DNA of 64,000 nt from sequence record NZ_CP145666.1. One strand, given 5' to 3'. Shown here one piece after another: positions 1 through 64,000 of the stretch. Source of the DNA: a plasmid. The position numbers and the translations under genes were made by a program. Below the pieces are notes generated by a model. That model was not told the origin of the DNA and did no database searches. It was given only the letters and a program-made list of their open reading frames with translations. How positions within the stretch are numbered: the stretch's first letter is position 1; the number at the start of each line of letters is the position of its first letter.

Positions 1-269
1 TATACGTATCCGCTTAACGAACAAGAACCTCACGCGCGTCTTTCATCAGGGCCCGAATCGATGACGATTCATCATGGCCGTTTATAGTACCGCAGTCTCT
101 CCCCTTTATTTTTACTGAAGAGCAGACAGAAACCATAAATACCGGCTTTGACATGCCGGGGAAGTCCTTATAGTACAATAATTTTCGATATCCAAACTGA
201 CCCCAAGTAAGGACGGTCGCGCCTGTGGTGGTTTTATCTCCGTGGAGCGCCTGGCCCCGGCCATAATTG

Positions 270-773
270 TTAGTTCGATACCCCATGAGTCACGCCTCCG
301 GGTATTGCCAGAAAGTCGGGGGCTTCAGCCATACCTTTGCGCGATAACAGCACTAATCTGTCCTGCGGGGTCGAGACAATTTCATCCCCGTTATCCAGTA
401 CGCTGCCCACCAGCGCGAGCCCTTTCTCGAAGTGTGTAGCTTTCTGGCCAGCGCTTGAAACAATCCGTGCAGATGAACCATCGGTATAAGTGACTGCATC
501 ACCCTCCACTGCGATTTTGACCATTTGACCGTTGTCTAGATCCATAACCCTGGCGCTATCAACAGCGGTTACGACACCACCTCGCGCAGTCAGGCTTCCC
601 TCGACCGCAACACGCCAGATTGCTGTTACCGGGTGTTGGCGATCCCTTTCAGCGTTCTGCTCAATAATTTGTCGAGCATCCACATCCATTGCGGCCAGAT
701 CAGCGTCAGAGAAAGGGGATTTGTCAAAGTCGGCCAGCATTTGTTGAGTTGCTTCATTTGTAAACTGCTTCAT
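270..773 (-). CDS. hypothetical protein (167 aa), divergent from umuDC
   Basis: Intact ORF from the six-frame track. No family recognised. Repetitive G-D/V-rich C-terminal half. Confidence 0.4.
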   Translation of the reverse strand: MKQFTNEATQQMLADFDKSPFSDADLAAMDVDARQIIEQNAERDRQHPVTAIWRVAVEGSLTARGGVVTAVDSARVMDLDNGQMVKIAVEGDAVTYTDGSSARIVSSAGQKATHFEKGLALVGSVLDNGDEIVSTPQDRLVLLSRKGMAEAPDFLAIPGGVTHGVSN

Positions 774-989
774 CGTTATTACTCCTTATAAAATGTACGG
801 ATAAATTCCGAATTGTATACGAAGTAAGCACGAGTAAATTCTGAAAATGAACTGAGGAATCATATGGTTGCAATTTGTTATGTGCAGTTACCCACTTCTG
901 GACAAGTGATAAGAAAAACCTGAAGAGTGATAGCGGAAAATAACTTTCGGAAAAGGAGGTGCGAAAATTCCTGGCTCCTGTCTATAATA

Positions 990-1005
990 CTGTATGGATA
1001 TACAG
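990..1005 (+). promoter_or_regulatory. LexA (SOS) box overlapping the umuD promoter
   Basis: CTGTATGGATATACAG fits CTGT-N8-ACAG. TATAAT at 984-989 lies immediately upstream and overlaps it. Confidence 0.6.
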
Positions 1006-1026
1006 CACCACGAAGAGCAGAGCATT

Positions 1027-1443
1027 ATGAAACTTATCCCAGTGACACAACAATCACCAGGCCAATTCCCGTTGTTCGTTGAGCCTGTCAGCGCAGGTTT
1101 CCCTTCAGTCGCTTCCGATTATGTTGATGAATTTATTGATCTAAATACTCACCTCATCAAACATCCATCTGCAACCTACTTCTTACGAGTAACAGGTTCA
1201 TCGATGGTAGAGGCACGTATTCACGAAGGCGATCTGGTCATCGTGGATAGCTCACTTGAGGCGAAAGAGGGGGATATTGTGATTGCGACCGTTGATGGTG
1301 ATTTCACCATTAAGCGGTTGCAGCTAAGCCCGGCTCCCGCGCTACTGCCAATGAATAGCCGGATGTCACCGATCTATCTGAAAGAAGGCGAAGAACTGGC
1401 CATTTTTGGCGTGGTGACCTTCATCGTGTACAAGGCCTTGTGA
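1027..1443 (+). CDS. umuD: UmuD-like S24 peptidase / translesion polymerase V accessory subunit
   Basis: Translation from MKLIPV aligns with UmuD/MucA along its length ([31 protein letters not shown]). Stop TGA overlaps the umuC ATG (TGATG). Confidence 0.85.
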
Positions 1444-2708
1444 TGTTCTGCCTGGTGGATTGCAACTCATTTTACGCCTCCTGCGAGAGAGTCTTTCGGC
1501 CCGATCTGGTGAACAAGCCAATTGTATGCCTTTCGAACAATGATGGCATGGTCGTGGCACGTTCAGCGGAAGCTAAAAAATTAGGTATCCAGAATGGTGA
1601 CGTGTACTTCCAGAAGAAAGCATTCTTTGAAGCTAACGGTGTACATGTTTTCAGTTCTAACTATGCCTTGTACGCGGAGATCTCCCGTAGGGTGTGTGAG
1701 ACATTATTTAAATTCTCCAGTAATACTGAGGTCTACAGTATTGATGAAGTTTTCCTTTCGTTTGAAGGAATGCAGAAAAATTATAATTTTGATGACTATG
1801 GAAGAGAAATAAAGAAAACCGTATTAAAGAGCACCCATATACCCGTGGGGGTGGGCATATCGACAACTAAAACTTTGGCAAAACTAGCAAATAAAGCTGC
1901 AAAAACATGGACTAAAACAGGCGGAGTGGTTGATCTCAGCAGTCCAGAAAGACAACGTAAATTATTGCCATATATTGACGTAAGCGATGTCTGGGGGGTG
2001 GGCCGGAGATATGCCACCAGACTGAACAGCATGGGCATCAGGACTGCTCTCGATCTGGCCAATGCGCCAACATCGCTTATCCGTAACACATTTGGAGTCG
2101 TACTGGAGCGAACGCAGCGCGAATTGAATGGCGAGTCCTGCATAGCCCTGGAAGAGGTGAGGAAGGTTAAGCAGCAGATCATCAGCTCGCGTTCATTCGG
2201 CCAGAAAATAGAGCACTACGAAGCAATGCACCAGGCGGTGTGTGAGTATGCCGAACGTGCAGGCGAGAAGCTGCGCGAAGAGAAGCAATACTGTCGCTGC
2301 ATAACGGTTTTTATTGGCACAAGTTACTATTCGAAAACGGCCCCTTACAGTGGCCAGCAGACAGTCAAGCTGGAAAACCCCACCGCCGATACCCGGGAAA
2401 TCATTGCGGCTGCGGTCGCAGGGCTCCGGCATATCTGGCAGGAGGGATACCGATACCATAAAGCCGGAGTGATGCTATCTGACTTTTATGATAGCGCCAC
2501 CAGCCAGCTCGATTTGTTTGGTGAGAACCGACTCTTTGCCAATGGTGAAGCGTTGATGGGCGTGATGGATAGAATTAACCGGTCAGGTCGGGGGAAATTA
2601 TGGTTTGCGGGCCAGGGCATCGACAAAGACTGGACGATGCGGCGGGAGTTATTGTCACCATCCTATCTCACTAACATTAATGAAATCCCTCGCGTCAGGA
2701 TTGGCTAA
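1443..2708 (+). CDS. umuC: UmuC-like Y-family DNA polymerase V catalytic subunit
   Basis: [22 protein letters not shown]...[10 protein letters not shown] matches the UmuC/MucB N-terminus. Full length 421 aa. Confidence 0.9.
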
Positions 2709-2786
2709 TCAGCAGTGAAAACTTCATTCGTCATCGATAAAATTCGTCTGTAAACAAAACGAACTTGATATACTCGGTTTCGCTTG

Positions 2787-2811
2787 TTATGAGTATGTAT
2801 GTACATACAGT
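2787..2811. promoter_or_regulatory. Ter-like imperfect palindrome in the promoter of the tus homolog
   Basis: TTATGAGTATGTATGTACATACAGT resembles the TerB core GTATGTTGTAACTAAAG. In E. coli, TerB sits in the tus promoter. Confidence 0.3.
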
Positions 2812-2857
2812 CCTCCGTGCAGCGGAGGGAGTTTAGAGCCCTTTTTCGGGGATAGAA

Positions 2858-3748
2858 ATGAATATCTCAACAACTTTCCAGACGCTGGAGAGCGAGATCA
2901 CACAACTTCGTGGAGTGCTGGGTTCCCGGCTTCCGCTCAAGGCGAGTGTCTGCGTCCTGCCAGCCGTTGCTGATGGCGAAGAAGATATGGCCATCGAACA
3001 CATCATGCCTGAGCTGAAACAGGGACACGATGCTGTCCATGCTGCCTGCGCGGCATACGCTGACCTGCATATCAGGGATGGCTATTCGCAGAAGTCCGCT
3101 CGGCGCACTACCGGCGTATTATGGTACGACAATACAGATGCGGAATTCTCTCAGCTGGTTACCCGTTTGGTGACATCCATCAACCAGCATAAAGAGAGCA
3201 TTCAACGCCACATCATCGAAAACTACGGTGGTGATCGCCGACCGGAATACATGCGCTTCAACGCGCTGCATAGCGCCTGCCCTGGTGTCATGACCCTGCA
3301 TCTCTATCGGCAGCTGCGTATGTTTGATAATGCTAACGTCAATCTGGTCAGTTTCGGCTGGAGGCAAAAGACGCTTTTTAGCAGGGTTAACAAAATCGAG
3401 TTGCTCCAGAAGATGGGCAAGGACATCGAGGAAGATGAAGATAAATCAGTCAGACTCAACTCGTTGATTAAGGCTATTGCGCGTGTACCGGAAGAAAAGC
3501 TTCGCTTACGCCGTCCGGTTAAAGTGCATCCAGCTGCAAACATCGCGATGGCTGATCCTGAACACCCCGACCAGATACTGCGTCTTTCTGCCGCTTCATC
3601 TATGCCGTTCATTATCATTCAGGATGAGCACGTGAAAATTCGGCCATTGCCAGAGTTCGTGGCCAATGAAGTAAAGCCGAGGAGTAACCGCCTCAAGACA
3701 GATGTGATCGGTATATTCCACGGCGAAAGTATCGAAATGATTCTCTGA
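2858..3748 (+). CDS. tus: Tus-family DNA replication terminus site-binding protein homolog
   Basis: Alignable blocks with E. coli Tus: GVLWYDNTD vs GVLCYQVDN, GWRQKTLF vs GWANKHII, LRLRRPVKVHPAA vs LKIKRPVKVQPIA, and a similar C-terminus. Divergent overall. Confidence 0.6.
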   Translation: MNISTTFQTLESEITQLRGVLGSRLPLKASVCVLPAVADGEEDMAIEHIMPELKQGHDAVHAACAAYADLHIRDGYSQKSARRTTGVLWYDNTDAEFSQLVTRLVTSINQHKESIQRHIIENYGGDRRPEYMRFNALHSACPGVMTLHLYRQLRMFDNANVNLVSFGWRQKTLFSRVNKIELLQKMGKDIEEDEDKSVRLNSLIKAIARVPEEKLRLRRPVKVHPAANIAMADPEHPDQILRLSAASSMPFIIIQDEHVKIRPLPEFVANEVKPRSNRLKTDVIGIFHGESIEMIL

Positions 3749-3841
3749 CCACACCGGCCAAAGGACTGGCCGTATTCCCCCCTCATAATTTCGTCACTCG
3801 CCGTCCATGCCATACCCTGAAACTAATATTGAAAATTCATT

Positions 3842-4441
3842 ATGTTCAGCAAGGAATGTGGCGTGAAATACTTTGAATGTGCGCTCAGGTTCAGAATCGC
3901 CCCAGGTGACGTGTATGGGATCCACCAGCAACTGGATAAGGTAGTCCAGGAACGTTCTGGGTCGCGACTCCCATACACCTTCTACTCTCGCAAACAAAGT
4001 GCCTCCGACACCCAGGTTGTTCTGAGAACGGCTGTTGCACTCGGGCTCCCTGGCGAAGTCATGAAGGAAATCATGTTTGTGTCTGGCCAGAAAATTCGAA
4101 TCTGCGGCTCGCTGGCCACTATTCGACGCGAGGAAGCTGGAGGCCGGAAAAGAGAGATTTGTCCACCTGCCCATGAACTCCCGGATTATATCCACTATCA
4201 CCTGGAACGGGCCGGAGTGATCTGTGGACGGTTACGTATCGTTCGAAGCACCAAGTTCCATATTATTAAGCCCGGGAGCGTTGGCCGTACATCCCACAAG
4301 ATCATTGTACCGATGAGCCAGTACGATGCTGAATGCGTGATTGAAGATGTCGGCGCACTTGAACAGGCATACGCTTTCGGGATCGGCAGAAAGCGGATAT
4401 TCGGCTTTGGCTATATGAACAGCATCGAAGTGCTTTCCTGA
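3842..4441 (+). CDS. Cas6e (CasE/Cse3)-like RAMP endoribonuclease homolog, solo
   Basis: 199 aa, same length as CasE. N-terminal DVYGIHQQL matches CasE DLYQLHQGL, including the catalytic His. C-terminal loop GIGRKRIFGFG fits the RAMP GhGxxxxxGhG motif, as in CasE GIGPAKSMGCG. No other cas genes or CRISPR array nearby. Confidence 0.5.
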   Translation: MFSKECGVKYFECALRFRIAPGDVYGIHQQLDKVVQERSGSRLPYTFYSRKQSASDTQVVLRTAVALGLPGEVMKEIMFVSGQKIRICGSLATIRREEAGGRKREICPPAHELPDYIHYHLERAGVICGRLRIVRSTKFHIIKPGSVGRTSHKIIVPMSQYDAECVIEDVGALEQAYAFGIGRKRIFGFGYMNSIEVLS

Positions 4442-4567
4442 ACAGGCCATTAAGCATAGTTATTATCTGAATTTCAAACCGACTCGCAAACTTACGGCAT
4501 TAACACTTCTGATACACCCTTTAAATGCTGTAAACTGTTGTAGCCCTTACTAAATCGTAAGAGTGGG

Positions 4568-4703
4568 GATTTGCAGCCCCGACTAATGACACGCCGTTCA
4601 TGTACTTGAACGGTTCGCACTCGCTCGCCTGTTTTTTGTCAATGGTGGGTCGGGGCGTGGGAGCCTTACGGCTCGCCAGTCGTCATTAGCTGGTACTGCA
4701 AAC
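4568..4703. other. structured intergenic element (nested inverted repeats), possibly an ssDNA promoter/ssi-like site or structured RNA
   Basis: TTTGCAG...CTGCAAA outer arms, TAATGAC...GTCATTA inner arms, CCCCGAC...GTCGGGG, and a 7-bp stem hairpin CCGTTCA-tgtact-TGAACGG at 4594-4613. Confidence 0.4.
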
Positions 4704-4729
4704 CATGTTCCGATTCACCACCAAAGGAA

Positions 4730-4987
4730 ATGGAGATGGAAAAACAGGACTGGCATAAGGCAGACATCATAGCTGCGCTACATAAGAAAGGTTTGTCACT
4801 TGCCTCACTGAGTAGGGCTAACGGTCTTTCAAGCAGCACTCTGGCAAATGCACTGACACGTGACTGGCCTAGAGGCGAGATCATCATCGCTAATGCAATT
4901 GGTGAAGAACCTCAAGAAATATGGCCAACCCGATATTTTGATAAGGCAGGAATGCCGATCAAGAGAATCATAAGAAAACCGGTTTAA
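4730..4987 (+). CDS. Ner/Nlp-family small DNA-binding regulator
   Basis: DWHKADIIAALHKKGLSLASLSR...WPRGE...IWPTRY is the Ner-family signature. Confidence 0.7.
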   Translation: MEMEKQDWHKADIIAALHKKGLSLASLSRANGLSSSTLANALTRDWPRGEIIIANAIGEEPQEIWPTRYFDKAGMPIKRIIRKPV

Positions 4988-5157
4988 ATGAAAAAGGCTG
5001 GCATTTTTGCTGGCCTTATATACCTCCTGGCTCTGCTACTGAAACCACTAACACCGATCAAATGGTCATCAGCGAAATACCCCGTTCATTTCTATTGACC
5101 TCTTTACCTCCATGTAATCAAATTGATGGAATAATAACGGTTACGAGAGACAAACTG

Positions 5158-5649
5158 ATGACGGTGTTATCTGCCCCTGAAATGCGCTTTGGAACCAAAC
5201 AGGATGTTCCCTTTATCATAGCGGTGATTCGCGACGGTATGCGGGATGGGTATTTTAACTTTGATGATGATGACGGACTGTCTCAGTTCGAAAGTCAGAT
5301 CTCAGAAGCCATTGCCAGGCGGGAACGGGGAGAGAATTGCGCCGATTTCTTGTTTGTCTTTGATGCTCAACATAATGGCGCAGCGATAGGTTTTGCCCTA
5401 CTGACGGGCAAAAATGGTGCAAATGGACTTGCTTCACATCTGGAAATCAGGATGTTTGGTGTTACCAGGAGTCAAAGACAAAAAGGATTTGGGCGCTCCA
5501 TGTTGCAAAGTATTCTGGATGCTACTCCCGGCCATAAAGTGGAGGCATCCTGTCTTCCTGCATCAGTTGTCATGGCCAGGATGCTGACTAATGCGGGTTT
5601 TCACGTCAAAGAGATAAGCCCGTTTGGAAAGCGTACTTTCAGACGCTAA
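5158..5649 (+). CDS. GNAT-family N-acetyltransferase
   Basis: RSQRQKGFGRSMLQSIL is an acetyl-CoA binding motif (Q/RxxGxG). Start chosen at MTVLSAP. Confidence 0.55.
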   Translation: MTVLSAPEMRFGTKQDVPFIIAVIRDGMRDGYFNFDDDDGLSQFESQISEAIARRERGENCADFLFVFDAQHNGAAIGFALLTGKNGANGLASHLEIRMFGVTRSQRQKGFGRSMLQSILDATPGHKVEASCLPASVVMARMLTNAGFHVKEISPFGKRTFRR

Positions 5650-5734
5650 TGTAAAATTCAGATAAAAAAACCGGCTGACGAATTCAGTCGGTTTAGTAAT
5701 CCTGCAAAAGGATGCTGGACAGCGACGGACGACT

Positions 5735-6511
5735 TCAGAGCTGTGGCAATGGCCCCTGGTTATCTTCAGTCGCAGCCTGGTCTTTATCCGGGGTGGCCGT
5801 TGCAGTCCGCGAGGCATCAAATGAGACCGTTGGGTCGCTGAGAGTCAGGATGCCAGTGTCTTCAACTTCTCGCGTTGTCAGCGTAAGCTCAGATTTACTG
5901 TCATCACACTTATTCGTTTTCTCCGCCAGTGCCTTGCACCAGATATAACGACCTCTCTGGGCATCAGAGACTGAAGGCTCTCCATATTTCTCGATCGCCG
6001 ACTTCAGTAAGAGATCAGGGTTGCTGAATGAAAAGCGGATTTTGTAAGCCACCGGCTCAATGGGGTCAACTGCCGTATCGGGGATAAAATAGACCACCGT
6101 CTCCTGGTGAGCATCTCCCCAGAAAATACTATTCAATGAGTTGTTACTGTAGCGCTTTTGAATTTCTTCACCAGCAGACTGGCCAAGTTTGTCAGTGATA
6201 GCAGTGATCGCTTCAGAAGCTGTCATCCGCAGGCTTACCGGCCCTATAGAAAAAGACATAACATCAAAGCTATTCAGGGGGGTAATGGTGCTTTCTGGAG
6301 CGGTAGATGAATCGGGTACGTCATCACTGTACAGACTGTCATCCCCCGGAGAAGGCGTTACAGGTGCTGAATTTTGGATGTCAGGTGTGTAGCTGGGATC
6401 GGGAGCGTATAGGCCCATTGTATCATTCTGTACAGCAGAATATACCGAAGCGGTCGGCAGGACGGTAAGGAGCGCAAGGGCGCAGTATCCAAGGTATCTG
6501 GTCATATTCAC
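5735..6511 (-). CDS. exported hypothetical protein with signal peptide
   Basis: N-terminal hydrophobic signal LALLTVLPTASVYSA. Pro/Ser-rich linker. Confidence 0.4.
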   Translation of the reverse strand: MNMTRYLGYCALALLTVLPTASVYSAVQNDTMGLYAPDPSYTPDIQNSAPVTPSPGDDSLYSDDVPDSSTAPESTITPLNSFDVMSFSIGPVSLRMTASEAITAITDKLGQSAGEEIQKRYSNNSLNSIFWGDAHQETVVYFIPDTAVDPIEPVAYKIRFSFSNPDLLLKSAIEKYGEPSVSDAQRGRYIWCKALAEKTNKCDDSKSELTLTTREVEDTGILTLSDPTVSFDASRTATATPDKDQAATEDNQGPLPQL

Positions 6512-6774
6512 CTCGTCAGTAGCAGTTGTCCTACTGTAACAGCGCGAGGTTTGAGAACATCATGGAAATGGGGTCAAAGCGGGGCGAAAAACAAGCCTGA
6601 TTCACATGGCTTACGTAGCAGCATGGAGATCTCCTGAAGTCGGAGAAAATGAGTCAGATAACGCGAATATCGAAAATGGAACGAAGTACTTAATTACCTA
6701 ACAGGAGGTACATGTTAACCTGACGAACATTGCTTACTGCCTATTTGTAGATTCAGGCTACAGGGAGAATCCAA

Positions 6775-7176
6775 GTGCCAAACTGCATACCCCTTAATCC
6801 GGTATTACCTAAAAACTTCGACGATACACCTAATGAAAAGCGCTCAAAGTCTCAGCTTGATGCCTGGTGGGATCATCCATATGGCATTACTTGCCCGGAC
6901 GGGAAAATCACTGTTCGATGCCTGAATGGAGGAGCTTGGGATCGTTCGACAGTGCTGGGAGTAGCGGACAATTACGAAGAAGCCTGCGAGCTCGCAGAGC
7001 GCGAGCAATCAGCATGGGTCAAACGCCGTGCGGAGCCAATATTCTACTATAGCGGTGAAGCTCCATTCAGAGCGATAAGGGATGCACAACGTCCTGATCA
7101 GGAGCAGACCTTTGTCGCGTCTTTTGACACGCAAGATGAGCTAATCAGCTGGCTTAATAGTCAGAAAACCAGTTAA
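6775..7176 (+). CDS. hypothetical protein
   Basis: ORF only. Confidence 0.3.
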   Translation: MPNCIPLNPVLPKNFDDTPNEKRSKSQLDAWWDHPYGITCPDGKITVRCLNGGAWDRSTVLGVADNYEEACELAEREQSAWVKRRAEPIFYYSGEAPFRAIRDAQRPDQEQTFVASFDTQDELISWLNSQKTS

Positions 7177-7361
7177 TACCAAGTCTGGAAGTCTGCTTCT
7201 CAACAGACTTCCACATTTGATTATCAAGCTCCCCATAATTTGGGTTCAGTATAAACATTCCATTACGTTCTATTCCCCTCATTACATTCATCTATCCGTA
7301 AATTTCGTTAGCCAGCACATCGGGGTGATACTGATGTCAGGTAAACAAAACGGATGCAAAA

Positions 7362-7652
7362 ATGCAGACATGTTCGGAAGTCCTGGCGGTTGAAATATTC
7401 AATCAAGTTGGACGTGAGGCAGCTATTGCTCAATATAACTTAATTTGTGAAATAGCCCAGCGACGTTACGAAGACAGCCTGGCCAAATATGGTTCCGTGC
7501 CAGCTGGTTTCACCGCGCTCAATTTCCTCCATCCGGCAGAACTTCAGGAGCGTTACATCCTGGGGTTGGGAATTCAGCTTTGTATCGATGAGCAGCATGA
7601 AGCCAGGGAACGGGTTTTAGCTCGCTGCCTGGCAAGAAAAAGGGCCGCATAA
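7362..7652 (+). CDS. hypothetical protein
   Basis: ORF only. Confidence 0.3.
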   Translation: MQTCSEVLAVEIFNQVGREAAIAQYNLICEIAQRRYEDSLAKYGSVPAGFTALNFLHPAELQERYILGLGIQLCIDEQHEARERVLARCLARKRAA

Positions 7653-7720
7653 ACAGGTGATAAAACAACTCAGCTATAGCTGAACACGCACTAATTGGCT
7701 ATGTTAACAAAACGAACAAG

Positions 7721-7966
7721 GTGGCGATTATGTACAGTGAATCTATCGATCGTGCTATCAGTATCCTCAAGGACGCGGGCGAAAAAATCGGTATGGAACT
7801 GGGTAGTAATGTGACATCTCAGGAATCAGAACTGCTTGAGGATGCGCTGGTGGGCCTGACTAAAGTTAAAGGGCAACTCTGCGGTAATCACTCCTTAACT
7901 GATGTAAAAGCGGACGTCGTGCCTTTTAGTCTCAGTTCGACGAAGAACGTCGATAGCCCGCATTAA
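7721..7966 (+). CDS. hypothetical protein
   Basis: ORF only. Confidence 0.3.
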   Translation: MAIMYSESIDRAISILKDAGEKIGMELGSNVTSQESELLEDALVGLTKVKGQLCGNHSLTDVKADVVPFSLSSTKNVDSPH

Positions 7967-7995
7967 TTAACAACCACCAACTGGACGGAAGGGAT

Positions 7996-8547
7996 ATGAC
8001 TGAAGACAACGCCGGTAGTGTTTCTGGAAAAGCACAGAACGCCCCAAAAGCAAATGCCCACCTGGACAGGCTCTTTGATTTCATTGTGACAGAAATCAAA
8101 GAGCAGGGTGCAGCACCGTCTTACGAGCAGATCTGTTCTTCTCTGGGGTATTCAAAAGGGCTCGTTTCCCGGCGTATCCGGCAGTTGCATGACCAGGGAC
8201 GAATCATTATCGATGGTGAAAGAAAGTCTATGACGCTGCGCGTAGCGAAAGGACAAGGTCATGATGACATTGCCGAACTCCCGGACATGACCAGTGACAG
8301 GAAAGCAATCATCACGTATGTCAAAAAATACATGAACAGAAATGGTGGCCGTGGGCCATCAGTTCACGCAATAGGGAAAGCGCTCGGCTTCTCGAATAAC
8401 AAGGCGCGTAGACATGTGGACTATCTCGACGAAGTAGAGAGGGTACGTTACAGCCCTCATCTTAATGAAGTAATCGTTATCAATCAGGGTGATTACGTTA
8501 AAATTACCCAGGACAACGATGAACCACCGAGCCCGGCAGAAGGTTAG
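7996..8547 (+). CDS. putative DNA-binding protein with two tandem winged-helix (LexA-N-like) domains
   Basis: Internal repeat SYEQICSSLGYSKGLVSRRIRQLHDQGRI / SVHAIGKALGFSNNKARRHVDYLDEVERV. Confidence 0.35.
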   Translation: MTEDNAGSVSGKAQNAPKANAHLDRLFDFIVTEIKEQGAAPSYEQICSSLGYSKGLVSRRIRQLHDQGRIIIDGERKSMTLRVAKGQGHDDIAELPDMTSDRKAIITYVKKYMNRNGGRGPSVHAIGKALGFSNNKARRHVDYLDEVERVRYSPHLNEVIVINQGDYVKITQDNDEPPSPAEG

Positions 8548-8549
8548 CC

Positions 8550-8765
8550 ATGATTCGCATATGGAGAGAAGTTGTAAACGTAAAGGTTCAGGACGGGAGC
8601 CGTAACGGACGAATCTGGTTTCTTGAACTTTCGTGTGGCCATCATGCTGTCAGACGTATACCTCGATTACGTCTGCATAATCTGACGCAATTCGAACGAC
8701 TTGAGCCACCAGCTAAATGTCACTGTGTATTGTGTGAAATAGATGCTATTGCAGGACAAAAATAG
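8550..8765 (+). CDS. small Cys/His-containing zinc-ribbon-like protein
   Basis: CGHH...C.C.LC spacing. Overlaps the upstream gene by 3 nt. Confidence 0.3.
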   Translation: MIRIWREVVNVKVQDGSRNGRIWFLELSCGHHAVRRIPRLRLHNLTQFERLEPPAKCHCVLCEIDAIAGQK

Positions 8766-8873
8766 CAATAAACACAACATAAAAGCCCTCAATTTGTCCC
8801 CATTGTTTTTAGCCTGACAGCATTGGTACTGATAGCCTAATCATATTTAAACGCATAACCCTATGGTGGACAT

Positions 8874-9278
8874 ATGAAAAAAGCTGTTTTTGGCCTTTTA
8901 GCACTATTGCCCTTCATAACCAGCGCAGAATCGATCGATCCGAACGATTTCTATGCTCAGCAGCCTTCTCAAAACTACCAACAACCTGCTGCCAGCGAGC
9001 AACAGGACGATGCTGACAATTCCAGTGACCAGACAGCTGCGATCGTATTGAACCTGGAAAGTTACAAACCGCTGGGGAATTTTGTAGTCCCCCAGGGAGT
9101 AGAACGCCCATTCATTGGTCTTATTAACAGCAAAATTTTCATACTGTCTGAGCAACCAGATAAACGCTTGGCTGGCCTATGGATAGGTCGTAGTCAGGAT
9201 GGTCGTGAAGCACTTTGTGGTTACCTGAACAACAGTATGCAGGTCAGAAAATGTTATTACATCTTATATCGTGAGTAA
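8874..9278 (+). CDS. secreted hypothetical protein
   Basis: Signal peptide MKKAVFGLLALLPFITSA. Confidence 0.4.
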   Translation: MKKAVFGLLALLPFITSAESIDPNDFYAQQPSQNYQQPAASEQQDDADNSSDQTAAIVLNLESYKPLGNFVVPQGVERPFIGLINSKIFILSEQPDKRLAGLWIGRSQDGREALCGYLNNSMQVRKCYYILYRE

Positions 9279-9304
9279 AAAATGGGGCCGTAGCCCCATT
9301 TATT
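9279..9304. terminator. bidirectional rho-independent terminator
   Basis: ATGGGGCcgtaGCCCCAT hairpin flanked by A/T runs, between convergent genes. Confidence 0.55.
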
Positions 9305-10321
9305 TTAATGTTTGAATGAGGGTATAAAGGGTATTACTGGATTTGTTCCTAGCGAAGCTAATTCGTTAGGCGCAAGATAACGTCGCAGTTCAGTAATCAA
9401 TATATCAACTGATTTATCCCAGCCATCTCTCACAATGTTTAGAATGTGCCGAGCTGGATAATGTGTTAGAAAAGGATGGTTGGGGCCAAATTTATTAAGG
9501 TGTTCAATAGTACCTATTGCATCGAGATAATCTGTAACAAGATGGTGTTCTGACTCAAAAATAGCGACAAATTTATAACCATCAGCAGCGTTTACCCACT
9601 GGCAAGTACAGTCATTAAGCTGAAATTGATTAGAACGTTTTTCCCCCTTGGGTTTAGGATTGACTCCAATACCAAAAGACAAATACAAACCTTTCCTTCC
9701 CCAGAAGGCCGGTCTCTTCAAGTCCTGACCATTGTTTCCTTCGACCTCTCCAAGAATGCCAAACAAAGTAGCTGATTCTTGGTTAGGATTCGTTCTCATA
9801 CGGAAAAGAATGCATAGATCTGCAAACTTTAAGCTATTATAAACTGAATTATAAAAGACATTCTCATGGCCAAGTAGATAAGGATTATGCTCTACCGCAA
9901 AATTAGTGCCACTTCTAAAGTCACGGCAGCTAATGAATACACCAAACTGGCTCATATTAGCGAGGATATCGACATTGCGATAATCAGACAAATTAATAAG
10001 TATAGTATTTAAGACTTCTCTACCTTCATAACTCATCAGATAGTGGCAGAGCAAATTTTGTAGACCGAAGTTTCTGAACTGATCTTTAATTAAAGAAAAA
10101 TATCCTTCACCAGCTAATGAAACTAGGTTTCTCATTGTTGGTGTATGTTTCCCCATGAGAGGGGAATTAAAACGTACCTTCATCCGGTTATTATCATAAA
10201 GGGTTTCAATAATTGAGCAAAAGTGCATCGCCCAATACGCGTTGTTATCACCAATTAAACCGGGTTTCACTACAGTAGTTTTAGAAAAATCCATTCTGTC
10301 TCCAAAGCAGTAATCAGTCAC
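9305..10321 (-). CDS. hypothetical 338-aa protein, markedly AT-rich stand-alone gene
   Basis: Intact ORF with local low GC, bounded by a terminator and a divergent promoter region. No family recognised. Confidence 0.45.
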   Translation of the reverse strand: MTDYCFGDRMDFSKTTVVKPGLIGDNNAYWAMHFCSIIETLYDNNRMKVRFNSPLMGKHTPTMRNLVSLAGEGYFSLIKDQFRNFGLQNLLCHYLMSYEGREVLNTILINLSDYRNVDILANMSQFGVFISCRDFRSGTNFAVEHNPYLLGHENVFYNSVYNSLKFADLCILFRMRTNPNQESATLFGILGEVEGNNGQDLKRPAFWGRKGLYLSFGIGVNPKPKGEKRSNQFQLNDCTCQWVNAADGYKFVAIFESEHHLVTDYLDAIGTIEHLNKFGPNHPFLTHYPARHILNIVRDGWDKSVDILITELRRYLAPNELASLGTNPVIPFIPSFKH

Positions 10322-10416
10322 TCATAACACGATATTTGCAGTGAAAGTTATATCTGTAAGCAAATTTCGTCAGCTGTTAGCGTCGTATTAGGCTTAGTAA
10401 AAAGCCGGAGGTAGAT

Positions 10417-10740
10417 ATGCCTAAAGACGATGTTGCAACAATCATAATCCAGAATGGGTTGACGCATAAAGTAAATGTGATCTGCAAATTCAGCGCACAA
10501 ATCGACAATCAAATGTTCTCATTCATCATCCATCGCACATTAAGCGTATGTCGATATGCGCTTGTCTGTAAGGCAACAGGCCAAAGAATTGCAGTTCTTG
10601 ATACCAGTCGAGTAAAGGCACTTGGTATGGAAGCAGCAGGTAAACTAGCGCTATCAGATCTGGCCTCATCATTAGGCGAGACTAGACTTGCTGCGATTCT
10701 GACAAATTCACTTCAGAGCAGGAGCGCGGCAAGTGAGTGA
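10417..10740 (+). CDS. hypothetical protein, translationally coupled to the PAPS-reductase-family gene
   Basis: Overlaps the downstream start by 8 nt. Confidence 0.35.
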   Translation: MPKDDVATIIIQNGLTHKVNVICKFSAQIDNQMFSFIIHRTLSVCRYALVCKATGQRIAVLDTSRVKALGMEAAGKLALSDLASSLGETRLAAILTNSLQSRSAASE

Positions 10741-11803
10741 TTTAATCGACGATAACTTTATTATTCCTGCACTGAGTAGCATAGCAGGCATCACCACGCC
10801 ACTATCAGGACAAACGTACAGGAACGCTCCAGATATCGACATATCTTGCTATGACGTGATAATCATTTGCCTTAGCGGCGGAAAAGACTCCATAGCCTGC
10901 CTTCTCCACTTAATTGACATCGGGGTCGATCTGTCCAGGGTGGAACTCTGGCATCACGATGTTGATGGCCGCGAGGGAAGTACTTTAATGGACTGGCCAT
11001 TTATGGCCGACTACAACCGCAAAATAGCTTCAACATTTCAGATACCGTTGATGTTCTCCTGGCTTCAGGGAGGAATGGAAGGTGAGATGCTGAAAGAGAA
11101 TGGCTACAGTCGCCCGCAATGTATCGAAACCCCAGATGGATTAATAATCGCGGAACGTGATATCCAGCGAAGCACTCCCGCCACGCGACTTCGGTTCCCT
11201 CAGCAATCACCAAGCCTTAAAACACGTTGGTGCTCATCAGCACTAAAAATTGATGTTGGTCGGCGAGCACTCACAAATCAGAGACGCTTTGACGGAAAAA
11301 AGGTGCTTTTTATTACGGGGGAAAGGAGAGCGGAAAGCTCTAATAGATTCAATTACTTACAACTGGAGCCACATACCAGCAGTTGCAAAAAAAGACAAGT
11401 TGATGCCTGGAGGCCAGTACTTGAATGGTCTGAAGAACAAGTCTGGGAGATTTTAGCAAAACATCGTGTTACAGCCCCAGTACCGTATCGTCTTGGATGG
11501 GGTCGCAGTTCATGCTTAACGTGTATATACAACAGTGCTCGCATATGGGCAACCATCAAACATTATTTCCCCGAGCGTATTCACGCAATGGCCAACTATG
11601 AAAACCGCTTTGGGGTCACTATCAGTCGTAAACGAATAAATGTTCTGGATCTAAGCCAGAATATTTCTCCTATTAATATCACGGATGAGGAAGCGCTGCT
11701 GCAAGCGGTAAATCCGGTCTATACATTGCCCGTCATTAACATGTCAAAAGAATGGGTGCTACCTGGTGGGGCGTACAACCGGGAGAAATGCGGGTCAGAC
11801 TAA
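10733..11803 (+). CDS. phosphoadenosine-phosphosulfate reductase family PP-loop ATP pyrophosphatase domain protein (IbrA/DndC-like fold)
   Basis: PP-loop motif CLSGGKDS. The C-terminal Cys cluster (CLTCIYNSAR) is typical of MGE-borne PAPS-reductase-like proteins. Confidence 0.65.
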   Translation: MSDLIDDNFIIPALSSIAGITTPLSGQTYRNAPDIDISCYDVIIICLSGGKDSIACLLHLIDIGVDLSRVELWHHDVDGREGSTLMDWPFMADYNRKIASTFQIPLMFSWLQGGMEGEMLKENGYSRPQCIETPDGLIIAERDIQRSTPATRLRFPQQSPSLKTRWCSSALKIDVGRRALTNQRRFDGKKVLFITGERRAESSNRFNYLQLEPHTSSCKKRQVDAWRPVLEWSEEQVWEILAKHRVTAPVPYRLGWGRSSCLTCIYNSARIWATIKHYFPERIHAMANYENRFGVTISRKRINVLDLSQNISPINITDEEALLQAVNPVYTLPVINMSKEWVLPGGAYNREKCGSD

Positions 11804-11912
11804 TTAGCCATCAGCGATTTATAGCTGAGATTTCGTCACCTGAATATTACGTGGAAAATAGATATCAAATAGCAACATTGATACAGGCTTAACCGCCTCT
11901 GAAGGAAATATT

Positions 11913-12230
11913 ATGACGATGGTAACGGCCAGAAATTGTACTGAAACACGGTTCAACCAGTTATGGGATGCTCTGCATGAAAAAAGCAGTGCGGAAAACG
12001 AATCCTTGTTTCAGCAAGAATTGCATCGCTGCCGCAGTAAACGTCAGCGAAGTAAACTGGCCGGGCGATTCGCCGGTGCCTGGCAAACCTTATTCGATGC
12101 CTTCTGTGAAGGTCGGGTCTTCTGCTCACTTCTGGACTCGGTTATCCACCAGGAGAGTATCAGCGAATGGCAGGTTGAAGAGTTAATCTCATTCACTTCT
12201 GCCCAGATGTCGACTCTATACAAAGGGTAG
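11913..12230 (+). CDS. hypothetical protein
   Basis: ORF only. Confidence 0.3.
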   Translation: MTMVTARNCTETRFNQLWDALHEKSSAENESLFQQELHRCRSKRQRSKLAGRFAGAWQTLFDAFCEGRVFCSLLDSVIHQESISEWQVEELISFTSAQMSTLYKG

Positions 12231-12238
12231 AGGTAGAT

Positions 12239-12574
12239 ATGGGACAAAGAAAATGTGCAGCAGCGTTCCTGCTCGCTGAAGAAATGTACCAGATACCAGC
12301 GACCAAATCGGTGATACTTGCCCGGGACCTGGAAGAAAGAGGGTTGTATCTCCGCGCTGCCAGGCAATGGGGAGAGGTCATGTTTGAACATACCCAGTGT
12401 ACTGAGTACATTGTTGAACAACGGGAACGTTGCATTCGGTTATCCAATTCTCGCCATGAAGACCGTATCAGACAGCATGAGCAGGCAAGTGATCTTCAAT
12501 ATATTCACAAGCATATTAATGATGTATACACACGGATGGGACTAAAAGACGATGGTGTCTTTAATACCGCCTGA
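12239..12574 (+). CDS. hypothetical protein
   Basis: ORF with RBS-like GAGGTAGATATG. Confidence 0.3.
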   Translation: MGQRKCAAAFLLAEEMYQIPATKSVILARDLEERGLYLRAARQWGEVMFEHTQCTEYIVEQRERCIRLSNSRHEDRIRQHEQASDLQYIHKHINDVYTRMGLKDDGVFNTA

Positions 12575-12957
12575 TTTGTCGACCTTTTCCGTTCATTAAA
12601 AAATGAAACTGAGGAGAATGAGCGCACTCTTGACTGATTTTGACGGAGGATTACGTAAGTGGTTAAACAAAGTTTATTTGACCTTATAGGAGCTACCACG
12701 GGCCCAGAGCGAGATCTGTTGATCGTAAGCCTTCAGTCTCTACATCGTGAACGAGTAAGCTCATACAATGCATTGTGTACAGCCTGCTCAATCTCTGGAG
12801 ATAAAGTCCCGCCAATGTCTTTATTCGGCATAGACGAGGTTACTGATGCACTACGCCGGTTAGGTGCATTACCGATCAGATAGTTCTTCAAGTAGTCAGG
12901 GTGAACAGGTTTGAATTGATACAAACGGCCTATGCTGAAGAGGAACAGAGATAACTG

Positions 12958-13419
12958 ATGAAAACAAACGAAAACCTGCTGAACAGCATTGGAAAAAGTA
13001 TTCGAATGTGGCGAGATAACTGCTTCCCTCCATTTCAGCGAGCGTATGGAACATGGTTATTGGTTCTGGTTTCGGTTAATGCCGGGATATGGTTTTACAT
13101 AACCTCTGACTGGTCTGTACAGTTCGTCGGCAATATAGCAGGGCTCTTGGTTTTCCCAATGCTGGGTCGAAAGGTTTTTACAAAACGCGCCAGATCTTGG
13201 CAAGAAGAACTGGATATTAAGCTGGCAAAATACAAACCGCATAACATAGCTGCATGGAGGGAGTTGCAGGCTTATGCCTTGGAATCCAATACGCTATCTT
13301 CACAAATTGTTGAACGGTGGTATTTCAAAGAGCGGGAATTTATCAAGACGGCCCAAAAAGGGAAGCCGGGTAGTTCTGAACTCAAATTTCTCAAGAATAA
13401 TACTGGATCAAAGCCTTAA
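12958..13419 (+). CDS. hypothetical membrane protein
   Basis: Two predicted TM segments (WLLVLVSVNAGIWFYI; IAGLLVFPML). Confidence 0.35.
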   Translation: MKTNENLLNSIGKSIRMWRDNCFPPFQRAYGTWLLVLVSVNAGIWFYITSDWSVQFVGNIAGLLVFPMLGRKVFTKRARSWQEELDIKLAKYKPHNIAAWRELQAYALESNTLSSQIVERWYFKEREFIKTAQKGKPGSSELKFLKNNTGSKP

Positions 13420-13500
13420 GGAATCTGAGAGCCGGTGCGTAATGCAGAACCCACAGCCGAAGGGTTTTGGGAGTTAAACTGATACAGCTTTTACCGTGAG

Positions 13501-13911
13501 GTGGGATTTATGTCGAATGTCTTGCAGAAAGAAAACATCATCATGTCTCTGCCTCATCGTGACTGGAGTTGTGAAGTCATCGAGTGCCGATTAAAAGTGT
13601 GCCCCGTACCTGACGAACTCGACAGGGGGAATAACATCTTTTTCATCGTGGAAGACCTTTACCAGCTACGCGAGAACAGTGAATCACTTAACGTGCTTGG
13701 ACAAATTCTGGCGAAACGTTTCCCACACATACCACCAAAAAGAATGCACCTTGTGCTGCACCGACGTGATGTGCAGAAAGCTCATGGAGTAGCCATCCAC
13801 CTCTACCGCTTCATGCGTAGCGAGAAAGAAAATAACCGTAGTATTTTCATTGGTCGTAACCCTACTGAAGTTTCCCAGAAGACGGCATACGCCTCGATGT
13901 GCATTTTCTGA
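13501..13911 (+). CDS. hypothetical protein
   Basis: ORF only. Confidence 0.3.
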   Translation: MGFMSNVLQKENIIMSLPHRDWSCEVIECRLKVCPVPDELDRGNNIFFIVEDLYQLRENSESLNVLGQILAKRFPHIPPKRMHLVLHRRDVQKAHGVAIHLYRFMRSEKENNRSIFIGRNPTEVSQKTAYASMCIF

Positions 13912-14110
13912 CCACCAGCTGTTGAATCGTCACAATAGCCGACATAGTCGGCTATTTTTTTACGCTAAGAAAAACCATTTATGCCCACAAATTGCGGTTG
14001 AAAAAGCTATTTATTTTTGGGTGCAAAACGTCCTCATTCTCACTGTAACAATAAATTTCAACATGTGATTATAGTGAGAGTCGAAGCTGAAACATGAATG
14101 GTGGCTACAT

Positions 14111-14995
14111 ATGCATGATCTCCAGAATTCGTTAACTAGCAAAAATACCAACATTATCCGTGCTGAATTTGAAAATATGCTTTCTGCGCGTGGAACATCT
14201 ATCGTGCGTTTTGATACCAACGCAGGGGCGAACAGCGGCGAGTATATAGGAAAAGGAATTCAACGTGAGTGGGTTGGGTATTTGCTAAACCATACGAGTT
14301 CTGGCCATACGGTCAAGGCATTTGAACCGGTGTATTCTATTCCTTTAAAAATCAGGCCAGACCTTCAATCCAGAAATATTGCAGACCACCAGACTAAAGT
14401 AAAAAAGTTATTTGAAAGTTATGATGAAGCGTATCTTACAGCCGCTATAGACTCAGAAGAGTATTGCAAGCCATTCTGGGTTTATCAGAATGCAGATGAC
14501 GGTCATTACTCGATCAGTACTCGCGGTTTCAAAAATGCAAATGCACCTGCAAGCATTCCGAGCGATAATCGCATTGATATCGCTCAGATGAAAATGGGAT
14601 ATCCCATGCTCGATTATTGCCATAACATTATACCGTCCTCAGTCGTGCGATTAGGATTTAATGGGCGAGTGTTTACGCAAGGTAAGTATTATTACACCAA
14701 TGAAGAGGTTTTCAGTTGGTTGTCCCGGAACCCGGATAGCGCAGTTTTCATTACGTTCCCAAAAGTTAACCAGACTGATAGATCTGAATTGATGTCAATT
14801 ATGAAACGAGAATTCCTGAATTCGTGGGGTTTATTCTCATATTATCGCTGGCTGGGACGCAGCACCGCATTACTGGCATTGAGCCCGGTCAGTTCTAATG
14901 CTTCTGTTAAGTTAAGAAGTAGCAATGCACACTTCTTCAAAAATGCAATGCTGGCTGTTAACACGATCATTCCTAAAGGTAACGGAATTTCGTAA
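14111..14995 (+). CDS. hypothetical protein (294 aa)
   Basis: ORF only. First gene of a co-directional cluster. Confidence 0.35.
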   Translation: MHDLQNSLTSKNTNIIRAEFENMLSARGTSIVRFDTNAGANSGEYIGKGIQREWVGYLLNHTSSGHTVKAFEPVYSIPLKIRPDLQSRNIADHQTKVKKLFESYDEAYLTAAIDSEEYCKPFWVYQNADDGHYSISTRGFKNANAPASIPSDNRIDIAQMKMGYPMLDYCHNIIPSSVVRLGFNGRVFTQGKYYYTNEEVFSWLSRNPDSAVFITFPKVNQTDRSELMSIMKREFLNSWGLFSYYRWLGRSTALLALSPVSSNASVKLRSSNAHFFKNAMLAVNTIIPKGNGIS

Positions 14996-15044
14996 TCGGA
15001 ATAGTTACCGTTAGAGTGATTTAAAGATCGATTCATTCTGGAAA

Positions 15045-15602
15045 TTGAACGAAGAAAATTTAATGGGAGTAACTATGACTGCACTACGCCGTATCTCAAC
15101 AGAACCAAGCTGGACTCCAGTTGGCATCCGGGGCGAAGGGTTACCGACTAAAGCAGGTGTATACCGTTTTATTGTTCCCCGGGAAGCCGATAGCTCAGAA
15201 CATATTGAGTTTCTGGCGTTAGTGCGCTGGCGTAAACACGGTGTTCATCAACTGTTATTTCCCACCTTTGAATACATCGTATGCGACGAGAATATCGTGC
15301 TCCCAGAAGGCACATGCTGGCGTGAACGCGAACCGTGGGATCCAGATACGCTGGGGGAAACCGAGTTCATCATCGTTCCTGAAATGAGCGCGGGTGCTCA
15401 ACGCTGTCCGTTCTGCAAAGAAGTTCCGCGCATCGTTGGTGATAAATACAACTTTGAGTATAAGGAAAACTACATCACGAAAATGCCTCACCGGTTTAAC
15501 CGCCTGTGGTTCAGCTGCTGTAAATGGGTTGCTCCTGTGCCCACTTCTGGGATTCAGTCACTGATTACGGCCTGGAACAAAATGCTCGGGTCATCCCGGT
15601 AG
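15045..15602 (+). CDS. hypothetical protein with Cys pairs (CPFC...CC)
   Basis: ORF only. Confidence 0.3.
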   Translation: MNEENLMGVTMTALRRISTEPSWTPVGIRGEGLPTKAGVYRFIVPREADSSEHIEFLALVRWRKHGVHQLLFPTFEYIVCDENIVLPEGTCWREREPWDPDTLGETEFIIVPEMSAGAQRCPFCKEVPRIVGDKYNFEYKENYITKMPHRFNRLWFSCCKWVAPVPTSGIQSLITAWNKMLGSSR

Positions 15603-15608
15603 GAGTAA

Positions 15609-15913
15609 TGATGAAATGTGCGTACCTACGAAAGTTTCTGATCATTGCTTTCATAACCGGCATTAGCGGATGCCAGAGTCTCGGAATAGGGTTAAGCCTG
15701 GATGAGCGCTACCAGAAGGCTTATCAGAAAGTACTGGCTGACCCTAATGACGATAACATTAAGACTTTCATGAAACTCAGCCAGGAAAAAGGCGAAAGAG
15801 ACATGCAAGAGGCAAATTCAAAAGCCGCAGCCGACACTCGTGAAAGCGATAAGGGGTTTACTGAGTATTTTAAATCATATGGCAACGATGGATTTAAGCG
15901 GGCCAGACAATAA
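15609..15913 (+). CDS. putative lipoprotein
   Basis: MMKCAYLRKFLIIAFITGISGC lipobox. Overlaps the previous ORF end. Confidence 0.45.
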
Positions 15914-15925
15914 GAAAGAGGTCAT

Positions 15926-16378
15926 ATGTCATTACAGCAATCGCATGAAAATCTGGAGTTCCTGAAGGGGGCGGTCTGGTGCGCCGCAAAACTCGTTCAG
16001 GAAATTGGCGATTCAAAAGGTGCAGCTATTCTTATCACAAACTTGCCGGTTGGAATTTTCCCTCAATGTAGCGAAAGGGATTTATTTGTTCTGAGGCAAT
16101 ATGTCAGGAAAGATCTGCCACTTGGTATTGATGCCGAATATAGCGATATCAGGCCGGTCTTAATTGATTATCTGGGAGAGCCAGTAGACCTTCCTGAGTG
16201 TGAACTGGATAATTATGAACCGGCTCCTGGTGAAATGCTCCGCTGGGGAGTAACTGGAGATCTCAGTTCCGGGACACGATGTGTGCTGGTGGATAATCTT
16301 GCTTATCTCGCTGAAGCAATTGGTATCAGCAACGCACTAAGGCAACAGGCCGCAGAGTCAATCCAGCGCACCCTGTGA
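15926..16378 (+). CDS. hypothetical protein
   Basis: ORF with AGAGGTCATATG RBS. Confidence 0.35.
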   Translation: MSLQQSHENLEFLKGAVWCAAKLVQEIGDSKGAAILITNLPVGIFPQCSERDLFVLRQYVRKDLPLGIDAEYSDIRPVLIDYLGEPVDLPECELDNYEPAPGEMLRWGVTGDLSSGTRCVLVDNLAYLAEAIGISNALRQQAAESIQRTL

Positions 16379-16445
16379 TTAGTGAGTCGCCCCGAATTTC
16401 GTAAGCAGCATAAATGCCCTTAATCTTTATCCTACATATTTCAGG

Positions 16446-16991
16446 TTGTTGGGGTTTACCATGTACAAAGACCATTTTCCACAAGCGTGTCCTTCATCGA
16501 TAAAAGAGGGCCAGTCATGCTGGCGGGTATTTATTGATATGGACGTAGACAACCCGTCGAAAATAAAAACCAGCGTCGAATTAATAGAAGTTGGCGTAAA
16601 AACAATTCGAATGAAAAAGAATGCGGCAGAAGGCAGTGAAAAAACTGTTTTTCTTGTGGATAAAATCCCTGGAATCACATTTATCAAAATTCGGCCTAGC
16701 GACAAAAAGCCAAGCGTCTGGAATACAAGCATCAGCAGTTTCTATAAACATGACGTGGAAATCGGGAAAACATTCCCCGTTGGTATCAGAACGACTAAAA
16801 GCGCTGCGTTTCGTACAGCAACAAAAAAAGTTGAACAGAGTATGCAAGAATACACTGATACTATAGCTAAGCTTGAAAACGACTATGTTAAGAATGAGAC
16901 GGAGATTGCTGAGTACAAAAATGAACTCGCTGCTTACCAAACAATACTCCAAACCCTAAAACGTATGGCAAAAAGGCATCTCAAGCAATAA
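16446..16991 (+). CDS. hypothetical protein with C-terminal coiled coil
   Basis: ORF only. Confidence 0.35.
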   Translation: MLGFTMYKDHFPQACPSSIKEGQSCWRVFIDMDVDNPSKIKTSVELIEVGVKTIRMKKNAAEGSEKTVFLVDKIPGITFIKIRPSDKKPSVWNTSISSFYKHDVEIGKTFPVGIRTTKSAAFRTATKKVEQSMQEYTDTIAKLENDYVKNETEIAEYKNELAAYQTILQTLKRMAKRHLKQ

Positions 16992-17133
16992 TACATTTCG
17001 TCTCTTTTCAGGTAAACAAAATGGAAACACAATGTATTTTCATTGCAGGTTTCAAAAATTGTTTCACTCTGGGCCATACATGTTTAGTATGGGGACATAA
17101 CAAAGAGAACGCTGGCGAGTACGCTGGCATAAA

Positions 17134-17170
17134 GATCACCTTTCCCGGCCTGGCCGGGATTTTTTTTGTC
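17134..17170 (+). terminator. rho-independent terminator
   Basis: CCCGGCCtgGCCGGG followed by TTTTTTTT. Confidence 0.6.
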
Positions 17171-17313
17171 TGATGTGCCGTCCTTCTCACCACAAACTTA
17201 ATATCCTGACTATTTTTATGGATGTGCAGTGCAATTATTTAACGAATTACCATTCGTCACCAGACCGGACAGGCTGATAATAATGTCATCCGATACAGAG
17301 CTGGGGAGGGTGT

Positions 17314-17871
17314 ATGACTAATCGTGGCTATAGCAAAGTAATTATCGAAGGTACTGTAGGCCGTGAGCCTGAAATCCGACAACACCCTACCCACGGCATC
17401 TACGCAAAGATTTATGTAACAACATCTGAGTCCTCAATGGAGGATAAATCTGGTCTGGAGAAAATTACGGAAGAACACTATCAGATCATTTTGCTTGGTC
17501 AATTTGCTGATGTGGCCCGCAATCATCTTCATGTCGGGACAGGAGTGTACCTGGAGGCCCAATTGCGTACCCGCCTAATCAAGGAGGATGGTAAAGAACG
17601 CTTCTTTATGGACGTACTTGTCAACCCCGTGAAGGGGCATGTTCTTCGCAAAGTCAATGTAGGCGGTAATAAACTGGTGAGTCGTCACCTCCAGCAGAAC
17701 CGTGGGCAGGATCACCGGCAGAATACCAGTTATAGCCGCAGGCCACAAAACACGAACGCGAGGCCAGCAACACCACGCAACTCGCCCCCAACAATGGAAA
17801 ATTATTATTTGGGAAATCAGGATGAAGTTCCAGGAAGCACTGGTGCTTATGGAACTGAGATAGCCTTTTAA
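17314..17871 (+). CDS. ssb: single-stranded DNA-binding protein
   Basis: OB-fold core aligns with E. coli SSB (SKVIIEGTVGREPE; HYQIILLGQFADVA; GVYLEAQLRTR). Gly/Gln-rich tail with a C-terminal acidic/aromatic end. Confidence 0.85.
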   Translation: MTNRGYSKVIIEGTVGREPEIRQHPTHGIYAKIYVTTSESSMEDKSGLEKITEEHYQIILLGQFADVARNHLHVGTGVYLEAQLRTRLIKEDGKERFFMDVLVNPVKGHVLRKVNVGGNKLVSRHLQQNRGQDHRQNTSYSRRPQNTNARPATPRNSPPTMENYYLGNQDEVPGSTGAYGTEIAF

Positions 17872-17926
17872 TGATTAGCAGCATATCTGTTTTAATTTGT
17901 ATCATAACTAATGGGGAATTATTGCC

Positions 17927-18280
17927 GTGAATGAATTCAATAACGCACTCCAGACGATACTGGAAAATGGGTCTATGTCATATGGCCAGGCTGCTATTTA
18001 TGCCGGTGGTGCAATTTGCGTTGCGGCCCTTTTTTCGGCGATACTCAGAAGTGGACTACTGGTAATTTTGGGAATTGTCTCAGGCTTTTATCTGTTCAGT
18101 CTCAACACTCCAGACAGTACACTGGCGTATACTGCTGCTGCCTCAGACCGTCTCATCGAGCAGGTTAAAGCTGTCGGTGGATGCGCCACTAGACACATTG
18201 AGGATGCGCAAACTCTGGGTATCATCATAAAAAATGGCGATGTTATCGAGATAGCAAAGCAGTGCGGTATTATAAAATAA
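17927..18280 (+). CDS. hypothetical membrane protein
   Basis: Two TM helices. Confidence 0.35.
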   Translation: MNEFNNALQTILENGSMSYGQAAIYAGGAICVAALFSAILRSGLLVILGIVSGFYLFSLNTPDSTLAYTAAASDRLIEQVKAVGGCATRHIEDAQTLGIIIKNGDVIEIAKQCGIIK

Positions 18281-18557
18281 TAACCGTAGCATATTATGAT
18301 TGATGAATGCCTGAATGGTAATCTGCTCGCGGATTACCATTATTTTTTGAGATGTCTTATAGAACTTATCTAAAATTACATACGACTGTCATGACAGTAT
18401 AAGGTCTTTATGAAAAACGTCGTCAAAACTTTACTACCCTCAGTGAACACTGGTGATCAAGACGAAAGCGTAAAATCGGATACGCTGACTGGCACTACTA
18501 AACCCTGCGACCACGGACTGGTTCATAATCATCTTTTAGGGCAGGAGGCCTGTTACT

Positions 18558-19238
18558 ATGCCAAACACTAACGACTCGCTGACAGGACTCAACGTCGAGC
18601 TCGTTGGTGCATCGAAACAAGAGTTTACTCTCCTCACTGAAAACCATCTGATGCGCCGCATCATAGTGGCTTTATCTGAGTTAATGCGTAACGCGGAAGG
18701 CGTGATGATTGATTCTCATGTTTACCCGTGGGATCAAGTTCTCCCTGCTGCGATGGACATTCCATCATCCAACGCTTCTGATGAAGAGATACAGAACTGG
18801 ATGATCAGTGCCTGTAAGGAGTGGCAGTGCGAATACAATCGCCGGGTTCAGTCGTTTACCGCATCAGAAGTAAAAAGCAAAAGCGACACCGAGAACGATA
18901 ACCTATTCCTGCTGAATATCACCAACCTAGCCCATATGCTGATTGACCGGTTACTGCCGTTTGTCAGTATCGAGGAGATTAATCATGAGGATCCAGATTT
19001 ACTCCCCCAAGTTATTGATATCGTGAATTATATGGTTGGTGTTATAAATGGTACAACCAGCACACAACAAGTCAGACAAGAATTGTTTACTGCCGGTGCT
19101 GATGACGCAGTATTTGCACTCAAACTAAAGCACAAAGAGCTAACCAGCCGGGGTGAAGATGCTGGATGGCTTGAAGAGGCAATGAAGATAATCGAAGAAA
19201 ACAAACGCCAATCCATCGACTTTATGCAGCGCAGCTAA
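18558..19238 (+). CDS. hypothetical protein (226 aa)
   Basis: ORF with GGGCAGGAGG RBS. Confidence 0.35.
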   Translation: MPNTNDSLTGLNVELVGASKQEFTLLTENHLMRRIIVALSELMRNAEGVMIDSHVYPWDQVLPAAMDIPSSNASDEEIQNWMISACKEWQCEYNRRVQSFTASEVKSKSDTENDNLFLLNITNLAHMLIDRLLPFVSIEEINHEDPDLLPQVIDIVNYMVGVINGTTSTQQVRQELFTAGADDAVFALKLKHKELTSRGEDAGWLEEAMKIIEENKRQSIDFMQRS

Positions 19239-19265
19239 TCGTTCCCATAATAAAAGGGTAATGCT

Positions 19266-19580
19266 ATGAGTAAACATCTGTACTGTATTAAGGGTGTTTT
19301 AAAACCCAGGAAATTTTCTGTAAGTCTGATAAGAAATAAACTTAGCTCATTTGGTTTAAGGGGAAGTACTCTTCGTAGCGAAACCGCTCGCATTCTTGCC
19401 GGGCCAATAGATGGTATTAAGGGTACGTATCCCTTCGGCTGGTCAGAAGAACATTTTGACCGCAGGATGAAACGCATATTCATTCGCGCCGGTAATGCTT
19501 CCAGACTTTCTGATAATCGTCCATTTGCATTAAAACGACGCAGCGCTTTAACTATCAGTAAAAAGTATCTTTCTGTGTAA
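19266..19580 (+). CDS. hypothetical protein
   Basis: ORF only. Confidence 0.3.
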   Translation: MSKHLYCIKGVLKPRKFSVSLIRNKLSSFGLRGSTLRSETARILAGPIDGIKGTYPFGWSEEHFDRRMKRIFIRAGNASRLSDNRPFALKRRSALTISKKYLSV

Positions 19581-19597
19581 CCACCAGCAGACGAGTT

Positions 19598-19960
19598 TTA
19601 CTCGTCTGCCTGGCCCCATGCCTCTAATCTTCGCACCCGAAATGAAGTTGCCTGGAGTTCTCCTGATGAAGTTAACTCAAATGAAACTGTAAGATCGTTT
19701 TTGTTCCGGTACTTCCATACATAGCCATTTTGCTGCAATGTTTTGAGTGACTTACGTAGGTTGGGCTCAGCTACATCCTGGCTGTCTGGAACAGAGTTAA
19801 TAAACCCCAGCAACCTGGTGAATGGCACTATCGCAGTGCCTTTTTCTTTGCACAAAAGAAGAAGTACCAACGCATCCTTCTGAATACGGGAAAAGCGCTC
19901 CAGGCGATGTTCAGTACCATCTCCCTGCATATTGGCATTGTTCATAATCAACCTAATCAT
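19598..19960 (-). CDS. hypothetical protein, possible winged-helix regulator
   Basis: ORF only. Convergent with the upstream gene and shares a hairpin terminator at 19581-19610. Confidence 0.3.
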   Translation of the reverse strand: MIRLIMNNANMQGDGTEHRLERFSRIQKDALVLLLLCKEKGTAIVPFTRLLGFINSVPDSQDVAEPNLRKSLKTLQQNGYVWKYRNKNDLTVSFELTSSGELQATSFRVRRLEAWGQADE

Positions 19961-20078
19961 ATGGGATATGATTAAGGTTAAAAAACACCCCCCGTTTTGT
20001 CACCCTTTTTTTTTCTTACTCACCACTTAAAGCAGTAAGCTCAGTTCGATAAATCTGAATTAAATAAGGCGAGGTTAT

Positions 20079-20492
20079 ATGAAAACGAAATTATTGCTGG
20101 CGCTAATTGCGGGATCGACTTTCTGCATCAATATTGCTGAAGCCAATATTCCTCTTAGAGCAGATGGAAGTCCGGCAGCGGGGCAGACACCAACTCAGTT
20201 CATTCAGCTTAAAAATGAATGTCCTGAATGCGTCATGGTCGCAACTGATGTAGTAAAGATGCGTAGCGATAGCTGTAAACAGCAGGCATCCATCGATTCT
20301 ACAATCCTACAGGATCCTGTTTACGCATATCTCAACAGTATCCGTCTGGTAGTTGCCGGGAATGGTGGTTATGCAAGTCCAATCTATACATCCGCCCGTC
20401 AGGTCGTAGCGTCAAACATCAATTGCAGTGATGCAAACGACTGGGTAGCGAGAAGTAAAACGGTAATGGATAACACCTTCAAAACGCCGTAA
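20079..20492 (+). CDS. secreted Cys-rich hypothetical protein
   Basis: Signal peptide MKTKLLLALIAGSTFCINIAEA. Confidence 0.4.
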   Translation: MKTKLLLALIAGSTFCINIAEANIPLRADGSPAAGQTPTQFIQLKNECPECVMVATDVVKMRSDSCKQQASIDSTILQDPVYAYLNSIRLVVAGNGGYASPIYTSARQVVASNINCSDANDWVARSKTVMDNTFKTP

Positions 20493-20554
20493 ACAATCCC
20501 TGAATATTTCGTTGCAGTAATGCTATCCCGTAGTATGACGTTAAAGGCGGAGCT

Positions 20555-20881
20555 TTGAATCGGGAAAAAATAACTACTGCACTTAGAGGTATTTATATGG
20601 GTCGTCACTTTACTGGTCTGATTGATAGTTCGCAGCAAAATTTTACAATGCCAATCCGTCCGTATGGACGGAGCCGCATGGCTGCAAAATTAAAAGGAAT
20701 CTCCCGATTGAAAAAATCTGAAAAGCATGACGATGAATATCCTGATGAACTCTGGAAATTTATGAGTCCTTCAGAGAAAGCTAAATTTCTGGTCGCGGAT
20801 GTATTTTCACGCAGTAGTAAAGACTCTTCCGCCATTCAACCGGGAGAACATAAGCAAAAGGAGCATGATAATGAGCACTGA
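20555..20881 (+). CDS. hypothetical protein
   Basis: ORF only. Confidence 0.3.
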   Translation: MNREKITTALRGIYMGRHFTGLIDSSQQNFTMPIRPYGRSRMAAKLKGISRLKKSEKHDDEYPDELWKFMSPSEKAKFLVADVFSRSSKDSSAIQPGEHKQKEHDNEH

Positions 20882-21215
20882 TAATTTACTAGCAGAACTC
20901 ACTTCAAAAACAGGCCTGACAGAAACGGAACTTAATCGGCAGGCATTGATTATCGGTTTGATGGCATTGTGCCACCCGGATGCTATTGCCGGTGATTTGG
21001 TGAGCGCGGCACTTACGGGGTCATACTCAGATAGTACTGATAAACTACTTACCCGTGGTGATAACGCATCAGACAGTGTGTTGATGTCCATGCGTATCTT
21101 ACTTCACCGGTTGAGTAAGTATGAAGGGTCTGATGGCAAAGTAGGTCAGATCAATAAAATGATGCACCGACTCGGCTACTTTAAGGCATCCGATGTGTTA
21201 CGCGAGGCTCAATAA
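20871..21215 (+). CDS. hypothetical protein
   Basis: ORF, start chosen at MSTDNLL. Confidence 0.3.
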   Translation: MSTDNLLAELTSKTGLTETELNRQALIIGLMALCHPDAIAGDLVSAALTGSYSDSTDKLLTRGDNASDSVLMSMRILLHRLSKYEGSDGKVGQINKMMHRLGYFKASDVLREAQ

Positions 21216-21528
21216 AGAGGCTCAATTTATGTTCACCATGACGAATTTCGCGTCCAATATTCTTGACATGGTTTTTCTATCAGAAATGGAAGGGGAACTC
21301 ATTTATATAAAAGCGCTTAGCGGCGTTACTGGTTACGTTCCTCAGATCCATCTTTTCCGCCTCCAGCTTATCGCATTTGATATAGGTTGGTACTACGAGT
21401 ACAGATTGAATTCAGGCAACCTCATTATAAAGGAAATTGTTGAGGCCATCACATCTCTTGGATGTGCTTTAAATGAATACCAATGGCAGTTCGCGTTTGA
21501 ATTAGGTTATCGCCGTCACCACAAATAA
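21193..21528 (+). CDS. hypothetical protein
   Basis: ORF only. Confidence 0.3.
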   Translation: MCYARLNKEAQFMFTMTNFASNILDMVFLSEMEGELIYIKALSGVTGYVPQIHLFRLQLIAFDIGWYYEYRLNSGNLIIKEIVEAITSLGCALNEYQWQFAFELGYRRHHK

Positions 21529-21615
21529 ACTTCATTTTTTCATAATTTGCTATTCGTCACTTGATTGACCGGGGGTACGATTAATTTAACACGGATAATT
21601 ATGGGAGACAGTAAA

Positions 21616-22884
21616 ATGACAGACGCATCTACAATAGACGCAGTTCAACCAAAGGCAAGACGCTTATCATTTAAAGAGCTTCCAGGGTTTGATATTTCTG
21701 CTGAAGCACTTCTCAAAATTATCGAAATGCCGTGTATGGTTATTCGCCGGTCTCCTGCAATGAAAGTACTGGAGATGATCACGCTGCGGTTACGTGGGGA
21801 TTGTCTTTCTGCCCTTGGCATTGACTTAAACTCTGCCCAAATTACCAGTAAAGGGACGGTATCGGGGGGCAATGGTGATATGGACGTATCAGTACCTGCA
21901 ACACAACTCTTTTCTTTAATCCGCAACATGCGCGGCGAAGATGAAATTAACGTCCGCTTCCATGCGGCAAAAAACCATCTTGTCATTCGCACCGACAAAA
22001 ACTCCTATAACATCCCGGTTTGCTTAGACCATATACCCGAAATTCAGGCTGAGACGCTGGAACATAATTACAGCGTTTACTTTCCAACGCAGATGCTGAG
22101 TCAGATTATCAAGCGTGTCAGCCACGCTGCGGCTCAGAACGATGTCCGCTTTTATATGAATGGGGTCTACCTCGGTATCGATAATGGCCAATTTATTGCT
22201 GTAGCCACTGATGGACATCGTATGGCCGTCAGTTCTCATGATATCGACTTCAGCGATGACGTGGGCGATGAGATTCAATCTCCGACAGCTCCTACCTCTA
22301 TCAGTAACACGAATGCAGGTGTGATTTTACCCAACGGGGTTTTCCCCGTGCTCCATAAAATCCTGAGCGGTAGCCAGGGTCAATTCAAAATTGACTACAG
22401 CAACCGTAACCTGACATTTACGCTCGGAAGCCATACAGTCATTTCAAATCTTGTCGATGGCCGTTACCCGGACTGGAAGCGCGTGGCCAGCACGGTAGCC
22501 AAAAATACTGAACTGTTTAAGGTTGATCCTTCTGAACTCACCACCGCACTAAAACGCGCAACCCCATTGCTTAAAGAGGGCTCGCCAAACAACACCAGTG
22601 TTTGTGTGATGTCATTCAAAGACAACGCCCTACAGCTTAAGTCGCCCGGCTCAAATGCAATCAGTTGCAAAGAGGTGATGGACATTGCGAAAGAGGCAGG
22701 CGAGCCCGAAACAATTGTTGATATCGGTATGAATGCCGATTACCTCCTGGAATCACTGGCAAGCCTGGGGGCGTGTTCGGAAGAAGGAGAAGCCGCACAG
22801 ATTGCTTTGCGTGATACAACGACCGGCATATTGATTTCAGTAAACAAAAACAATTACGACATCATCATGCCTGTCCGTGTCTGA
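21616..22884 (+). CDS. DNA polymerase III beta sliding-clamp (DnaN) homolog, element-encoded
   Basis: Domain II/III blocks align with E. coli DnaN (DVRFYMNGVYL...VATDGHRMAV; LVDGRYPDWKRV; IGMNADYLLESL; C-terminal IMPVRV). N-terminal extension relative to DnaN. Confidence 0.7.
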   Translation: MTDASTIDAVQPKARRLSFKELPGFDISAEALLKIIEMPCMVIRRSPAMKVLEMITLRLRGDCLSALGIDLNSAQITSKGTVSGGNGDMDVSVPATQLFSLIRNMRGEDEINVRFHAAKNHLVIRTDKNSYNIPVCLDHIPEIQAETLEHNYSVYFPTQMLSQIIKRVSHAAAQNDVRFYMNGVYLGIDNGQFIAVATDGHRMAVSSHDIDFSDDVGDEIQSPTAPTSISNTNAGVILPNGVFPVLHKILSGSQGQFKIDYSNRNLTFTLGSHTVISNLVDGRYPDWKRVASTVAKNTELFKVDPSELTTALKRATPLLKEGSPNNTSVCVMSFKDNALQLKSPGSNAISCKEVMDIAKEAGEPETIVDIGMNADYLLESLASLGACSEEGEAAQIALRDTTTGILISVNKNNYDIIMPVRV

Positions 22885-23034
22885 CAAAACGCTCTCGTTT
22901 TGTCGGCCTTTTCGAAATAGCCAATTTCATGGGCGTGATAACGTTAAAACAAGCTTCCTGACGGGATGGCTATATGCCATCTCGCTCCCATTGGTCGCGA
23001 TCACTGCGTCCTAATATTCTGGAGCCAGAATGAA

Positions 23035-23856
23035 ATGAAAAGCGTTCTGAAGTGGGTAGGAGCCAAACACAACATTATGGCAAGTCTTAAGCATGTACTA
23101 CCGAAAGGTGGTCGGCTTATTGAGCCCTTTGGCGGTTCAGGCGCTGTAATGATGAATACGAATTACCCAGAATACATTTTGGCCGATATTAATAGCGACC
23201 TGATCGATACATACCAGAGTATTTTTAAGTCGCCTGAAAAGGTACTTTCTGAGCTTAAACGCCTTTACTGTCTCGGGCGTTCTGAGGACGCCTATTATGA
23301 GCTGCGAAGCCAGTTCAATAATCATGATAGTGCAAGTGACACTCAAGCTGCTCTGTTTATCTATCTGAATAGGTTTGGCCATCGCGGACTATGCCGATAC
23401 AACCGGAAAGGCATCTTTAACGTCCCCTGGGGTTATTACGCCAACCCCTATCTCCCAGAGACAGAGTTATACGCAATGGCTGAGAAAATGTCCTCAGCAA
23501 CTTTACTTTGCGCCAGCTTCCAGACCACGCTATCAATGGCCCGCCCGGGTGATGTGGTGTATTGCGACCCACCATATGTTAATCCCGGCAGATTCACGGC
23601 TTACCATGCCAGCGGTTTTACACCCGCTATGCAGATTGAGCTTACCAAACTGCTCCAGTTGCTGCCTGAACGCGGGGTTCATGTCATCGCATCATGCCAC
23701 GATGCGCCTGATATTCGTGAGCTTTATCAAGCCTTCGCTATTCATGGTGTGACTGCCCGGAGAAGCATATTTAAAGGCAGCGGGGATGGGAAAAAAGCTT
23801 CAGAAATCTTCGCGGTCAAATTAGCGGATAACTCGAAAAAGGGAGCTGCGGCATGA
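23035..23856 (+). CDS. dam: orphan Dam-family N6-adenine DNA methyltransferase
   Basis: LKWVGAKHNIM, EPFGGSGAV, ILADINSDLI, YLNRFGHRGLCRYN and the DPPY motif, collinear with E. coli Dam. No adjacent restriction gene. Confidence 0.85.
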   Translation: MKSVLKWVGAKHNIMASLKHVLPKGGRLIEPFGGSGAVMMNTNYPEYILADINSDLIDTYQSIFKSPEKVLSELKRLYCLGRSEDAYYELRSQFNNHDSASDTQAALFIYLNRFGHRGLCRYNRKGIFNVPWGYYANPYLPETELYAMAEKMSSATLLCASFQTTLSMARPGDVVYCDPPYVNPGRFTAYHASGFTPAMQIELTKLLQLLPERGVHVIASCHDAPDIRELYQAFAIHGVTARRSIFKGSGDGKKASEIFAVKLADNSKKGAAA

Positions 23857-24083
23857 AACGCTTCCATTGTTCTGAAAAGCTGCATAACCCAGAGACTGAG
23901 AAATTTTGTCAGGATATCGCCGAACAATATCGGACAGCACCTGATATTGCCGTGGCGCAGTTTAAACAAGTGCTGAGCTCTAAGCCTCTAACTTACTGGG
24001 AGTGTGTCGTGATCCGCGAGCGTGTCTCTGACCTTATTAAAATTAATCAAGCAACAGCTGAGGGCCACGATGAGCCAATTTAA
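23853..24083 (+). CDS. hypothetical small protein
   Basis: ORF overlapping the Dam stop (ATGA). Overlaps the rdgC start by 14 nt. Confidence 0.3.
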   Translation: MKRFHCSEKLHNPETEKFCQDIAEQYRTAPDIAVAQFKQVLSSKPLTYWECVVIRERVSDLIKINQATAEGHDEPI

Positions 24084-25053
24084 ACCCAAAAGCCTTGTAG
24101 TCTACCGCATCCAAAAAGCTCTGGAATTAGACAAGCTGGATGAACAGTTAAGTGAGTTGAAATACACTCCCTGCGGGCCTAATGATATGGCACGGTCAGG
24201 ATGGATCCCGCCATTGGGTGAAGATGTCGAGCTGTTAAAGCATGAGTCGAATAATCTCATTCTTCTGACTGTTAAGCACGAATCGAAAATACTTCCTCCC
24301 GCGACCATCAAAGAAATTGTGCGAACCCGGGTTCAGAAACTGGAGAAAGAGCAAAACCGCAGGCTAAAGAAAATGGAGATCCAGGCCGTCAACGATGCCG
24401 TGCTCGCTGAGCTCATACCAAAGGCTTTCAGCAAATACAGCACTACAAACATTTGGGTGGATACTAAATCACGTCTACTGCTTGTTGAGACCACCAGCCA
24501 TAAAAAAGCAGATGATGTAACAGCTTTGCTACGTAAAACTATTGGCTCACTTCCAATTATCCCATTCACGCTGGAAACGCCGGTAGAACTGACGTTAACA
24601 GAGTGGGTCAAAACAGGAAGTCTGCCGCCTGGCCTAGCTTTATGCGACGAAGCCACGCTCAAAGATGTGCTCGAAAACGGGGGGGTCGTTACAACAAAAC
24701 GCCAGGATTTGATATGTGATGAGATCGCTCATCACATCGAGGCCGGAAAGCTTGTGACAAAGGTTGCACTGGGCTGGATGAACCAGATGTTTTTCATCCT
24801 GAATGACAATTTCATCTTTTCACGACTGACCTTTACGGAAGAACTTATTGAACAGAACGATGACATTTCGCCAGAAGATCACGCCCAAAGATTTGATGCC
24901 GATTTCGTTTTGTTTACCTCTGTTGTTATGGAGGTTCTGGACACAATGATAAAAGCCCTCGGGGGTGAAAGCCCAGGACTCATCACAACGCCGTCAGACG
25001 AACAACAAGGTGTCGCGGCAGAAGCCAAACAACCAGAAAAAACCTTCCATTAA
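24070..25053 (+). CDS. rdgC: recombination-associated protein RdgC
   Basis: Near-collinear with E. coli RdgC (YTPCGPNDMARSGWIPP; LRKTIGSLPIIPF; TLTEWV; AQRFDADF). Confidence 0.85.
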   Translation: MSQFKPKSLVVYRIQKALELDKLDEQLSELKYTPCGPNDMARSGWIPPLGEDVELLKHESNNLILLTVKHESKILPPATIKEIVRTRVQKLEKEQNRRLKKMEIQAVNDAVLAELIPKAFSKYSTTNIWVDTKSRLLLVETTSHKKADDVTALLRKTIGSLPIIPFTLETPVELTLTEWVKTGSLPPGLALCDEATLKDVLENGGVVTTKRQDLICDEIAHHIEAGKLVTKVALGWMNQMFFILNDNFIFSRLTFTEELIEQNDDISPEDHAQRFDADFVLFTSVVMEVLDTMIKALGGESPGLITTPSDEQQGVAAEAKQPEKTFH

Positions 25054-25064
25054 AGGGCTGAGAG

Positions 25065-25943
25065 ATGATTACAGCTACAGAACTCCAAGAGTTATCACGC
25101 CAGGTTGAAAATGCTAACATTGCCCGAGCCCTGGCAGTTAAAGAGTTGGTTAAAGAGACAAGAGATCGTCAGTTTTCATTGTGGGCGCTATTTATTGGTC
25201 TCTTCAGAGAGACACCGGCGCGAAAAAAGCTGAACGAATGTGAATTGCATCTTAACCTGCTGCTGCCAAAATGCAGGAGCATCTTTCTTCAATACGTAGT
25301 TATGTCCTCGTTGGAAGAAATTTCGAAATCACCAGATTGTGAGATTTATCAGCATCTAGTCAACTGCTGGAAAGAAGCTCAGATAAAATATAACGAGTCA
25401 GGCAGACGACTCAAACTTGCAGAAAATGCCCGTGAACTATTAAAAACAGCAAAGGATGAATGTAATAGTGCTTCCACAACTGAATTTCTGGATATGGTTA
25501 CTACCAGTAAAGCAATATCCATACTTTCAGCAATAGACACATCCTCTGCGAGTAGTTCGTTAAAGAGAGCTATGGGTGCGCTTAAGCGATTAGCAGATGA
25601 AATGCCTGCCCGGCAATCACCTATTGATTCAAATTTACCAGATGACACGCTTGATCTGTTTGTCGATCTGACTATAAATCCTGTTATCGATATTCTCTCC
25701 TGGTTAAATATTGAAAAGCTGGATAATGCCGAAGTGCAGTGCAGCAAAGCCTTAAAGAAACTTCAGACGTTATTAGGACAACTGGGTGCTGAGCATGATT
25801 TGAGAACTAAGGATTATCAATCTCAATTAGATACGCTTAAGAGAATTGAACAACCATACATCAAAAAGGTGATGCGGCATATACCCGAAAATATGAAGTT
25901 CAAGGAGCCTGAGTATCTCCAGACTATAGGAATGAACCCATGA
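25065..25943 (+). CDS. hypothetical coiled-coil protein (292 aa)
   Basis: ORF. Its stop overlaps the next start (ATGA). Confidence 0.35.
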   Translation: MITATELQELSRQVENANIARALAVKELVKETRDRQFSLWALFIGLFRETPARKKLNECELHLNLLLPKCRSIFLQYVVMSSLEEISKSPDCEIYQHLVNCWKEAQIKYNESGRRLKLAENARELLKTAKDECNSASTTEFLDMVTTSKAISILSAIDTSSASSSLKRAMGALKRLADEMPARQSPIDSNLPDDTLDLFVDLTINPVIDILSWLNIEKLDNAEVQCSKALKKLQTLLGQLGAEHDLRTKDYQSQLDTLKRIEQPYIKKVMRHIPENMKFKEPEYLQTIGMNP

Positions 25944-26542
25944 CTCTAAAATATATAATCGCTCTCGCAATATTTCTGACATTTGTGTGCTTTGCAGCTT
26001 TCATACTTATCTACGCGAGTCGAACAAAACGAGAACAACAACAAACTCAGCAACCTTTGGACGAGCATGATCAGCAGGCAGATATTAATGCCGATGCCGA
26101 CGAGAACGCCGCACTTGATGGGTTGAGCGAGTACTTCATCAAAAAAAATTCGATATTGCCAAAAGTCCTGATGGATCTTTATGTGCGCTTGAGTGCGGTG
26201 TTCAATGGTCAGTACATTATCGCACCCCAGGTGCTTGCCCGGGACTTAGTAGAGCTGGAGCTCGAAGATGAACCGGTTGCCCCGGTTGACGTACTTCAGG
26301 CGCAACAGTACGCAGATGAATTCGTGTTCGATTTTGTTCTCTCCGATGCGCATACCGGGGAACTAGTGCTAGCAATGATCAATGAAGATGCTATCAGCGC
26401 TCAGCCTGAAGGAGAGTTCATTATTGCCCTTTTTAAAAGAACTCACATTCCTGTCTTTCGCTATGAAACGTTGTCAGGCTTGGACGATAACGCCCTGGCA
26501 GTCAACATCGCTGAATCAATAGACGATGGCCGATTCTCTTAG
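25940..26542 (+). CDS. membrane-anchored acidic hypothetical protein
   Basis: N-terminal TM helix, then a Gln/Asp-rich linker and a conserved-looking C-terminal domain. Confidence 0.35.
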   Translation: MTLKYIIALAIFLTFVCFAAFILIYASRTKREQQQTQQPLDEHDQQADINADADENAALDGLSEYFIKKNSILPKVLMDLYVRLSAVFNGQYIIAPQVLARDLVELELEDEPVAPVDVLQAQQYADEFVFDFVLSDAHTGELVLAMINEDAISAQPEGEFIIALFKRTHIPVFRYETLSGLDDNALAVNIAESIDDGRFS

Positions 26543-26560
26543 TTCCACAAGGAATTTATT

Positions 26561-26989
26561 ATGTCTCTGTCAAAAAAACAAAGAATAGTACTGAGGGCTA
26601 AATTTGGTGGTCGATGTGCATATTGTGGCGAGGTACTGAAAGAAAAAGGTTGGCACGCTGATCACGTAGAACCTGTGCTAAGGAAATCCGTCCAGGATAT
26701 GCAAGCTGCGGCCAGAGGGAAATTTAAGCTTAAGGCTACCGGTGAAGTGTTTAATGAAAGTGCCAACTGCTTAGAAAATCTTTTCCCAGCCTGTGCGCCC
26801 TGCAATCTGCTCAAAACAACATATTCACTGGAAATGTTCCGCAAACAAATAAGTTTACAGGTTGAAAGGGCACGGAAGAGTAGTATGAATTTCAGAACGG
26901 CAGAAAGATTCGGCCAGATAAGCATTGTAGAGAAACCCATTGTTTTCTGGTTTGAACAGTATTCAGAGAAAAATGGTGCTATCAAATAA
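26561..26989 (+). CDS. HNH endonuclease
   Basis: CAYCG...HADHVEP...CAPCN is the HNH/zinc-finger nuclease motif. Confidence 0.7.
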   Translation: MSLSKKQRIVLRAKFGGRCAYCGEVLKEKGWHADHVEPVLRKSVQDMQAAARGKFKLKATGEVFNESANCLENLFPACAPCNLLKTTYSLEMFRKQISLQVERARKSSMNFRTAERFGQISIVEKPIVFWFEQYSEKNGAIK

Positions 26990-27086
26990 ACGACTAATTT
27001 AACATTATCATGGCGCGTATCGCGCACTGCTTCGTCAAATATTCAGCCGTGATAATATTGTTTAGTAGGCCCATTACGGAGCGTAT

Positions 27087-27569
27087 ATGACTAATCATAC
27101 AAACTGGACTGGAGACCTGACCGAAGGCGCAACTATATTTGTAGCCACACCAGATGGCCAGCTCAGCAAATGTAGAGTCGAGTCCGTTCGAGACCGACAT
27201 TTCTCGGTCGAGGGTATTGAACGTGAATTCGATAAGTTGAATGCCTGCTCAGTTGATGGGTTACTACACTCTTACCCCGACGATTTCGAGTCGAGGGAGT
27301 TATTTGGTCTGTGCCAGCAAAAAAACAGGCTCAAGTCTCTGCAAATTGATTCATTATCGTTACAGCAAGTCCAGTACATGCTGGCTGGCCTGGAACTTGC
27401 CAGGAAGAGATATGGATACCAGTACCGAGGCAGCAAAGCCGTAGATACCAATCAGAAGGGTAGACTGGCCATGAGCATTGATGATTCGCTTCACCCAATT
27501 CAGATCGCTTATATACTGGCAGGTTTAAAATTATCTCTCCTTCAAACAGAGGTGAACCATGACTGCTAA
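27087..27569 (+). CDS. hypothetical protein
   Basis: ORF only. Confidence 0.3.
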   Translation: MTNHTNWTGDLTEGATIFVATPDGQLSKCRVESVRDRHFSVEGIEREFDKLNACSVDGLLHSYPDDFESRELFGLCQQKNRLKSLQIDSLSLQQVQYMLAGLELARKRYGYQYRGSKAVDTNQKGRLAMSIDDSLHPIQIAYILAGLKLSLLQTEVNHDC

Positions 27570-27999
27570 CCAACGTAAACGTCCTTCGCGTAACAATCGA
27601 GCTGTCCAGTTAACGTCCGAGCAGCTGGTAGAAGCGAAGACGCTTGACCTGAAAGCCCACCATTCGTTTAAAAACCTTATGGGTCTTGCTGCAATCAGTG
27701 TCGTGGTGTTTGTCTGTCTTGGCTCCTTGATCCATAAACAACGCTCAGTAATGAACGAATGGGACCTGGGTGAAGTGATCAGAGGCGTTGATTTGAAAGC
27801 CGGAACCCTCGCAAAAAACAACTTTTTCATCACCAACAAAGGGCAGTTTGAAGCAAGTGGCGTTACAGTGTCACTTACGGGTACAAAACTGAAATTACAG
27901 CAGCATCAGGACGGAAAATATTACGTTTGTAATTCTGCAACAGGTGATTGTGTTCTGGTATCCGATGTACAAGCTGAAAAAATTCGTGACCAGCTGTAG
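27559..27999 (+). CDS. hypothetical membrane protein
   Basis: One TM helix. Confidence 0.3.
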   Translation: MTANQRKRPSRNNRAVQLTSEQLVEAKTLDLKAHHSFKNLMGLAAISVVVFVCLGSLIHKQRSVMNEWDLGEVIRGVDLKAGTLAKNNFFITNKGQFEASGVTVSLTGTKLKLQQHQDGKYYVCNSATGDCVLVSDVQAEKIRDQL

Positions 28000-28050
28000 C
28001 GAGGGGAAAATATCGGTTACTGTCACCGGTAACCGAAGGAACCTTCGTAT

Positions 28051-28635
28051 ATGTCACGACAAGAAGCCGCAACGCAGTTATTTATGTCTGCACCACCAGC
28101 AAGTATTGATGTCGTTATTGAGCAGCTGGAAAGGGACGCTCAAGCAGCCGGTATCGATATCCATACAATCTCTGTAATGGCCAGCCTGTTACGTGATCGA
28201 ATAGAAGCATACAGTGACGTGCTTAAAATCGAGCCTGAGCGGGTGATACACGCACTTGAGGTACTGCGAGGTACGGAAGTGCCGTGGGCTTTTTACACTC
28301 CGTCCAGGCTACCTGAGCTTGAAGATGTTCATTGCTGGGAAACTCCTCACGATTTTGACCAAGACCTAGGTGAACACCAGCTGCGGCGCTATATTTGCCC
28401 TAAATGCGAGCATGAATCAACCGACCCAATGCGCTGCACGGCTGGCCATGCTCCTGGAGTTAACCAGTATCCTGAAAGCTGTGATGCCACTATCTGGAAT
28501 TCGCCCGATTCTTGGGATAGTATTAACCCTATAATAAAATTAATTATCAAATCTACGTTCCTGGCTGACCTGACTGTTCATACAATCTTCTATCCGAAAG
28601 GGTTGAAGCTTCCTGAAATTCAGGACGTTGAGTAG
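28051..28635 (+). CDS. hypothetical protein
   Basis: ORF only. Confidence 0.3.
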   Translation: MSRQEAATQLFMSAPPASIDVVIEQLERDAQAAGIDIHTISVMASLLRDRIEAYSDVLKIEPERVIHALEVLRGTEVPWAFYTPSRLPELEDVHCWETPHDFDQDLGEHQLRRYICPKCEHESTDPMRCTAGHAPGVNQYPESCDATIWNSPDSWDSINPIIKLIIKSTFLADLTVHTIFYPKGLKLPEIQDVE

Positions 28636-28679
28636 TCTGCTTCGGGCTCTGTGATCTGATAGTTATATATACCTCATTT

Positions 28680-28715
28680 AAGACCCCTTACTGGGGTCTC
28701 TTTTTTTGGACTTCC
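28680..28715 (+). terminator. rho-independent terminator
   Basis: AGACCCCttactGGGGTCT followed by CTTTTTTT. Confidence 0.55.
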
Positions 28716-28826
28716 GCCGTGCTATGTACTTCACGGTATCCCCAAATATCCCGGCTTATGTAGTTCGTCGATTTGCTTCGTCACCTGCCATACCTGTCTC
28801 ATAATTTCTCTATTTGGAGAAATCTG

Positions 28827-30536
28827 ATGAACCTACCGACAGCTGTATTAGCGAATAACGATGAAAATGAATCAGACGTCCTCAGCCTTTATGCTAATCC
28901 CGTAGACAGTCAAAGTGGCCTCATTGAACATGACGGCTTTCAAAAACTAAATGCCATGCGCGATCTGCTGGTGGAATACAACACAACACTGAAGCACATG
29001 CAGGCCATGTATGATGCAGTGATGCGGAACCGGCATGATGAAGCATGGCGCATGTTCTGTGATTCTTGTGACAATTCCATCAAATATACGCTGGCTGTAG
29101 AAAATTTGTTCTGTATAGAACGGGCCCGCTGTGCTCTCGATGAAAAGTACTGGCAAAAGCTGCTCGATCTGACCGGCGTAAAACCATTTATGCCCACCGA
29201 AAGATACGATGACTGGAACGAAGGATTGAGGGCATGGCGAAAATCATCAGAATCAAATTTTGAGAAGCTTAAGCCTGTACCCTTCAACGAAGAAAGTATC
29301 TTTTCTACCGCATTCGCATTGAATGAAGAGAAAAAAGACTACTTCGCCCAGATGGTTCATGGTGTGTTTGAAAAGCTCTCCGCTCTGCATAAGACTAACC
29401 GTGCCCAGGGCTTCAGCAACAAACTCATCATAGCCAGCTGCTTACCAAGTAGAGATAACCGCAGATCCTATGACTATCTCAACTATTTTAATGACCTTCG
29501 TAAGGTTATTGGACTGATGTATGGACGAAGCGGTGCTGAGGATGTGAATTCGGCTGCGGTCAAAGAGTACATGATGAGTAACCCTGGCGAATGGGTAAGT
29601 ATTGATAACGATAGTCTTAAAGTGAAGGGGTTTATTAACGGCAATGTGCATATCCTGATTGAGGAGGAAACTTGTGACAATCTCAATCTGGTACTATCCC
29701 ATTTAATGCCAGGCTGCATTCCTCTCGATCGCCGATACACCACCGGCCATAACTCCGCAAGAACTGTAAAAACCAATGAATATCGGTCGCAGTTGATATC
29801 ATTCTCTGCTGTTAACTCCTTAATATCATATGCCACTGACCATTTGAACGCGGGCAAACACCTGTCACCGGGGCCGCACACTTTTATCCTGCGGGACAAC
29901 CAGTCTGTTAGTGAGAAAAAAGAACTGGTGAACATATGGGAGTCATTGGGTGCTGTCAGAAGATATAGAGAAGTATATGACTTTGACTTTAGCCCCGTTG
30001 AAGCATTCAAACTTCTGGCATTACATGGTTCTATACCTGACCGCTATACGCACCAGTTCTATGCAACGGTCGGAGAACTCCAGAAACGAGCAATTGATGA
30101 ATGTATGGTGGCTTCAGGTATGCGTTTGCTGGAACCGAATATCGGTCTTGGTGCGCTACTGAAAGGGTTACCAGAGGGGGTGGATGTTACTGGTTTTGAT
30201 ATACACCCCGCAGCTGTTGCAATTACTGGCCTGCGCTGGAACGTCACCCTTAATGATTTTCTATTGGTCAAGCCTGAAAATACCGGCTTGTTTGAAAGAA
30301 TTCTGATGAATCCTCCATTTAGTGACTCACGCTGGATTGCACATTTTCAACATGCGATGAGATTCCTGAAACCGGGAGGACGCTTGATAGCAATACTGCC
30401 AGGGAGCGCAAAGGAGCATCTTTTAACCCGAGAAGCTGGGCCCGGTTACGACATCAATATTCTGGGTTGCTATGACAACGCCTTTGAAGGAACCGCAGAA
30501 TCCATAAAACTTTTCTCCGTTGATGCCCATGAATAG
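28827..30536 (+). CDS. large protein with unknown ~400-aa N-terminal domain fused to a C-terminal N6-adenine methyltransferase domain
   Basis: C-terminal ILMNPPFS (NPPF catalytic motif) and FLKPGGRLIAILPG (AdoMet-binding-like). Start at MNLPTAV with a GGAGAAA RBS. Confidence 0.55.
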   Translation: MNLPTAVLANNDENESDVLSLYANPVDSQSGLIEHDGFQKLNAMRDLLVEYNTTLKHMQAMYDAVMRNRHDEAWRMFCDSCDNSIKYTLAVENLFCIERARCALDEKYWQKLLDLTGVKPFMPTERYDDWNEGLRAWRKSSESNFEKLKPVPFNEESIFSTAFALNEEKKDYFAQMVHGVFEKLSALHKTNRAQGFSNKLIIASCLPSRDNRRSYDYLNYFNDLRKVIGLMYGRSGAEDVNSAAVKEYMMSNPGEWVSIDNDSLKVKGFINGNVHILIEEETCDNLNLVLSHLMPGCIPLDRRYTTGHNSARTVKTNEYRSQLISFSAVNSLISYATDHLNAGKHLSPGPHTFILRDNQSVSEKKELVNIWESLGAVRRYREVYDFDFSPVEAFKLLALHGSIPDRYTHQFYATVGELQKRAIDECMVASGMRLLEPNIGLGALLKGLPEGVDVTGFDIHPAAVAITGLRWNVTLNDFLLVKPENTGLFERILMNPPFSDSRWIAHFQHAMRFLKPGGRLIAILPGSAKEHLLTREAGPGYDINILGCYDNAFEGTAESIKLFSVDAHE

Positions 30537-30689
30537 TGGGGAAAGGAAGAGCTGGTCGAGTTAATTTCGTCACCCGTAACTGAACAGAAAAAATGAGATA
30601 GAGAAAAAGCCGTCAGTTTGTCGATGTTAAATGCTATTCAAATTTTTCAACATGCGACAATTGAGCCAACTACATGAAGAGGAAACACA

Positions 30690-31445
30690 ATGTCAGCATT
30701 TCTCATCAATAAATTATCTTTCGAAGATACCAAACAAATAATGTTGTCCTCCATGAAAACAATGGCATCTCTTCATGGTATTTTGGCAATATTCTTGCCG
30801 ATAATTGCTGGTGGTGGACTCCTGACACTCATCATGAAAAATGTGACAATGGAGGGGCTTGCATTTTTTATCTTACAGCCAGTTGTACTCACCCTCTACC
30901 TTACGGCTATCTTATGCCGATATCAAAGCTCAGAGCTAAGATTGAATATCTGGGAAGAACTACGCAACTTTATCGTTGTGTTAGTTTATGCATTATTCCT
31001 GACCGTACTAATGATCGTAATATTGTGGTTAGTCAAATTTATGATTGCTTCAGCGGTTGCGGGTGAAACCAACCATGTTGAATATAAACAACCAACATTA
31101 ACAAGCATTAGTCTGGCTTACTCCAACCTAATAGTGTATTTCAATATGTACGCCCTTGCCACTTTGAGCGTATTTATCGCTACGCCAATGCTCGTTTTAT
31201 TCATACCAACAGTTACGCGGTGTAAAGGTTCTCTGCTGAAAAGTATACCAGTCATTTGTAAAAGTACTTTTATGAATATTGGGCCGTTGTTCGCATTTTC
31301 AGCTATCTCTGGTGTTGTTTTACTTTCGTGGTCATACTTTTCGCTCAGGTATGAATGGTTAATCCCGGCAGCAACTATACCTCTGGCCTACTTATCAATA
31401 TTGAATTACCAGCTGTCTGAAGCAGCATTGCCTCGTAACCAATAA
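30690..31445 (+). CDS. polytopic inner-membrane hypothetical protein
   Basis: At least 6 predicted TM helices. Confidence 0.4.
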   Translation: MSAFLINKLSFEDTKQIMLSSMKTMASLHGILAIFLPIIAGGGLLTLIMKNVTMEGLAFFILQPVVLTLYLTAILCRYQSSELRLNIWEELRNFIVVLVYALFLTVLMIVILWLVKFMIASAVAGETNHVEYKQPTLTSISLAYSNLIVYFNMYALATLSVFIATPMLVLFIPTVTRCKGSLLKSIPVICKSTFMNIGPLFAFSAISGVVLLSWSYFSLRYEWLIPAATIPLAYLSILNYQLSEAALPRNQ

Positions 31446-31456
31446 AAAGGAAACCT

Positions 31457-31828
31457 GTGATGAGAAAAATAATATTAAATGCGGTTGTTTGTTTATTTGC
31501 AATTAATGCATCAAGTTTCGCAATATCAGCGGAAAGCTCTCCATCTCGTGACGAACTGAATGACGTGATGAAAGTTCATGCTTCCGAGATTGCTGCTGTT
31601 ATCGCATGTAAAGACTACCTCGAAAATGGCGAGGAACGTTTGACTGAAGCGAAATCAAAAGCTGGCCGTGTACTGGGTAAGATGGTAGGCAATCAAGCCA
31701 AGGGTAGCGAGTATGCTAGTCGGATTCTGGTAACTGTTAACGAAGCTAAGCCAGATGAGCAACTGAAGGCTGAATTCGACAAGGTCAACCTTGACCACTC
31801 AGTCCGCGTTGCAAAATGCGCTCAGCTA

Positions 31829-31852
<24 letters not shown>
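31457..31852 (+). CDS. periplasmic hypothetical protein, 3' end interrupted by IS5
   Basis: Signal peptide. Reading frame runs into the IS5 left end at 31829. The pre-insertion C-terminus can be reconstructed across the CTAG duplication. Confidence 0.4.
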
Positions 31853-33025
<1,173 letters not shown>

Positions 33026-33425
33026 CTAGCAGTAGACCGTACGCATCGGTCACTTCCCATCCTTTAGTAGGTATTTTTTCAATACGTTCGCCGCGCGCAC
33101 CCGCGCGTAGCCATAGCAACGGCGCAATGCGAACAAAGGCCAAGTTGTGGCTAACCGACTTCTCAGCTTCGTAGGTCAGAGTGAAAAACTCGGCATTTTC
33201 CTCAAAACCGTCAGACATTGGGAACTCGTCTGTAAACCTATAATTGACCTTAATCGGTTGTTCATTCGGCGTTTTGCCTGTGATAGCAGCTTGTACACGT
33301 GGTTTGGTGATATAATCACAGATCCCCCACTTTTCCCAATCAGGATCTCCAGGCCTTAAGCCCTGTTCGCGCAATTTTTTCTGTTCGTCGGCAGCGACTT
33401 CGTTGTTAGTGACGGAGATGCACTG

Positions 33426-33643
33426 GCGACGACCACCACCTCCGCCGCGACCGTGGCGGCGTCCGCACCCTGTTCGTGGTGATGTTCCTGGTGACAGCCT
33501 GCGTGGCGATGCTCTTCACTTTTGCAGCAGCCTGCATGGTGCTCACTGTGGCGGCTTTCGTGGTGATGTCCTTCACCCTTGCAGCAGCCTTCGTGTTGGT
33601 GCTCTGTATGTTTACAGCAACCTTCATGATGGTTTTGCATCAT
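33426..33643 (-). pseudogene. yqjI: 5' remnant of yqjI/nfeR (Ni-responsive PadR-family regulator): His/Cys-rich N-terminus only, frameshifted and truncated
   Basis: MMQNHHEGCCKHTEHQHEGCCKGE... matches the E. coli YqjI N-terminus MSHHHEGCCKHEGQ...HEGCCKGE. GRRHGRGGGGRRQ is encoded in a different frame. The PadR winged-helix domain is absent after about 33422. Confidence 0.6.
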
Positions 33644-33810
33644 CGTCTCCTGATGTTATTTAGATATATCTAATTTATATCTAAAGTTTATCGACTTGCA
33701 AGTCTATAAAATAATTTTTGTTTAATTTAATGATTATTAATGGTTTTTATGGATTGCTGATAGCTGTTTAATCTCAAGCTGACTATATCAAAAAAGTGCT
33801 TGCAATCTTT

Positions 33811-33829
33811 TTGATTAGCAATCATTATC
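33811..33829. promoter_or_regulatory. Fur box in the yqjI-yqjH divergent intergenic region
   Basis: TTGATTAGCAATCATTATC matches the Fur consensus GATAATGATAATCATTATC (right half 9/9). yqjH is Fur-regulated in E. coli. Confidence 0.45.
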
Positions 33830-33879
33830 ATTTAAAAATAAATTTAGATATATCGTATTATCTTCACGAAGGCGAAAAA

Positions 33880-34650
33880 ATGACAAAAAACACCTCACGC
33901 TACCCACAGCGCGTGCGTAACGAACTACGTTTTCGCGAATTAACCGTGCTGCGCGTTGAGCGTATCGGCCAGGCGTTCCAGCGGATCGTGCTGGGGGGCG
34001 AGGCGCTGGATGGCTTTGTTTCACAAGGTTTTGACGACCACACCAAACTGTTTTTCCCGCAGGCGGGCAGCGTATTTACGCCGCCGGAAGTGACCGACGA
34101 AGGCATTAACTGGGGCGAGGGCGTGCGCCCGGCGACCCGCGACTACACGCCGCTGTACGATGCCGAACGCCACGAGCTGGCTTACGATTTTTATATCCAC
34201 GATGGCGGTATTGCCAGCCGCTGGGCGCTGGAAGCCAACATCGGCGATAAGCTGGTGATCGGCGGGCCGCGCGGCTCGCTGGTGGTGCCGGAAGATTACG
34301 CCTGGCAGCTTTATGTCTGTGACGAGTCGGGCATGCCGGCGCTGCGCCGTCGCCTGCTGGGATTACGTCAGCTGCCGGTGACGCCGCAGGTGACGGCCAT
34401 CGTCACCGTCGCGGATGCTTCGTATAAAGATTATCTGGCGGATCTCGACGGCTTTAATATCGAATGGGTGGTAGGCCACAACCCGGCGTTCGTCGCCGAG
34501 CGGCTGGCTCAGGTCAAGGTGCCGTCAGAAGATTATTTTATCTGGCTGACCGGAGAAGGCGGCGTGGTGAAATCGCTGCTGGCGCGCTTTGAGGAGCCGA
34601 GTATCGATCAGCAACTGGTGCGTTCGCAGGCGTACTGGCATAGCAAATAA
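33880..34650 (+). CDS. yqjH: NADPH-dependent ferric-chelate reductase / siderophore-interacting protein YqjH (NfeF)
   Basis: Collinear with E. coli YqjH (RYPQRVRNELRFRELTVLRVERI; YVCDESGMPALRRRL; YFIWLTGEG). Confidence 0.85.
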   Translation: MTKNTSRYPQRVRNELRFRELTVLRVERIGQAFQRIVLGGEALDGFVSQGFDDHTKLFFPQAGSVFTPPEVTDEGINWGEGVRPATRDYTPLYDAERHELAYDFYIHDGGIASRWALEANIGDKLVIGGPRGSLVVPEDYAWQLYVCDESGMPALRRRLLGLRQLPVTPQVTAIVTVADASYKDYLADLDGFNIEWVVGHNPAFVAERLAQVKVPSEDYFIWLTGEGGVVKSLLARFEEPSIDQQLVRSQAYWHSK

Positions 34651-34666
34651 TCGGCAGTGTGGTAAA

Positions 34667-34702
34667 CCCGGATGGCGGCGCGTTGCGCCTTCTCCGGGCT
34701 AC
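34667..34702. repeat. REP/PU-type extragenic palindrome
   Basis: CCCGGATGGCGGCGCGTTGCGCCTTCTCCGGGCTAC is the classic enterobacterial REP form. Confidence 0.5.
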
Positions 34703-34753
34703 CTTTCAATGGTGTTATGTCGCCCCGGTAAGCGCAGCGCCACCGGGTGAGGC

Positions 34754-36403
34754 TTAGCGTTCCGCCAGCGCCTTAAACACCATCGCCACCGCGTGGGCGC
34801 CGGGGTCCATATTGCCGAGCAGGCTCTCGCTATTGAGATAGGAGGCGCGTCCGGCGCCGGCTTTGCTCGACTGGCAGGTGCGATCCGCGCCGGCCTGCGC
34901 CGCGGCGAAAGCGGCCTGCAGATTATCCGGTTCGGCCAGCAGCGCCGCCAGCGCCGGCTGTAGAGCGTCAATCATCGTCCGGTCGCCCTCATCGGCGCCG
35001 CCGTAAAATTTCATCTGCCCCAGACCGGCGTTCAGCGCTTCCGCCATGCTGGCGCCTTGCTCCAGCTTCTGCCCGGCGGCGGTGAAGAAAATCGACATCA
35101 ATACGCCGCTGGAGCCGCCCATCACCACCGTCAGGCGTTCGCCAATTAGCGCGAACAGCGTGGGTAAATCATTGAGCGGCAGTTGCTGGCGTTGCAATAG
35201 AGCGGCAATCTCACGCGCGCCAGCGGCGAAAGTGGAGCCGGTATCGCCGTCGCCCACTTTGGCGTCAAGCGCGTTGAGATGGGTTTCGAGGCCGGAGAGG
35301 GTGCTGGTCACCTGCGCCACGTAATCGCCCACCTGCGGGTTGGCCGATGGCGTAAAGGCGACGCGTGCGCTGGCGAGCGCGGACGGCATGATATTAACAG
35401 CCCGCGGCTGCACCGGCTTCTGCCAACTGGCGGTTTCGACATCCGACAGCAGCGCCTTTTCAATGCTCTCTTCCAGCACGATAGTGGTCAGCGAGAAGCC
35501 TTTCATATCCAGCGCCGTTACCAGCGAAGCCGGGCCAATCAACCAGTCAACGCGCGCATGGAGTGGGGTGTTGGCCAGCTCGCGGGTCAGAATCGCCATC
35601 TCGGCCACCGACACGCCGCCGAGATTATTGAGCATCACCGCCAGGCGGCCGGTTTCAGGTAGGGCGGCGGTCAGCTTCTCTACCATAATCTGCATGATTT
35701 CCGCGCTGTTATGGGTCGCGATCGTCGAGGCTCCCGGTTCGCCGTGGATGCCCATCCCCAGCTCGGCGTGGCCGGGCTGATGGCGCGGCGCGCTTTCCGC
35801 TTCCTGCGGCAGGTGACAGCTGGCCAGCGCCACCCCGATGCTGGCGGTATGGTTGGCGGCGTATTGCGCTTCACGCAGGACGGTGGCGAGGTTGAAGCCG
35901 CGCTCGGCGAAATAACCCGCCACCTTATGCACAAGAATAGTCCCGGCGATACCGCGCGGCTGTTTGTTATCCGGCAGCGAAATATCGTCGCCGACGATCA
36001 GCATCTCTACGTTATAGCCAAGACGGCGCGCTTTCTCCGCCGCGAGGCCGAAGTTAAGCCGATCGCCGGTGTAGTTTTTAACGATCAGCAGACAGCCCGC
36101 CTCGCCGGTCACCGCCTGAATCGCGGTGAGTACCGCATCGACGCTCGGCGAGGCGAACAGATCGCCGCAGACCGCGGCGGTCAGCATGCCTTTACCAATA
36201 AAGCCGACGTGCGCCGGTTCATGGCCGGAGCCGCCGCCGGAAATCACCGCCACGTTGTTTTTATTCAGATCGCGGCGTACCACTACACGGATCGCCGGGT
36301 CGCTCTCCAGGCGGGCGAGGTTGTTCCACGGGCTGGCAATAATGGTTCCCTCGATCACGTCGTTAACGAGGCTGGCGCGCTGGTTAAAAAAGAATTGAGA
36401 CAT
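34754..36403 (-). CDS. dhaK: ATP-dependent dihydroxyacetone kinase, two-domain Dak1-Dak2 (Citrobacter/Klebsiella DhaK type)
   Basis: 549 aa. N-terminal DhaK domain ([21 protein letters not shown]) and C-terminal DhaL domain (GDGDTG). Confidence 0.9.
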   Translation of the reverse strand: MSQFFFNQRASLVNDVIEGTIIASPWNNLARLESDPAIRVVVRRDLNKNNVAVISGGGSGHEPAHVGFIGKGMLTAAVCGDLFASPSVDAVLTAIQAVTGEAGCLLIVKNYTGDRLNFGLAAEKARRLGYNVEMLIVGDDISLPDNKQPRGIAGTILVHKVAGYFAERGFNLATVLREAQYAANHTASIGVALASCHLPQEAESAPRHQPGHAELGMGIHGEPGASTIATHNSAEIMQIMVEKLTAALPETGRLAVMLNNLGGVSVAEMAILTRELANTPLHARVDWLIGPASLVTALDMKGFSLTTIVLEESIEKALLSDVETASWQKPVQPRAVNIMPSALASARVAFTPSANPQVGDYVAQVTSTLSGLETHLNALDAKVGDGDTGSTFAAGAREIAALLQRQQLPLNDLPTLFALIGERLTVVMGGSSGVLMSIFFTAAGQKLEQGASMAEALNAGLGQMKFYGGADEGDRTMIDALQPALAALLAEPDNLQAAFAAAQAGADRTCQSSKAGAGRASYLNSESLLGNMDPGAHAVAMVFKALAER

Positions 36404-36477
36404 AGTGGTTCCTGATCAGTAAGCGAAAACTCACCCTCCGGAGGCGGGCCCCCGGAGTGGTAACGGTCAAAGTGGAT

Positions 36478-37896
36478 TTAGCGACGAATAAGACGTTGCA
36501 GACGCATATCGAGCGTGATGGCTTCGCCAGGCTGAATATCATTCAGCGCTTCGCCCTGCTGGCATAGCCAGGCGATCCCCGCCGCGCGGGCGATAATCGC
36601 GCCGTGGGCCTGTTCGCTGCCGTCGCGCAGGCACAGGCCGGTGACCTTGCTGGCATCCAGTTGGAGTACAGTCGAGGGATAAATATTGTCGGCGATAATA
36701 ATCGTCGGCTCACTGGCGAATGGCAGCGTCTCCTTAATACCCTGCAGATGGCGCAGCGTGCGCTGCAGAATATCGTCGACATCGATATAACGGGCCTGCA
36801 GATAGGCGTCATCCAGCTGACGATACTGCTGGCTGAGCTCCATCAGCACTTGATGCCACGCCCATTCCGCCGAGCACTGTTCGGTGAGCAGGCGATCGTT
36901 GGCGGCATCAAACAGATCTTCATCGTCGAGCAAGGTGTGATGACCGGCGAAGATCGCCGCGATATCGGCGTTAAATTTGTGTTCCGCCAGCTCGGTGAGC
37001 GCATTGAGATCGGCCAGCGTCTGGTCGATCGCCTGGCGCAGGCGCTGCTGCTCGCGGGCGATGTCGGCGGCGGCGGGGAGCGCCGGTTGGATCGGCGCCT
37101 GCGGATAAATCATCGCGGCGCCTTCAACACGCGCAGGTATGGCGGGTTCCGCTGTCGGCTGCGCCTCCGGCGACTCGCCGAAGTTATCGGCGGCCAGCGC
37201 CTGAAACGCCGCCAGCGCCGCATCGGCGTCCGGACCGCGGGCCAGCAGGCGCAGCTTATCGTGGCGGCGCACCTGTAGCAGAGCGATTTGATTCAGACTG
37301 TCCGGGGTGACGCATTTGCCGTTTTTCTCCAGCACCAGGTCGGCGTTAAAACCCGCCAGCGCGGCGACCAGCTTTGATGCCGGACGCACGTGCAGGCCGT
37401 TGTGATTGTTAATAATGACTGAAACCGATTTAGCATCGCCGTCGTCAGCAAGCGTTGGGGCGGCGGCGTCAGGCGTGTGCGAAGGTAAACCCAGCTGAAC
37501 CCGCTTGGCTTCCAGGGCGTTCATGGCATCGGCGATAACTTTGTCGATCCCGGCGCCGGAGGCGGCGCTGACGGTGGCCGCCAGCGTCCCTTCGACCAGC
37601 GGCGCGGCGCACAGCCGCACCTTTGCCGCCATCGCCGGATCGAGCAGATCGAGGGCGGTTTCGGCGCTGAGCAGGGCGCTGCCGATATCCATCATCACCA
37701 GAACATGGTCGGTATCGGCGACGGATTCGATCGCCTCCATGACTTTAATCGGATCGGTGCCGATCGGGCTGTCGGGATCGTCGATCCCGGCGGCGATCGC
37801 CAGCTTACAGCCATCGTTCATTAACATCTGCCGGGCCAGTTCTCCGACACCTTCGCCCAGCCGGGCGCTATGAGAAACAATAACCAGGTTTACCAT
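36478..37896 (-). CDS. dhaM: PTS-dependent DHA kinase phosphotransfer subunit DhaM (EIIA-HPr-EI-like)
   Basis: MVNLVIVSHSARLGEGV..., 472 aa. The six-frame ORF extends upstream, but the start is set by the DhaM alignment and an RBS. Confidence 0.85.
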   Translation of the reverse strand: MVNLVIVSHSARLGEGVGELARQMLMNDGCKLAIAAGIDDPDSPIGTDPIKVMEAIESVADTDHVLVMMDIGSALLSAETALDLLDPAMAAKVRLCAAPLVEGTLAATVSAASGAGIDKVIADAMNALEAKRVQLGLPSHTPDAAAPTLADDGDAKSVSVIINNHNGLHVRPASKLVAALAGFNADLVLEKNGKCVTPDSLNQIALLQVRRHDKLRLLARGPDADAALAAFQALAADNFGESPEAQPTAEPAIPARVEGAAMIYPQAPIQPALPAAADIAREQQRLRQAIDQTLADLNALTELAEHKFNADIAAIFAGHHTLLDDEDLFDAANDRLLTEQCSAEWAWHQVLMELSQQYRQLDDAYLQARYIDVDDILQRTLRHLQGIKETLPFASEPTIIIADNIYPSTVLQLDASKVTGLCLRDGSEQAHGAIIARAAGIAWLCQQGEALNDIQPGEAITLDMRLQRLIRR

Positions 37897-37906
37897 CGCG
37901 ATTTCC

Positions 37907-38539
37907 TTACTCTTTGGCGGCGGCAGCCAGCATCTGAACCATAAACAGCACCGAGGTCGCGCCGGGATCCTGATGCCCGATGCTGCGCTCGCCGAGATAG
38001 CTGGCGCGGCCTTTACGCGCCTGCATGGTGATGGTGGCGTGGGCGGCGCGCTCGGCCACTTCGCAGGCGGCATCCAGCGCGGCAGGGATAGACAGATGTT
38101 GCTCGCTGGAATGACGCAGGGATTCCACCACCGGCAGCCAGACGTCGCACATCGTCTTATCGCCCGGCTCCGCTTTACCACGGTTGACGACGCCGTCCGC
38201 GCCTTCGCGGATCATCTGATAAAGCTCGTCGAGGGTCAGGCTCTGATGCGCCTGGGTGACCTGGGCGGCGCGGATAAAGAAGGTGCCGAACAGCGGGCCG
38301 CTGGCGCCGCCGACGTTGGAAAGCAGCGTCATCCCGGTATTCTTGAGAATAAAACCGATGTCTTTATCGGCGATCGACGGCAGCTTTTCGACCACTTTGC
38401 TGAAGCCGCGATGCATATTGAGGCCGTGGTCGGCGTCGCCGATCTCTTTATCAAGGCCGGTGAGAAAATCGCTCTGTTTGGTGAAAATGTCGCCACAGCG
38501 GTACAGCCAGTCGACGATTTGCGTTCTGTTCAGTGACAT
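37907..38539 (-). CDS. dhaL: DHA kinase ADP-binding subunit DhaL
   Basis: 210 aa, DKEIGDADHG motif. Confidence 0.9.
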   Translation of the reverse strand: MSLNRTQIVDWLYRCGDIFTKQSDFLTGLDKEIGDADHGLNMHRGFSKVVEKLPSIADKDIGFILKNTGMTLLSNVGGASGPLFGTFFIRAAQVTQAHQSLTLDELYQMIREGADGVVNRGKAEPGDKTMCDVWLPVVESLRHSSEQHLSIPAALDAACEVAERAAHATITMQARKGRASYLGERSIGHQDPGATSVLFMVQMLAAAAKE

Positions 38540-38549
38540 GTCGTGCTCC

Positions 38550-39620
38550 TTATTTTCCCCAGTTCAGCGCTGGGGTATGGACCGGGGCGTCCCATAACGC
38601 CAGTGTGTCATCATCCGCTTTCAGCAGGGTGATGGAGAAACCCGCCATATCCAGCGAGGTGCAGTAGCTGCCGATGAGGTTGCGTTCAATCACAATGCCG
38701 GACGCTTCGCAGCGCTGGGCAAGGCGGTTGTAAACGCCGTACAGTTCGGAAAGCGGGGTGGCGCCGAGGTTATTGACCAGCGCGATAACCCGATCGCCGT
38801 TTTGCAGCGCGGTTTTGCTCTGTTTCACTTCCTGCCACGCTCCCTTGACGTTATCCCACTGGCGCAGCGTGCGGCTGTATGCGCCGTTTTCCAGCAGGGT
38901 ATCGACCATCTCATCGACGGTTTGGTCGAGCGAGCTGAAGCGGCGGCGGTCGATACCCGGCTCGCCATGGATGCCGACGCCGAACTCCATCTCATCATCT
39001 TTCAGGGTAAAGGAGGGCTGTCCGGCGGCCGGTACGGTGCAGGCGCCCAGCGCGATGCCAATCGAGTGACCAAGGTTATTTAAACGGCGGCCCAGTTCAG
39101 CGCAGGCTTCCAGCGAGTCGCCGCGTTCGGCGGCGGCGCCGACCAGTTTTTCAATCAGCACGGTATTGGCGACGCCGCGGCGTCCGGCGGTATAGAGGCT
39201 GTCTTTTACCGCCACGTCGTCATCCACCACGACGGTGGTAACCTTAACGCCACTTTCGTGCAGCAGCTCGGTGGCGGTCTCAAAATTCAGGATGTCGCCG
39301 GTATAGTTTTTGATAATCAGCAGGACGCCTTCGCCGCCGTCAATCTGCATCGCGCATTCGAACATTTTGTCCGGCGTCGGCGAGGTGAAAATTTCCCCCG
39401 GACAGGCGCCGGAGAGCATGCCCTGGCCGATGTAGCCGCAGTGCATCGGTTCGTGTCCGCTGCCGCCGCCGGAGAGCAGCGCCACTTTGCCGGCGACCGG
39501 TGCATCAGCGCGGGTGACATAGACCGGGTCCTGGTGCAGCGTCAGTTCAGGATGCGCCTTCGCCAGGCCGATAAGCTGTTCACTCAGTACATCTTCCACA
39601 CGGTTAATCAGTTTTTTCAT
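38550..39620 (-). CDS. dhaK: DHA kinase dihydroxyacetone-binding subunit DhaK (PTS type)
   Basis: 356 aa, collinear with E. coli DhaK ([22 protein letters not shown]). Confidence 0.9.
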
Positions 39621-39726
39621 TGTTTATGCTCCGTAGGGTAGGGGGAGGTCGCCTGTCTATAAGGGTAGCCCGGCGATGTAGTGATTCTGGCTGAGCGGGC
39701 GCAAAATAAAATGCCGTCAAAATTGG

Positions 39727-39771
39727 TTCCATAACGGAACGTAGAAAAGAATTTTTGTTCCTTTATGGAAC
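39727..39771. promoter_or_regulatory. paired palindromes GTTCC-N5-GGAAC in the dhaKLM/dhaD divergent promoter (candidate DhaR sites)
   Basis: GTTCCATAACGGAAC at 39727-39741 and GTTCCTTTATGGAAC at 39757-39771. Analogous pair repeated at 41855-41900. Confidence 0.4.
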
Positions 39772-40176
39772 ATTAATTGCCGATAAACAGGAGAAATGCG
39801 AGCCAGCGCTAATAATTTGTCCGTTTTTTTCTGCTATCAGAAATGGGGCAAGGATGATTTTTTTCGCCATTGTGCCGCATTGAGGCGATTTTCTGCGTTA
39901 AAGAGGGGAGACGATAGCGGCTTTTTTGCCAAAATGATCCGATCGCGATCGCAATCCCATCGCTTTCTCAGTCACATTGTTTCAATGTGAAACGCATTAT
40001 TTTTTTATCTGTTTCAGAACAGAACAAAAAAGGGAAAAATTTTTTTCGCCGCGGCTCGCCCTACAGTGGATGCATCGCTCCGGCAGCGTGGCTGTAAGCG
40101 CCATTGATATCAGGCGCCGCGGCATGACGGCCTGGGCTCACGTGTCAACATACGCACTTATTTGAGGGTGAAAGGA

Positions 40177-41274
40177 ATGCTAAAAGTTATTCAATCTCCA
40201 GCCAAATATCTCCAGGGACCTGATGCCGCCATGCTGTTTGGCGAATACGCTAAAAACCTGGCCGACAGCTTTTTTGTTATCGCCGATGACTTCGTGATGA
40301 AGTTGGCGGGCGACAAAGTATTGAACGGCCTGCATAGCCACAATATTAGCTGCCATGCGGAACGGTTTAACGGCGAGTGCAGCCATGCGGAAATCAACCG
40401 CCTGATCGCCATTCTTAAGCAGCACGGCTGCCGCGGCGTGGTGGGTATCGGCGGCGGGAAAACCCTCGATACAGCGAAGGCGATCGGCTATTACCAGAAG
40501 CTGCCGGTGGTGGTGATCCCGACAATTGCCTCAACCGATGCGCCGACCAGCGCGCTGTCGGTTATCTACACCGAGGCGGGCGAGTTTGAAGAGTATCTGA
40601 TCTACCCGAAAAACCCGGATATGGTGGTGATGGACACGGCGATTATCGCCAAAGCGCCGGTACGCTTGCTGGTGGCCGGGATGGGCGATGCGCTCTCCAC
40701 CTGGTTTGAAGCCAAGGCCTGCTTCGATGCGCGAGCCACCAGCATGGCGGGCGGGCAGTCCACGGCGGCGGCCTTGAGCCTGGCGCGCCTGTGCTATGAT
40801 ACGCTGCTGGCGGAAGGCGAAAAAGCACGCCTGGCGGCTCAGGCTGGAGTGGTGACCGATGCGCTGGAGCGTATTGTCGAAGCCAACACCTATCTGAGCG
40901 GTATCGGTTTTGAGAGCAGCGGCCTGGCCGGCGCGCACGCGATTCACAACGGTTTCACCATCCTTGAAGAGTGCCACCATCTGTATCACGGCGAAAAAGT
41001 CGCTTTCGGCACCCTGGCGCAGCTGGTACTGCAAAATAGCCCGCTGGAAGAGATCGAAACCGTGATGGGCTTCTGTGAAAAAGTCGGCCTGCCGATCACC
41101 CTTGCCCAGATGGGCGTGAAAGAGGGTATCGAAAGCAAAATCCACGCGGTGGCGAAAGCCACCTGCGCGGAAGGCGAAACCATCCACAATATGCCGTTCC
41201 CGGTCACCGCGGATAGCGTCTACGCCGCCATCCTTACCGCGGACCTGCTTGGGCAGCAGTGGCTGGCGCGTTAA
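40177..41274 (+). CDS. gldA: glycerol dehydrogenase, paralog 1 (DhaD/GldA family)
   Basis: 365 aa iron-containing alcohol dehydrogenase family. About 93% identical to the copy at 42303-43400. Confidence 0.85.
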   Translation: MLKVIQSPAKYLQGPDAAMLFGEYAKNLADSFFVIADDFVMKLAGDKVLNGLHSHNISCHAERFNGECSHAEINRLIAILKQHGCRGVVGIGGGKTLDTAKAIGYYQKLPVVVIPTIASTDAPTSALSVIYTEAGEFEEYLIYPKNPDMVVMDTAIIAKAPVRLLVAGMGDALSTWFEAKACFDARATSMAGGQSTAAALSLARLCYDTLLAEGEKARLAAQAGVVTDALERIVEANTYLSGIGFESSGLAGAHAIHNGFTILEECHHLYHGEKVAFGTLAQLVLQNSPLEEIETVMGFCEKVGLPITLAQMGVKEGIESKIHAVAKATCAEGETIHNMPFPVTADSVYAAILTADLLGQQWLAR

Positions 41275-41320
41275 GTCTTTCACAAGGTTCTATGCCGCGG
41301 CGCATTGCGGCATCAACTCC

Positions 41321-41352
41321 TCCCTCCGGCAGCCGCTGCCGGAGGGTTTTGT
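41321..41352 (+). terminator. rho-independent terminator after the glycerol dehydrogenase paralog 1
   Basis: CCCTCCGGCAGCCGCTGCCGGAGGG followed by TTTTGTCGTTTT. Confidence 0.5.
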
Positions 41353-41387
41353 CGTTTTAACTGTGTTAACTCCAGCGGAAAAGGGAT

Positions 41388-41540
41388 ATGACAGCTCAGA
41401 CTCAGGGTGCGGAAAATGAAGTTTCAGCCGTTATCAGCCAGTCGTGGCATCGCTGCAGCAAATTTATGCAGCGTGAAACCTGGCAGGCGCCGCATCAGGC
41501 GCAGGGGCTGACCTTTGAATCGATCTGCCGTCGCAAATAA
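41388..41540 (+). pseudogene. dhaR 5' fragment (first 50 codons) ending at a recombination joint
   Basis: MTAQTQGAENEVSAVISQSWHRCSKFMQRETWQAPHQAQGLTFESICRRK* compared with the full DhaR N-terminus at 43490. Confidence 0.7.
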
Positions 41541-41742
41541 ACCCAACGTGCGCGGGTTCGTGTCCTGAACCGCCGCCGGAGATCACCGCCACGTTATTTT
41601 TGTTAAGGTCGCGGCGAACCACGATGCGAATGGCCGGATCGCTCTCCAGACGCGCCAGGTTATTCCACGGGCTGGTGATAATTGTACCGTCGATCACGTC
41701 GCTAACGAGATGGGGGCGTTGATTAAAAAAGAATTGAGACAT
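41538..41742 (-). pseudogene. 5' fragment (about 69 codons) of a second ATP-dependent dhaK allele
   Basis: MSQFFFNQRPHLVSDVIDG...[15 protein letters not shown], then loss of homology exactly where the dhaR' fragment ends. Confidence 0.7.
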
Positions 41743-41854
41743 AACGGCTCCTCGAGGTTGAGTGTAAGACAAACCCCCGAATGCATGTTCATGGTGCGGA
41801 GGCGATAGAGAGATTCTGGCGAAGTCAGCATGGAAAAAAACAACACGAAAATGA

Positions 41855-41900
41855 GTTTCATTACGAAACGTGATTGCTGTTTTTTGTTCCGAAATGAAAC
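41855..41900. promoter_or_regulatory. second copy of the paired palindromes (candidate DhaR sites) upstream of dhaD
   Basis: GTTTCATTACGAAAC and GTTCCGAAATGAAAC with the same spacing as at 39727-39771. Confidence 0.35.
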
Positions 41901-42302
41901 TTAATTAGGCGAGAAATCATCACAATGCGAACTCGCTCGACTTTTTCCTCCTGCGATCAGAGCAGGCCACACGGCGCAGTCAGTCTTTTTTGCGGGGCTT
42001 TACCCAGGATGGCGCGTAATTGGGGAAATTTATCATCGTGTTTGTCGGTAATTTCGCGGTAACGGAACGGATCGAGATCGCAAATCTCATTATTTTTGTG
42101 GTTAAGCGTTCCAATATGAAACGCATGTCATTTTTATCTGTTCCATATCAGAACAAAATGACGAAAGATTTTTTTGTACACGCCTCGCCATACAGTTATT
42201 ACATCGCTCCGGTACGTCCGCTTTCGCCGTCAACATCAGGCTAAACGGGTTAACGCCAGGGCTCACCATGTAAAAACATGTACTTATTTGAGGATGAAAG
42301 GA

Positions 42303-43400
42303 ATGCTAAAAGTTATTCAATCTCCAGCCAAATATCTCCAGGGTCCTGACGCTTCTACCTTATTTGGTCAATACGCTAAAAATCTGGCGGACAGCTTTTT
42401 CGTGATTGCGGACGACTTCGTCATGAAGCTGGCGGGAGAAAAGGTACTCAATGGCCTGCACAGCCATGACATTAGCTGCCACGCGGAACGCTTCAACGGT
42501 GAATGCAGCCATGTTGAAATTAATCGCCTGATTGCCATTCTGAAAAAACACGGTTGCCGCGGCGTGGTTGGGATTGGCGGTGGGAAAACGTTAGATACCG
42601 CCAAAGCAATTGGTTATTACCAGAAGCTGCCGGTAGTGGTGATCCCGACCATCGCCTCAACCGATGCGCCAACCAGCGCGCTGTCCGTTATCTATACCGA
42701 AGCGGGTGAGTTTGAAGAGTATCTGATCTACCCGAAAAACCCGGATATGGTGGTGATGGATACCGCAATTATTGCCAAAGCGCCGGTACGTCTGCTGGTG
42801 GCCGGGATGGGCGATGCGCTCTCGACCTGGTTTGAAGCGAAAGCCTGTTATGACGCTCGGGCGACCAGCATGGCGGGCGGGCAGTCCACCGTGGCGGCGC
42901 TGAGCCTGGCGCGCCTGTGCTATGATACCCTGCTGGCGGAAGGCGAAAAGGCACGCTTAGCCGCCCAGGCTGGCGTGGTGACCGATGCGCTGGAACGTAT
43001 TGTCGAAGCCAACACCTACCTCAGCGGTATCGGCTTTGAAAGCAGCGGCCTTGCGGGGGCACATGCCATCCATAACGGCTTTACGATTCTGGAAGAGTGC
43101 CACCATCTGTACCACGGTGAAAAAGTCGCCTTTGGTACGCTGGCGCAGCTGGTGCTGCAGAACAGCCCGATGGAAGAGATCGAAACCGTGCTGAATTTCT
43201 GTCAGAAAGTGGGCCTGCCGGTAACGTTAGCGGAAATGGGTGTGAAAGACGACATTGACGGCAAGATTATGGCCGTGGCTAAAGCCACCTGCGCAGAAGG
43301 TGAAACTATTCACAATATGCCGTTCCCGGTGACGCCTGAAAGCGTACATGCCGCTATTTTGACGGCAGACCTGCTGGGACAGCAGTGGCTGGCGCGTTAA
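42303..43400 (+). CDS. dhaD: glycerol dehydrogenase DhaD
   Basis: 365 aa, immediately upstream of dhaR as in the Klebsiella/Citrobacter dha regulon. Confidence 0.9.
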   Translation: MLKVIQSPAKYLQGPDASTLFGQYAKNLADSFFVIADDFVMKLAGEKVLNGLHSHDISCHAERFNGECSHVEINRLIAILKKHGCRGVVGIGGGKTLDTAKAIGYYQKLPVVVIPTIASTDAPTSALSVIYTEAGEFEEYLIYPKNPDMVVMDTAIIAKAPVRLLVAGMGDALSTWFEAKACYDARATSMAGGQSTVAALSLARLCYDTLLAEGEKARLAAQAGVVTDALERIVEANTYLSGIGFESSGLAGAHAIHNGFTILEECHHLYHGEKVAFGTLAQLVLQNSPMEEIETVLNFCQKVGLPVTLAEMGVKDDIDGKIMAVAKATCAEGETIHNMPFPVTPESVHAAILTADLLGQQWLAR

Positions 43401-43489
43401 TCGGGCACAGGTAAATTTACCCAGCATCTTCTCCCCCTCTGACAGTCTCTGCCGGAGGGGTTGTCTATGGCAAAACAGCGGAAAGGGAT

Positions 43490-45415
43490 ATGACGGCGCA
43501 CACGCATAGCATCGGGCAGGAAGTCTCTTCGGTTCTCGCCCAGTCCTGGCATCGTTGCAGCAAGTTTATGCAGCGGGAAACCTGGCAGGCGCCGCATCAG
43601 GCGCAAGGGCTGACCTTTGAGTCGATTTGTCGTCGCAAGACGGCGCTGCTGACGATTGCGCAGGCCGCGCTGGAAGATGCCTGGGAGTTTATGGACGGTC
43701 GTCCGTGCGCACTGCTGATTCTGGATGAATCAGCCTGTATTCTCAGCCGTTGCGGCGATCCGCAGACGATAGAACAGCTGGCGGAGCTTGGATTTCGCGA
43801 CGGCAGCTATTGCGCGGAAAGCATTATCGGCAGTTGTGCGCTGTCGCTGGCGACGATGCCGGGGCAGCCGACAAAAACCTCTGGCGCTCAGCACTTTAAA
43901 CAGGCGTTGCATCCGTGGTCGTTCTGCTCGACGCCGGTGTTCGATAACCATGGGCATCTGTTTGGCTCCATCTCATTGTGCTGTCTGGTAGAACATGAGT
44001 CCGTTTCTGATTTATCCCTGACGCTGGCGATTGCCAGAGAAGTCGGCAATTCATTGCTGACCGACAGCCTGCTGGCAGAATCCAACCGCCATCTGAACCA
44101 GATGTACGGGCTGCTGGAGAGCATGGATGATGGCGTGATGGCCTGGAATGAGCAGGGGGTGTTGCAGTTCCTCAATGCGCGCGCGGCGCTGCTTTTGCAT
44201 CTCGACGCGCAGGCCAGCCAGGGCAAAAACATTCACGACCTGCTCAATATGCCCATGCTGCTGCGTCGGGCAATTAAACATGCCCGCGGTCTGAATCACG
44301 TCGAAGTCACTTTTGAAAGCCAGCACCAGTTTGTTGATGCTGTTATCACCCTGAAGCCGATTGTTGAGGAGCAGGGCAACAGCTTTATCCTGCTGCTGCA
44401 CCCGGTGGAGCAAATGCGTCAGCTGATGACCAGCCAGCTTGGTAAGGTGAGCCACACCTTTGAGCAGATGTCGACGGACGATCCGGAAACCCGACGCTTG
44501 ATCCATTTTGGTCGCCAGGCGGCAAGGGGGAGTTTCCCGATCCTGCTGTGTGGGGAAGAGGGCGTAGGGAAAGAGCTGCTGAGCCAGGCCATTCACAATG
44601 AAAGCGAACGCGCCAGCGGACCGTATATTGCCGTGAACTGTCAGCTGTATGCCAACAGCGTGCTGGGGCAGGATTTTATGGGCAGTGCGCCTACCGATGA
44701 TGAAAATGGTCGGTTGAGCCGCCTTGAGCTGGCGAACGGCGGCACGCTGTTTCTGGAGAAAATTGAATATCTGGCACCGGAGCTGCAATCCGCGCTGTTA
44801 CAGGTGATTAAGCAGGGAGTATTAACCCGTCTTGATGCCCGTCGGCTGATTCCGGTGGATGTGAAAGTGATCGCCACCACTACGGTTGATCTCGCTAATC
44901 TGGTGGAGCAAAACCGCTTTAGCCGCCAACTGTATTACGCGCTGCACTCTTTTGAGATTGTTATCCCGCCGCTACGGGCGCGGCGTAACAGTATTCCCTC
45001 GCTGATTTATACGCGACTGAATAGCCTGAAAAAACGCTTCTCATCCAGCCTGAAGATCGACGACGACGCGCTGGCACAACTGGTGGCTTATTCGTGGCCG
45101 GGCAATGATTTCGAGCTGAACAGCATTATCGAAAACATCGCTATCAGTAGCGATAACGGGCATATCCGGCTGAGTAATTTACCTGATTATCTGTTTGCCG
45201 AGCGTCCCGGTCTGGAGACCGCGTCTTCCCTGCTGCCAGCCAGCCTGACGTTTACCGCTATCGAAAAAGAGGCGATTATCCATGCCGCCCGTGTCACCAG
45301 TGGGCGAGTACAGGAGATGTCGCAACTGCTGAATATTGGTCGCACCACCTTGTGGCGTAAGATGAAGCAGTACGACATCGACGCCAGCCAGTTTAAGCGC
45401 AAACATCTGGAGTAG
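43490..45415 (+). CDS. dhaR: dha regulon transcriptional activator DhaR (GAF-PAS-AAA+-HTH)
   Basis: 641 aa with an AAA+ core (GEEGVGKE Walker A-like) and a C-terminal HTH. Confidence 0.9.
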   Translation: MTAHTHSIGQEVSSVLAQSWHRCSKFMQRETWQAPHQAQGLTFESICRRKTALLTIAQAALEDAWEFMDGRPCALLILDESACILSRCGDPQTIEQLAELGFRDGSYCAESIIGSCALSLATMPGQPTKTSGAQHFKQALHPWSFCSTPVFDNHGHLFGSISLCCLVEHESVSDLSLTLAIAREVGNSLLTDSLLAESNRHLNQMYGLLESMDDGVMAWNEQGVLQFLNARAALLLHLDAQASQGKNIHDLLNMPMLLRRAIKHARGLNHVEVTFESQHQFVDAVITLKPIVEEQGNSFILLLHPVEQMRQLMTSQLGKVSHTFEQMSTDDPETRRLIHFGRQAARGSFPILLCGEEGVGKELLSQAIHNESERASGPYIAVNCQLYANSVLGQDFMGSAPTDDENGRLSRLELANGGTLFLEKIEYLAPELQSALLQVIKQGVLTRLDARRLIPVDVKVIATTTVDLANLVEQNRFSRQLYYALHSFEIVIPPLRARRNSIPSLIYTRLNSLKKRFSSSLKIDDDALAQLVAYSWPGNDFELNSIIENIAISSDNGHIRLSNLPDYLFAERPGLETASSLLPASLTFTAIEKEAIIHAARVTSGRVQEMSQLLNIGRTTLWRKMKQYDIDASQFKRKHLE

Positions 45416-45923
45416 TTTCTTCGATTCTGGCCATGGAGAACAGCGCATCCGACAGCCGGTTGATATAACGCCTGGGTTCATCGCGTAACGTCAGCTTTTT
45501 GTCCATCGCGATGAGGATCCGCTCCAGCCGCCGTGCCAGGGTGCGCGCCACGTGTAGTTGTGCCGATGCCAGATTTTTCCCCGGAATGACAAATTCTTTC
45601 AGGGGGCCGCTCTGCGCCATATTGCGATCAATAAGTTGCTCCAGCGCCTGAATATCCTCGGCGTTAATCGTCTGCGTTAAGCGGGCGAGACCTTTCTCAT
45701 CGCTGGCGAGTTCCGCCCCCAGCACAAACAGCATCTTCTGGATGGCATGCAGATCCTGGCGTAATTCTGCCTGGCGCGAGCTGGCATAGCAGACGCCAAG
45801 CTGGGAAATCAGTTCATCCACCGTACCATAGGCGTTAACGCGGATGTCGTCTTTGTCGATACGGCTGCCGCCAAACAGCGCGGTCGTGCCTTTATCACCG
45901 GTTCGGGTATAGATGCGATACAT
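45393..45923 (-). CDS. PduO-type ATP:cob(I)alamin adenosyltransferase (dha orfW)
   Basis: MYRIYTRTGDKGTTALFGG... is the PduO N-terminal domain signature. Confidence 0.8.
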   Translation of the reverse strand: MYRIYTRTGDKGTTALFGGSRIDKDDIRVNAYGTVDELISQLGVCYASSRQAELRQDLHAIQKMLFVLGAELASDEKGLARLTQTINAEDIQALEQLIDRNMAQSGPLKEFVIPGKNLASAQLHVARTLARRLERILIAMDKKLTLRDEPRRYINRLSDALFSMARIEETTPDVCA

Positions 45924-46277
45924 TTATTTTATCTCGCTGAAGGGAAGCACTTTGACCAGTTGGCCCGCATTGGCGCCGAGCGTGCGGATGCTGGCTATCC
46001 CAGCGGCGATATGCCCGCAGACCAGCGCCCGATCCTCGGGTAGCTGGGCGTGGGTTAGGGCAATATCACCACTGGCGCTGAGGCCGAGACCCACGCGTAG
46101 CGTTGAGCTTTTAGCCGCCAGCTTGCTGAGGGCCAGCGCGCAGTCATGCTCGTCGCAACAGATTGTCCGGCAAGGGACGCCTTGCTCTTCCAGCCCCCAG
46201 CATAGTTCATCAAGCACGCGCGTATCCTGCCAGCGTGAGTGATAAAACAGATGTACGCCCGGTGATGAAAGTGACAT
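45924..46277 (-). CDS. dhaG: glycerol dehydratase reactivase small (beta) subunit (DhaG/GdrB, orfX)
   Basis: 117 aa. Position and size match the dha regulon orfX. Confidence 0.75.
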   Translation of the reverse strand: MSLSSPGVHLFYHSRWQDTRVLDELCWGLEEQGVPCRTICCDEHDCALALSKLAAKSSTLRVGLGLSASGDIALTHAQLPEDRALVCGHIAAGIASIRTLGANAGQLVKVLPFSEIK

Positions 46278-46293
46278 TGCGCCCCCTTATTGA

Positions 46294-47457
46294 TCAGAAT
46301 GCCTGACGGAAGATCCCGGCAATTTCTTTCTCGTTACCTTTACGCGGGTTGGAGAAGGCATTGCCGTCTTTCAGCGCCATTTCCGCCATATACGGGAAAT
46401 CGGCTTCTTTGACGCCCAGCTCGCGCAGATGCTGCGGAATACCGATATCGGCTGACAGGCGAGCGATGGCGCGAATCGCCAGCTCGGCAGCATCCATGGT
46501 GGACAGACCGTCAGTGTTCTCACCCATAAACTCCGCGATGTCGGCAAATTTCTCCGGATTAGCGATCAGGTTATAGCGCGCCACGTGCGGCAGCAGGACG
46601 GCATTTGCTACGCCGTGCGGCATGTCGTACAGACCGCCAAGCTGATGCGCCATCGCGTGAACGTAGCCAAGGTTGGCGTTGTTGAAGGCCATACCCGCCA
46701 GCAAAGAGGCATAGGCCATATTCTCGCGAGCTTTCAGGTTGCTGCCCAGTGCTACGGCCTGGCGTAAGTTGCGGGCGATCAGACGAATTGCCTGGATAGC
46801 GGCGGCGTCGGTAACCGGGTTGGCATCTTTTGAAATATAGGCCTCAACGGCGTGGGTCAGGGCGTCCATTCCTGTTGCCGCAGTCAGTGGCGCAGGTTTG
46901 CCGAGCATCAGCAGTGGGTCATTAATGGAAACCGACGGCAGGTTGCGCCAACTGACAATCACAAACTTCACTTTGGTTTTGGTATTGGTCAGCACGCAGT
47001 GACGGGTGACTTCGCTGGCGGTACCGGCGGTGGTATTCACCGCGACGATCGGCGGCAGCGGATTGGTCAGGGTTTCAATCCCGGCATAGCTATAGAGATC
47101 GCCTTCGTGCGTCGCCGCGATACCGATGCCTTTACCGCAGTCATGCGGGCTACCACCGCCGACGGTAACGATGATATCGCATTGCTCTTTACGAAAAACG
47201 TCCAGGCCGTCGCGCACGTTGGTGTCTTTAGGGTTTGGCTCGACGCCGTCAAACACCACCACGTCAATACCGGCTTCACGCAGATGTTCGAGGGTTTTAT
47301 CAACCGCGCCGTCCTTAATGGCTCGCAGACCTTTATCAGTCACCAGCAGCGCTTTTTTACCGCCCAACAGTTTGCAGCGTTCGCCCACGACGGAAATAGC
47401 ATTCGGGCCAAAAAAGTTCACATTTGGCACCAGGTAATCAAACATACGATAGCTCAT
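46294..47457 (-). CDS. dhaT: 1,3-propanediol dehydrogenase (NADH-dependent, Fe-ADH family)
   Basis: 387 aa. GGGSPHD motif and regulon context. Confidence 0.9.
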   Translation of the reverse strand: MSYRMFDYLVPNVNFFGPNAISVVGERCKLLGGKKALLVTDKGLRAIKDGAVDKTLEHLREAGIDVVVFDGVEPNPKDTNVRDGLDVFRKEQCDIIVTVGGGSPHDCGKGIGIAATHEGDLYSYAGIETLTNPLPPIVAVNTTAGTASEVTRHCVLTNTKTKVKFVIVSWRNLPSVSINDPLLMLGKPAPLTAATGMDALTHAVEAYISKDANPVTDAAAIQAIRLIARNLRQAVALGSNLKARENMAYASLLAGMAFNNANLGYVHAMAHQLGGLYDMPHGVANAVLLPHVARYNLIANPEKFADIAEFMGENTDGLSTMDAAELAIRAIARLSADIGIPQHLRELGVKEADFPYMAEMALKDGNAFSNPRKGNEKEIAGIFRQAF

Positions 47458-47479
47458 AATTTACCTTCTTAGATTTAAA

Positions 47480-47908
47480 TTATAATTCAGAGAAACAATT
47501 CAGTGCGGTTTGCGCTAATAACATGTCTTGTTCGACAGTACCGCCACTTACGCCGACAGCACCGATTAATTTATCGTTTAACATGACAGGTAAGCCGCCA
47601 CCAAAAATAACGATCCGCTGTTGATTCGTTAGCTGTAAACCATATAGTGACGCACCCGGTTGTACCGCGTCGGTAATTTCATGGGTCCCCTGCCGCAGAC
47701 AGCAGGCGGTATACGCTTTATTAAGAGAAATATCACAGCTGGTGACGAACGCGTCGTCCATGCGTTGCATCAGCAGCGTGTTGCCGCCGCGATCCACCAC
47801 GGAAAAGACCACCGGCACGTTGATCTCAAGCGCTTTAGCCTCGACGGCCTGCGCCATTTTTTTCGCCGCCGCCAGCGTAATGGTGGCGATTGGTTGGCTC
47901 TTATTCAC
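47480..47908 (-). CDS. GlcG/HbpS-like (DUF336) protein, dha orfY
   Basis: 142 aa. Conserved position between dhaT and dhaB. Confidence 0.7.
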   Translation of the reverse strand: MNKSQPIATITLAAAKKMAQAVEAKALEINVPVVFSVVDRGGNTLLMQRMDDAFVTSCDISLNKAYTACCLRQGTHEITDAVQPGASLYGLQLTNQQRIVIFGGGLPVMLNDKLIGAVGVSGGTVEQDMLLAQTALNCFSEL

Positions 47909-48300
47909 AGTCTCTCCTGAAAATGTTGTAGGGCTGATGTCACGAAAATATCGCGATACAGCTATTTTTTATCATTGGGTTTGGCTTTATTTTCTCGCCG
48001 CGCGTTATTAAGTCAATAGGGTGAAAATTTAAAAAGTATTAATTTAATTTTGTGTATTAGTGTTTATTGATAATGATCATTTAACTTCGTCACAATTCGC
48101 TACGAATATTCCTGAGAACCGTTTCAATATGGAACGATGAATTTTTATTACGTGCCAAATTGGAACGAAATTAATTTTATTTTTTTATTGCTGTGCTCAT
48201 TTAGAGTTCGGCCATTGCTGATGAAAGGCGAATGCCGGGAGGTGTGTCCCCGGCAATACGGCCCGGCGTCCCTATTTTTTATCTTTTGAGTCCATAAACT

Positions 48301-49968
48301 ATGAGAAGATCAAAACGATTCGAAGTGCTTGCGAAGCGCCCTGTAAATCAGGATGGGCTGATTGGCGAATGGCCTGAAGAGGGACTGATCGCCATGGAAA
48401 GCCCCTACGATCCGGCTTCGTCGGTGAAGGTAGAGAATGGTCGTATTGTTGAGCTGGACGGCAAGAGCCGCGCCGAGTTCGACATGATTGACCGTTTTAT
48501 TGCCGACTACGCGATTAACGTGGCTGAAACTGAACGGGCAATGCGGCTCGACGCGCTGGAGATCGCCAGAATGCTGGTGGATATCCACGTCAGCCGGGAA
48601 GAGATTGTTGCTATTACCACCGCTATCACCCCGGCGAAAGCGGTGGAGGTGATGGCGCAAATGAACGTGGTGGAAATGATGATGGCGCTGCAAAAAATGC
48701 GCGCCAGACGCACGCCGTCCAACCAGTGCCATGTCACCAACCTGAAAGACAACCCGGTACAGATTGCCGCCGATGCGGCTGAAGCGGGGATCCGTGGTTT
48801 TTCAGAACAGGAAACGACGGTCGGGATCGCCCGCTATGCGCCGTTTAACGCCCTGGCGCTGCTGGTCGGTTCCCAGTGCGGTCGCCCCGGCGTGCTGACG
48901 CAATGTTCCGTTGAGGAGGCGACTGAGCTGGAGCTGGGGATGCGCGGGTTAACCAGCTACGCCGAAACCGTGTCGGTATACGGTACAGAGTCTGTGTTTA
49001 CCGACGGCGATGATACGCCGTGGTCCAAAGCGTTTCTCGCCTCGGCCTATGCGTCTCGCGGACTGAAAATGCGTTACACCTCTGGCACCGGTTCGGAAGC
49101 GCTGATGGGCTATTCCGAGAGTAAATCGATGCTCTATCTGGAGTCGCGCTGCATCTTTATCACCAAAGGCGCGGGCGTACAGGGGCTGCAAAACGGTGCG
49201 GTCAGCTGTATTGGCATGACCGGCGCGGTGCCGTCGGGGATCCGCGCGGTGCTGGCGGAAAACCTGATTGCCTCAATGCTCGACCTTGAAGTGGCCTCCG
49301 CCAATGACCAGACCTTTTCCCACTCTGATATTCGCCGTACCGCCCGTACCCTGATGCAAATGCTTCCCGGCACCGACTTTATCTTCTCCGGCTATAGCGC
49401 CGTACCGAACTACGACAACATGTTTGCCGGGTCGAACTTCGACGCGGAAGACTTCGATGATTACAACATTCTGCAACGCGATCTGATGGTTGATGGTGGT
49501 CTGCGTCCTGTAACCGAAGAAGAAACCATCGCCATCCGCAACAAGGCGGCACGCGCCATTCAGGCAGTGTTCCGCGAACTGGGCCTGCCGCTGATTAGCG
49601 ATGAAGAAGTCGAAGCTGCTACTTATGCTCACGGCAGCAAAGATATGCCCGCGCGCAATGTGGTGGAAGATCTGGCCGCCGTGGAAGAGATGATGAAGCG
49701 CAATATCACCGGGCTGGATATCGTCGGCGCACTAAGCCGTAGCGGTTTCGAAGATATCGCCAGTAACATCCTCAATATGCTGAGACAGCGTGTTACCGGT
49801 GATTACCTGCAAACGTCGGCTATTCTGGATCGCCAGTTCGACGTCGTCAGCGCCGTCAACGACATCAATGATTATCAGGGACCTGGTACCGGCTATCGCA
49901 TCAGTGCCGAACGCTGGGCGGAAATTAAAAATATTGCGGGCGTGGTTCAGCCCGGCTCGATCGAATAA
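48301..49968 (+). CDS. dhaB1: B12-dependent glycerol dehydratase large subunit
   Basis: 555 aa, near-identical to known Klebsiella/Citrobacter DhaB large subunits. Confidence 0.95.
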
Positions 49969-49979
49969 GGCGGTACACA

Positions 49980-50564
49980 GTGGAATGCACAACTGAACGT
50001 AAGCCGGTTTTCATCTTACAGGTGAGCGAAGGCGAGGCGGCTAAAGCGGACGAACGCGTGGATGAAGTCGTGATAGGCGTCGGCCCGGCCTTTGATAAGT
50101 ATCAGCATAAAACCTTGATTGATATGCCGCACAACGCGATTTTGAAAGAGCTGGTTGCTGGCATCGAAGAAGAGGGGCTGCATGCGCGAGTAGTGAGGAT
50201 CCTGCGCACCTCAGATGTTTCTTTTATGGCATGGGATGCGGCAAATCTCAGCGGCTCAGGCATTGGGATTGGTATCCAGTCGAAAGGAACCACGGTGATT
50301 CATCAGCGCGATCTGCTGCCGCTAAGTAACCTGGAACTGTTTTCTCAGGCTCCGCTGCTGACGCTGGAAACCTATCGTCAGATTGGTAAAAACGCCGCAC
50401 GCTATGCACGCAAAGAGTCGCCTTCGCCGGTGCCAGTGGTCAATGACCAGATGGTGCGCCCTAAATTTATGGCCAAGGCCGCGCTGTTTCACATCAAAGA
50501 AACCAAACACGTGGTGCAGGATGCTGCGCCTGTCACGTTGCATATTGCACTGGTAAGGGAATGA
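49980..50564 (+). CDS. dhaB2: glycerol dehydratase medium subunit
   Basis: 194 aa with a GTG start. Matches the DhaB medium subunit. Confidence 0.9.
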
Positions 50565-50995
50565 CCATGAACGACAACATCATGACCGCGCAGGATTACC
50601 CATTAGCCACCCGCTGCCCGGAGAAAATCCGGACGCCTGGCGGCAAGCCGCTAACCGACATTACCCTTGAGAATGTGCTGGCGGGCCGCGTAGGGCCGCA
50701 GGATGTGCGTATTTCTCAGCAAACGCTGGAGTACCAGGCGCAGATTGCCGAGCAGATGCAGCGTCATGCCGTGGCGCGCAATTTTCGTCGTGCGGCAGAA
50801 CTGATTGCGATCCCGGATGCCCGCATTCTGGAGATCTACAACGCACTGAGGCCGTTTCGTTCTTCGTTCGCCGAGTTGCAGGCCATTGCCGATGAACTGG
50901 AACACACCTGGCACGCCACGGTGAACGCCGGGTTTGTCCGCGAGTCGGCAGAGGTATACCAGCAGAGAAATAAGCTGCGTAAAGGCAGTCAGTGA
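50561..50995 (+). CDS. dhaB3: glycerol dehydratase small subunit
   Basis: ATGA overlap with dhaB2. [11 protein letters not shown] matches DhaB3. Confidence 0.9.
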
Positions 50996-51005
50996 CGGAG
51001 GCAGC

Positions 51006-52817
51006 ATGCCGTTAATTGCAGGGATCGATATCGGCAACGCCACCACTGAAGTGGCGTTGGCGCAGGATGGCCGGTTTATCGGCAGCGGGATTGTCGCCAC
51101 GACCGGGATGAAAGGCACGCGGGAGAATATCGCCGGGGTGGTCGCGTCCCTGCAGCAGGCGCTGGATAAAACGCCGTGGTCGCTGCAGGACGTGGCAAAA
51201 ATCTGCATCAACGAGGCCGCACCGGTGATTGGCGATGTGGCGATGGAAACCATCACTGAAACCATCATTACCGAATCAACGATGATTGGTCATAACCCGC
51301 AAACGCCCGGCGGCGTTGGCGTGGGCATGGGAACCACCATCGCCGTGGAGAAGTTGGCGGCGTTGAGCGAGGATCGATTTGCCCAGGGCTGGATACCGTT
51401 GGTGGGTGAGGAGATGGATTTCCTTGAGGCGGTTTGGTTTATCAATGAAGCGCTGGATCGCGGCGTCAACGTGGTGGCGGCCATCCTGAAAAAAGATGAT
51501 GGCGTGCTGGTGAATAATCGCCTGCATCGGCCAATACCGGTGGTTGATGAAGTCACTCTACTGGAGAAGGTGCCGGAAGGCGTGCTGGCGGCGGTGGAAG
51601 TGGCGGCCCCGGGACAGGTGGTGCGGGTGCTGTCGAATCCTTACGGTATCGCAACCTTCTTTGCCCTGACCCCTGAGGAAACACAAACTATTGTCCCCAT
51701 CGCCAGAGCGCTGATTGGCAACCGTTCCGCTGTGGTGCTGAAAACCCCGCAGGGAGATGTGCGATCAAGAGTGATCCCGGCGGGTAAGATCTTTATCCGT
51801 GGTGAAAAGCGTGGCGGTGAAGCCGACGTAGCGCAAGGCGCGCAGGCCATTATGCAGGCGATGAGCGCCTGCGCGCCCGTGTGTGATATTCGTGGTGAAG
51901 CAGGCACGCACGCAGGCGGCATGCTGGAGCGGGTGCGAAAGGTAATGGCGTCCCTGACCGGCCATGAGATGAGCGCGATATACATCCAGGATCTGCTGGC
52001 GGTGGATACGTTTATTCCGCGCAAGGTGCAGGGCGGGATGGCCGGCGAGTGCGCCATGGAAAATGCCGTCGGGATGGCGGCGATGGTGAAAGCGGACCGT
52101 CTGCAAATGCAGGTTATCGCCCGCGAACTGAGCGCCCGACTGCAGACCGAGGTGGTGGTGGGCGGCGTGGAGGCCAACATGGCCATCGCCGGGGCGTTAA
52201 CCACTCCCGGCTGTGCGGCGCCGCTGGCGATCCTCGATCTCGGCGCCGGCTCGACGGATGCGGCGATCGTCAACGCGGAGGGGCAGATAACGGCGGTCCA
52301 TCTCGCCGGGGCGGGGAATATGGTCAGCCTGTTGATTAAAACCGAGCTGGGCCTCGAGGATCTTTCGCTGGCGGAAGCGATAAAAAAATACCCGCTGGCC
52401 AAAGTGGAAAGCCTGTTCAGTATTCGTCACGAGAATGGCGCGGTGGAGTTCTTTCGGGAAGCCCTCAGCCCGGCGGTGTTCGCCAAAGTGGTGTACATCA
52501 AGGAGGGCGAACTGGTGCCGATCGATAACGCCAGCCCGCTGGAAAAAATTCGTCTCGTGCGCCGGCAGGCGAAAGAGAAAGTGTTTGTCACCAACTGCCT
52601 GCGCGCGCTGCGCCAGGTCTCACCCGGCGGTTCCATTCGCGATATCGCCTTTGTGGTGCTGGTGGGCGGCTCATCGCTGGACTTTGAGATCCCGCAGCTT
52701 ATCACGGAAGCCTTGTCGCACTATGGCGTAGTCGCCGGGCAGGGCAATATTCGGGGAACAGAAGGGCCGCGCAATGCGGTCGCCACCGGGCTGCTACTGG
52801 CCGGTCAGGCGAATTAA
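51006..52817 (+). CDS. dhaF: glycerol dehydratase reactivase large (alpha) subunit (DhaF/GdrA, orfZ)
   Basis: MPLIAGIDIGNATTEVALA is an ASKHA-fold reactivase N-terminus. 603 aa. Confidence 0.9.
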   Translation: MPLIAGIDIGNATTEVALAQDGRFIGSGIVATTGMKGTRENIAGVVASLQQALDKTPWSLQDVAKICINEAAPVIGDVAMETITETIITESTMIGHNPQTPGGVGVGMGTTIAVEKLAALSEDRFAQGWIPLVGEEMDFLEAVWFINEALDRGVNVVAAILKKDDGVLVNNRLHRPIPVVDEVTLLEKVPEGVLAAVEVAAPGQVVRVLSNPYGIATFFALTPEETQTIVPIARALIGNRSAVVLKTPQGDVRSRVIPAGKIFIRGEKRGGEADVAQGAQAIMQAMSACAPVCDIRGEAGTHAGGMLERVRKVMASLTGHEMSAIYIQDLLAVDTFIPRKVQGGMAGECAMENAVGMAAMVKADRLQMQVIARELSARLQTEVVVGGVEANMAIAGALTTPGCAAPLAILDLGAGSTDAAIVNAEGQITAVHLAGAGNMVSLLIKTELGLEDLSLAEAIKKYPLAKVESLFSIRHENGAVEFFREALSPAVFAKVVYIKEGELVPIDNASPLEKIRLVRRQAKEKVFVTNCLRALRQVSPGGSIRDIAFVVLVGGSSLDFEIPQLITEALSHYGVVAGQGNIRGTEGPRNAVATGLLLAGQAN

Positions 52818-52870
52818 ACGGGCGCTCGCGCCAGCCTCTCTCTTTAACGTGCTATTTCAGGATGCCGATA

Positions 52871-53674
52871 ATGAACCAGACTTCTACCTTAACCGGGCAG
52901 TGCGTGGCCGAGTTTCTTGGCACCGGATTGCTCATTTTCTTCGGCGCGGGCTGCGTCGCTGCGCTGCGGGTCGCCGGGGCCAGCTTTGGTCAGTGGGAGA
53001 TCAGTATTATCTGGGGCCTTGGCGTCGCCATGGCCATCTACCTGACGGCCGGTGTCTCCGGCGCGCACCTTAATCCGGCGGTGACCATTGCCCTGTGGCT
53101 GTTCGCCTGTTTTGAACGCCGCAAGGTGCTGCCGTTTATTGTTGCCCAGACGGCCGGGGCCTTCTGCGCCGCCGCGCTGGTGTATGGGCTCTATCGCCAG
53201 CTGTTTCTCGATCTTGAACAGAGTCAGCATATCGTGCGCGGCACTGCCGCCAGCCTTAACCTGGCCGGGGTCTTTTCCACGTACCCGCATCCACATATCA
53301 CTTTTATACAAGCGTTTGCCGTTGAGACCACCATCACGGCAATCCTGATGGCGATGATCATGGCCCTGACCGACGACGGCAACGGAATTCCGCGCGGGCC
53401 GCTGGCGCCGTTGCTGATTGGCTTGCTGATCGCCGTGATCGGCGCGTCGATGGGGCCGCTAACCGGCTTTGCGCTGAATCCGGCGCGCGACTTCGGCCCA
53501 AAACTGTTTACCAGTCTGGCCGGGTGGGGCTCGATCGCCTTTACCGGTGTGCTGGCGATCCCTTACTTTCTGGTGCCGCTGCTGGCGCCGGTGGTGGGGG
53601 CGATTATCGGGGCGTTTTTGTATCGCAAGCTTATCGGCCGCTTTCTGCCGTGCGAATGCGGTATCGATGAGTAA
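52871..53674 (+). CDS. glpF: glycerol uptake facilitator (aquaglyceroporin)
   Basis: Two NPA motifs (NPAVT, NPARD). Collinear with E. coli GlpF. Confidence 0.85.
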   Translation: MNQTSTLTGQCVAEFLGTGLLIFFGAGCVAALRVAGASFGQWEISIIWGLGVAMAIYLTAGVSGAHLNPAVTIALWLFACFERRKVLPFIVAQTAGAFCAAALVYGLYRQLFLDLEQSQHIVRGTAASLNLAGVFSTYPHPHITFIQAFAVETTITAILMAMIMALTDDGNGIPRGPLAPLLIGLLIAVIGASMGPLTGFALNPARDFGPKLFTSLAGWGSIAFTGVLAIPYFLVPLLAPVVGAIIGAFLYRKLIGRFLPCECGIDE

Positions 53675-53684
53675 AGCGGGACCC

Positions 53685-53737
53685 GCCGCAGCGCGGCGGG
53701 TTTCCCCGGCCTGATGCCGGGGGGGTTATTTTTTGAT
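53685..53737. terminator. tandem GC hairpins with T-run, a bidirectional terminator between glpF and hdeB
   Basis: CCCGCCGCAGCGCGGCGGG and CCCCGGCctgatGCCGGGG followed by GGGTTATTTTTT. Confidence 0.5.
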
Positions 53738-54064
53738 GACCGCGCTGAGATCGCCAAGTTTAGCGGCGGGGTTCTTGTGGCACTCCTGCAGCATTTTCGG
53801 TACCGAAACGGTCTCGACTTCATGCCAGTCAACATAGTCGCCGCCGCTAAAGTCGGTGTTGCGATTCACTACCCAGAAGGCCACCGGGGTCATGCTTTTT
53901 GGGTTCATATCCATAAATTCCTGACAGGTCATATTCTGCGGCGTGGTTTCCTCAACCGCGAACGCCGGGCTGGTCATCAGACAGAATGTGGTAGCCGCCA
54001 CGGTCAATACGAGTGCTTTAGGGAAGGTGCGAACAAGTCCCTGATATGAGATCATGTTTGTCAT
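53726..54064 (-). CDS. hdeB: acid-stress periplasmic chaperone HdeB homolog whose start codon and first residues are supplied by the IS5 end remnant
   Basis: The mature region aligns with E. coli HdeB (MTCQEFMDMNPKSMTPVAFW vs MTCQEFIDLNPKAMTPVAWW). N-terminal MTNMISYQGLVRTF is encoded inside the IS5 terminal sequence. Confidence 0.6.
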   Translation of the reverse strand: MTNMISYQGLVRTFPKALVLTVAATTFCLMTSPAFAVEETTPQNMTCQEFMDMNPKSMTPVAFWVVNRNTDFSGGDYVDWHEVETVSVPKMLQECHKNPAAKLGDLSAVIKK

Positions 54065-54095
54065 CTGGAGCCATGGAACAGGGTTCATTATGAGG
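54022..54095 (+). mobile_element. IS5 left-end remnant (about 74 bp, terminal inverted repeat plus leader), remainder deleted
   Basis: GGAAGGTGCGAACAAGTCCCTGATATGAGATCATGTTTGTCATCTGGAGCCATGGAACAGGGTTCAT matches the IS5 left terminus, then diverges from IS5 after ATGAG. Preceded by TTAG. Confidence 0.75.
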
Positions 54096-54494
54096 CGATT
54101 GATTGAGCCAGAACTGGCAGAAAAGGCCGTACTGAAAATGGATGCCAATGGCTTTGAAGAATGCCTGTCTTTGTGCCAAAAGCTGCGTTCCGCATATGAA
54201 CGTAGGGATGTTTATCTGGCGCACCAGCTAAACCTCACTCTGCGGCTGAAGCTTTACATATACGCCGGTCTGCCTGAGTTTTTCAAAATTGTAACCCAAC
54301 TGTGGATTAACCTGTGGCCAACTCTGAGTTACACGTTCGAATCTGACTCGGAGGATAAATGGCCAATATTTTTCTCGTCGCTTGAACTCGCTCTTTCAAA
54401 CAGGGATGCAGGGGCAGCAGCAGATGCCATTAGAGAGTCACTGGATAAGGGGTTGCGGATCTATCTCAGCTTGTTAACCGAGCAAGGTGAGTAA
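54054..54494 (+). CDS. ORF starting inside the IS5 remnant, possibly the 3' fragment of a regulator left by an IS5-mediated deletion
   Basis: Only an ORF. The first residues derive from the IS5 leader. Weak call. Confidence 0.2.
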   Translation: MFVIWSHGTGFIMRRLIEPELAEKAVLKMDANGFEECLSLCQKLRSAYERRDVYLAHQLNLTLRLKLYIYAGLPEFFKIVTQLWINLWPTLSYTFESDSEDKWPIFFSSLELALSNRDAGAAADAIRESLDKGLRIYLSLLTEQGE

Positions 54495-54520
54495 ACCGGC
54501 TACTAGTAGCCGGTTCGGAT

Positions 54521-54907
54521 TCAACGTTTGAGGGTTTGCATCATCAGGGAGGGTTTAGGAATTGGTTCTTTCTGCTCAGCAGGCTTATCCGAATCAATGA
54601 TGGTTGTTGCTCGGATACCTGTGGCCTGGGTTTCCACTGGTGAAGAATTCCGTTCAACGGCAATGCCCAGCGTTTGCGACAGAATGTTGCTCAGCGTTTC
54701 GGCATTAAACGATGTCGTGGTTTGTGCGGCCAGCAAATTTATTAACCGAGGGTCGAGCTCATGCAAGGCAGACGCAATTACCAGTGCCTTACGGTAAAAT
54801 TCCCCCCGGGATCGGCGGGGTAAGCGCTCCATAATATCAAGAGCTTTACCGTCTTCTGGATTATTGCCGGGGCGGAGCCAGACGAGTAAACGTTTATCTT
54901 CTTCCAT
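54521..54907 (-). CDS. parR: ParR/StbB-like plasmid partition adaptor
   Basis: 128-aa ORF immediately downstream of the ParM homolog with an RHH-like N-terminus (MEEDKRLLVWLRPG). Start set at 54907. Confidence 0.55.
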   Translation of the reverse strand: MEEDKRLLVWLRPGNNPEDGKALDIMERLPRRSRGEFYRKALVIASALHELDPRLINLLAAQTTTSFNAETLSNILSQTLGIAVERNSSPVETQATGIRATTIIDSDKPAEQKEPIPKPSLMMQTLKR

Positions 54908-54920
54908 CACATAACCTCGT

Positions 54921-55883
54921 TTAGACGCTTGCCATTGCTTTGACGAGCGCGAGCTGCGCGTCAGGCGCTTTGATGACATCCAGCTTAGGGAATAGTTCGA
55001 CAATATGAGAATGGATGAGCTCAGCACCGCCCCCGGCCAGTATGATTTTGTGGACGCTGTTCTGACGACGTATATCAGCTGCAACAGCTTCGGCCAGATT
55101 TTTCGACTCAGAATCGATAACGTCAATGATGGCATCAATTTTAGAGTGATCATTGACCGCAGAAGCAATCAACGCTCTATCATGACGGTTTTTAATGATG
55201 ATATCCGCAATGGCATAACTACTTGGAGACTGGGCATCCTGGAGCGCAGCCATAACAGCTTTTGTCACTCGTGAAACGCCAACATCGCTGTTGCCAAAGA
55301 TATCAGATATGCCCTCCATTGCCCCCTGAATGATGGCCAGGTCTAGGGTTGTTCCCCCCAGATCGACAACCAGGGTTCGTGTAAGCTGCGTGGTTGTTTT
55401 AGGATCAATCAGATATTCAGCCGCAGGTACTGATTCAGGCATTACGTTAACTTTTACAACATGAAAAGTTTCGCCATTATTCAGGGTTATTGGGCCCATA
55501 ACGTTGGCCTTTTTCTTTTCAATATTAGCTTCGTTCAACTGCGCATCGCTCGTGAAGAACATGGCCACCGGCAGTGTCACTGTAAGTTCAACATCCTGTG
55601 GCTCAAGACCGGAAGTCAAAAGGGCATGATGAATTGCTACGCGACTTACAGCGTCGAACTGGAAAGAGGTATGCGTTGTTGTAATTGCAGATGTTGAACC
55701 AATGTCGTGAGTAAATTTCCGCCCATCAATGAGATAGTTGTAGATAGTTTTACCACCAAATGCGAGTGGAGTAGCCCAGCCTTCGCGGAAGGCGTTCTGC
55801 GAAACATGAGTTTTGATTTCACCATTCTCAATCCAGGCAAGTTTTACGTTCGTTGAGCCGTCATCACAAGCGATGTTCATCAT
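54921..55883 (-). CDS. parM: ParM/StbA actin-like plasmid segregation ATPase
   Basis: NIACDDGSTNVKLAW vs ParM VFIDDGSTNIKLQW. Also VVDLGGTTLD, HHALLTSGL and ILAGGGAELI motifs. Confidence 0.8.
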   Translation of the reverse strand: MMNIACDDGSTNVKLAWIENGEIKTHVSQNAFREGWATPLAFGGKTIYNYLIDGRKFTHDIGSTSAITTTHTSFQFDAVSRVAIHHALLTSGLEPQDVELTVTLPVAMFFTSDAQLNEANIEKKKANVMGPITLNNGETFHVVKVNVMPESVPAAEYLIDPKTTTQLTRTLVVDLGGTTLDLAIIQGAMEGISDIFGNSDVGVSRVTKAVMAALQDAQSPSSYAIADIIIKNRHDRALIASAVNDHSKIDAIIDVIDSESKNLAEAVAADIRRQNSVHKIILAGGGAELIHSHIVELFPKLDVIKAPDAQLALVKAMASV

Positions 55884-56746
55884 GGTATATACCTCATTAA
55901 AATGTTCAAAAGTATCAAAAATCTCTGCCATTTTAGATAGTAAGCCATCCTGAAGCAAGGAATGCGCACCTGTAGCGCACGTTTAATGTCCACAAAATGA
56001 CTATGAAAAGTGAATTACGAGTGAGTAAAACAGGAACGATTCTATCGGATTGAAATCTGGCGGGGTAAACGAGAAAGAGGGATGTATACGTACATGCAGA
56101 GGTCGGTAGCCCTGGAACACCAACGGAAAAAGTAACAAACCACCCGAAAAATGAACCAGTGCCACCAGACTAAATTGTGACAATCGATAGCCAATACTGC
56201 AAGAGAACCTAAGAATAAAAGGTATCGCTATATGACAGCTCAGTCGGTAAAATCGAGGAAACCATGTCGGATCACCATTGTAGTTTCTGGTTAGTTCAAT
56301 AATGAGGTATCCCCAATGACATCCATTCTGCTTACTTCTGATTCTGTTGATGGGTACACTTTTTGTATTTCTACTGATGGTAATGGATGTAAGCTGTCAG
56401 TCAGGCCAGAATACCGGCGCAATGGCACACAAACTTATGATGGCTGGTTTCCCAGATACTACTCAAAGCCTCAGTATGCTAAAGCAGCGTTAACAAGGTT
56501 CCTTGGAGAATCTGTTAACTGGTCACCACGGACGGGGCTCAGTTAGTCACAGGATACGTAACAGCCTGAGTCCGAGGATACCAACAAGTCAAGAGAACCC
56601 CCTGATAAACCCTTAACAATCAACACCTTACCTTGGTGCGCTTAATGAACCTTATGTTGAATTATGGTTAAGTAGTCGATTTTATGGTTGGAAGTGCCTG
56701 TTTGCAGTAAAATGCAGTTCATTACCTTTAACCACTGGAACTAGAC

Positions 56747-57061
56747 ATGGCTAATGAAGATCTCCCCTCTGGGTGCAAACGCTGTAAAGGATGCAATCAG
56801 GTTAAACCCTTCGAAGAATTCGGTAAGGAACTTAAGGGTAAGTTTGGCCTTAAAAGTAAATGCAAGTTGTGCATTAGCGATAAAAACAGAAATTATGCTG
56901 CCGGTTCCGGTGCAGGTGTAAAACTCCAAAACAATAAAAAATACCAGACCGAGCATAAGAGTGAACTGGCAGAAAAGATGAGAGTAAGACGGGCAAAGAA
57001 AAAATTTGGAGATAACTATGAAGCATATCTAGCATCTTTAGAAAGGATTAAAAACCTCTGA
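56747..57061 (+). CDS. hypothetical Lys-rich protein with a CxxC...CxxC zinc-ribbon
   Basis: ORF. CKRCKGC...CKLC. Confidence 0.3.
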   Translation: MANEDLPSGCKRCKGCNQVKPFEEFGKELKGKFGLKSKCKLCISDKNRNYAAGSGAGVKLQNNKKYQTEHKSELAEKMRVRRAKKKFGDNYEAYLASLERIKNL

Positions 57062-57194
57062 TAATTACATAACAACCTTAGCCAATAAGACACAAAGATT
57101 ATGTATTGTTGCTTTTATTTCAAAGCATCAACTTTATTGAAAAGTTACGCTATACACTGTGCAATTTATTATGCTGATTTAATTTGGTGATTAT

Positions 57195-57623
57195 ATGAGT
57201 TGTCATGACAGAGACATCAATAAGATCCTTCAATCATTCACTCACTTAATGGTTGAAGCAAAAAAAAGCATCTTTCATTCAAAATCAATGAAGGTTCAAG
57301 GTCTTCAGTTAGTAGATGAGTTATACATCCGTGCCCGGACGGGAAAAATGTCATACCTCGGTTCGTCGGTACTGGTAGTCGCAACCATTTCAGTGAAGAC
57401 CCCAGGCAAAGGATTTTTCAGACAGTTACTCTCGAAATTAAAAGAAGCAGCTGAGACAAATAACTACATCTTAAAGGTTGAGAATGTCATCAGCACCGAA
57501 CTTAGGGAGTTTCTTATCAGAGAGGGTTTTTCATTTCCTGGTGAACGGTGGATGTGCGGTTCCGGCTACTGGGCTCCATCATCACTTAGGCTTAATGACC
57601 AATTAAGCACCCTCCCCGTCTAA
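57195..57623 (+). CDS. hypothetical protein
   Basis: ORF only. Confidence 0.3.
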   Translation: MSCHDRDINKILQSFTHLMVEAKKSIFHSKSMKVQGLQLVDELYIRARTGKMSYLGSSVLVVATISVKTPGKGFFRQLLSKLKEAAETNNYILKVENVISTELREFLIREGFSFPGERWMCGSGYWAPSSLRLNDQLSTLPV

Positions 57624-57636
57624 TATGAGGCCGTAA

Positions 57637-58062
57637 ATGTTCATAACCCCTGAAGTTGCTTATGTCTGCGAGCTGTTACATAAATATGATGTACTTCCAC
57701 TCGAATGTGATGGTCATACTATGGTTGTAAGTTGCCTGCTAGATAGATTCTGTATACCGCACCAGCGCATCGTTGGAGAAGTAACGTTGGCTGGAACTGG
57801 CCAGATAATTCGACCTCATCTGTGGATAGAGTATGACGAATACATAATAGATTACCGCCTCCGCATGTGGGCAAGGAAAACCGAAGATAATGTTAGTCTA
57901 GTGCCTCATGGCATCTTTATCGAAGATAAAAGTCAGGCAATTTACACTGCTCAAAGAATTGCAAATAAAGCCATGATATCAGACTCGATAATTGATTTTA
58001 TGACAGATGGGTTATGGACTAAGATTCTCCTAGAAATCCCTGGTAAAAAAAGAATTACATAA
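57637..58062 (+). CDS. hypothetical protein
   Basis: ORF only. Confidence 0.3.
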   Translation: MFITPEVAYVCELLHKYDVLPLECDGHTMVVSCLLDRFCIPHQRIVGEVTLAGTGQIIRPHLWIEYDEYIIDYRLRMWARKTEDNVSLVPHGIFIEDKSQAIYTAQRIANKAMISDSIIDFMTDGLWTKILLEIPGKKRIT

Positions 58063-58214
58063 AGCAGGAGGATTAAGTTTGTTCATAAAGTTTTTCTTCA
58101 CTGACACTCAAAGCAAAGATGTCTTTTTCCAAGCACCAATCTTAGAAAATATTTGCTTTTCTACTGACTCAAGTTGGTTCATTAAAAGATGATAGTTGAA
58201 TCGCCACGGATAAT

Positions 58215-59027
58215 CTAGACACTTCCGAGCCGTTGATAATACTGGTTTTCATATTCTGTCGGTGAAATCTGATCGCTAGAACCATGCCGACGCTTACTGT
58301 TATAAAACATTTCGATGTAATCAAAAATATCGCTGCGGGCTTCTTCCCGCGTTCCGTAGATCTTTTTCTTTATCCGTTCGCGTTTCAACAATTGGAAAAA
58401 GCTTTCTGCAACCGCATTATCATGGCAGTTACCGCGACGGCTCATGCTGCCCTCCAGGCCGTGTGATTTCAGGAACGACTGCCACTCATGGCTTGTGTAC
58501 TGACTGCCCTGATCCGAATGAACCAGCACCTGTTTTTGGGGATTACGCCGCCATACAGCCATCAGCAGTGCGTTCAGGACAATGTCCTTTGCCATCCGGG
58601 ATTGCATGGACCAGCCGATAATTTTGCGTGAGAACAGATCAACAACCACGGCAAGATACAGCCAGCCTTCGTGGGTTCTGATGTAGGTTATATCCGTTAC
58701 CCAACGCTCATTCGGAGCATCCGGATTGAACTGTCGCTGGAGCCTGTTGGGCGACACGATACTGGCCTCGCCTTTACGTGCCCGCGGGCTCCGGTATCCG
58801 ACCTGAGCCTTTATCCCGACACGTTTCATCAGTCGCCAGACTCTGTTCACTCCGCACTGTTGCCCGCTGTCCCGCAGATCCAGATGGATTTTACGATAAC
58901 CATAGACGCATCCCGATTCCAGCCAGAACTGTTTAATCTGTCCTGTCAGTCTCAGGTCTGCCTGATGGCGTTGTGAATGCGGCTGCTGAAGCCAGGCGTA
59001 AAAACCACTGGGATGAACATCCAGCAC
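58215..59027 (-). CDS. IS3-family transposase OrfB (DDE integrase core)
   Basis: HSDQGSQYTS...CHDNAVAESFF is the DDE/rve motif. Closely matches E. coli IS3 InsF. Confidence 0.85.
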   Translation of the reverse strand: MLDVHPSGFYAWLQQPHSQRHQADLRLTGQIKQFWLESGCVYGYRKIHLDLRDSGQQCGVNRVWRLMKRVGIKAQVGYRSPRARKGEASIVSPNRLQRQFNPDAPNERWVTDITYIRTHEGWLYLAVVVDLFSRKIIGWSMQSRMAKDIVLNALLMAVWRRNPQKQVLVHSDQGSQYTSHEWQSFLKSHGLEGSMSRRGNCHDNAVAESFFQLLKRERIKKKIYGTREEARSDIFDYIEMFYNSKRRHGSSDQISPTEYENQYYQRLGSV

Positions 59028-59083
59028 CCGACAGAGCAGGCGAACAGGCCAGCAACAGGTGTTGTCACGGATAAAGGCGTACC

Positions 59084-59368
59084 TCAGTCGGACAGCTTTG
59101 CGAAGTACGCCGCGGCTTTTTTTAATATGTCCCGTTCGTCGGTAACCCGTTTCAGCTCTTTCTGGAGACGGCGGATCTCGGCCTGAACATCTGACTGTTC
59201 TTTATTAGTGGAAGAATCCGGACCGTACTTCTTTATCCAGGCGTAAAGGCTGTGGGTGGTGATATCGAGACGTGTTGCAACGCTGGCAACAGAATAACCG
59301 CGATCAACAACCTGTTTGACTGCTTCAATTTTAAACTCTTCGGGATAACGCTTACTGCTCATGGGCAC
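59084..59368 (-). CDS. IS3-family transposase OrfA (HTH)
   Basis: 94 aa with a leucine-zipper-like C-terminus. Followed by a -1 frameshift heptamer. Confidence 0.8.
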   Translation of the reverse strand: MPMSSKRYPEEFKIEAVKQVVDRGYSVASVATRLDITTHSLYAWIKKYGPDSSTNKEQSDVQAEIRRLQKELKRVTDERDILKKAAAYFAKLSD

Positions 59369-59830
59369 CTCTCTTTAAGCCATCTTAAATGACTCTGAGG
59401 TGTCTGTTAAACCCGTGGCGATTCAAGTCAGGAGTCTCAGCTCCAATGTTCCCTTCCCACTTTAGAATCAATTCACTTACCTTCCCTTTTAATGTTGCAA
59501 GGAGAACAAGCTGTTTCTTCGCGAATACAATCTCTTCCTGATGTATGTTTTTCTTTGCCATTGTAGTGTAGGTTCCATATCCATGTTGATTTATGTTAAG
59601 GATTACATTTTATTAACAATATTTTTATTGATTGTAAACACAAATCTCAATGGAATAGCATGAATTAAAGTCATCACGACCATTTTACCTAGTAGTATCA
59701 GCATGATAGTAAGTGAAATCAGATTATAAAAAGCAGATAGTCATATCGAACAAAAAGATAATTGAAATAAAACAAAAAACCATCACTGTTAAGTGATGGT
59801 TAATGATTTCAATATGGAATTATTTAGTAA

Positions 59831-60337
59831 TCAAACAAAATAACCAGGATTATTAATCAGATCACTTTGTTGAGTACTATGTGCCATTTCAACAAATTCA
59901 GACACGCTTGTAATTTCATTGAGTGTGGTGATTGCGAATAATCGAAAAGAAAACTCTTTATTACCTTTTCTTGGGTAGATGTTCAGGAAAAAATTCAACT
60001 TTTGACCAACCGGACACATACTTGAAACCGCAGCATAAGATTGTGTCTGTCTGAGGTACTGAGTGAGGAATTGAGCAAGATCAACACCCTCATCAGACGT
60101 TAACGACCTGGATGTCTGAACCTTTAATAACCTTACAAGGTTATCTATGGCGGTCTGAATAGGAAGAAGTTCTATCTGAGGAACCTTCAAAAAATCAGCT
60201 ATGATAATACCAAGTAACTGGCTCTGATCGTTCATGAAATTATGGATATAAAGAAAGTGTGAGTCACCGAATCTTTCAGCAGAATCATACTTAAAATTCC
60301 ATTCATTCAATACTGCACTGTACTTCATTTTATTCAT
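59831..60337 (-). CDS. hypothetical protein, AT-rich
   Basis: ORF only. Confidence 0.3.
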   Translation of the reverse strand: MNKMKYSAVLNEWNFKYDSAERFGDSHFLYIHNFMNDQSQLLGIIIADFLKVPQIELLPIQTAIDNLVRLLKVQTSRSLTSDEGVDLAQFLTQYLRQTQSYAAVSSMCPVGQKLNFFLNIYPRKGNKEFSFRLFAITTLNEITSVSEFVEMAHSTQQSDLINNPGYFV

Positions 60338-60497
60338 GGTTAGCTCCTCTTTATATAAAAAAAGATTAACGCAACATTCATCGGTGACGAAATTCTAAGA
60401 CCCGTTAATTTCGCCCCCTATTGGGGTCATAAAAAATTGTCACGCTACGGCCTGTCTGGCAGAATCCCCTGAAACCGATTTGCGATAAGTAACCCTG

Positions 60498-60896
60498 ATG
60501 AAAAACCTCATTAATGATGTTGCGACTGAAGCACGGGCATTACTGAACGGTATCCTCGCTGACTGTGATACCGATGACACAACGGGCACATGCCTATTTG
60601 CCAGTCTGCTATTAGCTCGTCTGGCACATAGCAAAGGGTTATCAGCTGTGATTAGAGGTGGCGATGGGAAATCTGACGGCGGGTTATTCACTATGTATGG
60701 CGGGTTCGGTCATTACTGGTGTGAGATCTCCAACAACGATGAATTCCATATTGTTGATATATCGGCAGATCAATTTGGCTTCGAAGGAGTTATCGTTAAG
60801 AACATCAAAGAGGTAGAAGGCTGGCCACGTTACATCCCTGGAAACCAGGATGTCGTAAATGCTGGAGTTGAGGAGCTCTTCAACCACGGATACTAA
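60498..60896 (+). CDS. hypothetical protein
   Basis: ORF only. Confidence 0.3.
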   Translation: MKNLINDVATEARALLNGILADCDTDDTTGTCLFASLLLARLAHSKGLSAVIRGGDGKSDGGLFTMYGGFGHYWCEISNNDEFHIVDISADQFGFEGVIVKNIKEVEGWPRYIPGNQDVVNAGVEELFNHGY

Positions 60897-61008
60897 ATGG
60901 TCGAGTCTAAGTGCGATTTATACACCTCAAAACGCCCCCATTCTCGATTCAAGAATTATTGATTTACAAGTAATATCAGAAATATTTAGTTCACTCTAAG
61001 GCAAGTGA

Positions 61009-62199
61009 ATGAAGAAGAAATTACCGTCATGGTCACCAGCTGAAGATCTGAAGCTTATAAAAGGGCTTAAGGATGGTTACTCATTTGCAGCGCTTACGTC
61101 CATTCTTGGATACAATGAAAGGATAATCCAGTTAAGATGTATCGAGTTGGATTTATACCTTCTCATAAGAGAAAATCTCTCCGAGCCTAACGAAATTACC
61201 CTCAAGCCTAACTCTTCAATCAGAGTGCCACCGGCTGAACCAGCTTCAGGTATAACTCTTAAAACCCTGCTAGATAATGGATGGGTAGCACACTGCATAA
61301 ATGGTGAAAATGTTCTGTACTCTCCAGAATGGTGGCGAACAAGAAACACAAGCCTGTTAGTACCCGAAGATGAGGATACTGATCAGCTACATAAGAAAAC
61401 ATCTTCACACCTCATTACCGGTAAACCGTGGACTCCTGACGATACTCGGGTCTTACTTAAGGCGATACAACATGGTATCAGTAAAACGGCACTTGCCGAG
61501 CTTACCTTAAGAAGCCATCAATCCACTCTTCAGCAACTTATAGAGCTTGGAATGATTACCGTGGGCGCTGAAGACGATTCATCTAGTACGGTTATATGGT
61601 TAAATAAAAAAATAAGTTCTGCGAAATTATCAAAAAAACGTTTTCTTGATGTCCTGCCACTAATCGAATTCGGCTGGCACATTGATGGATTCGACCTTAC
61701 CGCCCCAGATTGGTGGAGCAAGCATATAGTGCTTAATGAAATTATCTATGAAACCGTACCAGATAAAACCATTTCAAATTACCCGGCCAGAACTGACATT
61801 GATTGTGATAGTGAAAAACCACAACAAATTAAGGAAAGATCAGTGCCTGAACGGAACCAAAGAGAACCACAAAAACCAGCCAAATGGGTATGTGGAAACT
61901 ATAAGTTTTTAATTACACTTCTATCTGAGCATCGTTCAATAGAAGTGATTGCCAAGAAAATGAATAGGACAGATGGCGCGATTAGGTCACGTCTACAGCA
62001 TATCGGTATAACGCGTTACGAGAAACCAACAAAACCTGGTGAAAAAGGAAGTGTCATTAAAGCTACATCAATTTCTACAGATATCTTCAGAAACCAGCCA
62101 TTTTTTGTGAAGAGATTACTCATAGATGCCGGATGGTCTGAAAAAAACAATGAATTGCATTGCCCGGTCTGGTGGAGCAATTATCCACACAACGTTTAA
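61009..62199 (+). CDS. hypothetical protein with three repeated HTH/SANT-like modules
   Basis: Repeats WSPAEDLKLIKGLKDGYSFAALTSILG / WTPDDTRVLLKAIQHGISKTALAELT / YKFLITLLSEHRSIEVIAKKMNRTDGAIRSRL. Confidence 0.35.
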   Translation: MKKKLPSWSPAEDLKLIKGLKDGYSFAALTSILGYNERIIQLRCIELDLYLLIRENLSEPNEITLKPNSSIRVPPAEPASGITLKTLLDNGWVAHCINGENVLYSPEWWRTRNTSLLVPEDEDTDQLHKKTSSHLITGKPWTPDDTRVLLKAIQHGISKTALAELTLRSHQSTLQQLIELGMITVGAEDDSSSTVIWLNKKISSAKLSKKRFLDVLPLIEFGWHIDGFDLTAPDWWSKHIVLNEIIYETVPDKTISNYPARTDIDCDSEKPQQIKERSVPERNQREPQKPAKWVCGNYKFLITLLSEHRSIEVIAKKMNRTDGAIRSRLQHIGITRYEKPTKPGEKGSVIKATSISTDIFRNQPFFVKRLLIDAGWSEKNNELHCPVWWSNYPHNV

Positions 62200-62234
62200 C
62201 GGGCTTAGTCACGAACTCTACCCTGGAGAACTAT

Positions 62235-62423
62235 ATGTTTGATTATTTTAACAGACCATTTGACACTTTCGACTGGGCGCTGATTATAGGATGCGGAATC
62301 CTTTTTGTCGGGCACTTTATCTGGAAAATCTTCTTCAGCGATGAAGGCCGTAGGAAAATTGATAATGAAGCGCCGCCTCCAATCATGACTCAGAAAGTAG
62401 ATGATGAAACGGATGGTAAATAA
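62235..62423 (+). CDS. small membrane protein
   Basis: One TM helix. Confidence 0.25.
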   Translation: MFDYFNRPFDTFDWALIIGCGILFVGHFIWKIFFSDEGRRKIDNEAPPPIMTQKVDDETDGK

Positions 62424-62436
62424 GCACACAAAAATA

Positions 62437-62462
62437 AAACGCCCTTAAGGGCGTTTTATTTT
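62437..62462. terminator. bidirectional rho-independent terminator
   Basis: AACGCCCTTAAGGGCGTT followed by TTATTTTATTT. Confidence 0.55.
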
Positions 62463-63435
62463 ATTTCGACAGATATTTAATATTAGACTCTATCAAATAA
62501 GTAAGCCTACGGCCATTTCTAACCGTCAGCAGTATAATCACCACAAAAATTACGGCAAGTATAAAAAATATTAGAGCAGTACTTTTTATAATATATTTAA
62601 TATAATTGGATTTAAGATCATTTCCCGACTTCCAAGCAGAAAGAGGATTTGAAGCAAGCGCACCAGACTTGTAACCAATGTCATAAATATGGTAATCAAT
62701 AGCTTTATAAAGTTGTGAATCAAACAGTGTGTTTTTGTCTTTGACACTATCCTCTTTATATTCAGGCATTAACAAAACCAAGTTTCCAAGATGATTTTTA
62801 TAATTGCTATCAGATACTTTTTCAGCAGTAATTATTACACCTCTGAGTAACAGGCCATCGATATCTCCCAGTTTTTTTGCAGTAGCTGGTTTAGGATCTG
62901 CAAGTGCTTTTTCAACTGACTTTCTTAGTAAACTCCCTCTGTCTCCATAGATTTCATACAAAGAGTCCAAGTCTCCAGTTTTCATAGCAGTACTTATTTT
63001 GTCGGTATTGTATTTATAATTATGAGGCTCATCACCAAATGCAGCAATAAATAAATTAAACCCTACAAACAATACTATGCAACTTGTCATTATCTCAAGT
63101 TGTAAACCATTCCCATTAATAATTGCCCCTAGTATTACAATCAATATACATACACCCACACCAACTCTTCCATATATGGAAATAAATGATCCTATCGTAT
63201 CAAAAGCATTTTCAGGAACTAACTCATTGGAGCGTAGAATGTTGAATATATCGTCAGAAACCTGTTTGACTTGCTCATCTACTGGCATGTCTGATGGAAT
63301 ACAAAACCATAATATTAGAAATATAATAGCGAAGATTAGAGATATAGCTAAGGTAAAATATATAGCTCTATCACGCTTCCGTCTAATAGCATTCTCAACA
63401 TCATCATATGGATTACTTTGTCTGATTCTAGCCAT
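62461..63435 (-). CDS. polytopic membrane hypothetical protein
   Basis: Multiple TM helices. Start chosen at MARIRQS. Confidence 0.35.
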   Translation of the reverse strand: MARIRQSNPYDDVENAIRRKRDRAIYFTLAISLIFAIIFLILWFCIPSDMPVDEQVKQVSDDIFNILRSNELVPENAFDTIGSFISIYGRVGVGVCILIVILGAIINGNGLQLEIMTSCIVLFVGFNLFIAAFGDEPHNYKYNTDKISTAMKTGDLDSLYEIYGDRGSLLRKSVEKALADPKPATAKKLGDIDGLLLRGVIITAEKVSDSNYKNHLGNLVLLMPEYKEDSVKDKNTLFDSQLYKAIDYHIYDIGYKSGALASNPLSAWKSGNDLKSNYIKYIIKSTALIFFILAVIFVVIILLTVRNGRRLTYLIESNIKYLSK

Positions 63436-63458
63436 AGCACATCCTCTAAATTTAACTA

Positions 63459-63971
63459 TTATTTGGAAGACAGTTCTTTTGCTACCATAAAACGCTTCTC
63501 CTTCCATTGCGCTGCGCGAGCTTCAAGCTGGGTATGTTGCGTCTTGGCTCGGTCGTGGATTTTTTTAATTTCTCGACCGGCCTCATTGATCTGGTTTGAT
63601 ATGTAATCAATTGTCTCAACATCATATACAGTACGATTAGCTGTTTTGGCTACACGAATACTGCTCTCTTTTACTAACAAAGCTTGACGTCTGGCTTGTT
63701 GATTTACAGAATCACCAATTGCCTGAATCAGTAATGAGCTTTTATCACTCCTTTCGGCCTGGTCAATAATAAGATGGCTGCGTTTAGAAGATGGTATCGT
63801 TACTTTAATAATAGTTTCAAACTGGTCTACCATCGAGAGGTTATTGAACTTCATCATTTTCATCATCTTTAGGTCTTCAAATGCCTTTTGTTGTTCCGTG
63901 ATCATGTCATTTCGACGTTTTGTTATGAGGGCGATTTGATGTTCAATATTCATTGCTTCCATGCTCAGCAT
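63459..63971 (-). CDS. coiled-coil hypothetical protein
   Basis: ORF. Heptad-rich. Confidence 0.3.
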   Translation of the reverse strand: MLSMEAMNIEHQIALITKRRNDMITEQQKAFEDLKMMKMMKFNNLSMVDQFETIIKVTIPSSKRSHLIIDQAERSDKSSLLIQAIGDSVNQQARRQALLVKESSIRVAKTANRTVYDVETIDYISNQINEAGREIKKIHDRAKTQHTQLEARAAQWKEKRFMVAKELSSK

Positions 63972-64000
63972 GGTATTATCAGGCTGATTTTTTAGTTCCT

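Follow-up and report, generated by a model that had tools for sequence, protein, structure and literature searches.

A solitary Cas6 of the type IV-A3 family linked to tus on MOBH-type megaplasmids: a candidate cas-derived anti-CRISPR

Introduction

Why should a plasmid keep a gene for a Cas6-like endoribonuclease when no CRISPR-Cas partner lies beside it? The question is raised by the 64-kb stretch of plasmid DNA analysed here (called the window; positions are counted from its first nucleotide). An earlier note had recognized in it an orphan Cas6e-like gene next to a hairpin-rich element, and had proposed a crRNA-hijacking anti-CRISPR or an RNA-processing module. In clinically important Enterobacteriaceae, plasmids use type IV-A3 systems as weapons against other plasmids, and these systems borrow host parts of type I-E; we wondered what a solitary enzyme might contribute there. 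The features of the locus are collected in Table 1.

Table 1. Features of the cas6 locus (window coordinates). L004 and L005 are related loci used for comparison.
Feature	Position	Strand	Basis and remarks
tus (replication terminus-binding protein)	2858..3748	+	Pfam Ter, E 5.5e-45; upstream neighbour of every orphan cas6
Hairpin CGGCCA-aaggac-TGGCCG	3755..3772	+	Right after the tus stop; stem invariant, one loop base varies in L004 and L005
Shine-Dalgarno AAGGAA	3851..3856	+	Read from the sequence; 6 nt 5' of GTG 3863; kept in L004 and L005
Solitary cas6 (type IV-A3 Cas6 family, Cas6e fold)	3863..4441	+	192 aa from GTG; PADLOC, dN/dS
Catalytic block DVYGIHQQL	3908..3934	+	H28 invariant in 28 family members; aligns with CasE H20
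C-terminal glycine-rich loop GIGRKRIFGFG	4379..4411	+	G180, G188 and G190 invariant; aligns with CasE and T. fusca Cse3
a1/b1-type boxes TTTGCAG ... CTAATGAC	4570..4590	+	Complementary to c4 loop and tail; separate from cas6
7-bp hairpin CCGTTCA-tgtact-TGAACGG	4594..4613	+	Within the c4 leader; differs in L004 and L005 at loop bases only
c4 antisense RNA homologue	4638..4725	+	Rfam RF01695, 62.9 bits versus gathering threshold 45, model 1-87/87
Ner/SfsB-like winged-HTH regulator	4730..4987	+	Pfam HTH_35, E 7e-33; NCBIfam SfsB, E 5.5e-31, below cut-off

Results

The gene is predicted to encode a Cas6 of the type IV-A3 family

An open reading frame of 199 codons (3842..4441, plus strand) is present as described before, its longest form beginning at ATG 3842. 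As this ATG is not conserved (it reads CAG in a diverged syntenic copy), the N-termini of all homologues read MKY or MIF, and a Shine-Dalgarno sequence precedes GTG 3863, the true start is probably the latter codon. The product would then have 192 aa, and the equal length with CasE that the earlier note had pointed out would be a coincidence. Residues Y25 and H28 of the 199-aa form, which are used below, correspond to Y18 and H21 of the 192-aa form. The PGAP model covers 4061..4441 only (126 aa) and is named 'type I-E CRISPR-associated protein Cas6/Cse3/CasE'; this shortened RefSeq annotation is misleading.

The PADLOC profile PDLC01711 typeIV_Cas6 (Cas6_0_IVA3) matched the 199-aa form with an E-value of 1.1e-38 and the 192-aa form with 4.1e-39, residues 1-188 aligning with model positions 2-187 of 189, that is over the full length. 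In contrast, the scores remained below the curated thresholds for type I-E Cas6e, both for PF08798 (23.2 bits versus a cut-off of 25) and for TIGR01907 (14.2 versus 45.2). The profile search proposed earlier thus upheld a Cas6 assignment in its type IV-A3 form and not in its curated type I-E form. The IV-A3 clade of Cas6 in turn derives from Cas6e (PMC7038947).

An AlphaFold2 model of the protein (pLDDT 95.2, pTM 0.87) displayed the double ferredoxin/RRM fold of Cse3/CasE. When it was searched with Foldseek, the best 23 PDB matches were all Cse3/CasE structures (2y8w_A, E 1.1e-11), and the comparison with E. coli CasE (4u7u_D) gave a TM-score of 0.72 at an rmsd of 3.5 Å. At the sequence level, hhalign set the family profile against CasE of E. 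coli K-12 (probability 94.5%, E 7.5e-8) and paired ...GDVYGIHQQL... with ...RDLYQLHQGL..., placing H28 opposite the catalytic H20 of CasE, and GIGRKRIFGFG with GIGPAKSMGCG, so both motif parallels drawn in the earlier note hold against the real CasE. A sequence search of the PDB gave a weak match at the C-terminus only, in which GIGRGKSYGCG of T. fusca Cse3 was aligned with the glycine-rich loop. All family-invariant residues are retained. Fold, His/Tyr block and glycine-rich loop thus bear out the proposed Cas6e-like identity and refine it: by sequence and model, the protein is an endoribonuclease that has the Cas6e fold, belongs to the type IV-A3 Cas6 family and is predicted to have an intact active site.

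With the Cas6 proteins of complete IV-A3 loci the orphan shares the HMM family, a length of about 190 aa, the Y-x-x-H block, the glycine-rich loop and a location close to umuDC or tus on megaplasmids of the MOBH type. It differs from them in sequence (30-38% identity), in forming a sister clade, in always following tus and in lacking dinG, csf1, csf2, csf3 or a CRISPR array as neighbours. With type I-E Cas6e (E. coli CasE and T. thermophilus Cse3) it has in common the double-RRM fold (TM about 0.7), the position of the catalytic histidine (CasE H20) and the C-terminal G-loop; here the differences are an identity of about 14-16%, the scores below the PF08798 and TIGR01907 cut-offs, and a neighbourhood of tus and a Ner-like HTH gene without I-E operon or repeat.

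A search of the window and of a complete related plasmid found no CRISPR-Cas partner

The absence of other cas genes and of an array, previously stated for 30 kb, extends to the entire 64-kb window and to a complete plasmid (179 kb) of the same family. Among the listed families (25 of 29), Cas HMMs run against the 70 ORFs of the window matched the cas6 ORF alone, and neither dinG (csf4) nor csf1, csf2 or csf3 was found beside it in the window; tblastn with the type IV proteins of pNDM-MAR matched cas6 alone on the whole 179-kb plasmid. Citrobacter plasmid records give a similar picture: 75 hold this cas6, Csf2 was found in three and DinG in five, and at most three to five of the 75 could carry Csf2 or DinG.

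No tandem or spaced repeats were detected in the 64-kb window, and no CRISPR array was found there or on the 179-kb plasmid; the same scan recovered the pNDM-MAR array as positive control. The 29-nt IV-A3 repeat (GTATTCCCCCCG...CGGGGGTTATCGG; GTATTCCCCCCGTGTGCGGGGGTTATCGG is one of its forms) had no match at three or fewer mismatches. The closest ungapped resemblance to repeats covered 18-20 of 29 positions, no I-E or IV-A3-like repeat was seen, and no CRISPR-DR family surfaced even at E-values up to 5. The following candidates were considered and rejected. The two CCCCG...CGGGG hairpins at 53.7 and 54.8 kb, the only ones of their kind, are unrelated to repeat units. The stretch GTATTCCCCCC at 3772-3782 is identical to the 11 nt with which the IV-A3 repeat begins, but it is unconserved in L004 and L005 and such a match arose in 44 of 100 shuffles, so its reading as a repeat relic was dismissed as chance. 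A repeat run at 132.1 kb of the 179-kb plasmid consists of seven tandem 56-bp units upstream of parA without spacers; these are centromere-type iterons.

When the 38 unique spacers of six IV-A3 arrays were compared with the window, the full plasmid and the orphan loci, nothing beyond 14 nt matched, and this small sample therefore gives no sign that IV-A3 systems target these plasmids. Because neither an array nor a repeat-like hairpin was found on the plasmid, the enzyme would most likely act in trans.

The orphan lineage follows tus and bears the signature of purifying selection

A scan of a genome collection gave four loci only. In database records, orphan cas6 is carried by about 100 Citrobacter-type plasmid records, with related copies on about 35 Morganellaceae records; besides the Citrobacter-type plasmids the settings are MOBH plasmids of Providencia, Moellerella and Morganella. 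The hosts are in part those of IV-A3 plasmids (Klebsiella, Citrobacter, Enterobacter and E. coli). Relatives of the orphan Cas6 on viral contigs were not found in IMG/VR. In a neighbour-joining tree the orphans and the IV-A3 Cas6 proteins formed one group (74% bootstrap), within which the orphans were a separate sister clade (70% bootstrap) and not nested among the Cas6 of complete loci.

The order tus-(0 or 1 gene)-cas6 recurs in six loci (L003, L005, L008, L009, L015 and L017), and the two proteins have diverged to a comparable extent (46% identity for Tus, 42-49% for Cas6). In Moellerella the intergenic gaps between tus and cas6 are very short, which suggests an operon. The hairpin between the two genes (Table 1) is possibly a tus 3' stem-loop. 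Downstream of cas6, the Providencia and Moellerella loci have a TetR gene in place of the c4 RNA and HTH gene described below. The only non-coding element common to the Citrobacter-type and Morganellaceae loci is a Tn3-type terminal repeat, at 166-205 of the window; near cas6 itself no shared non-coding element was found.

Estimates of dN/dS for cas6 were 0.115 at dS 0.18 and 0.100 at dS 1.17, with similar values for the neighbouring umuD, and none of three diverged lineages with intact orphans showed frameshifts or stops. These values (dN/dS about 0.10 at dS about 1.2) indicate that the orphan cas6 is under purifying selection. Database copies from Providencia and Proteus are mostly cut by a Tn3-family insertion, so that loss of the gene is tolerated there, and the majority of the Morganellaceae copies listed are transposon-truncated.

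The umuDC genes, ssb and orphan methyltransferases that the earlier note had compared to a leading region are present in the window, ssb and the methyltransferases at about 13-20 kb from cas6. Relaxase, oriT and tra genes were not found in the 64-kb window, and its 34-53 kb portion is a dha metabolic island. Complete IV-A3 loci on related MOBH backbones lie next to umuDC (pNDM-MAR) or tus (pKOX). In pKOX, the cas locus is located upstream of tus whereas the orphans are downstream, an arrangement that simple deletion cannot yield.

The structured element downstream of cas6 is a putative c4 antisense RNA module

The nested inverted repeats and the tight 7-bp hairpin reported downstream of cas6 are real. 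The arms 4570-4590 and 4682-4702 pair with each other, also in the minimum free energy fold, and the folding energy of a 181-nt stretch is -75.2 kcal/mol (z = -4.07), a stability that none of 200 shuffles reached. The element matches Rfam RF01695 (E 7.9e-10 for the whole window), as do its counterparts in L005 (62.4 bits) and L004 (61.5 bits). Copies are 98-99% identical, and the flanking genes stand at a dS of about 1.

Like the c4 RNA of the P1/P7 immI region (RF01695; Weinberg et al., 2010), the element matches the covariance model over its full length and has single-stranded loop and tail segments whose complements are two boxes lying some 100 nt further upstream. It differs in being located on a plasmid backbone and not in a phage, in preceding a Ner/SfsB-like HTH gene and not icd/ant, and in that a second target of the a2/b2 type was not found. 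The c4/a1b1 architecture is defined in the original description and its supplement (PMC2864571); the published c4-a1b1 motif has no Rfam model, and the boxes are called a1/b1-type here from their complementarity. Their composite pattern occurs once in the window, against a chance expectation of 0. No second, a2/b2-type composite site was found downstream in the window, where isolated boxes with one mismatch occur at 5006, 5092 and 5155 only. The c4 RNA ends immediately before the ribosome-binding site of the HTH gene. Based on model match and complementarity, we assign the element to the c4 antisense RNAs, with upstream a1/b1-type boxes, ahead of a Ner/SfsB-like gene. Such a module would control the downstream Ner-like regulator separately from Cas6. 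c4 RNAs are common in phages and proteobacteria (593 representatives) and are widespread without any Cas6 (PMC2864571).

A candidate trans target of the c4 RNA was seen at the 3' end of umuC (about 2596-2640; -35.2 kcal/mol, and -29.3 in L005), a pairing that is not clearly above chance given about 25,000 tiles.

Discussion

What might the solitary enzyme do? We tentatively propose that it is a functional Cas6 that competes as a 'cas-gene-derived anti-CRISPR' by capturing or mis-processing crRNAs. Cas6e-type enzymes normally remain attached to the hairpin at the 3' side of the RNA they release, and the effector assembles from there; a non-cognate Cas6 without partners would therefore be expected to weaken interference. 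The gene, which MOBH-type megaplasmids of both Enterobacteriaceae and Morganellaceae have kept just behind tus, would supply an enzyme acting in trans on repeat hairpins of type I-E or IV-A3 type that are encoded by the host chromosome or by other plasmids in the same cell. Having neither Csf nor Cascade partners, it would capture or mis-process these crRNAs, and CRISPR interference against its own plasmid would be weaker.

[quoted passage not shown] Competition for crRNA or during assembly, as proposed here, has an experimental Cas6 precedent in Thermus, where the non-cognate Cas6-2 represses the type I-B system by competing during Cascade assembly (PMC12102369). This precedent, together with catalytic residues under selection and the lack of a substrate in cis, makes the anti-CRISPR idea plausible. 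Mobile elements also carry homologues of Cas5, Cas8b and Cas3 that act as Acrs (bioRxiv 10.1101/2023.06.24.545427). Like these cas-derived Acrs (Cas5-like AcrIB3, Cas8b-like AcrIB4 and Cas3-like AcrVIA2; Katz et al.), the orphan is a solitary Cas homologue on a mobile element. In contrast to them, it keeps its full length and its active site and is no truncated mimic, it adjoins no known acr or aca gene and has no viral-contig relatives among those searched, and it is known from sequence and a model. A 2026 survey of Aca proteins makes no mention of Ner/HTH_35-type regulators, such as the one encoded nearby. Several observations sit uneasily with our proposal: no IV-A3 spacer of the small sample matched these plasmids, known acr and aca genes are missing next to cas6, most Providencia and Proteus copies are truncated, no relatives turned up on viral contigs, a pure sequestration mechanism would not need the catalytic histidine to be kept, and the constant linkage to tus is unaccounted for by the anti-CRISPR model. 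Slightly more doubtful is the wider claim that the conserved tus-linked Cas6 lineage as such is a plasmid anti-CRISPR against pre-crRNAs of type I-E and/or IV-A3, shielding its carriers from host immunity and from rival plasmids with type IV-A3 systems. If so, it would be, as far as we know, the first Cas6-based Acr to occur naturally on plasmids.

The linkage to tus would fit a protein domesticated by the plasmid backbone for a role outside CRISPR immunity, as a site-specific RNase or translational regulator that binds or cleaves a hairpin in plasmid transcripts, e.g. of the tus operon, or in host transcripts. We consider this unlikely. The linkage is stable across backbones in which Tus retains about 46% identity, the short Moellerella gaps look operon-like, and an intact active site is maintained by purifying selection on a plasmid with no CRISPR component. 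A conserved hairpin even lies between tus and cas6, at 3755-3772, but it is unlike the substrates of Cas6e or IV-A3 Cas6, and the Citrobacter-type and Morganellaceae-type loci share no non-coding element near cas6. Moreover, we are not aware of any earlier example of a domesticated Cas6e.

It is improbable that the orphan serves as a helper in trans, supplying crRNA processing to host I-E arrays or to IV-A3 plasmids whose own cas6 is damaged. The catalytic histidine is conserved as this would demand, IV-A3 loci are often broken by IS elements, and IV-A3 systems already use the host I-E Cas1/2e in trans (bioRxiv 10.1101/2023.06.23.546257). However, at 30-38% identity to the Cas6 of complete loci, docking onto a foreign Csf2 or Cas7 is doubtful; the orphan plasmids carry no effector genes themselves, and a clear gain for the carrying plasmid is not apparent.

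Slightly less probable again is a decaying remnant, left functionless from an IV-A3 locus that once occupied the tus/umuDC neighbourhood. The positions of complete loci beside umuDC or tus on related MOBH backbones, the many truncated Morganellaceae copies and the shortened ORF called by PGAP are what such decay would leave, but a dN/dS of about 0.1 over a dS of about 1.2, the three lineages without frameshifts or stops and the retention of all invariant residues speak against it. The tree likewise places the orphans in their own clade (70% bootstrap) outside the complete-locus Cas6, the pKOX locus lies on the other side of tus, and the supposed repeat relic GTATTCCCCCC is unconserved and expected by chance.

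Finally, the functional tie between cas6 and the adjacent structured transcript (4568-4703) suggested in the earlier note did not withstand analysis: although the two are neighbours, the element is strongly structured (z = -4.07) and extremely conserved, and P1 c4 RNA matures from a longer precursor, its processing by Cas6 is highly improbable and we rejected it, since the Providencia, Moellerella and Morganella orphans have no c4 RNA, so that the two are not co-conserved and the element is probably no Cas6 substrate, and since c4 RNAs follow a well-described logic of their own, occur widely without Cas6 and have here hairpins unlike the G/C-rich stem of I-E or IV-A3 repeats.

Apart from Cas6, the locus places a P1-type c4 antisense RNA module on these plasmid backbones, where it seems to be under unusually strong constraint. 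If the orphan Cas6 were instead to process a non-CRISPR RNA, it would be a rare case of a Cas6 domesticated for another job. Should it disturb crRNA maturation, as we tentatively propose, it would add a new mechanistic class, the Cas6 competitor, to the plasmid-borne anti-CRISPRs, and an anti-CRISPR activity of this kind would account for the coexistence of some megaplasmids with CRISPR-bearing hosts and rivals.

The orphan protein is a type IV-A3-family Cas6

The PADLOC type IV-A3 Cas6 model matched the orphan Cas6 over its full length (E 1e-38 and 4e-39). The Cas6e profiles themselves, Pfam CRISPR_assoc (23.2 bits, curated cut-off 25) and TIGR01907 (casE; 14.2 bits, cut-off 45.2), gave weak matches below their cut-offs. 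"Cas6e-like", as in the earlier note, and "IV-A3 Cas6" do not contradict each other as labels, since type IV-A3 is considered to have recruited its Cas6 from type I-E (PMC7038947). Only 42 relatives emerged when 1.84 billion cluster representatives were searched exhaustively with HMMER, which makes this a small family. The IV-A3 Cas6 escaped a sequence search of the PDB, as it could not be built into the cryo-EM structure (PMC11519345).

An AlphaFold2 model built from the family alignment was very confident (pLDDT 95.2, pTM 0.87). Compared with solved structures, its 23 top-ranking matches were all Cse3/CasE (top match 2y8w_A, E 1e-11; E. coli CasE in Cascade, TM 0.72, rmsd 3.5 A), in agreement with the suggested kinship to CasE. 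Profile comparison of the family with E. coli K-12 CasE (probability 94.5%) paired both motifs that had been recognized by reading the sequence, the catalytic-histidine block (DVYGIHQQL with DLYQLHQGL, H28 aligned to the catalytic H20) and the glycine-rich loop (GIGRKRIFGFG with GIGPAKSMGCG). H28, G125, G180, G188 and G190 (numbering of the 199-aa form) were invariant in both alignments (23 and 28 members), Y25, Y45, K143 and G182 were invariant or nearly so, and the orphan retains every invariant or near-invariant family residue.

Judging from sequence comparison, the real product is most likely the 192-aa form. The ATG at 3842 is replaced by CAG in L005, a diverged syntenic copy that keeps both GTG 3863 and the AAGGAA six bases 5' of it. 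Moreover, the equivalent MKY/MIF position is the start in all homologues of the family alignment, and the 192-aa form spans the best HMM end to end. A length shared with CasE, to which meaning had been attached, is thus a coincidence. RefSeq/PGAP names the gene "type I-E CRISPR-associated protein Cas6/Cse3/CasE" and models it without the N-terminal 66 residues, the catalytic histidine among them; some GenBank records label it hypothetical.

Coordinates of features in the window
Feature	Position	Strand	Remarks
Stretch resembling a transposon end	166-205		40 nt
umuC 3' end	~2596-2640		predicted trans duplex with c4
Longest cas6 ORF	3842..4441	+	199 aa
cas6, most likely product	3863..4441	+	192 aa
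RefSeq/PGAP gene model	4061..4441		126-aa C-terminal piece only
Conserved intergenic region	about 4524 to 4729		roughly 210 nt
Longest inverted repeat	4570-4590 (TTTGCAG...CTAATGAC) with 4682-4702		
7-bp hairpin	4594-4613		between a1/b1-type boxes and c4 RNA
c4 antisense RNA (RF01695)	4638-4725	+	Rfam full length, 62.9 bits (gathering score 45)
Ner/SfsB-like HTH_35 gene	4730-4987		start codon 5 nt past c4 end
Backbone genes			umuDC, ssb, dnaN, Dam methylase, other orphan methyltransferases, rdgC, PAPS-reductase-like
PAPS-reductase-family proteins	10733-11803		
Three imperfect 57-nt direct repeats	33480-33626		copies 72% and 63% identical to first; intergenic, between ORFs 32979..33374 (-) and 33796..34650 (+)
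Glycerol/1,3-propanediol (dha) island	~34750-53700		
sraL Hfq-binding sRNA, sub-threshold match	62430-62560	-	30.3 bits (gathering score 39), E 0.007

cas6 is solitary on the whole replicon

In the 64-kb window we found no CRISPR-like array, no IV-A3 repeat (taken from pNDM-MAR) even allowing 3 mismatches, and no match to Rfam CRISPR-DR families at E up to 5. Among 70 plausible ORFs cas6 alone matched a Cas profile (25 of 29 families listed), so the earlier observation that other cas genes and arrays are missing within 30 kb holds across the window. About 100 large plasmids (180-435 kb), mostly from Citrobacter and also from Klebsiella, Enterobacter and E. coli, carry the cas6 region at 100% identity. 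In a complete 179-kb plasmid of the same family the annotation contains no other cas genes, and a tblastn search with the full set of pNDM-MAR type IV proteins found nothing beyond cas6. PLSDB Citrobacter records comprised 75 with a match to this cas6, 3 with Csf2 and 5 with type IV DinG. cas6 stands alone on the replicon as a whole, not just in the window.

The lone array-like run on the 179-kb plasmid consists of 56-bp tandem iterons 5' of parA and is not CRISPR. It holds seven such units at ~132.1 kb of this plasmid, NZ_CP056246.1 (region L012, 32043-32490, outside the window), directly 5' of parA, and is probably the partition site.

The umuDC, ssb and orphan methylase genes described around cas6 are all present, and the window contains no relaxase or oriT to bear out the likeness to a leading region. 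PAPS-reductase-family proteins are also encoded in L012 (44243-46678). One such window ORF gave weak hits to the BrxP and SspD defence profiles (E 1e-10 to 1e-13), and a link of these proteins to DNA modification or anti-defence is possible. The dha island, which is missing from the 179-kb family member, encodes two DhaK-type kinases, a PTS-like DhaM, a DhaR-like sigma-54 activator, Fe-alcohol dehydrogenases, and a glycerol/diol dehydratase large subunit with its reactivase.

The orphan cas6 is maintained next to tus

The umuD-umuC-tus-cas6-c4-HTH block is intact in two diverged syntenic copies, one in C. amalonaticus Y19 (95.5% aa identity) and the other on a Logan contig (80%). Nei-Gojobori dN/dS for cas6 in the two copies was 0.115 and 0.100 at dS 0.18 and 1.17, compared with 0.09-0.20 for umuD and 0.04 for tus; the orphan is under purifying selection. 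A further group of orphans (42-49% identical) resides on MOBH plasmids from Providencia, Moellerella, Morganella and Proteus in the order tus-(DUF6710 or 107-aa ORF)-cas6-TetR, and here too the vicinity is free of DinG, Csf2 and arrays. Tus is 46% identical between the Citrobacter-type and Morganellaceae-type plasmids, indicating comparable divergence of tus and cas6.

Neighbour-joining placed the tus-linked orphans in a single clade (70% bootstrap), with the Cas6 proteins from complete IV-A3 loci as its sister group (66%; joint support 74%). Those loci share the order csfX-cas6-dinG-csfY-csf2-array in pNDM-MAR, Citrobacter sp. wls619, pKOX and Raoultella. The complete locus lies immediately upstream of umuDC in pNDM-MAR (L006/L007) and directly upstream of tus in pKOX NZ_CP060422.1 (L020/L024). 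The tus/umuDC neighbourhood of MOBH plasmids thus seems to be a recurrent home of IV-A3 components. As the orphan lies downstream of tus and the pKOX locus upstream, the orphan is no simple deletion product.

The majority of Providencia and Proteus copies among the matches listed are cut by a Tn3-family insertion or otherwise incomplete, so loss is tolerated in that lineage. In many NDM-type plasmids the insertion lies at about codon 126-131 of the Morganellaceae cas6 (Proteus locus L003, 10001-10423, and about 20 Providencia/Proteus/Morganella plasmid records); intact cas6 persists in other Providencia and Moellerella plasmids. The stretch at 166-205 matches, at 95% identity, a site about 170 nt 5' of tus in Moellerella and Morganella plasmids. 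In locus L001 it lies at the end of a Tn3-family transposon, most likely as the terminal inverted repeat.

A strongly constrained c4 RNA lies downstream of cas6

The hairpin-rich element with nested repeats that the earlier note described next to cas6 is real and contains a c4 RNA. The minimum-energy fold of 4560-4740 reached -75.2 kcal/mol (z = -4.07), with 0/200 shuffles as stable, and pairs both segments of the longest inverted repeat. The distal segment comprises the loop of c4 hairpin 2 and the single-stranded tail; the composite pattern occurs only once in the window, where chance would give 0. An a1/b1 arrangement is known for P1 c4, and the "c4-a1b1" motif was catalogued by Weinberg et al. 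2010 (PMC2864571 and supplement). The proximal boxes pairing with the c4 loop and tail have this a1/b1-type arrangement. Unlike in P1, no second a2/b2-type target was found downstream of c4.

The conserved intergenic region is 98-99% identical in three diverged plasmids despite a dS of about 0.9-1.4 in the flanking genes, and changes in the 7-bp hairpin are confined to its loop. The ~85 nt directly after the cas6 stop are far less conserved. Constraint of this strength is unusual between plasmid genes, and the element is thus a real RNA of known class. The best predicted trans duplex of the c4 antisense region is with the umuC 3' end (-35.2 kcal/mol; cis a1/b1 site -27.0, next unrelated site -28.9). 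It is kept in the syntenic copy L004 (-36.1) and may be due to chance, because it is weakened in L005 (-29.3).

Possible roles of the orphan Cas6

Because we found no repeat-like substrate on the plasmid, Cas6 would most likely act in trans on I-E or IV-A3-type repeat hairpins, which would be supplied by the host or by co-resident plasmids. Tentatively, we rank crRNA competition or hijack, i.e. an anti-CRISPR activity, first. Cas6e-type enzymes normally stay on the crRNA 3' hairpin, a non-cognate Thermus Cas6 represses type I-B by competing during Cascade assembly (PMC12102369), and mobile elements carry homologues of other Cas subunits that act as anti-CRISPRs (bioRxiv 10.1101/2023.06.24.545427). 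In IV-A3, Cas6 caps the effector (PMC11519345). Direct favour for inhibition did not come from the 38 IV-A3 spacers of six arrays (no match to orphan-cas6 plasmids), from the genes adjacent to cas6 (no acr/aca) or from IMG/VR viral contigs (no Cas6 relatives).

A domesticated, non-CRISPR RNA-processing role would account better for the tus linkage than crRNA competition does, and we consider it possible, if doubtful. Action in trans on foreign hairpins could also help another CRISPR system, which we think unlikely. Loss is tolerated in Providencia and Proteus, and the gene is under purifying selection elsewhere; that it is a non-functional remnant appears quite improbable. Processing of the adjacent c4 transcript, the tie first suggested between the two, is hardly credible: they are not co-conserved, the Morganellaceae orphans having a TetR gene downstream instead of c4 and the scanned Proteus locus L003 giving no C4 match.

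RefSeq already annotates the gene, though in truncated form and as type I-E, and neither the protein family nor the c4 RNA is new. We did not find in the type IV literature consulted a conserved, tus-linked lineage of solitary Cas6 with an intact catalytic site on megaplasmids otherwise free of CRISPR components. For this lineage the comparisons establish the family it belongs to, its fold, a conserved active site, its solitary state, its linkage to tus and purifying selection. A demonstrated effect on CRISPR immunity, and only that, would give this lineage clearly greater interest.

Follow-up and report, generated by a model that had tools for sequence, protein, structure and literature searches.

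We find that the dha block (glycerol to 1,3-propanediol) on the plasmid of record NZ_CP145666.1, analyzed here within a stretch of 64,000 nucleotides that we call the window, is probably what decay has left of a composite, integrative genomic island, brought onto the plasmid as integrase-driven cargo. A plasmid-borne dha island is real but already known, from dozens of public records and two papers (2018, 2026). Since the window holds neither an integrase nor a complete att site, having kept only a hybrid 8-bp core, the mechanism described below rests on comparison with relatives, and without a P4-type integrase the segment is a remnant, not a functional P4/CP4-like island.

A complete dha gene set on a pKPC-CAV1321-group plasmid

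The window comes from a MOBH plasmid of the pKPC-CAV1321 group, from the Citrobacter freundii complex, as established by the match of its backbone to complete circular plasmids (a passage of PMC12955436 names the replicon group). Positions 19500-64000 are 99.998% identical over 44.5 kb to NZ_OW849528.1, a complete plasmid of this group with a circular record, and this match covers 25001-31499. The pieces 1-25000 and 31500-64000 align collinearly with the same record at the same offset, many further complete plasmids match each of them at ~100%, and matches of 100% to complete plasmids extend over 1-25000, 31500-56400 and 54021-64000. Plasmid backbone lies on both flanks, including ParR-like (54521-54907) and ParM-like (54921-55931) partition genes at 54521-55931 on the minus strand, followed, as the original prediction had it, by an IS3-family transposase gene (58215-59362, minus strand) that has no counterpart at this site in L002, a plasmid without dha. 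Chromosomes, too, carry the same dha island, and topology cannot be read from the window alone; but given uninterrupted agreement with a circular plasmid and backbone on either side, it is very improbable that the window is chromosomal, as an integrated plasmid or ICE, and the replicon check raised by that prediction is answered in favor of a plasmid. Its suggestion that the pathway is transmissible also agrees with the family, a member of which was reported to conjugate to E. coli in one experimental transfer (PMC9769852). Genes for the replication initiator, the relaxase and transfer fall outside the window; the relative L002 carries traA and a MobH relaxase ~8-12 kb past the point equivalent to the window's right end, and MOB-suite classifies most of the 37 plasmids sharing the left junction described below as mobilizable and 4 as conjugative.

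The dha block itself (33423-54021, 20.6 kb) stands out as a high-GC segment of chromosomal type, with a GC content of 0.51-0.64 across 34000-54000 compared with 0.41-0.48 in the low-GC plasmid DNA on either side. Gene identities were taken from the PGAP annotation of an identical plasmid and from NCBIfam profiles, which agree with the predicted complete dha gene set. Families were matched at full or near-full length, most with scores above the curated cut-off; DhaB3 and the GldA equivalog model scored below their own cut-offs, and no NCBIfam profile matched the yqjH-like protein or the reactivase beta subunit, whose identities rest on annotation.

At the left of the block, a siderophore-interacting protein gene (yqjH/nfeF-like; 33880-34650, plus strand) precedes genes for an ATP-dependent glycerone kinase (34754-36403), dhaM (36478-37896), dhaL (37907-38539) and dhaK (38550-39620), all four on the minus strand. 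The K. pneumoniae chromosome aligns with 33622-39637, and its yqjH/nfeF-like interval, in which the record lists no gene, lies between a PadR regulator and the glycerone kinase genes. A Fur box had been predicted at yqjH, yet the 19-bp consensus found no match at up to 3 mismatches, and only a half-site, AATCATTATC, was seen by eye upstream of the gene. Two glycerol dehydrogenase genes follow on the plus strand, the Klebsiella-type copy 1 (gldA1; 40177-41274) and a copy 2 of the Citrobacter dhaD type (42303-43400), and then dhaR (43490-45415, plus strand). The oxidative branch and DhaR were recognized by NF006941 (twice), TIGR02361, TIGR02363, TIGR02365, NF008478 and NF008485.

The minus strand then encodes an adenosyltransferase (45393-45923; TIGR00636, PduO_Nterm) and, by annotation, the reactivase beta (small) subunit (45924-46277), dhaT (46294-47457) and orfY (47480-47908). 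At the position of the beta subunit, chromosomal copies have a 117-aa gene with a Dehydratase_MU Pfam match. DhaT, a 387-aa Fe-dependent alcohol dehydrogenase, matched only related NCBIfam equivalogs, all under their cut-offs; PGAP names it 1,3-propanediol dehydrogenase, and the position of dhaT is conserved. On the plus strand, a three-subunit coenzyme-B12-dependent glycerol dehydratase is present, its ORFs of 555, 194 and 142 aa corresponding to dhaB1 (48301-49968; NF011979, 1036 bits), dhaB2 (49980-50564; NF011616, 318 bits) and dhaB3 (50567-50995; NF011976, 280 bits), the first two above their cut-offs and the third near but below. The reactivase alpha (large) subunit (51006-52817; TIGR04491, 953 bits) and glpF, encoding an MIP channel (52871-53674), complete the plus-strand set, so the block holds both reactivase subunits together with the adenosyltransferase. 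Because the dha genes are intact, they should, judging by sequence, allow glycerol to be fermented anaerobically to 1,3-propanediol wherever coenzyme B12 is present.

Both ends of the block are non-native

The block begins with the truncated 5' end of a yqjI/nfeR-like gene (33423-33643, minus strand), whose translation has a His/Cys-rich N-terminus and changes reading frame within this interval; in the E. coli copies, PGAP calls the same remnant a frameshifted partial PadR regulator. It is fused to the C-terminal fragment of a gene annotated in the related plasmid L076 as a DNA methylase (33026-33422, minus strand), which has no Pfam match, is collinear with L076 from position 12467 of that plasmid on, and adjoins a type III res gene in relatives. 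This fragment is island DNA rather than dha DNA, and its junction with the yqjI remnant is illegitimate. The junction was found in 37 public plasmids and also in E. coli chromosomes, and in all 37 plasmids it is a direct methylase/yqjI fusion with no IS at it.

IS5 had been placed on both sides of the block by the original prediction, which holds for the right-hand stub; the intact IS5-family element about 400 bp to the left (398 bp as measured from the block junction at ~33423) is ISKpn26 (31830-33025, plus strand), 91.65% identical to IS5. The last backbone DNA before the foreign segment is a WP_043016719-family gene (31460-31829, plus strand), which is intact in the dha-less L002 and here has lost its 3' end to ISKpn26; backbone identity ends at 31829, and the window's backbone is 1.3 kb shorter than that of L002 at the insertion site. 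CTAG stands on either side of ISKpn26, but these repeats border non-contiguous DNA. Furthermore, in L076 and L003 a truncated YfjJ gene, the type III res gene and the methylase fragment lie between ISKpn26 and the block, and the flanks and backbone positions of ISKpn26 differ among these two plasmids and the window: relative to L076, the window is missing 4331-7951 and 9155-12466, and L003 is missing 5408-7951 only. As its backbone position varies between plasmids, ISKpn26 is a later deletion agent, located at the true backbone/foreign junction, where the aligned sequences indicate that it gave rise to deletions on either side of itself.

The right end of the block is hdeB without its first 10 nt (53726-54021, minus strand; profile positions 9-105 of 109), cut by an IS5 that inserted after TTAG. 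The gene hdeD follows hdeB on the chromosome of K. pneumoniae but is missing from the window, in agreement with what had been noted before; both predicted non-native ends are thereby accounted for, as the yqjI fusion on one side and the IS5-cut hdeB on the other. All copies examined have this IS5 insertion, in codon 4 of hdeB, as the ancestral right end of the block, and the block's right junction is also present in chromosomes. Of IS5, a terminal remnant had been expected here and a left-end stub of 73 bp was measured (54022-54094, plus strand). It is followed by the 3' (FCD-domain) half of a plasmid GntR-family gene (54095-54494, plus strand; Pfam), which is intact in L002. From comparison with relatives, we identify the last 8 bp of the stub (54087-54094, ATTATGAG) as a hybrid att core, the attL x attR scar that a 10.2-kb integrase island left behind on excision. 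This right scar occurs in 34 plasmids and the unexcised form in 3, and the IncF plasmid pKPN-262 has an intact IS5 in its place.

Relatives retain an integrase island at an att site

In pKOR-e3cb, the least-decayed plasmid, a composite of ~36 kb sits precisely in the plasmid GntR-family gene. It reads attL, integrase, Fic, ISKpn26, truncated YfjJ gene, res, methylase fragment and dha; then truncated hdeB, IS5 stub, attL2, a further integrase and Fic, and additional island genes; and finally CbtA, the 3' half of a tRNA and attR. The backbone of the window is collinear with this form and otherwise unchanged. The second island of pKOR-e3cb also contains an inverted full-length IS5.

The insertion site in the GntR gene is the pseudo-att sequence ATGAG, and L076 meets the L002 backbone at 15005 and 15001, a 5-bp overlap, so that the junctions are precise. 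At attL1, GAGAATGAG is joined to TCATAAAATTGG, at attL2 TTCATTATGAG to TCATAAAATTGG, and at attR GCGATTATGAG to GCGATTG, whereas the native IS5 sequence reads TTCATCATGAGTCATC; the att-type junction of the window joins TTCATTATGAG to GCGATTG. Both integrases are P4-type and 97% identical to each other, and such an integrase (Arm-DNA-bind_3, Phage_int_M, Phage_integrase) was found in the relatives L076, L004, L091 and L080. The attR of L076 comprises the 3' 45 nt of a tRNA that stands intact beside the island in E. coli chromosomes; in L078 and L082 the island directly adjoins an intact tRNA(CAU); and E. coli CX07 has a closely related composite island between nfeF and ileX-mug, with both block junctions identical. 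A tRNA 3' segment within the att direct repeats and integration at a tRNA gene are thus features of the relatives, and the natural attachment site of these P4/CP4-like islands is, on these alignments, the ileX tRNA(CAU) gene. The conserved start of the IS5 transposase gene (CATGAGTCAT) can, we propose, serve the P4-type integrases of this island family as a secondary att site. The intact GntR gene of dha-less plasmids such as L002 could represent either a virgin site or the result of precise excision.

These structures bear on the earlier proposal that IS5 captured the block or formed a cointegrate. IS5-family sequences do lie at or near both ends in direct orientation, the IS5 in hdeB is the conserved right end in all copies, and IS5-family elements target CTAG/TTAG, sites that flank the elements here. 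Direct movement of chromosomal dha by IS5 on both sides, as a composite transposon or through cointegrate resolution, is nevertheless highly unlikely: the element on the left is ISKpn26, which in L076 and L003 is differently placed and has island genes between it and the block, the left junction is free of any IS in 37/37 plasmids, the stub joins the backbone through an att core and not an IS end, and no target duplication surrounds the unit. For the step of plasmid entry, which in the least-decayed plasmid is bounded by the attL and attR of a P4-type integrase, this route is already contradicted. An IS5-flanked composite transposon was likewise rejected as a known category, which requires two copies of one IS right at the ends of the cargo and a target duplication around the whole unit; the window has an ISKpn26 398 bp away and a 73-bp stub, and the least-decayed form has att flanks with a 5-bp shared core.

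A dha-free integrase-Fic island might instead have entered the GntR gene first and imported dha by homologous recombination with a chromosomal composite island. Two non-identical integrase-Fic modules (97%) flank the block in L076 and L004, chromosomes hold homologous islands with dha, and recombination with host chromosomes is clear within the dha genes; but among the plasmids examined none has the GntR island minus the dha junction scars, and a single integration event explains the plasmid junctions equally, which leaves this order of events rather unlikely.

A mosaic block of Klebsiella-type and Citrobacter-type alleles

By tile identities, the glycerone kinase-dhaMLK alleles (34754-39620) are Klebsiella-like, 83-95% identical to K. 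pneumoniae, which is the best match for the left 8 kb of the block, whose donor was not found. The gldA1 gene shows 91-95% identity to a Klebsiella MAG and encodes the same protein as its counterpart in E. coli AW1.7 (WP_007372182.1). Beyond it lies what is left of the original, donor-type dhaR, a piece of its 5' end (41388-41536, plus strand; start at ~41388 as placed by alignment with K. pneumoniae), and 41440-41537 matches at 100% the part of the AW1.7 island that precedes the disrupted dhaR1 there and runs into it. The remnant abuts a 216-bp 5' fragment of a Citrobacter-type ATP-dependent dhaK (41537-41752, minus strand; alignments and tile identities), a join present in 35 plasmids. The fragment marks where Citrobacter chromosomal DNA replaced the island centre, at an illegitimate junction that shows 1-3 nt of microhomology.

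To its right, glycerol dehydrogenase copy 2 is 81% identical to copy 1 in DNA, and the stretch from dhaR to orfY (43490-47908) shares 97-99.8% identity with C. werkmanii NBRC 105721. At ~49.7 kb the alleles change from C. werkmanii-like to C. portucalensis-like, and at ~52.0 kb they become K. pneumoniae-like, glpF being at least 99% identical to K. pneumoniae. The block is, by these identities, a mosaic of Klebsiella and Citrobacter alleles, which points to recombination with host chromosomal dha loci and accounts for the two glycerol dehydrogenase genes. The dha alleles of pKPN-262 are those of K. pneumoniae and those of Citrobacter-type plasmids are of Citrobacter; the island copies in chromosomes of E. 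coli, whose genomes in the searched set are otherwise devoid of dehydratase genes, carry K. pneumoniae alleles as well.

A model for the origin of the plasmid-borne block

Returning to the integrative-island origin that we favor, a Klebsiella-type chromosomal segment would first have been captured into an island, recombining at one end through the IS5 in hdeB and at the other by an illegitimate crossover. The composite would have entered the GntR-family gene in one integrase-catalyzed step at a secondary att site. Sequence comparison shows how the window departs from the pKOR-e3cb form: the second integrase island is precisely deleted between the 8-bp cores of attL2 and attR, deletions on both sides of ISKpn26 have taken away the first integrase, res and a portion of the methylase gene, and Citrobacter chromosomal alleles have replaced the island centre, adding the second glycerol dehydrogenase gene. 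The mosaic presumably arose through homologous recombination with dha loci of the resident chromosome and a single illegitimate event.

Compared with the chromosomal dha regulon of K. pneumoniae, the window keeps the gene order from yqjI to hdeB, with 99-100% identity in the right 2 kb of the block and 83-95% in the left 8 kb; it differs in that both ends are truncated, hdeD is absent, the centre consists of Citrobacter alleles, and an extra glycerol dehydrogenase gene and two fragments (of dhaR and dhaK) are present. The modules of P4/CP4-like islands (integrase, AlpA, YfjI/YfjJ, cargo, YeeP, antirestriction, RadC, YeeU-CbtA) surround dha in the window's relatives, which share with such islands the P4-type integrase, the tRNA 3' half at attR and ileX integration in E. 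coli, whereas the window has only scars (att core, methylase fragment, IS5 stub). Unlike the tRNA sites of these islands, the plasmid site is a secondary att within a protein-coding gene, and that of the second island is the start of an IS5 transposase gene. Portable homology (IS5) at one end and an illegitimate junction at the other is a pattern shared with F-prime/R-prime or specialized-transduction-like excision, and one to be expected if an integrated element leaves aberrantly and takes neighboring chromosomal genes along; we infer this likeness from the junctions, the vehicle here being an integrative island and not a plasmid or phage, and a donor configuration for an origin by aberrant excision was not found.

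Dha genes for glycerol transformation were described on the large plasmid CP018017 of K. radicincitans DSM 16656 (Becker et al. 2018, PMC6125372), whose backbone and dha block are the same as in the window (~100% over 25 kb, with no sequence difference). A ~19-kb glycerol island of the pKPC-CAV1321 replicon group was reported on C. portucalensis pKOS1-1-5, together with over 50 sequences like it in plasmids and chromosomes (PMC12955436, 2026); its likeness to the window is drawn from the published description only. The passages of the two papers on these islands contain no account of junctions, integrase/att structure, an excision scar, ISKpn26 deletions or an allelic mosaic.

That a full B12-dependent glycerol-to-1,3-propanediol pathway resides on a plasmid family moving among Citrobacter, Klebsiella, Enterobacter, Salmonella and Kosakonia was thus documented before; carbapenemase or mcr-9 genes are often on the same plasmids, so that metabolic and resistance traits travel together. 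Added here are the route, comprising an integrative island that targets ileX, a secondary att site, the scar of an excision and deletions beside an IS, and evidence for recombination of the plasmid copy with dha loci of host chromosomes. The case mainly illustrates, step by step, how an operon of the chromosome turns into cargo of a plasmid, and it cautions that nearby IS elements alone do not justify inferring IS-mediated capture. We tentatively suggest, as a joint proposition somewhat short of even odds, that the dha island repeatedly takes up resident chromosomal alleles and that P4-type integrases of this island family can use IS5 as a secondary att site. If the latter is true, every IS5 copy would be a potential landing pad for integrative islands, which would stack beside IS5 and later co-mobilize whatever the IS had inserted into; if the former is true, the mobile operon would be both a running record of and a conduit for the exchange of core metabolic alleles between species.

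Plasmid context and gene content of the dha block

The plasmid location predicted for the dha block, the glycerol-to-1,3-propanediol gene set at 33423-54021, is borne out by matches of ~100% identity between 1-25000, 31500-56400 and 54021-64000 of the window and many complete circular plasmids. These come mostly from the Citrobacter freundii complex, and also from Kosakonia radicincitans DSM 16656, Salmonella, Enterobacter and K. quasipneumoniae; over 19500-64000, identity to C. freundii plasmid NZ_OW849528.1 is 99.998%. The matching plasmids are members of the pKPC-CAV1321 replicon group with a MOBH relaxase, and conjugation into E. coli has been reported for one plasmid of the group (PMC9769852). 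dha genes on a Kosakonia plasmid were noted in 2018 (PMC6125372), and a 2026 paper described pKOS1-1-5 as carrying a ~19-kb glycerol island, together with more than 50 similar sequences on plasmids and chromosomes (PMC12955436). Given these earlier records and papers, the central claim is correct but known: a plasmid-borne dha block is real, but already public many times over and described.

The backbone at 1-31800 encodes a plasmid dnaN (beta clamp), umuC, a Dam methylase, rdgC, a PAPS-reductase-family gene, an HNH endonuclease and many hypothetical genes, and the whole set is 100% conserved in many plasmids. Distant from the dha block, it also contains a full-length C4 antisense RNA, a P1/P7-type phage immunity RNA (4638-4725, plus strand; RF01695, 62.9 bits against a gathering threshold of 45), which was the sole Rfam-type match in the window; tRNA and Rfam scans found no tRNA there.

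GC content changes abruptly at the block edges, being 0.51-0.64 inside the block and 0.41-0.48 up to ~33 kb and past ~54 kb. The predicted gene list recurs in NCBIfam scans and in the annotation of a public plasmid that is essentially identical, in the order yqjH/nfeF-like siderophore-interacting protein, ATP-dependent glycerone kinase, dhaM, dhaL, dhaK, two glycerol dehydrogenase genes, dhaR, PduO-type adenosyltransferase, reactivase small subunit, dhaT, orfY, dhaB1/2/3, reactivase large subunit, glpF and hdeB. Lengths are mostly as expected, and most genes with an equivalog model clear its curated cut-off; exceptions are DhaB3, at 280 bits for a cut-off of 285, and the GldA equivalog model, whose cut-off is likewise missed. 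DhaT can be assigned to the Fe-dependent alcohol dehydrogenases and no more narrowly. NCBIfam matched neither the yqjH-like protein nor the reactivase small subunit, and both are named from annotation. The K. pneumoniae chromosome runs patA, PadR (yqjI), a yqjH-homologous interval, the dha genes, glpF, hdeB and hdeD; the last is absent from the window, as had been proposed. The Fur box suggested near yqjH gave 0 consensus matches at ≤3 mismatches.

At the left edge (33423-33643, minus strand), the His/Cys-rich N-terminus of a yqjI/nfeR-like regulator shifts reading frame, and its second frame runs in frame into a methylase fragment (GRRQ joined to CISV) that has no Pfam match and takes its name from a relative's GenBank annotation. 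Since the remnant is both shifted and fused, the yqjH-like gene would lack a cognate plasmid regulator.

The block is a mosaic

We compared 500-bp tiles of the block with one genome per species, the species set being found through a DhaR search. The closest relative changes along the block, from C. werkmanii at ~33.5 kb (94%) to K. pneumoniae at 34.0-39.5 kb (83-95%), a Klebsiella MAG at gldA1 (91-95%), C. werkmanii NBRC 105721 from 41537 to ~49.6 kb (97-100%), C. portucalensis A60 at ~49.8-51.8 kb (96-100%) and again K. pneumoniae at 52.0-54.02 kb (99-100%). No representative in this set covers the whole block, and for the left 8 kb no tile matched above ~95%; a donor for 34.0-39.5 kb was thus not found among them.

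An internal joint lies at 41536/41537, where a 150-bp remnant of the original dhaR (its 41440-41537 part 100% identical to the corresponding stretch of the E. coli AW1.7 chromosome) meets a 216-bp Citrobacter-type dhaK fragment with only 1-3 nt of microhomology. This junction, the source of the second glycerol dehydrogenase gene, is present in 35 plasmids. The two intact glycerol dehydrogenase genes (40177-41274 and 42303-43400), one Klebsiella-type and one Citrobacter dhaD-type, are 81% identical in DNA and are separated by the dhaR and dhaK 5' fragments. Copies of the block on the IncF plasmid pKPN-262 and on E. coli chromosomes instead carry K. pneumoniae alleles at the centre. The simplest reading of this mosaic is that a mobile island would have recombined repeatedly with resident chromosomal dha loci.

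The right junction matches an integrase excision scar

The dha-less plasmid NZ_CP126624.1, which has the same backbone, carries two small genes and an intact gene for a 236-aa GntR/FCD regulator at the equivalent site; identity to it ends at 31829 and returns at ~54090, leaving 22.3 kb of foreign DNA in the window. The least-decayed relative, K. oxytoca plasmid pKOR-e3cb (CP026282.1), again with the same backbone, has a longer arrangement: the GntR 5' half; a P4-type integrase, Fic and a small ORF; ISKpn26, an IS5-family element; a truncated YfjJ-like gene, a type III res gene and the methylase fragment; the dha block with a single glycerol dehydrogenase gene; truncated hdeB with a 73-bp IS5 end (the IS5 stub); a second integrase and Fic; an inverted IS5; CP4-type genes (DUF945/932, WYL, antirestriction, DUF987, YeeU, CbtA); and the GntR 3' half. 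The two integrases share 97% identity and the domains Arm-DNA-bind_3, Phage_int_M and Phage_integrase. Both joints with the dha-less backbone are exact, at its positions 15005 and 15001, with ATGAG common to both.

The junctions of these islands in pKOR-e3cb read GAGAATGAG followed by TCATAAAATTGG at attL1, TTCATTATGAG followed by TCATAAAATTGG at attL2, and GCGATTATGAG followed by GCGATTG at attR, with TTCATCATGAGTCATC in native IS5; the island side of attR is the 3' 45 nt of tRNA(CAU), from the anticodon loop on. In the window, hdeB is interrupted at 54021, 10 nt from the start of its coding sequence, and adjoins the same stub; the annotation then gives the FCD half of the GntR-family gene, genes resembling ParR and ParM, and an IS3-family transposase. 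The right junction here reads TTCATTATGAG followed by GCGATTG, the left arm of attL2 and the right arm of attR, and alignment shows an exact loss of pKOR-e3cb 31411-41631 between two ATTATGAG cores. Such a scar is what excision of the second island by an integrase would produce; it is found in 34 plasmids, with the unexcised form in 3. Strains with the unexcised form include K. oxytoca KONIH2 (pKOR-e3cb) and C. freundii (CP048383, OW969905). A deletion from IS5 to GntR at the ATGAG microhomology was dropped, because attL2 and attR of pKOR-e3cb share the 8-bp core.

The feature is real and its plasmid location right, and the IS5-mediated capture of the original prediction is not supported, as the stub meets the backbone as attL2/attR arms. 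By sequence comparison, the role of IS5 appears to be that of an ancestral right block boundary and a secondary integrase site. The full-length inverted IS5 of pKOR-e3cb (33768-34969) lies within the second integrase island, separate from the stub; none of the simple event series that we tried accounts for both.

IS-adjacent deletions on the left

The left element (31830-33025), 398 bp from the block junction, is ISKpn26, identical in sequence to that of pKOR-e3cb with both flanks shifted. The window lacks pKOR-e3cb 4331-7951 and 9155-12466, and pKPC_CAV1947-412 lacks 5408-7951 only. These differences mark stepwise IS-adjacent deletions, in which the 5' half of the GntR gene, the first integrase gene, res and a portion of the methylase gene were lost; ISKpn26 acted as a later deletion agent. 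A simple late insertion, with the CTAG copies that flank ISKpn26 read as a target duplication, was rejected: the dha-less backbone differs past CTAG, and the repeat is uninformative because IS5-family elements favour CTAG.

In pCAV1857-208 (NZ_CP037735.1) the dha block is gone, through an inversion and deletion involving ISKpn26, and both the left gene junction with ISKpn26 and the IS5-stub/GntR scar are kept. The retention of both scars implies that its dha-less state is secondary, and shows that a lack of dha within the family can reflect such losses.

Chromosomal islands and the origin of the block

The fusion ORF of truncated hdeB and the IS5 stub occurs in 1487 blocks of the assembly collection index, 80 of them with contigs >1 Mb. 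E. coli CX07 has a closely related composite island, flanked by nfeR-nfeF and ileX-mug-rpoD, with the order integrase, AlpA, YfjI, YfjJ, res, the truncated methylase gene, a cadR transposon, truncated yqjI and yqjH, the dha genes, truncated hdeB, a complete IS5, YeeP with other island genes, CbtA and DUF4942; the intact tRNA directly adjoins the chromosomal island. In E. coli AW1.7 the same block lies within an IS-rich island flanked by dnaQ-tRNA-Asp and yafV, and both block junctions are kept in the two chromosomes. At 4 of the 10 chromosomal places listed, the integrase-Fic module sits within the IS5 stub exactly as in pKOR-e3cb, in one case with 100% identity over 341 bp.

The AW1.7 island (meat isolate, Canada; NZ_CP073624.1, ~3.85-3.90 Mb) carries K. 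pneumoniae alleles, and in ~20 of the 5426 complete E. coli genomes much of the block is chromosomal, with an additional partial plasmid copy in some of them. In an island sub-lineage (pKPN-262, NZ_CP007734.1; CX07 25966-32981), the interval from dhaK to the glycerol dehydrogenase gene has gained ISKpn26, an ISKpn3 fragment, an iron-type ABC transporter and ISSen4; in pKPN-262, an IncFIB/IncFII plasmid, IS26 forms the left boundary of the block.

The methylase/yqjI junction is single and common to 37 plasmids and to chromosomes, which points to one original capture of the block, with one illegitimate end and one end at IS5 in hdeB. Such a capture would resemble aberrant F-prime-like excision, for which the donor configuration was not found; a simple deletion beside an ileX-integrated island does not fit the gene orientations at this junction. 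The composite may have entered the plasmid en bloc, or through recombination with a pre-existing plasmid island. Taken together, the ileX-linked composite island, the conserved junctions and the integrase-Fic module within the IS5 stub indicate that the dha block is cargo of an ileX-targeting P4/CP4-like island family; the GntR gene of the plasmid and the beginning of the IS5 transposase gene probably serve as its secondary attachment sites.
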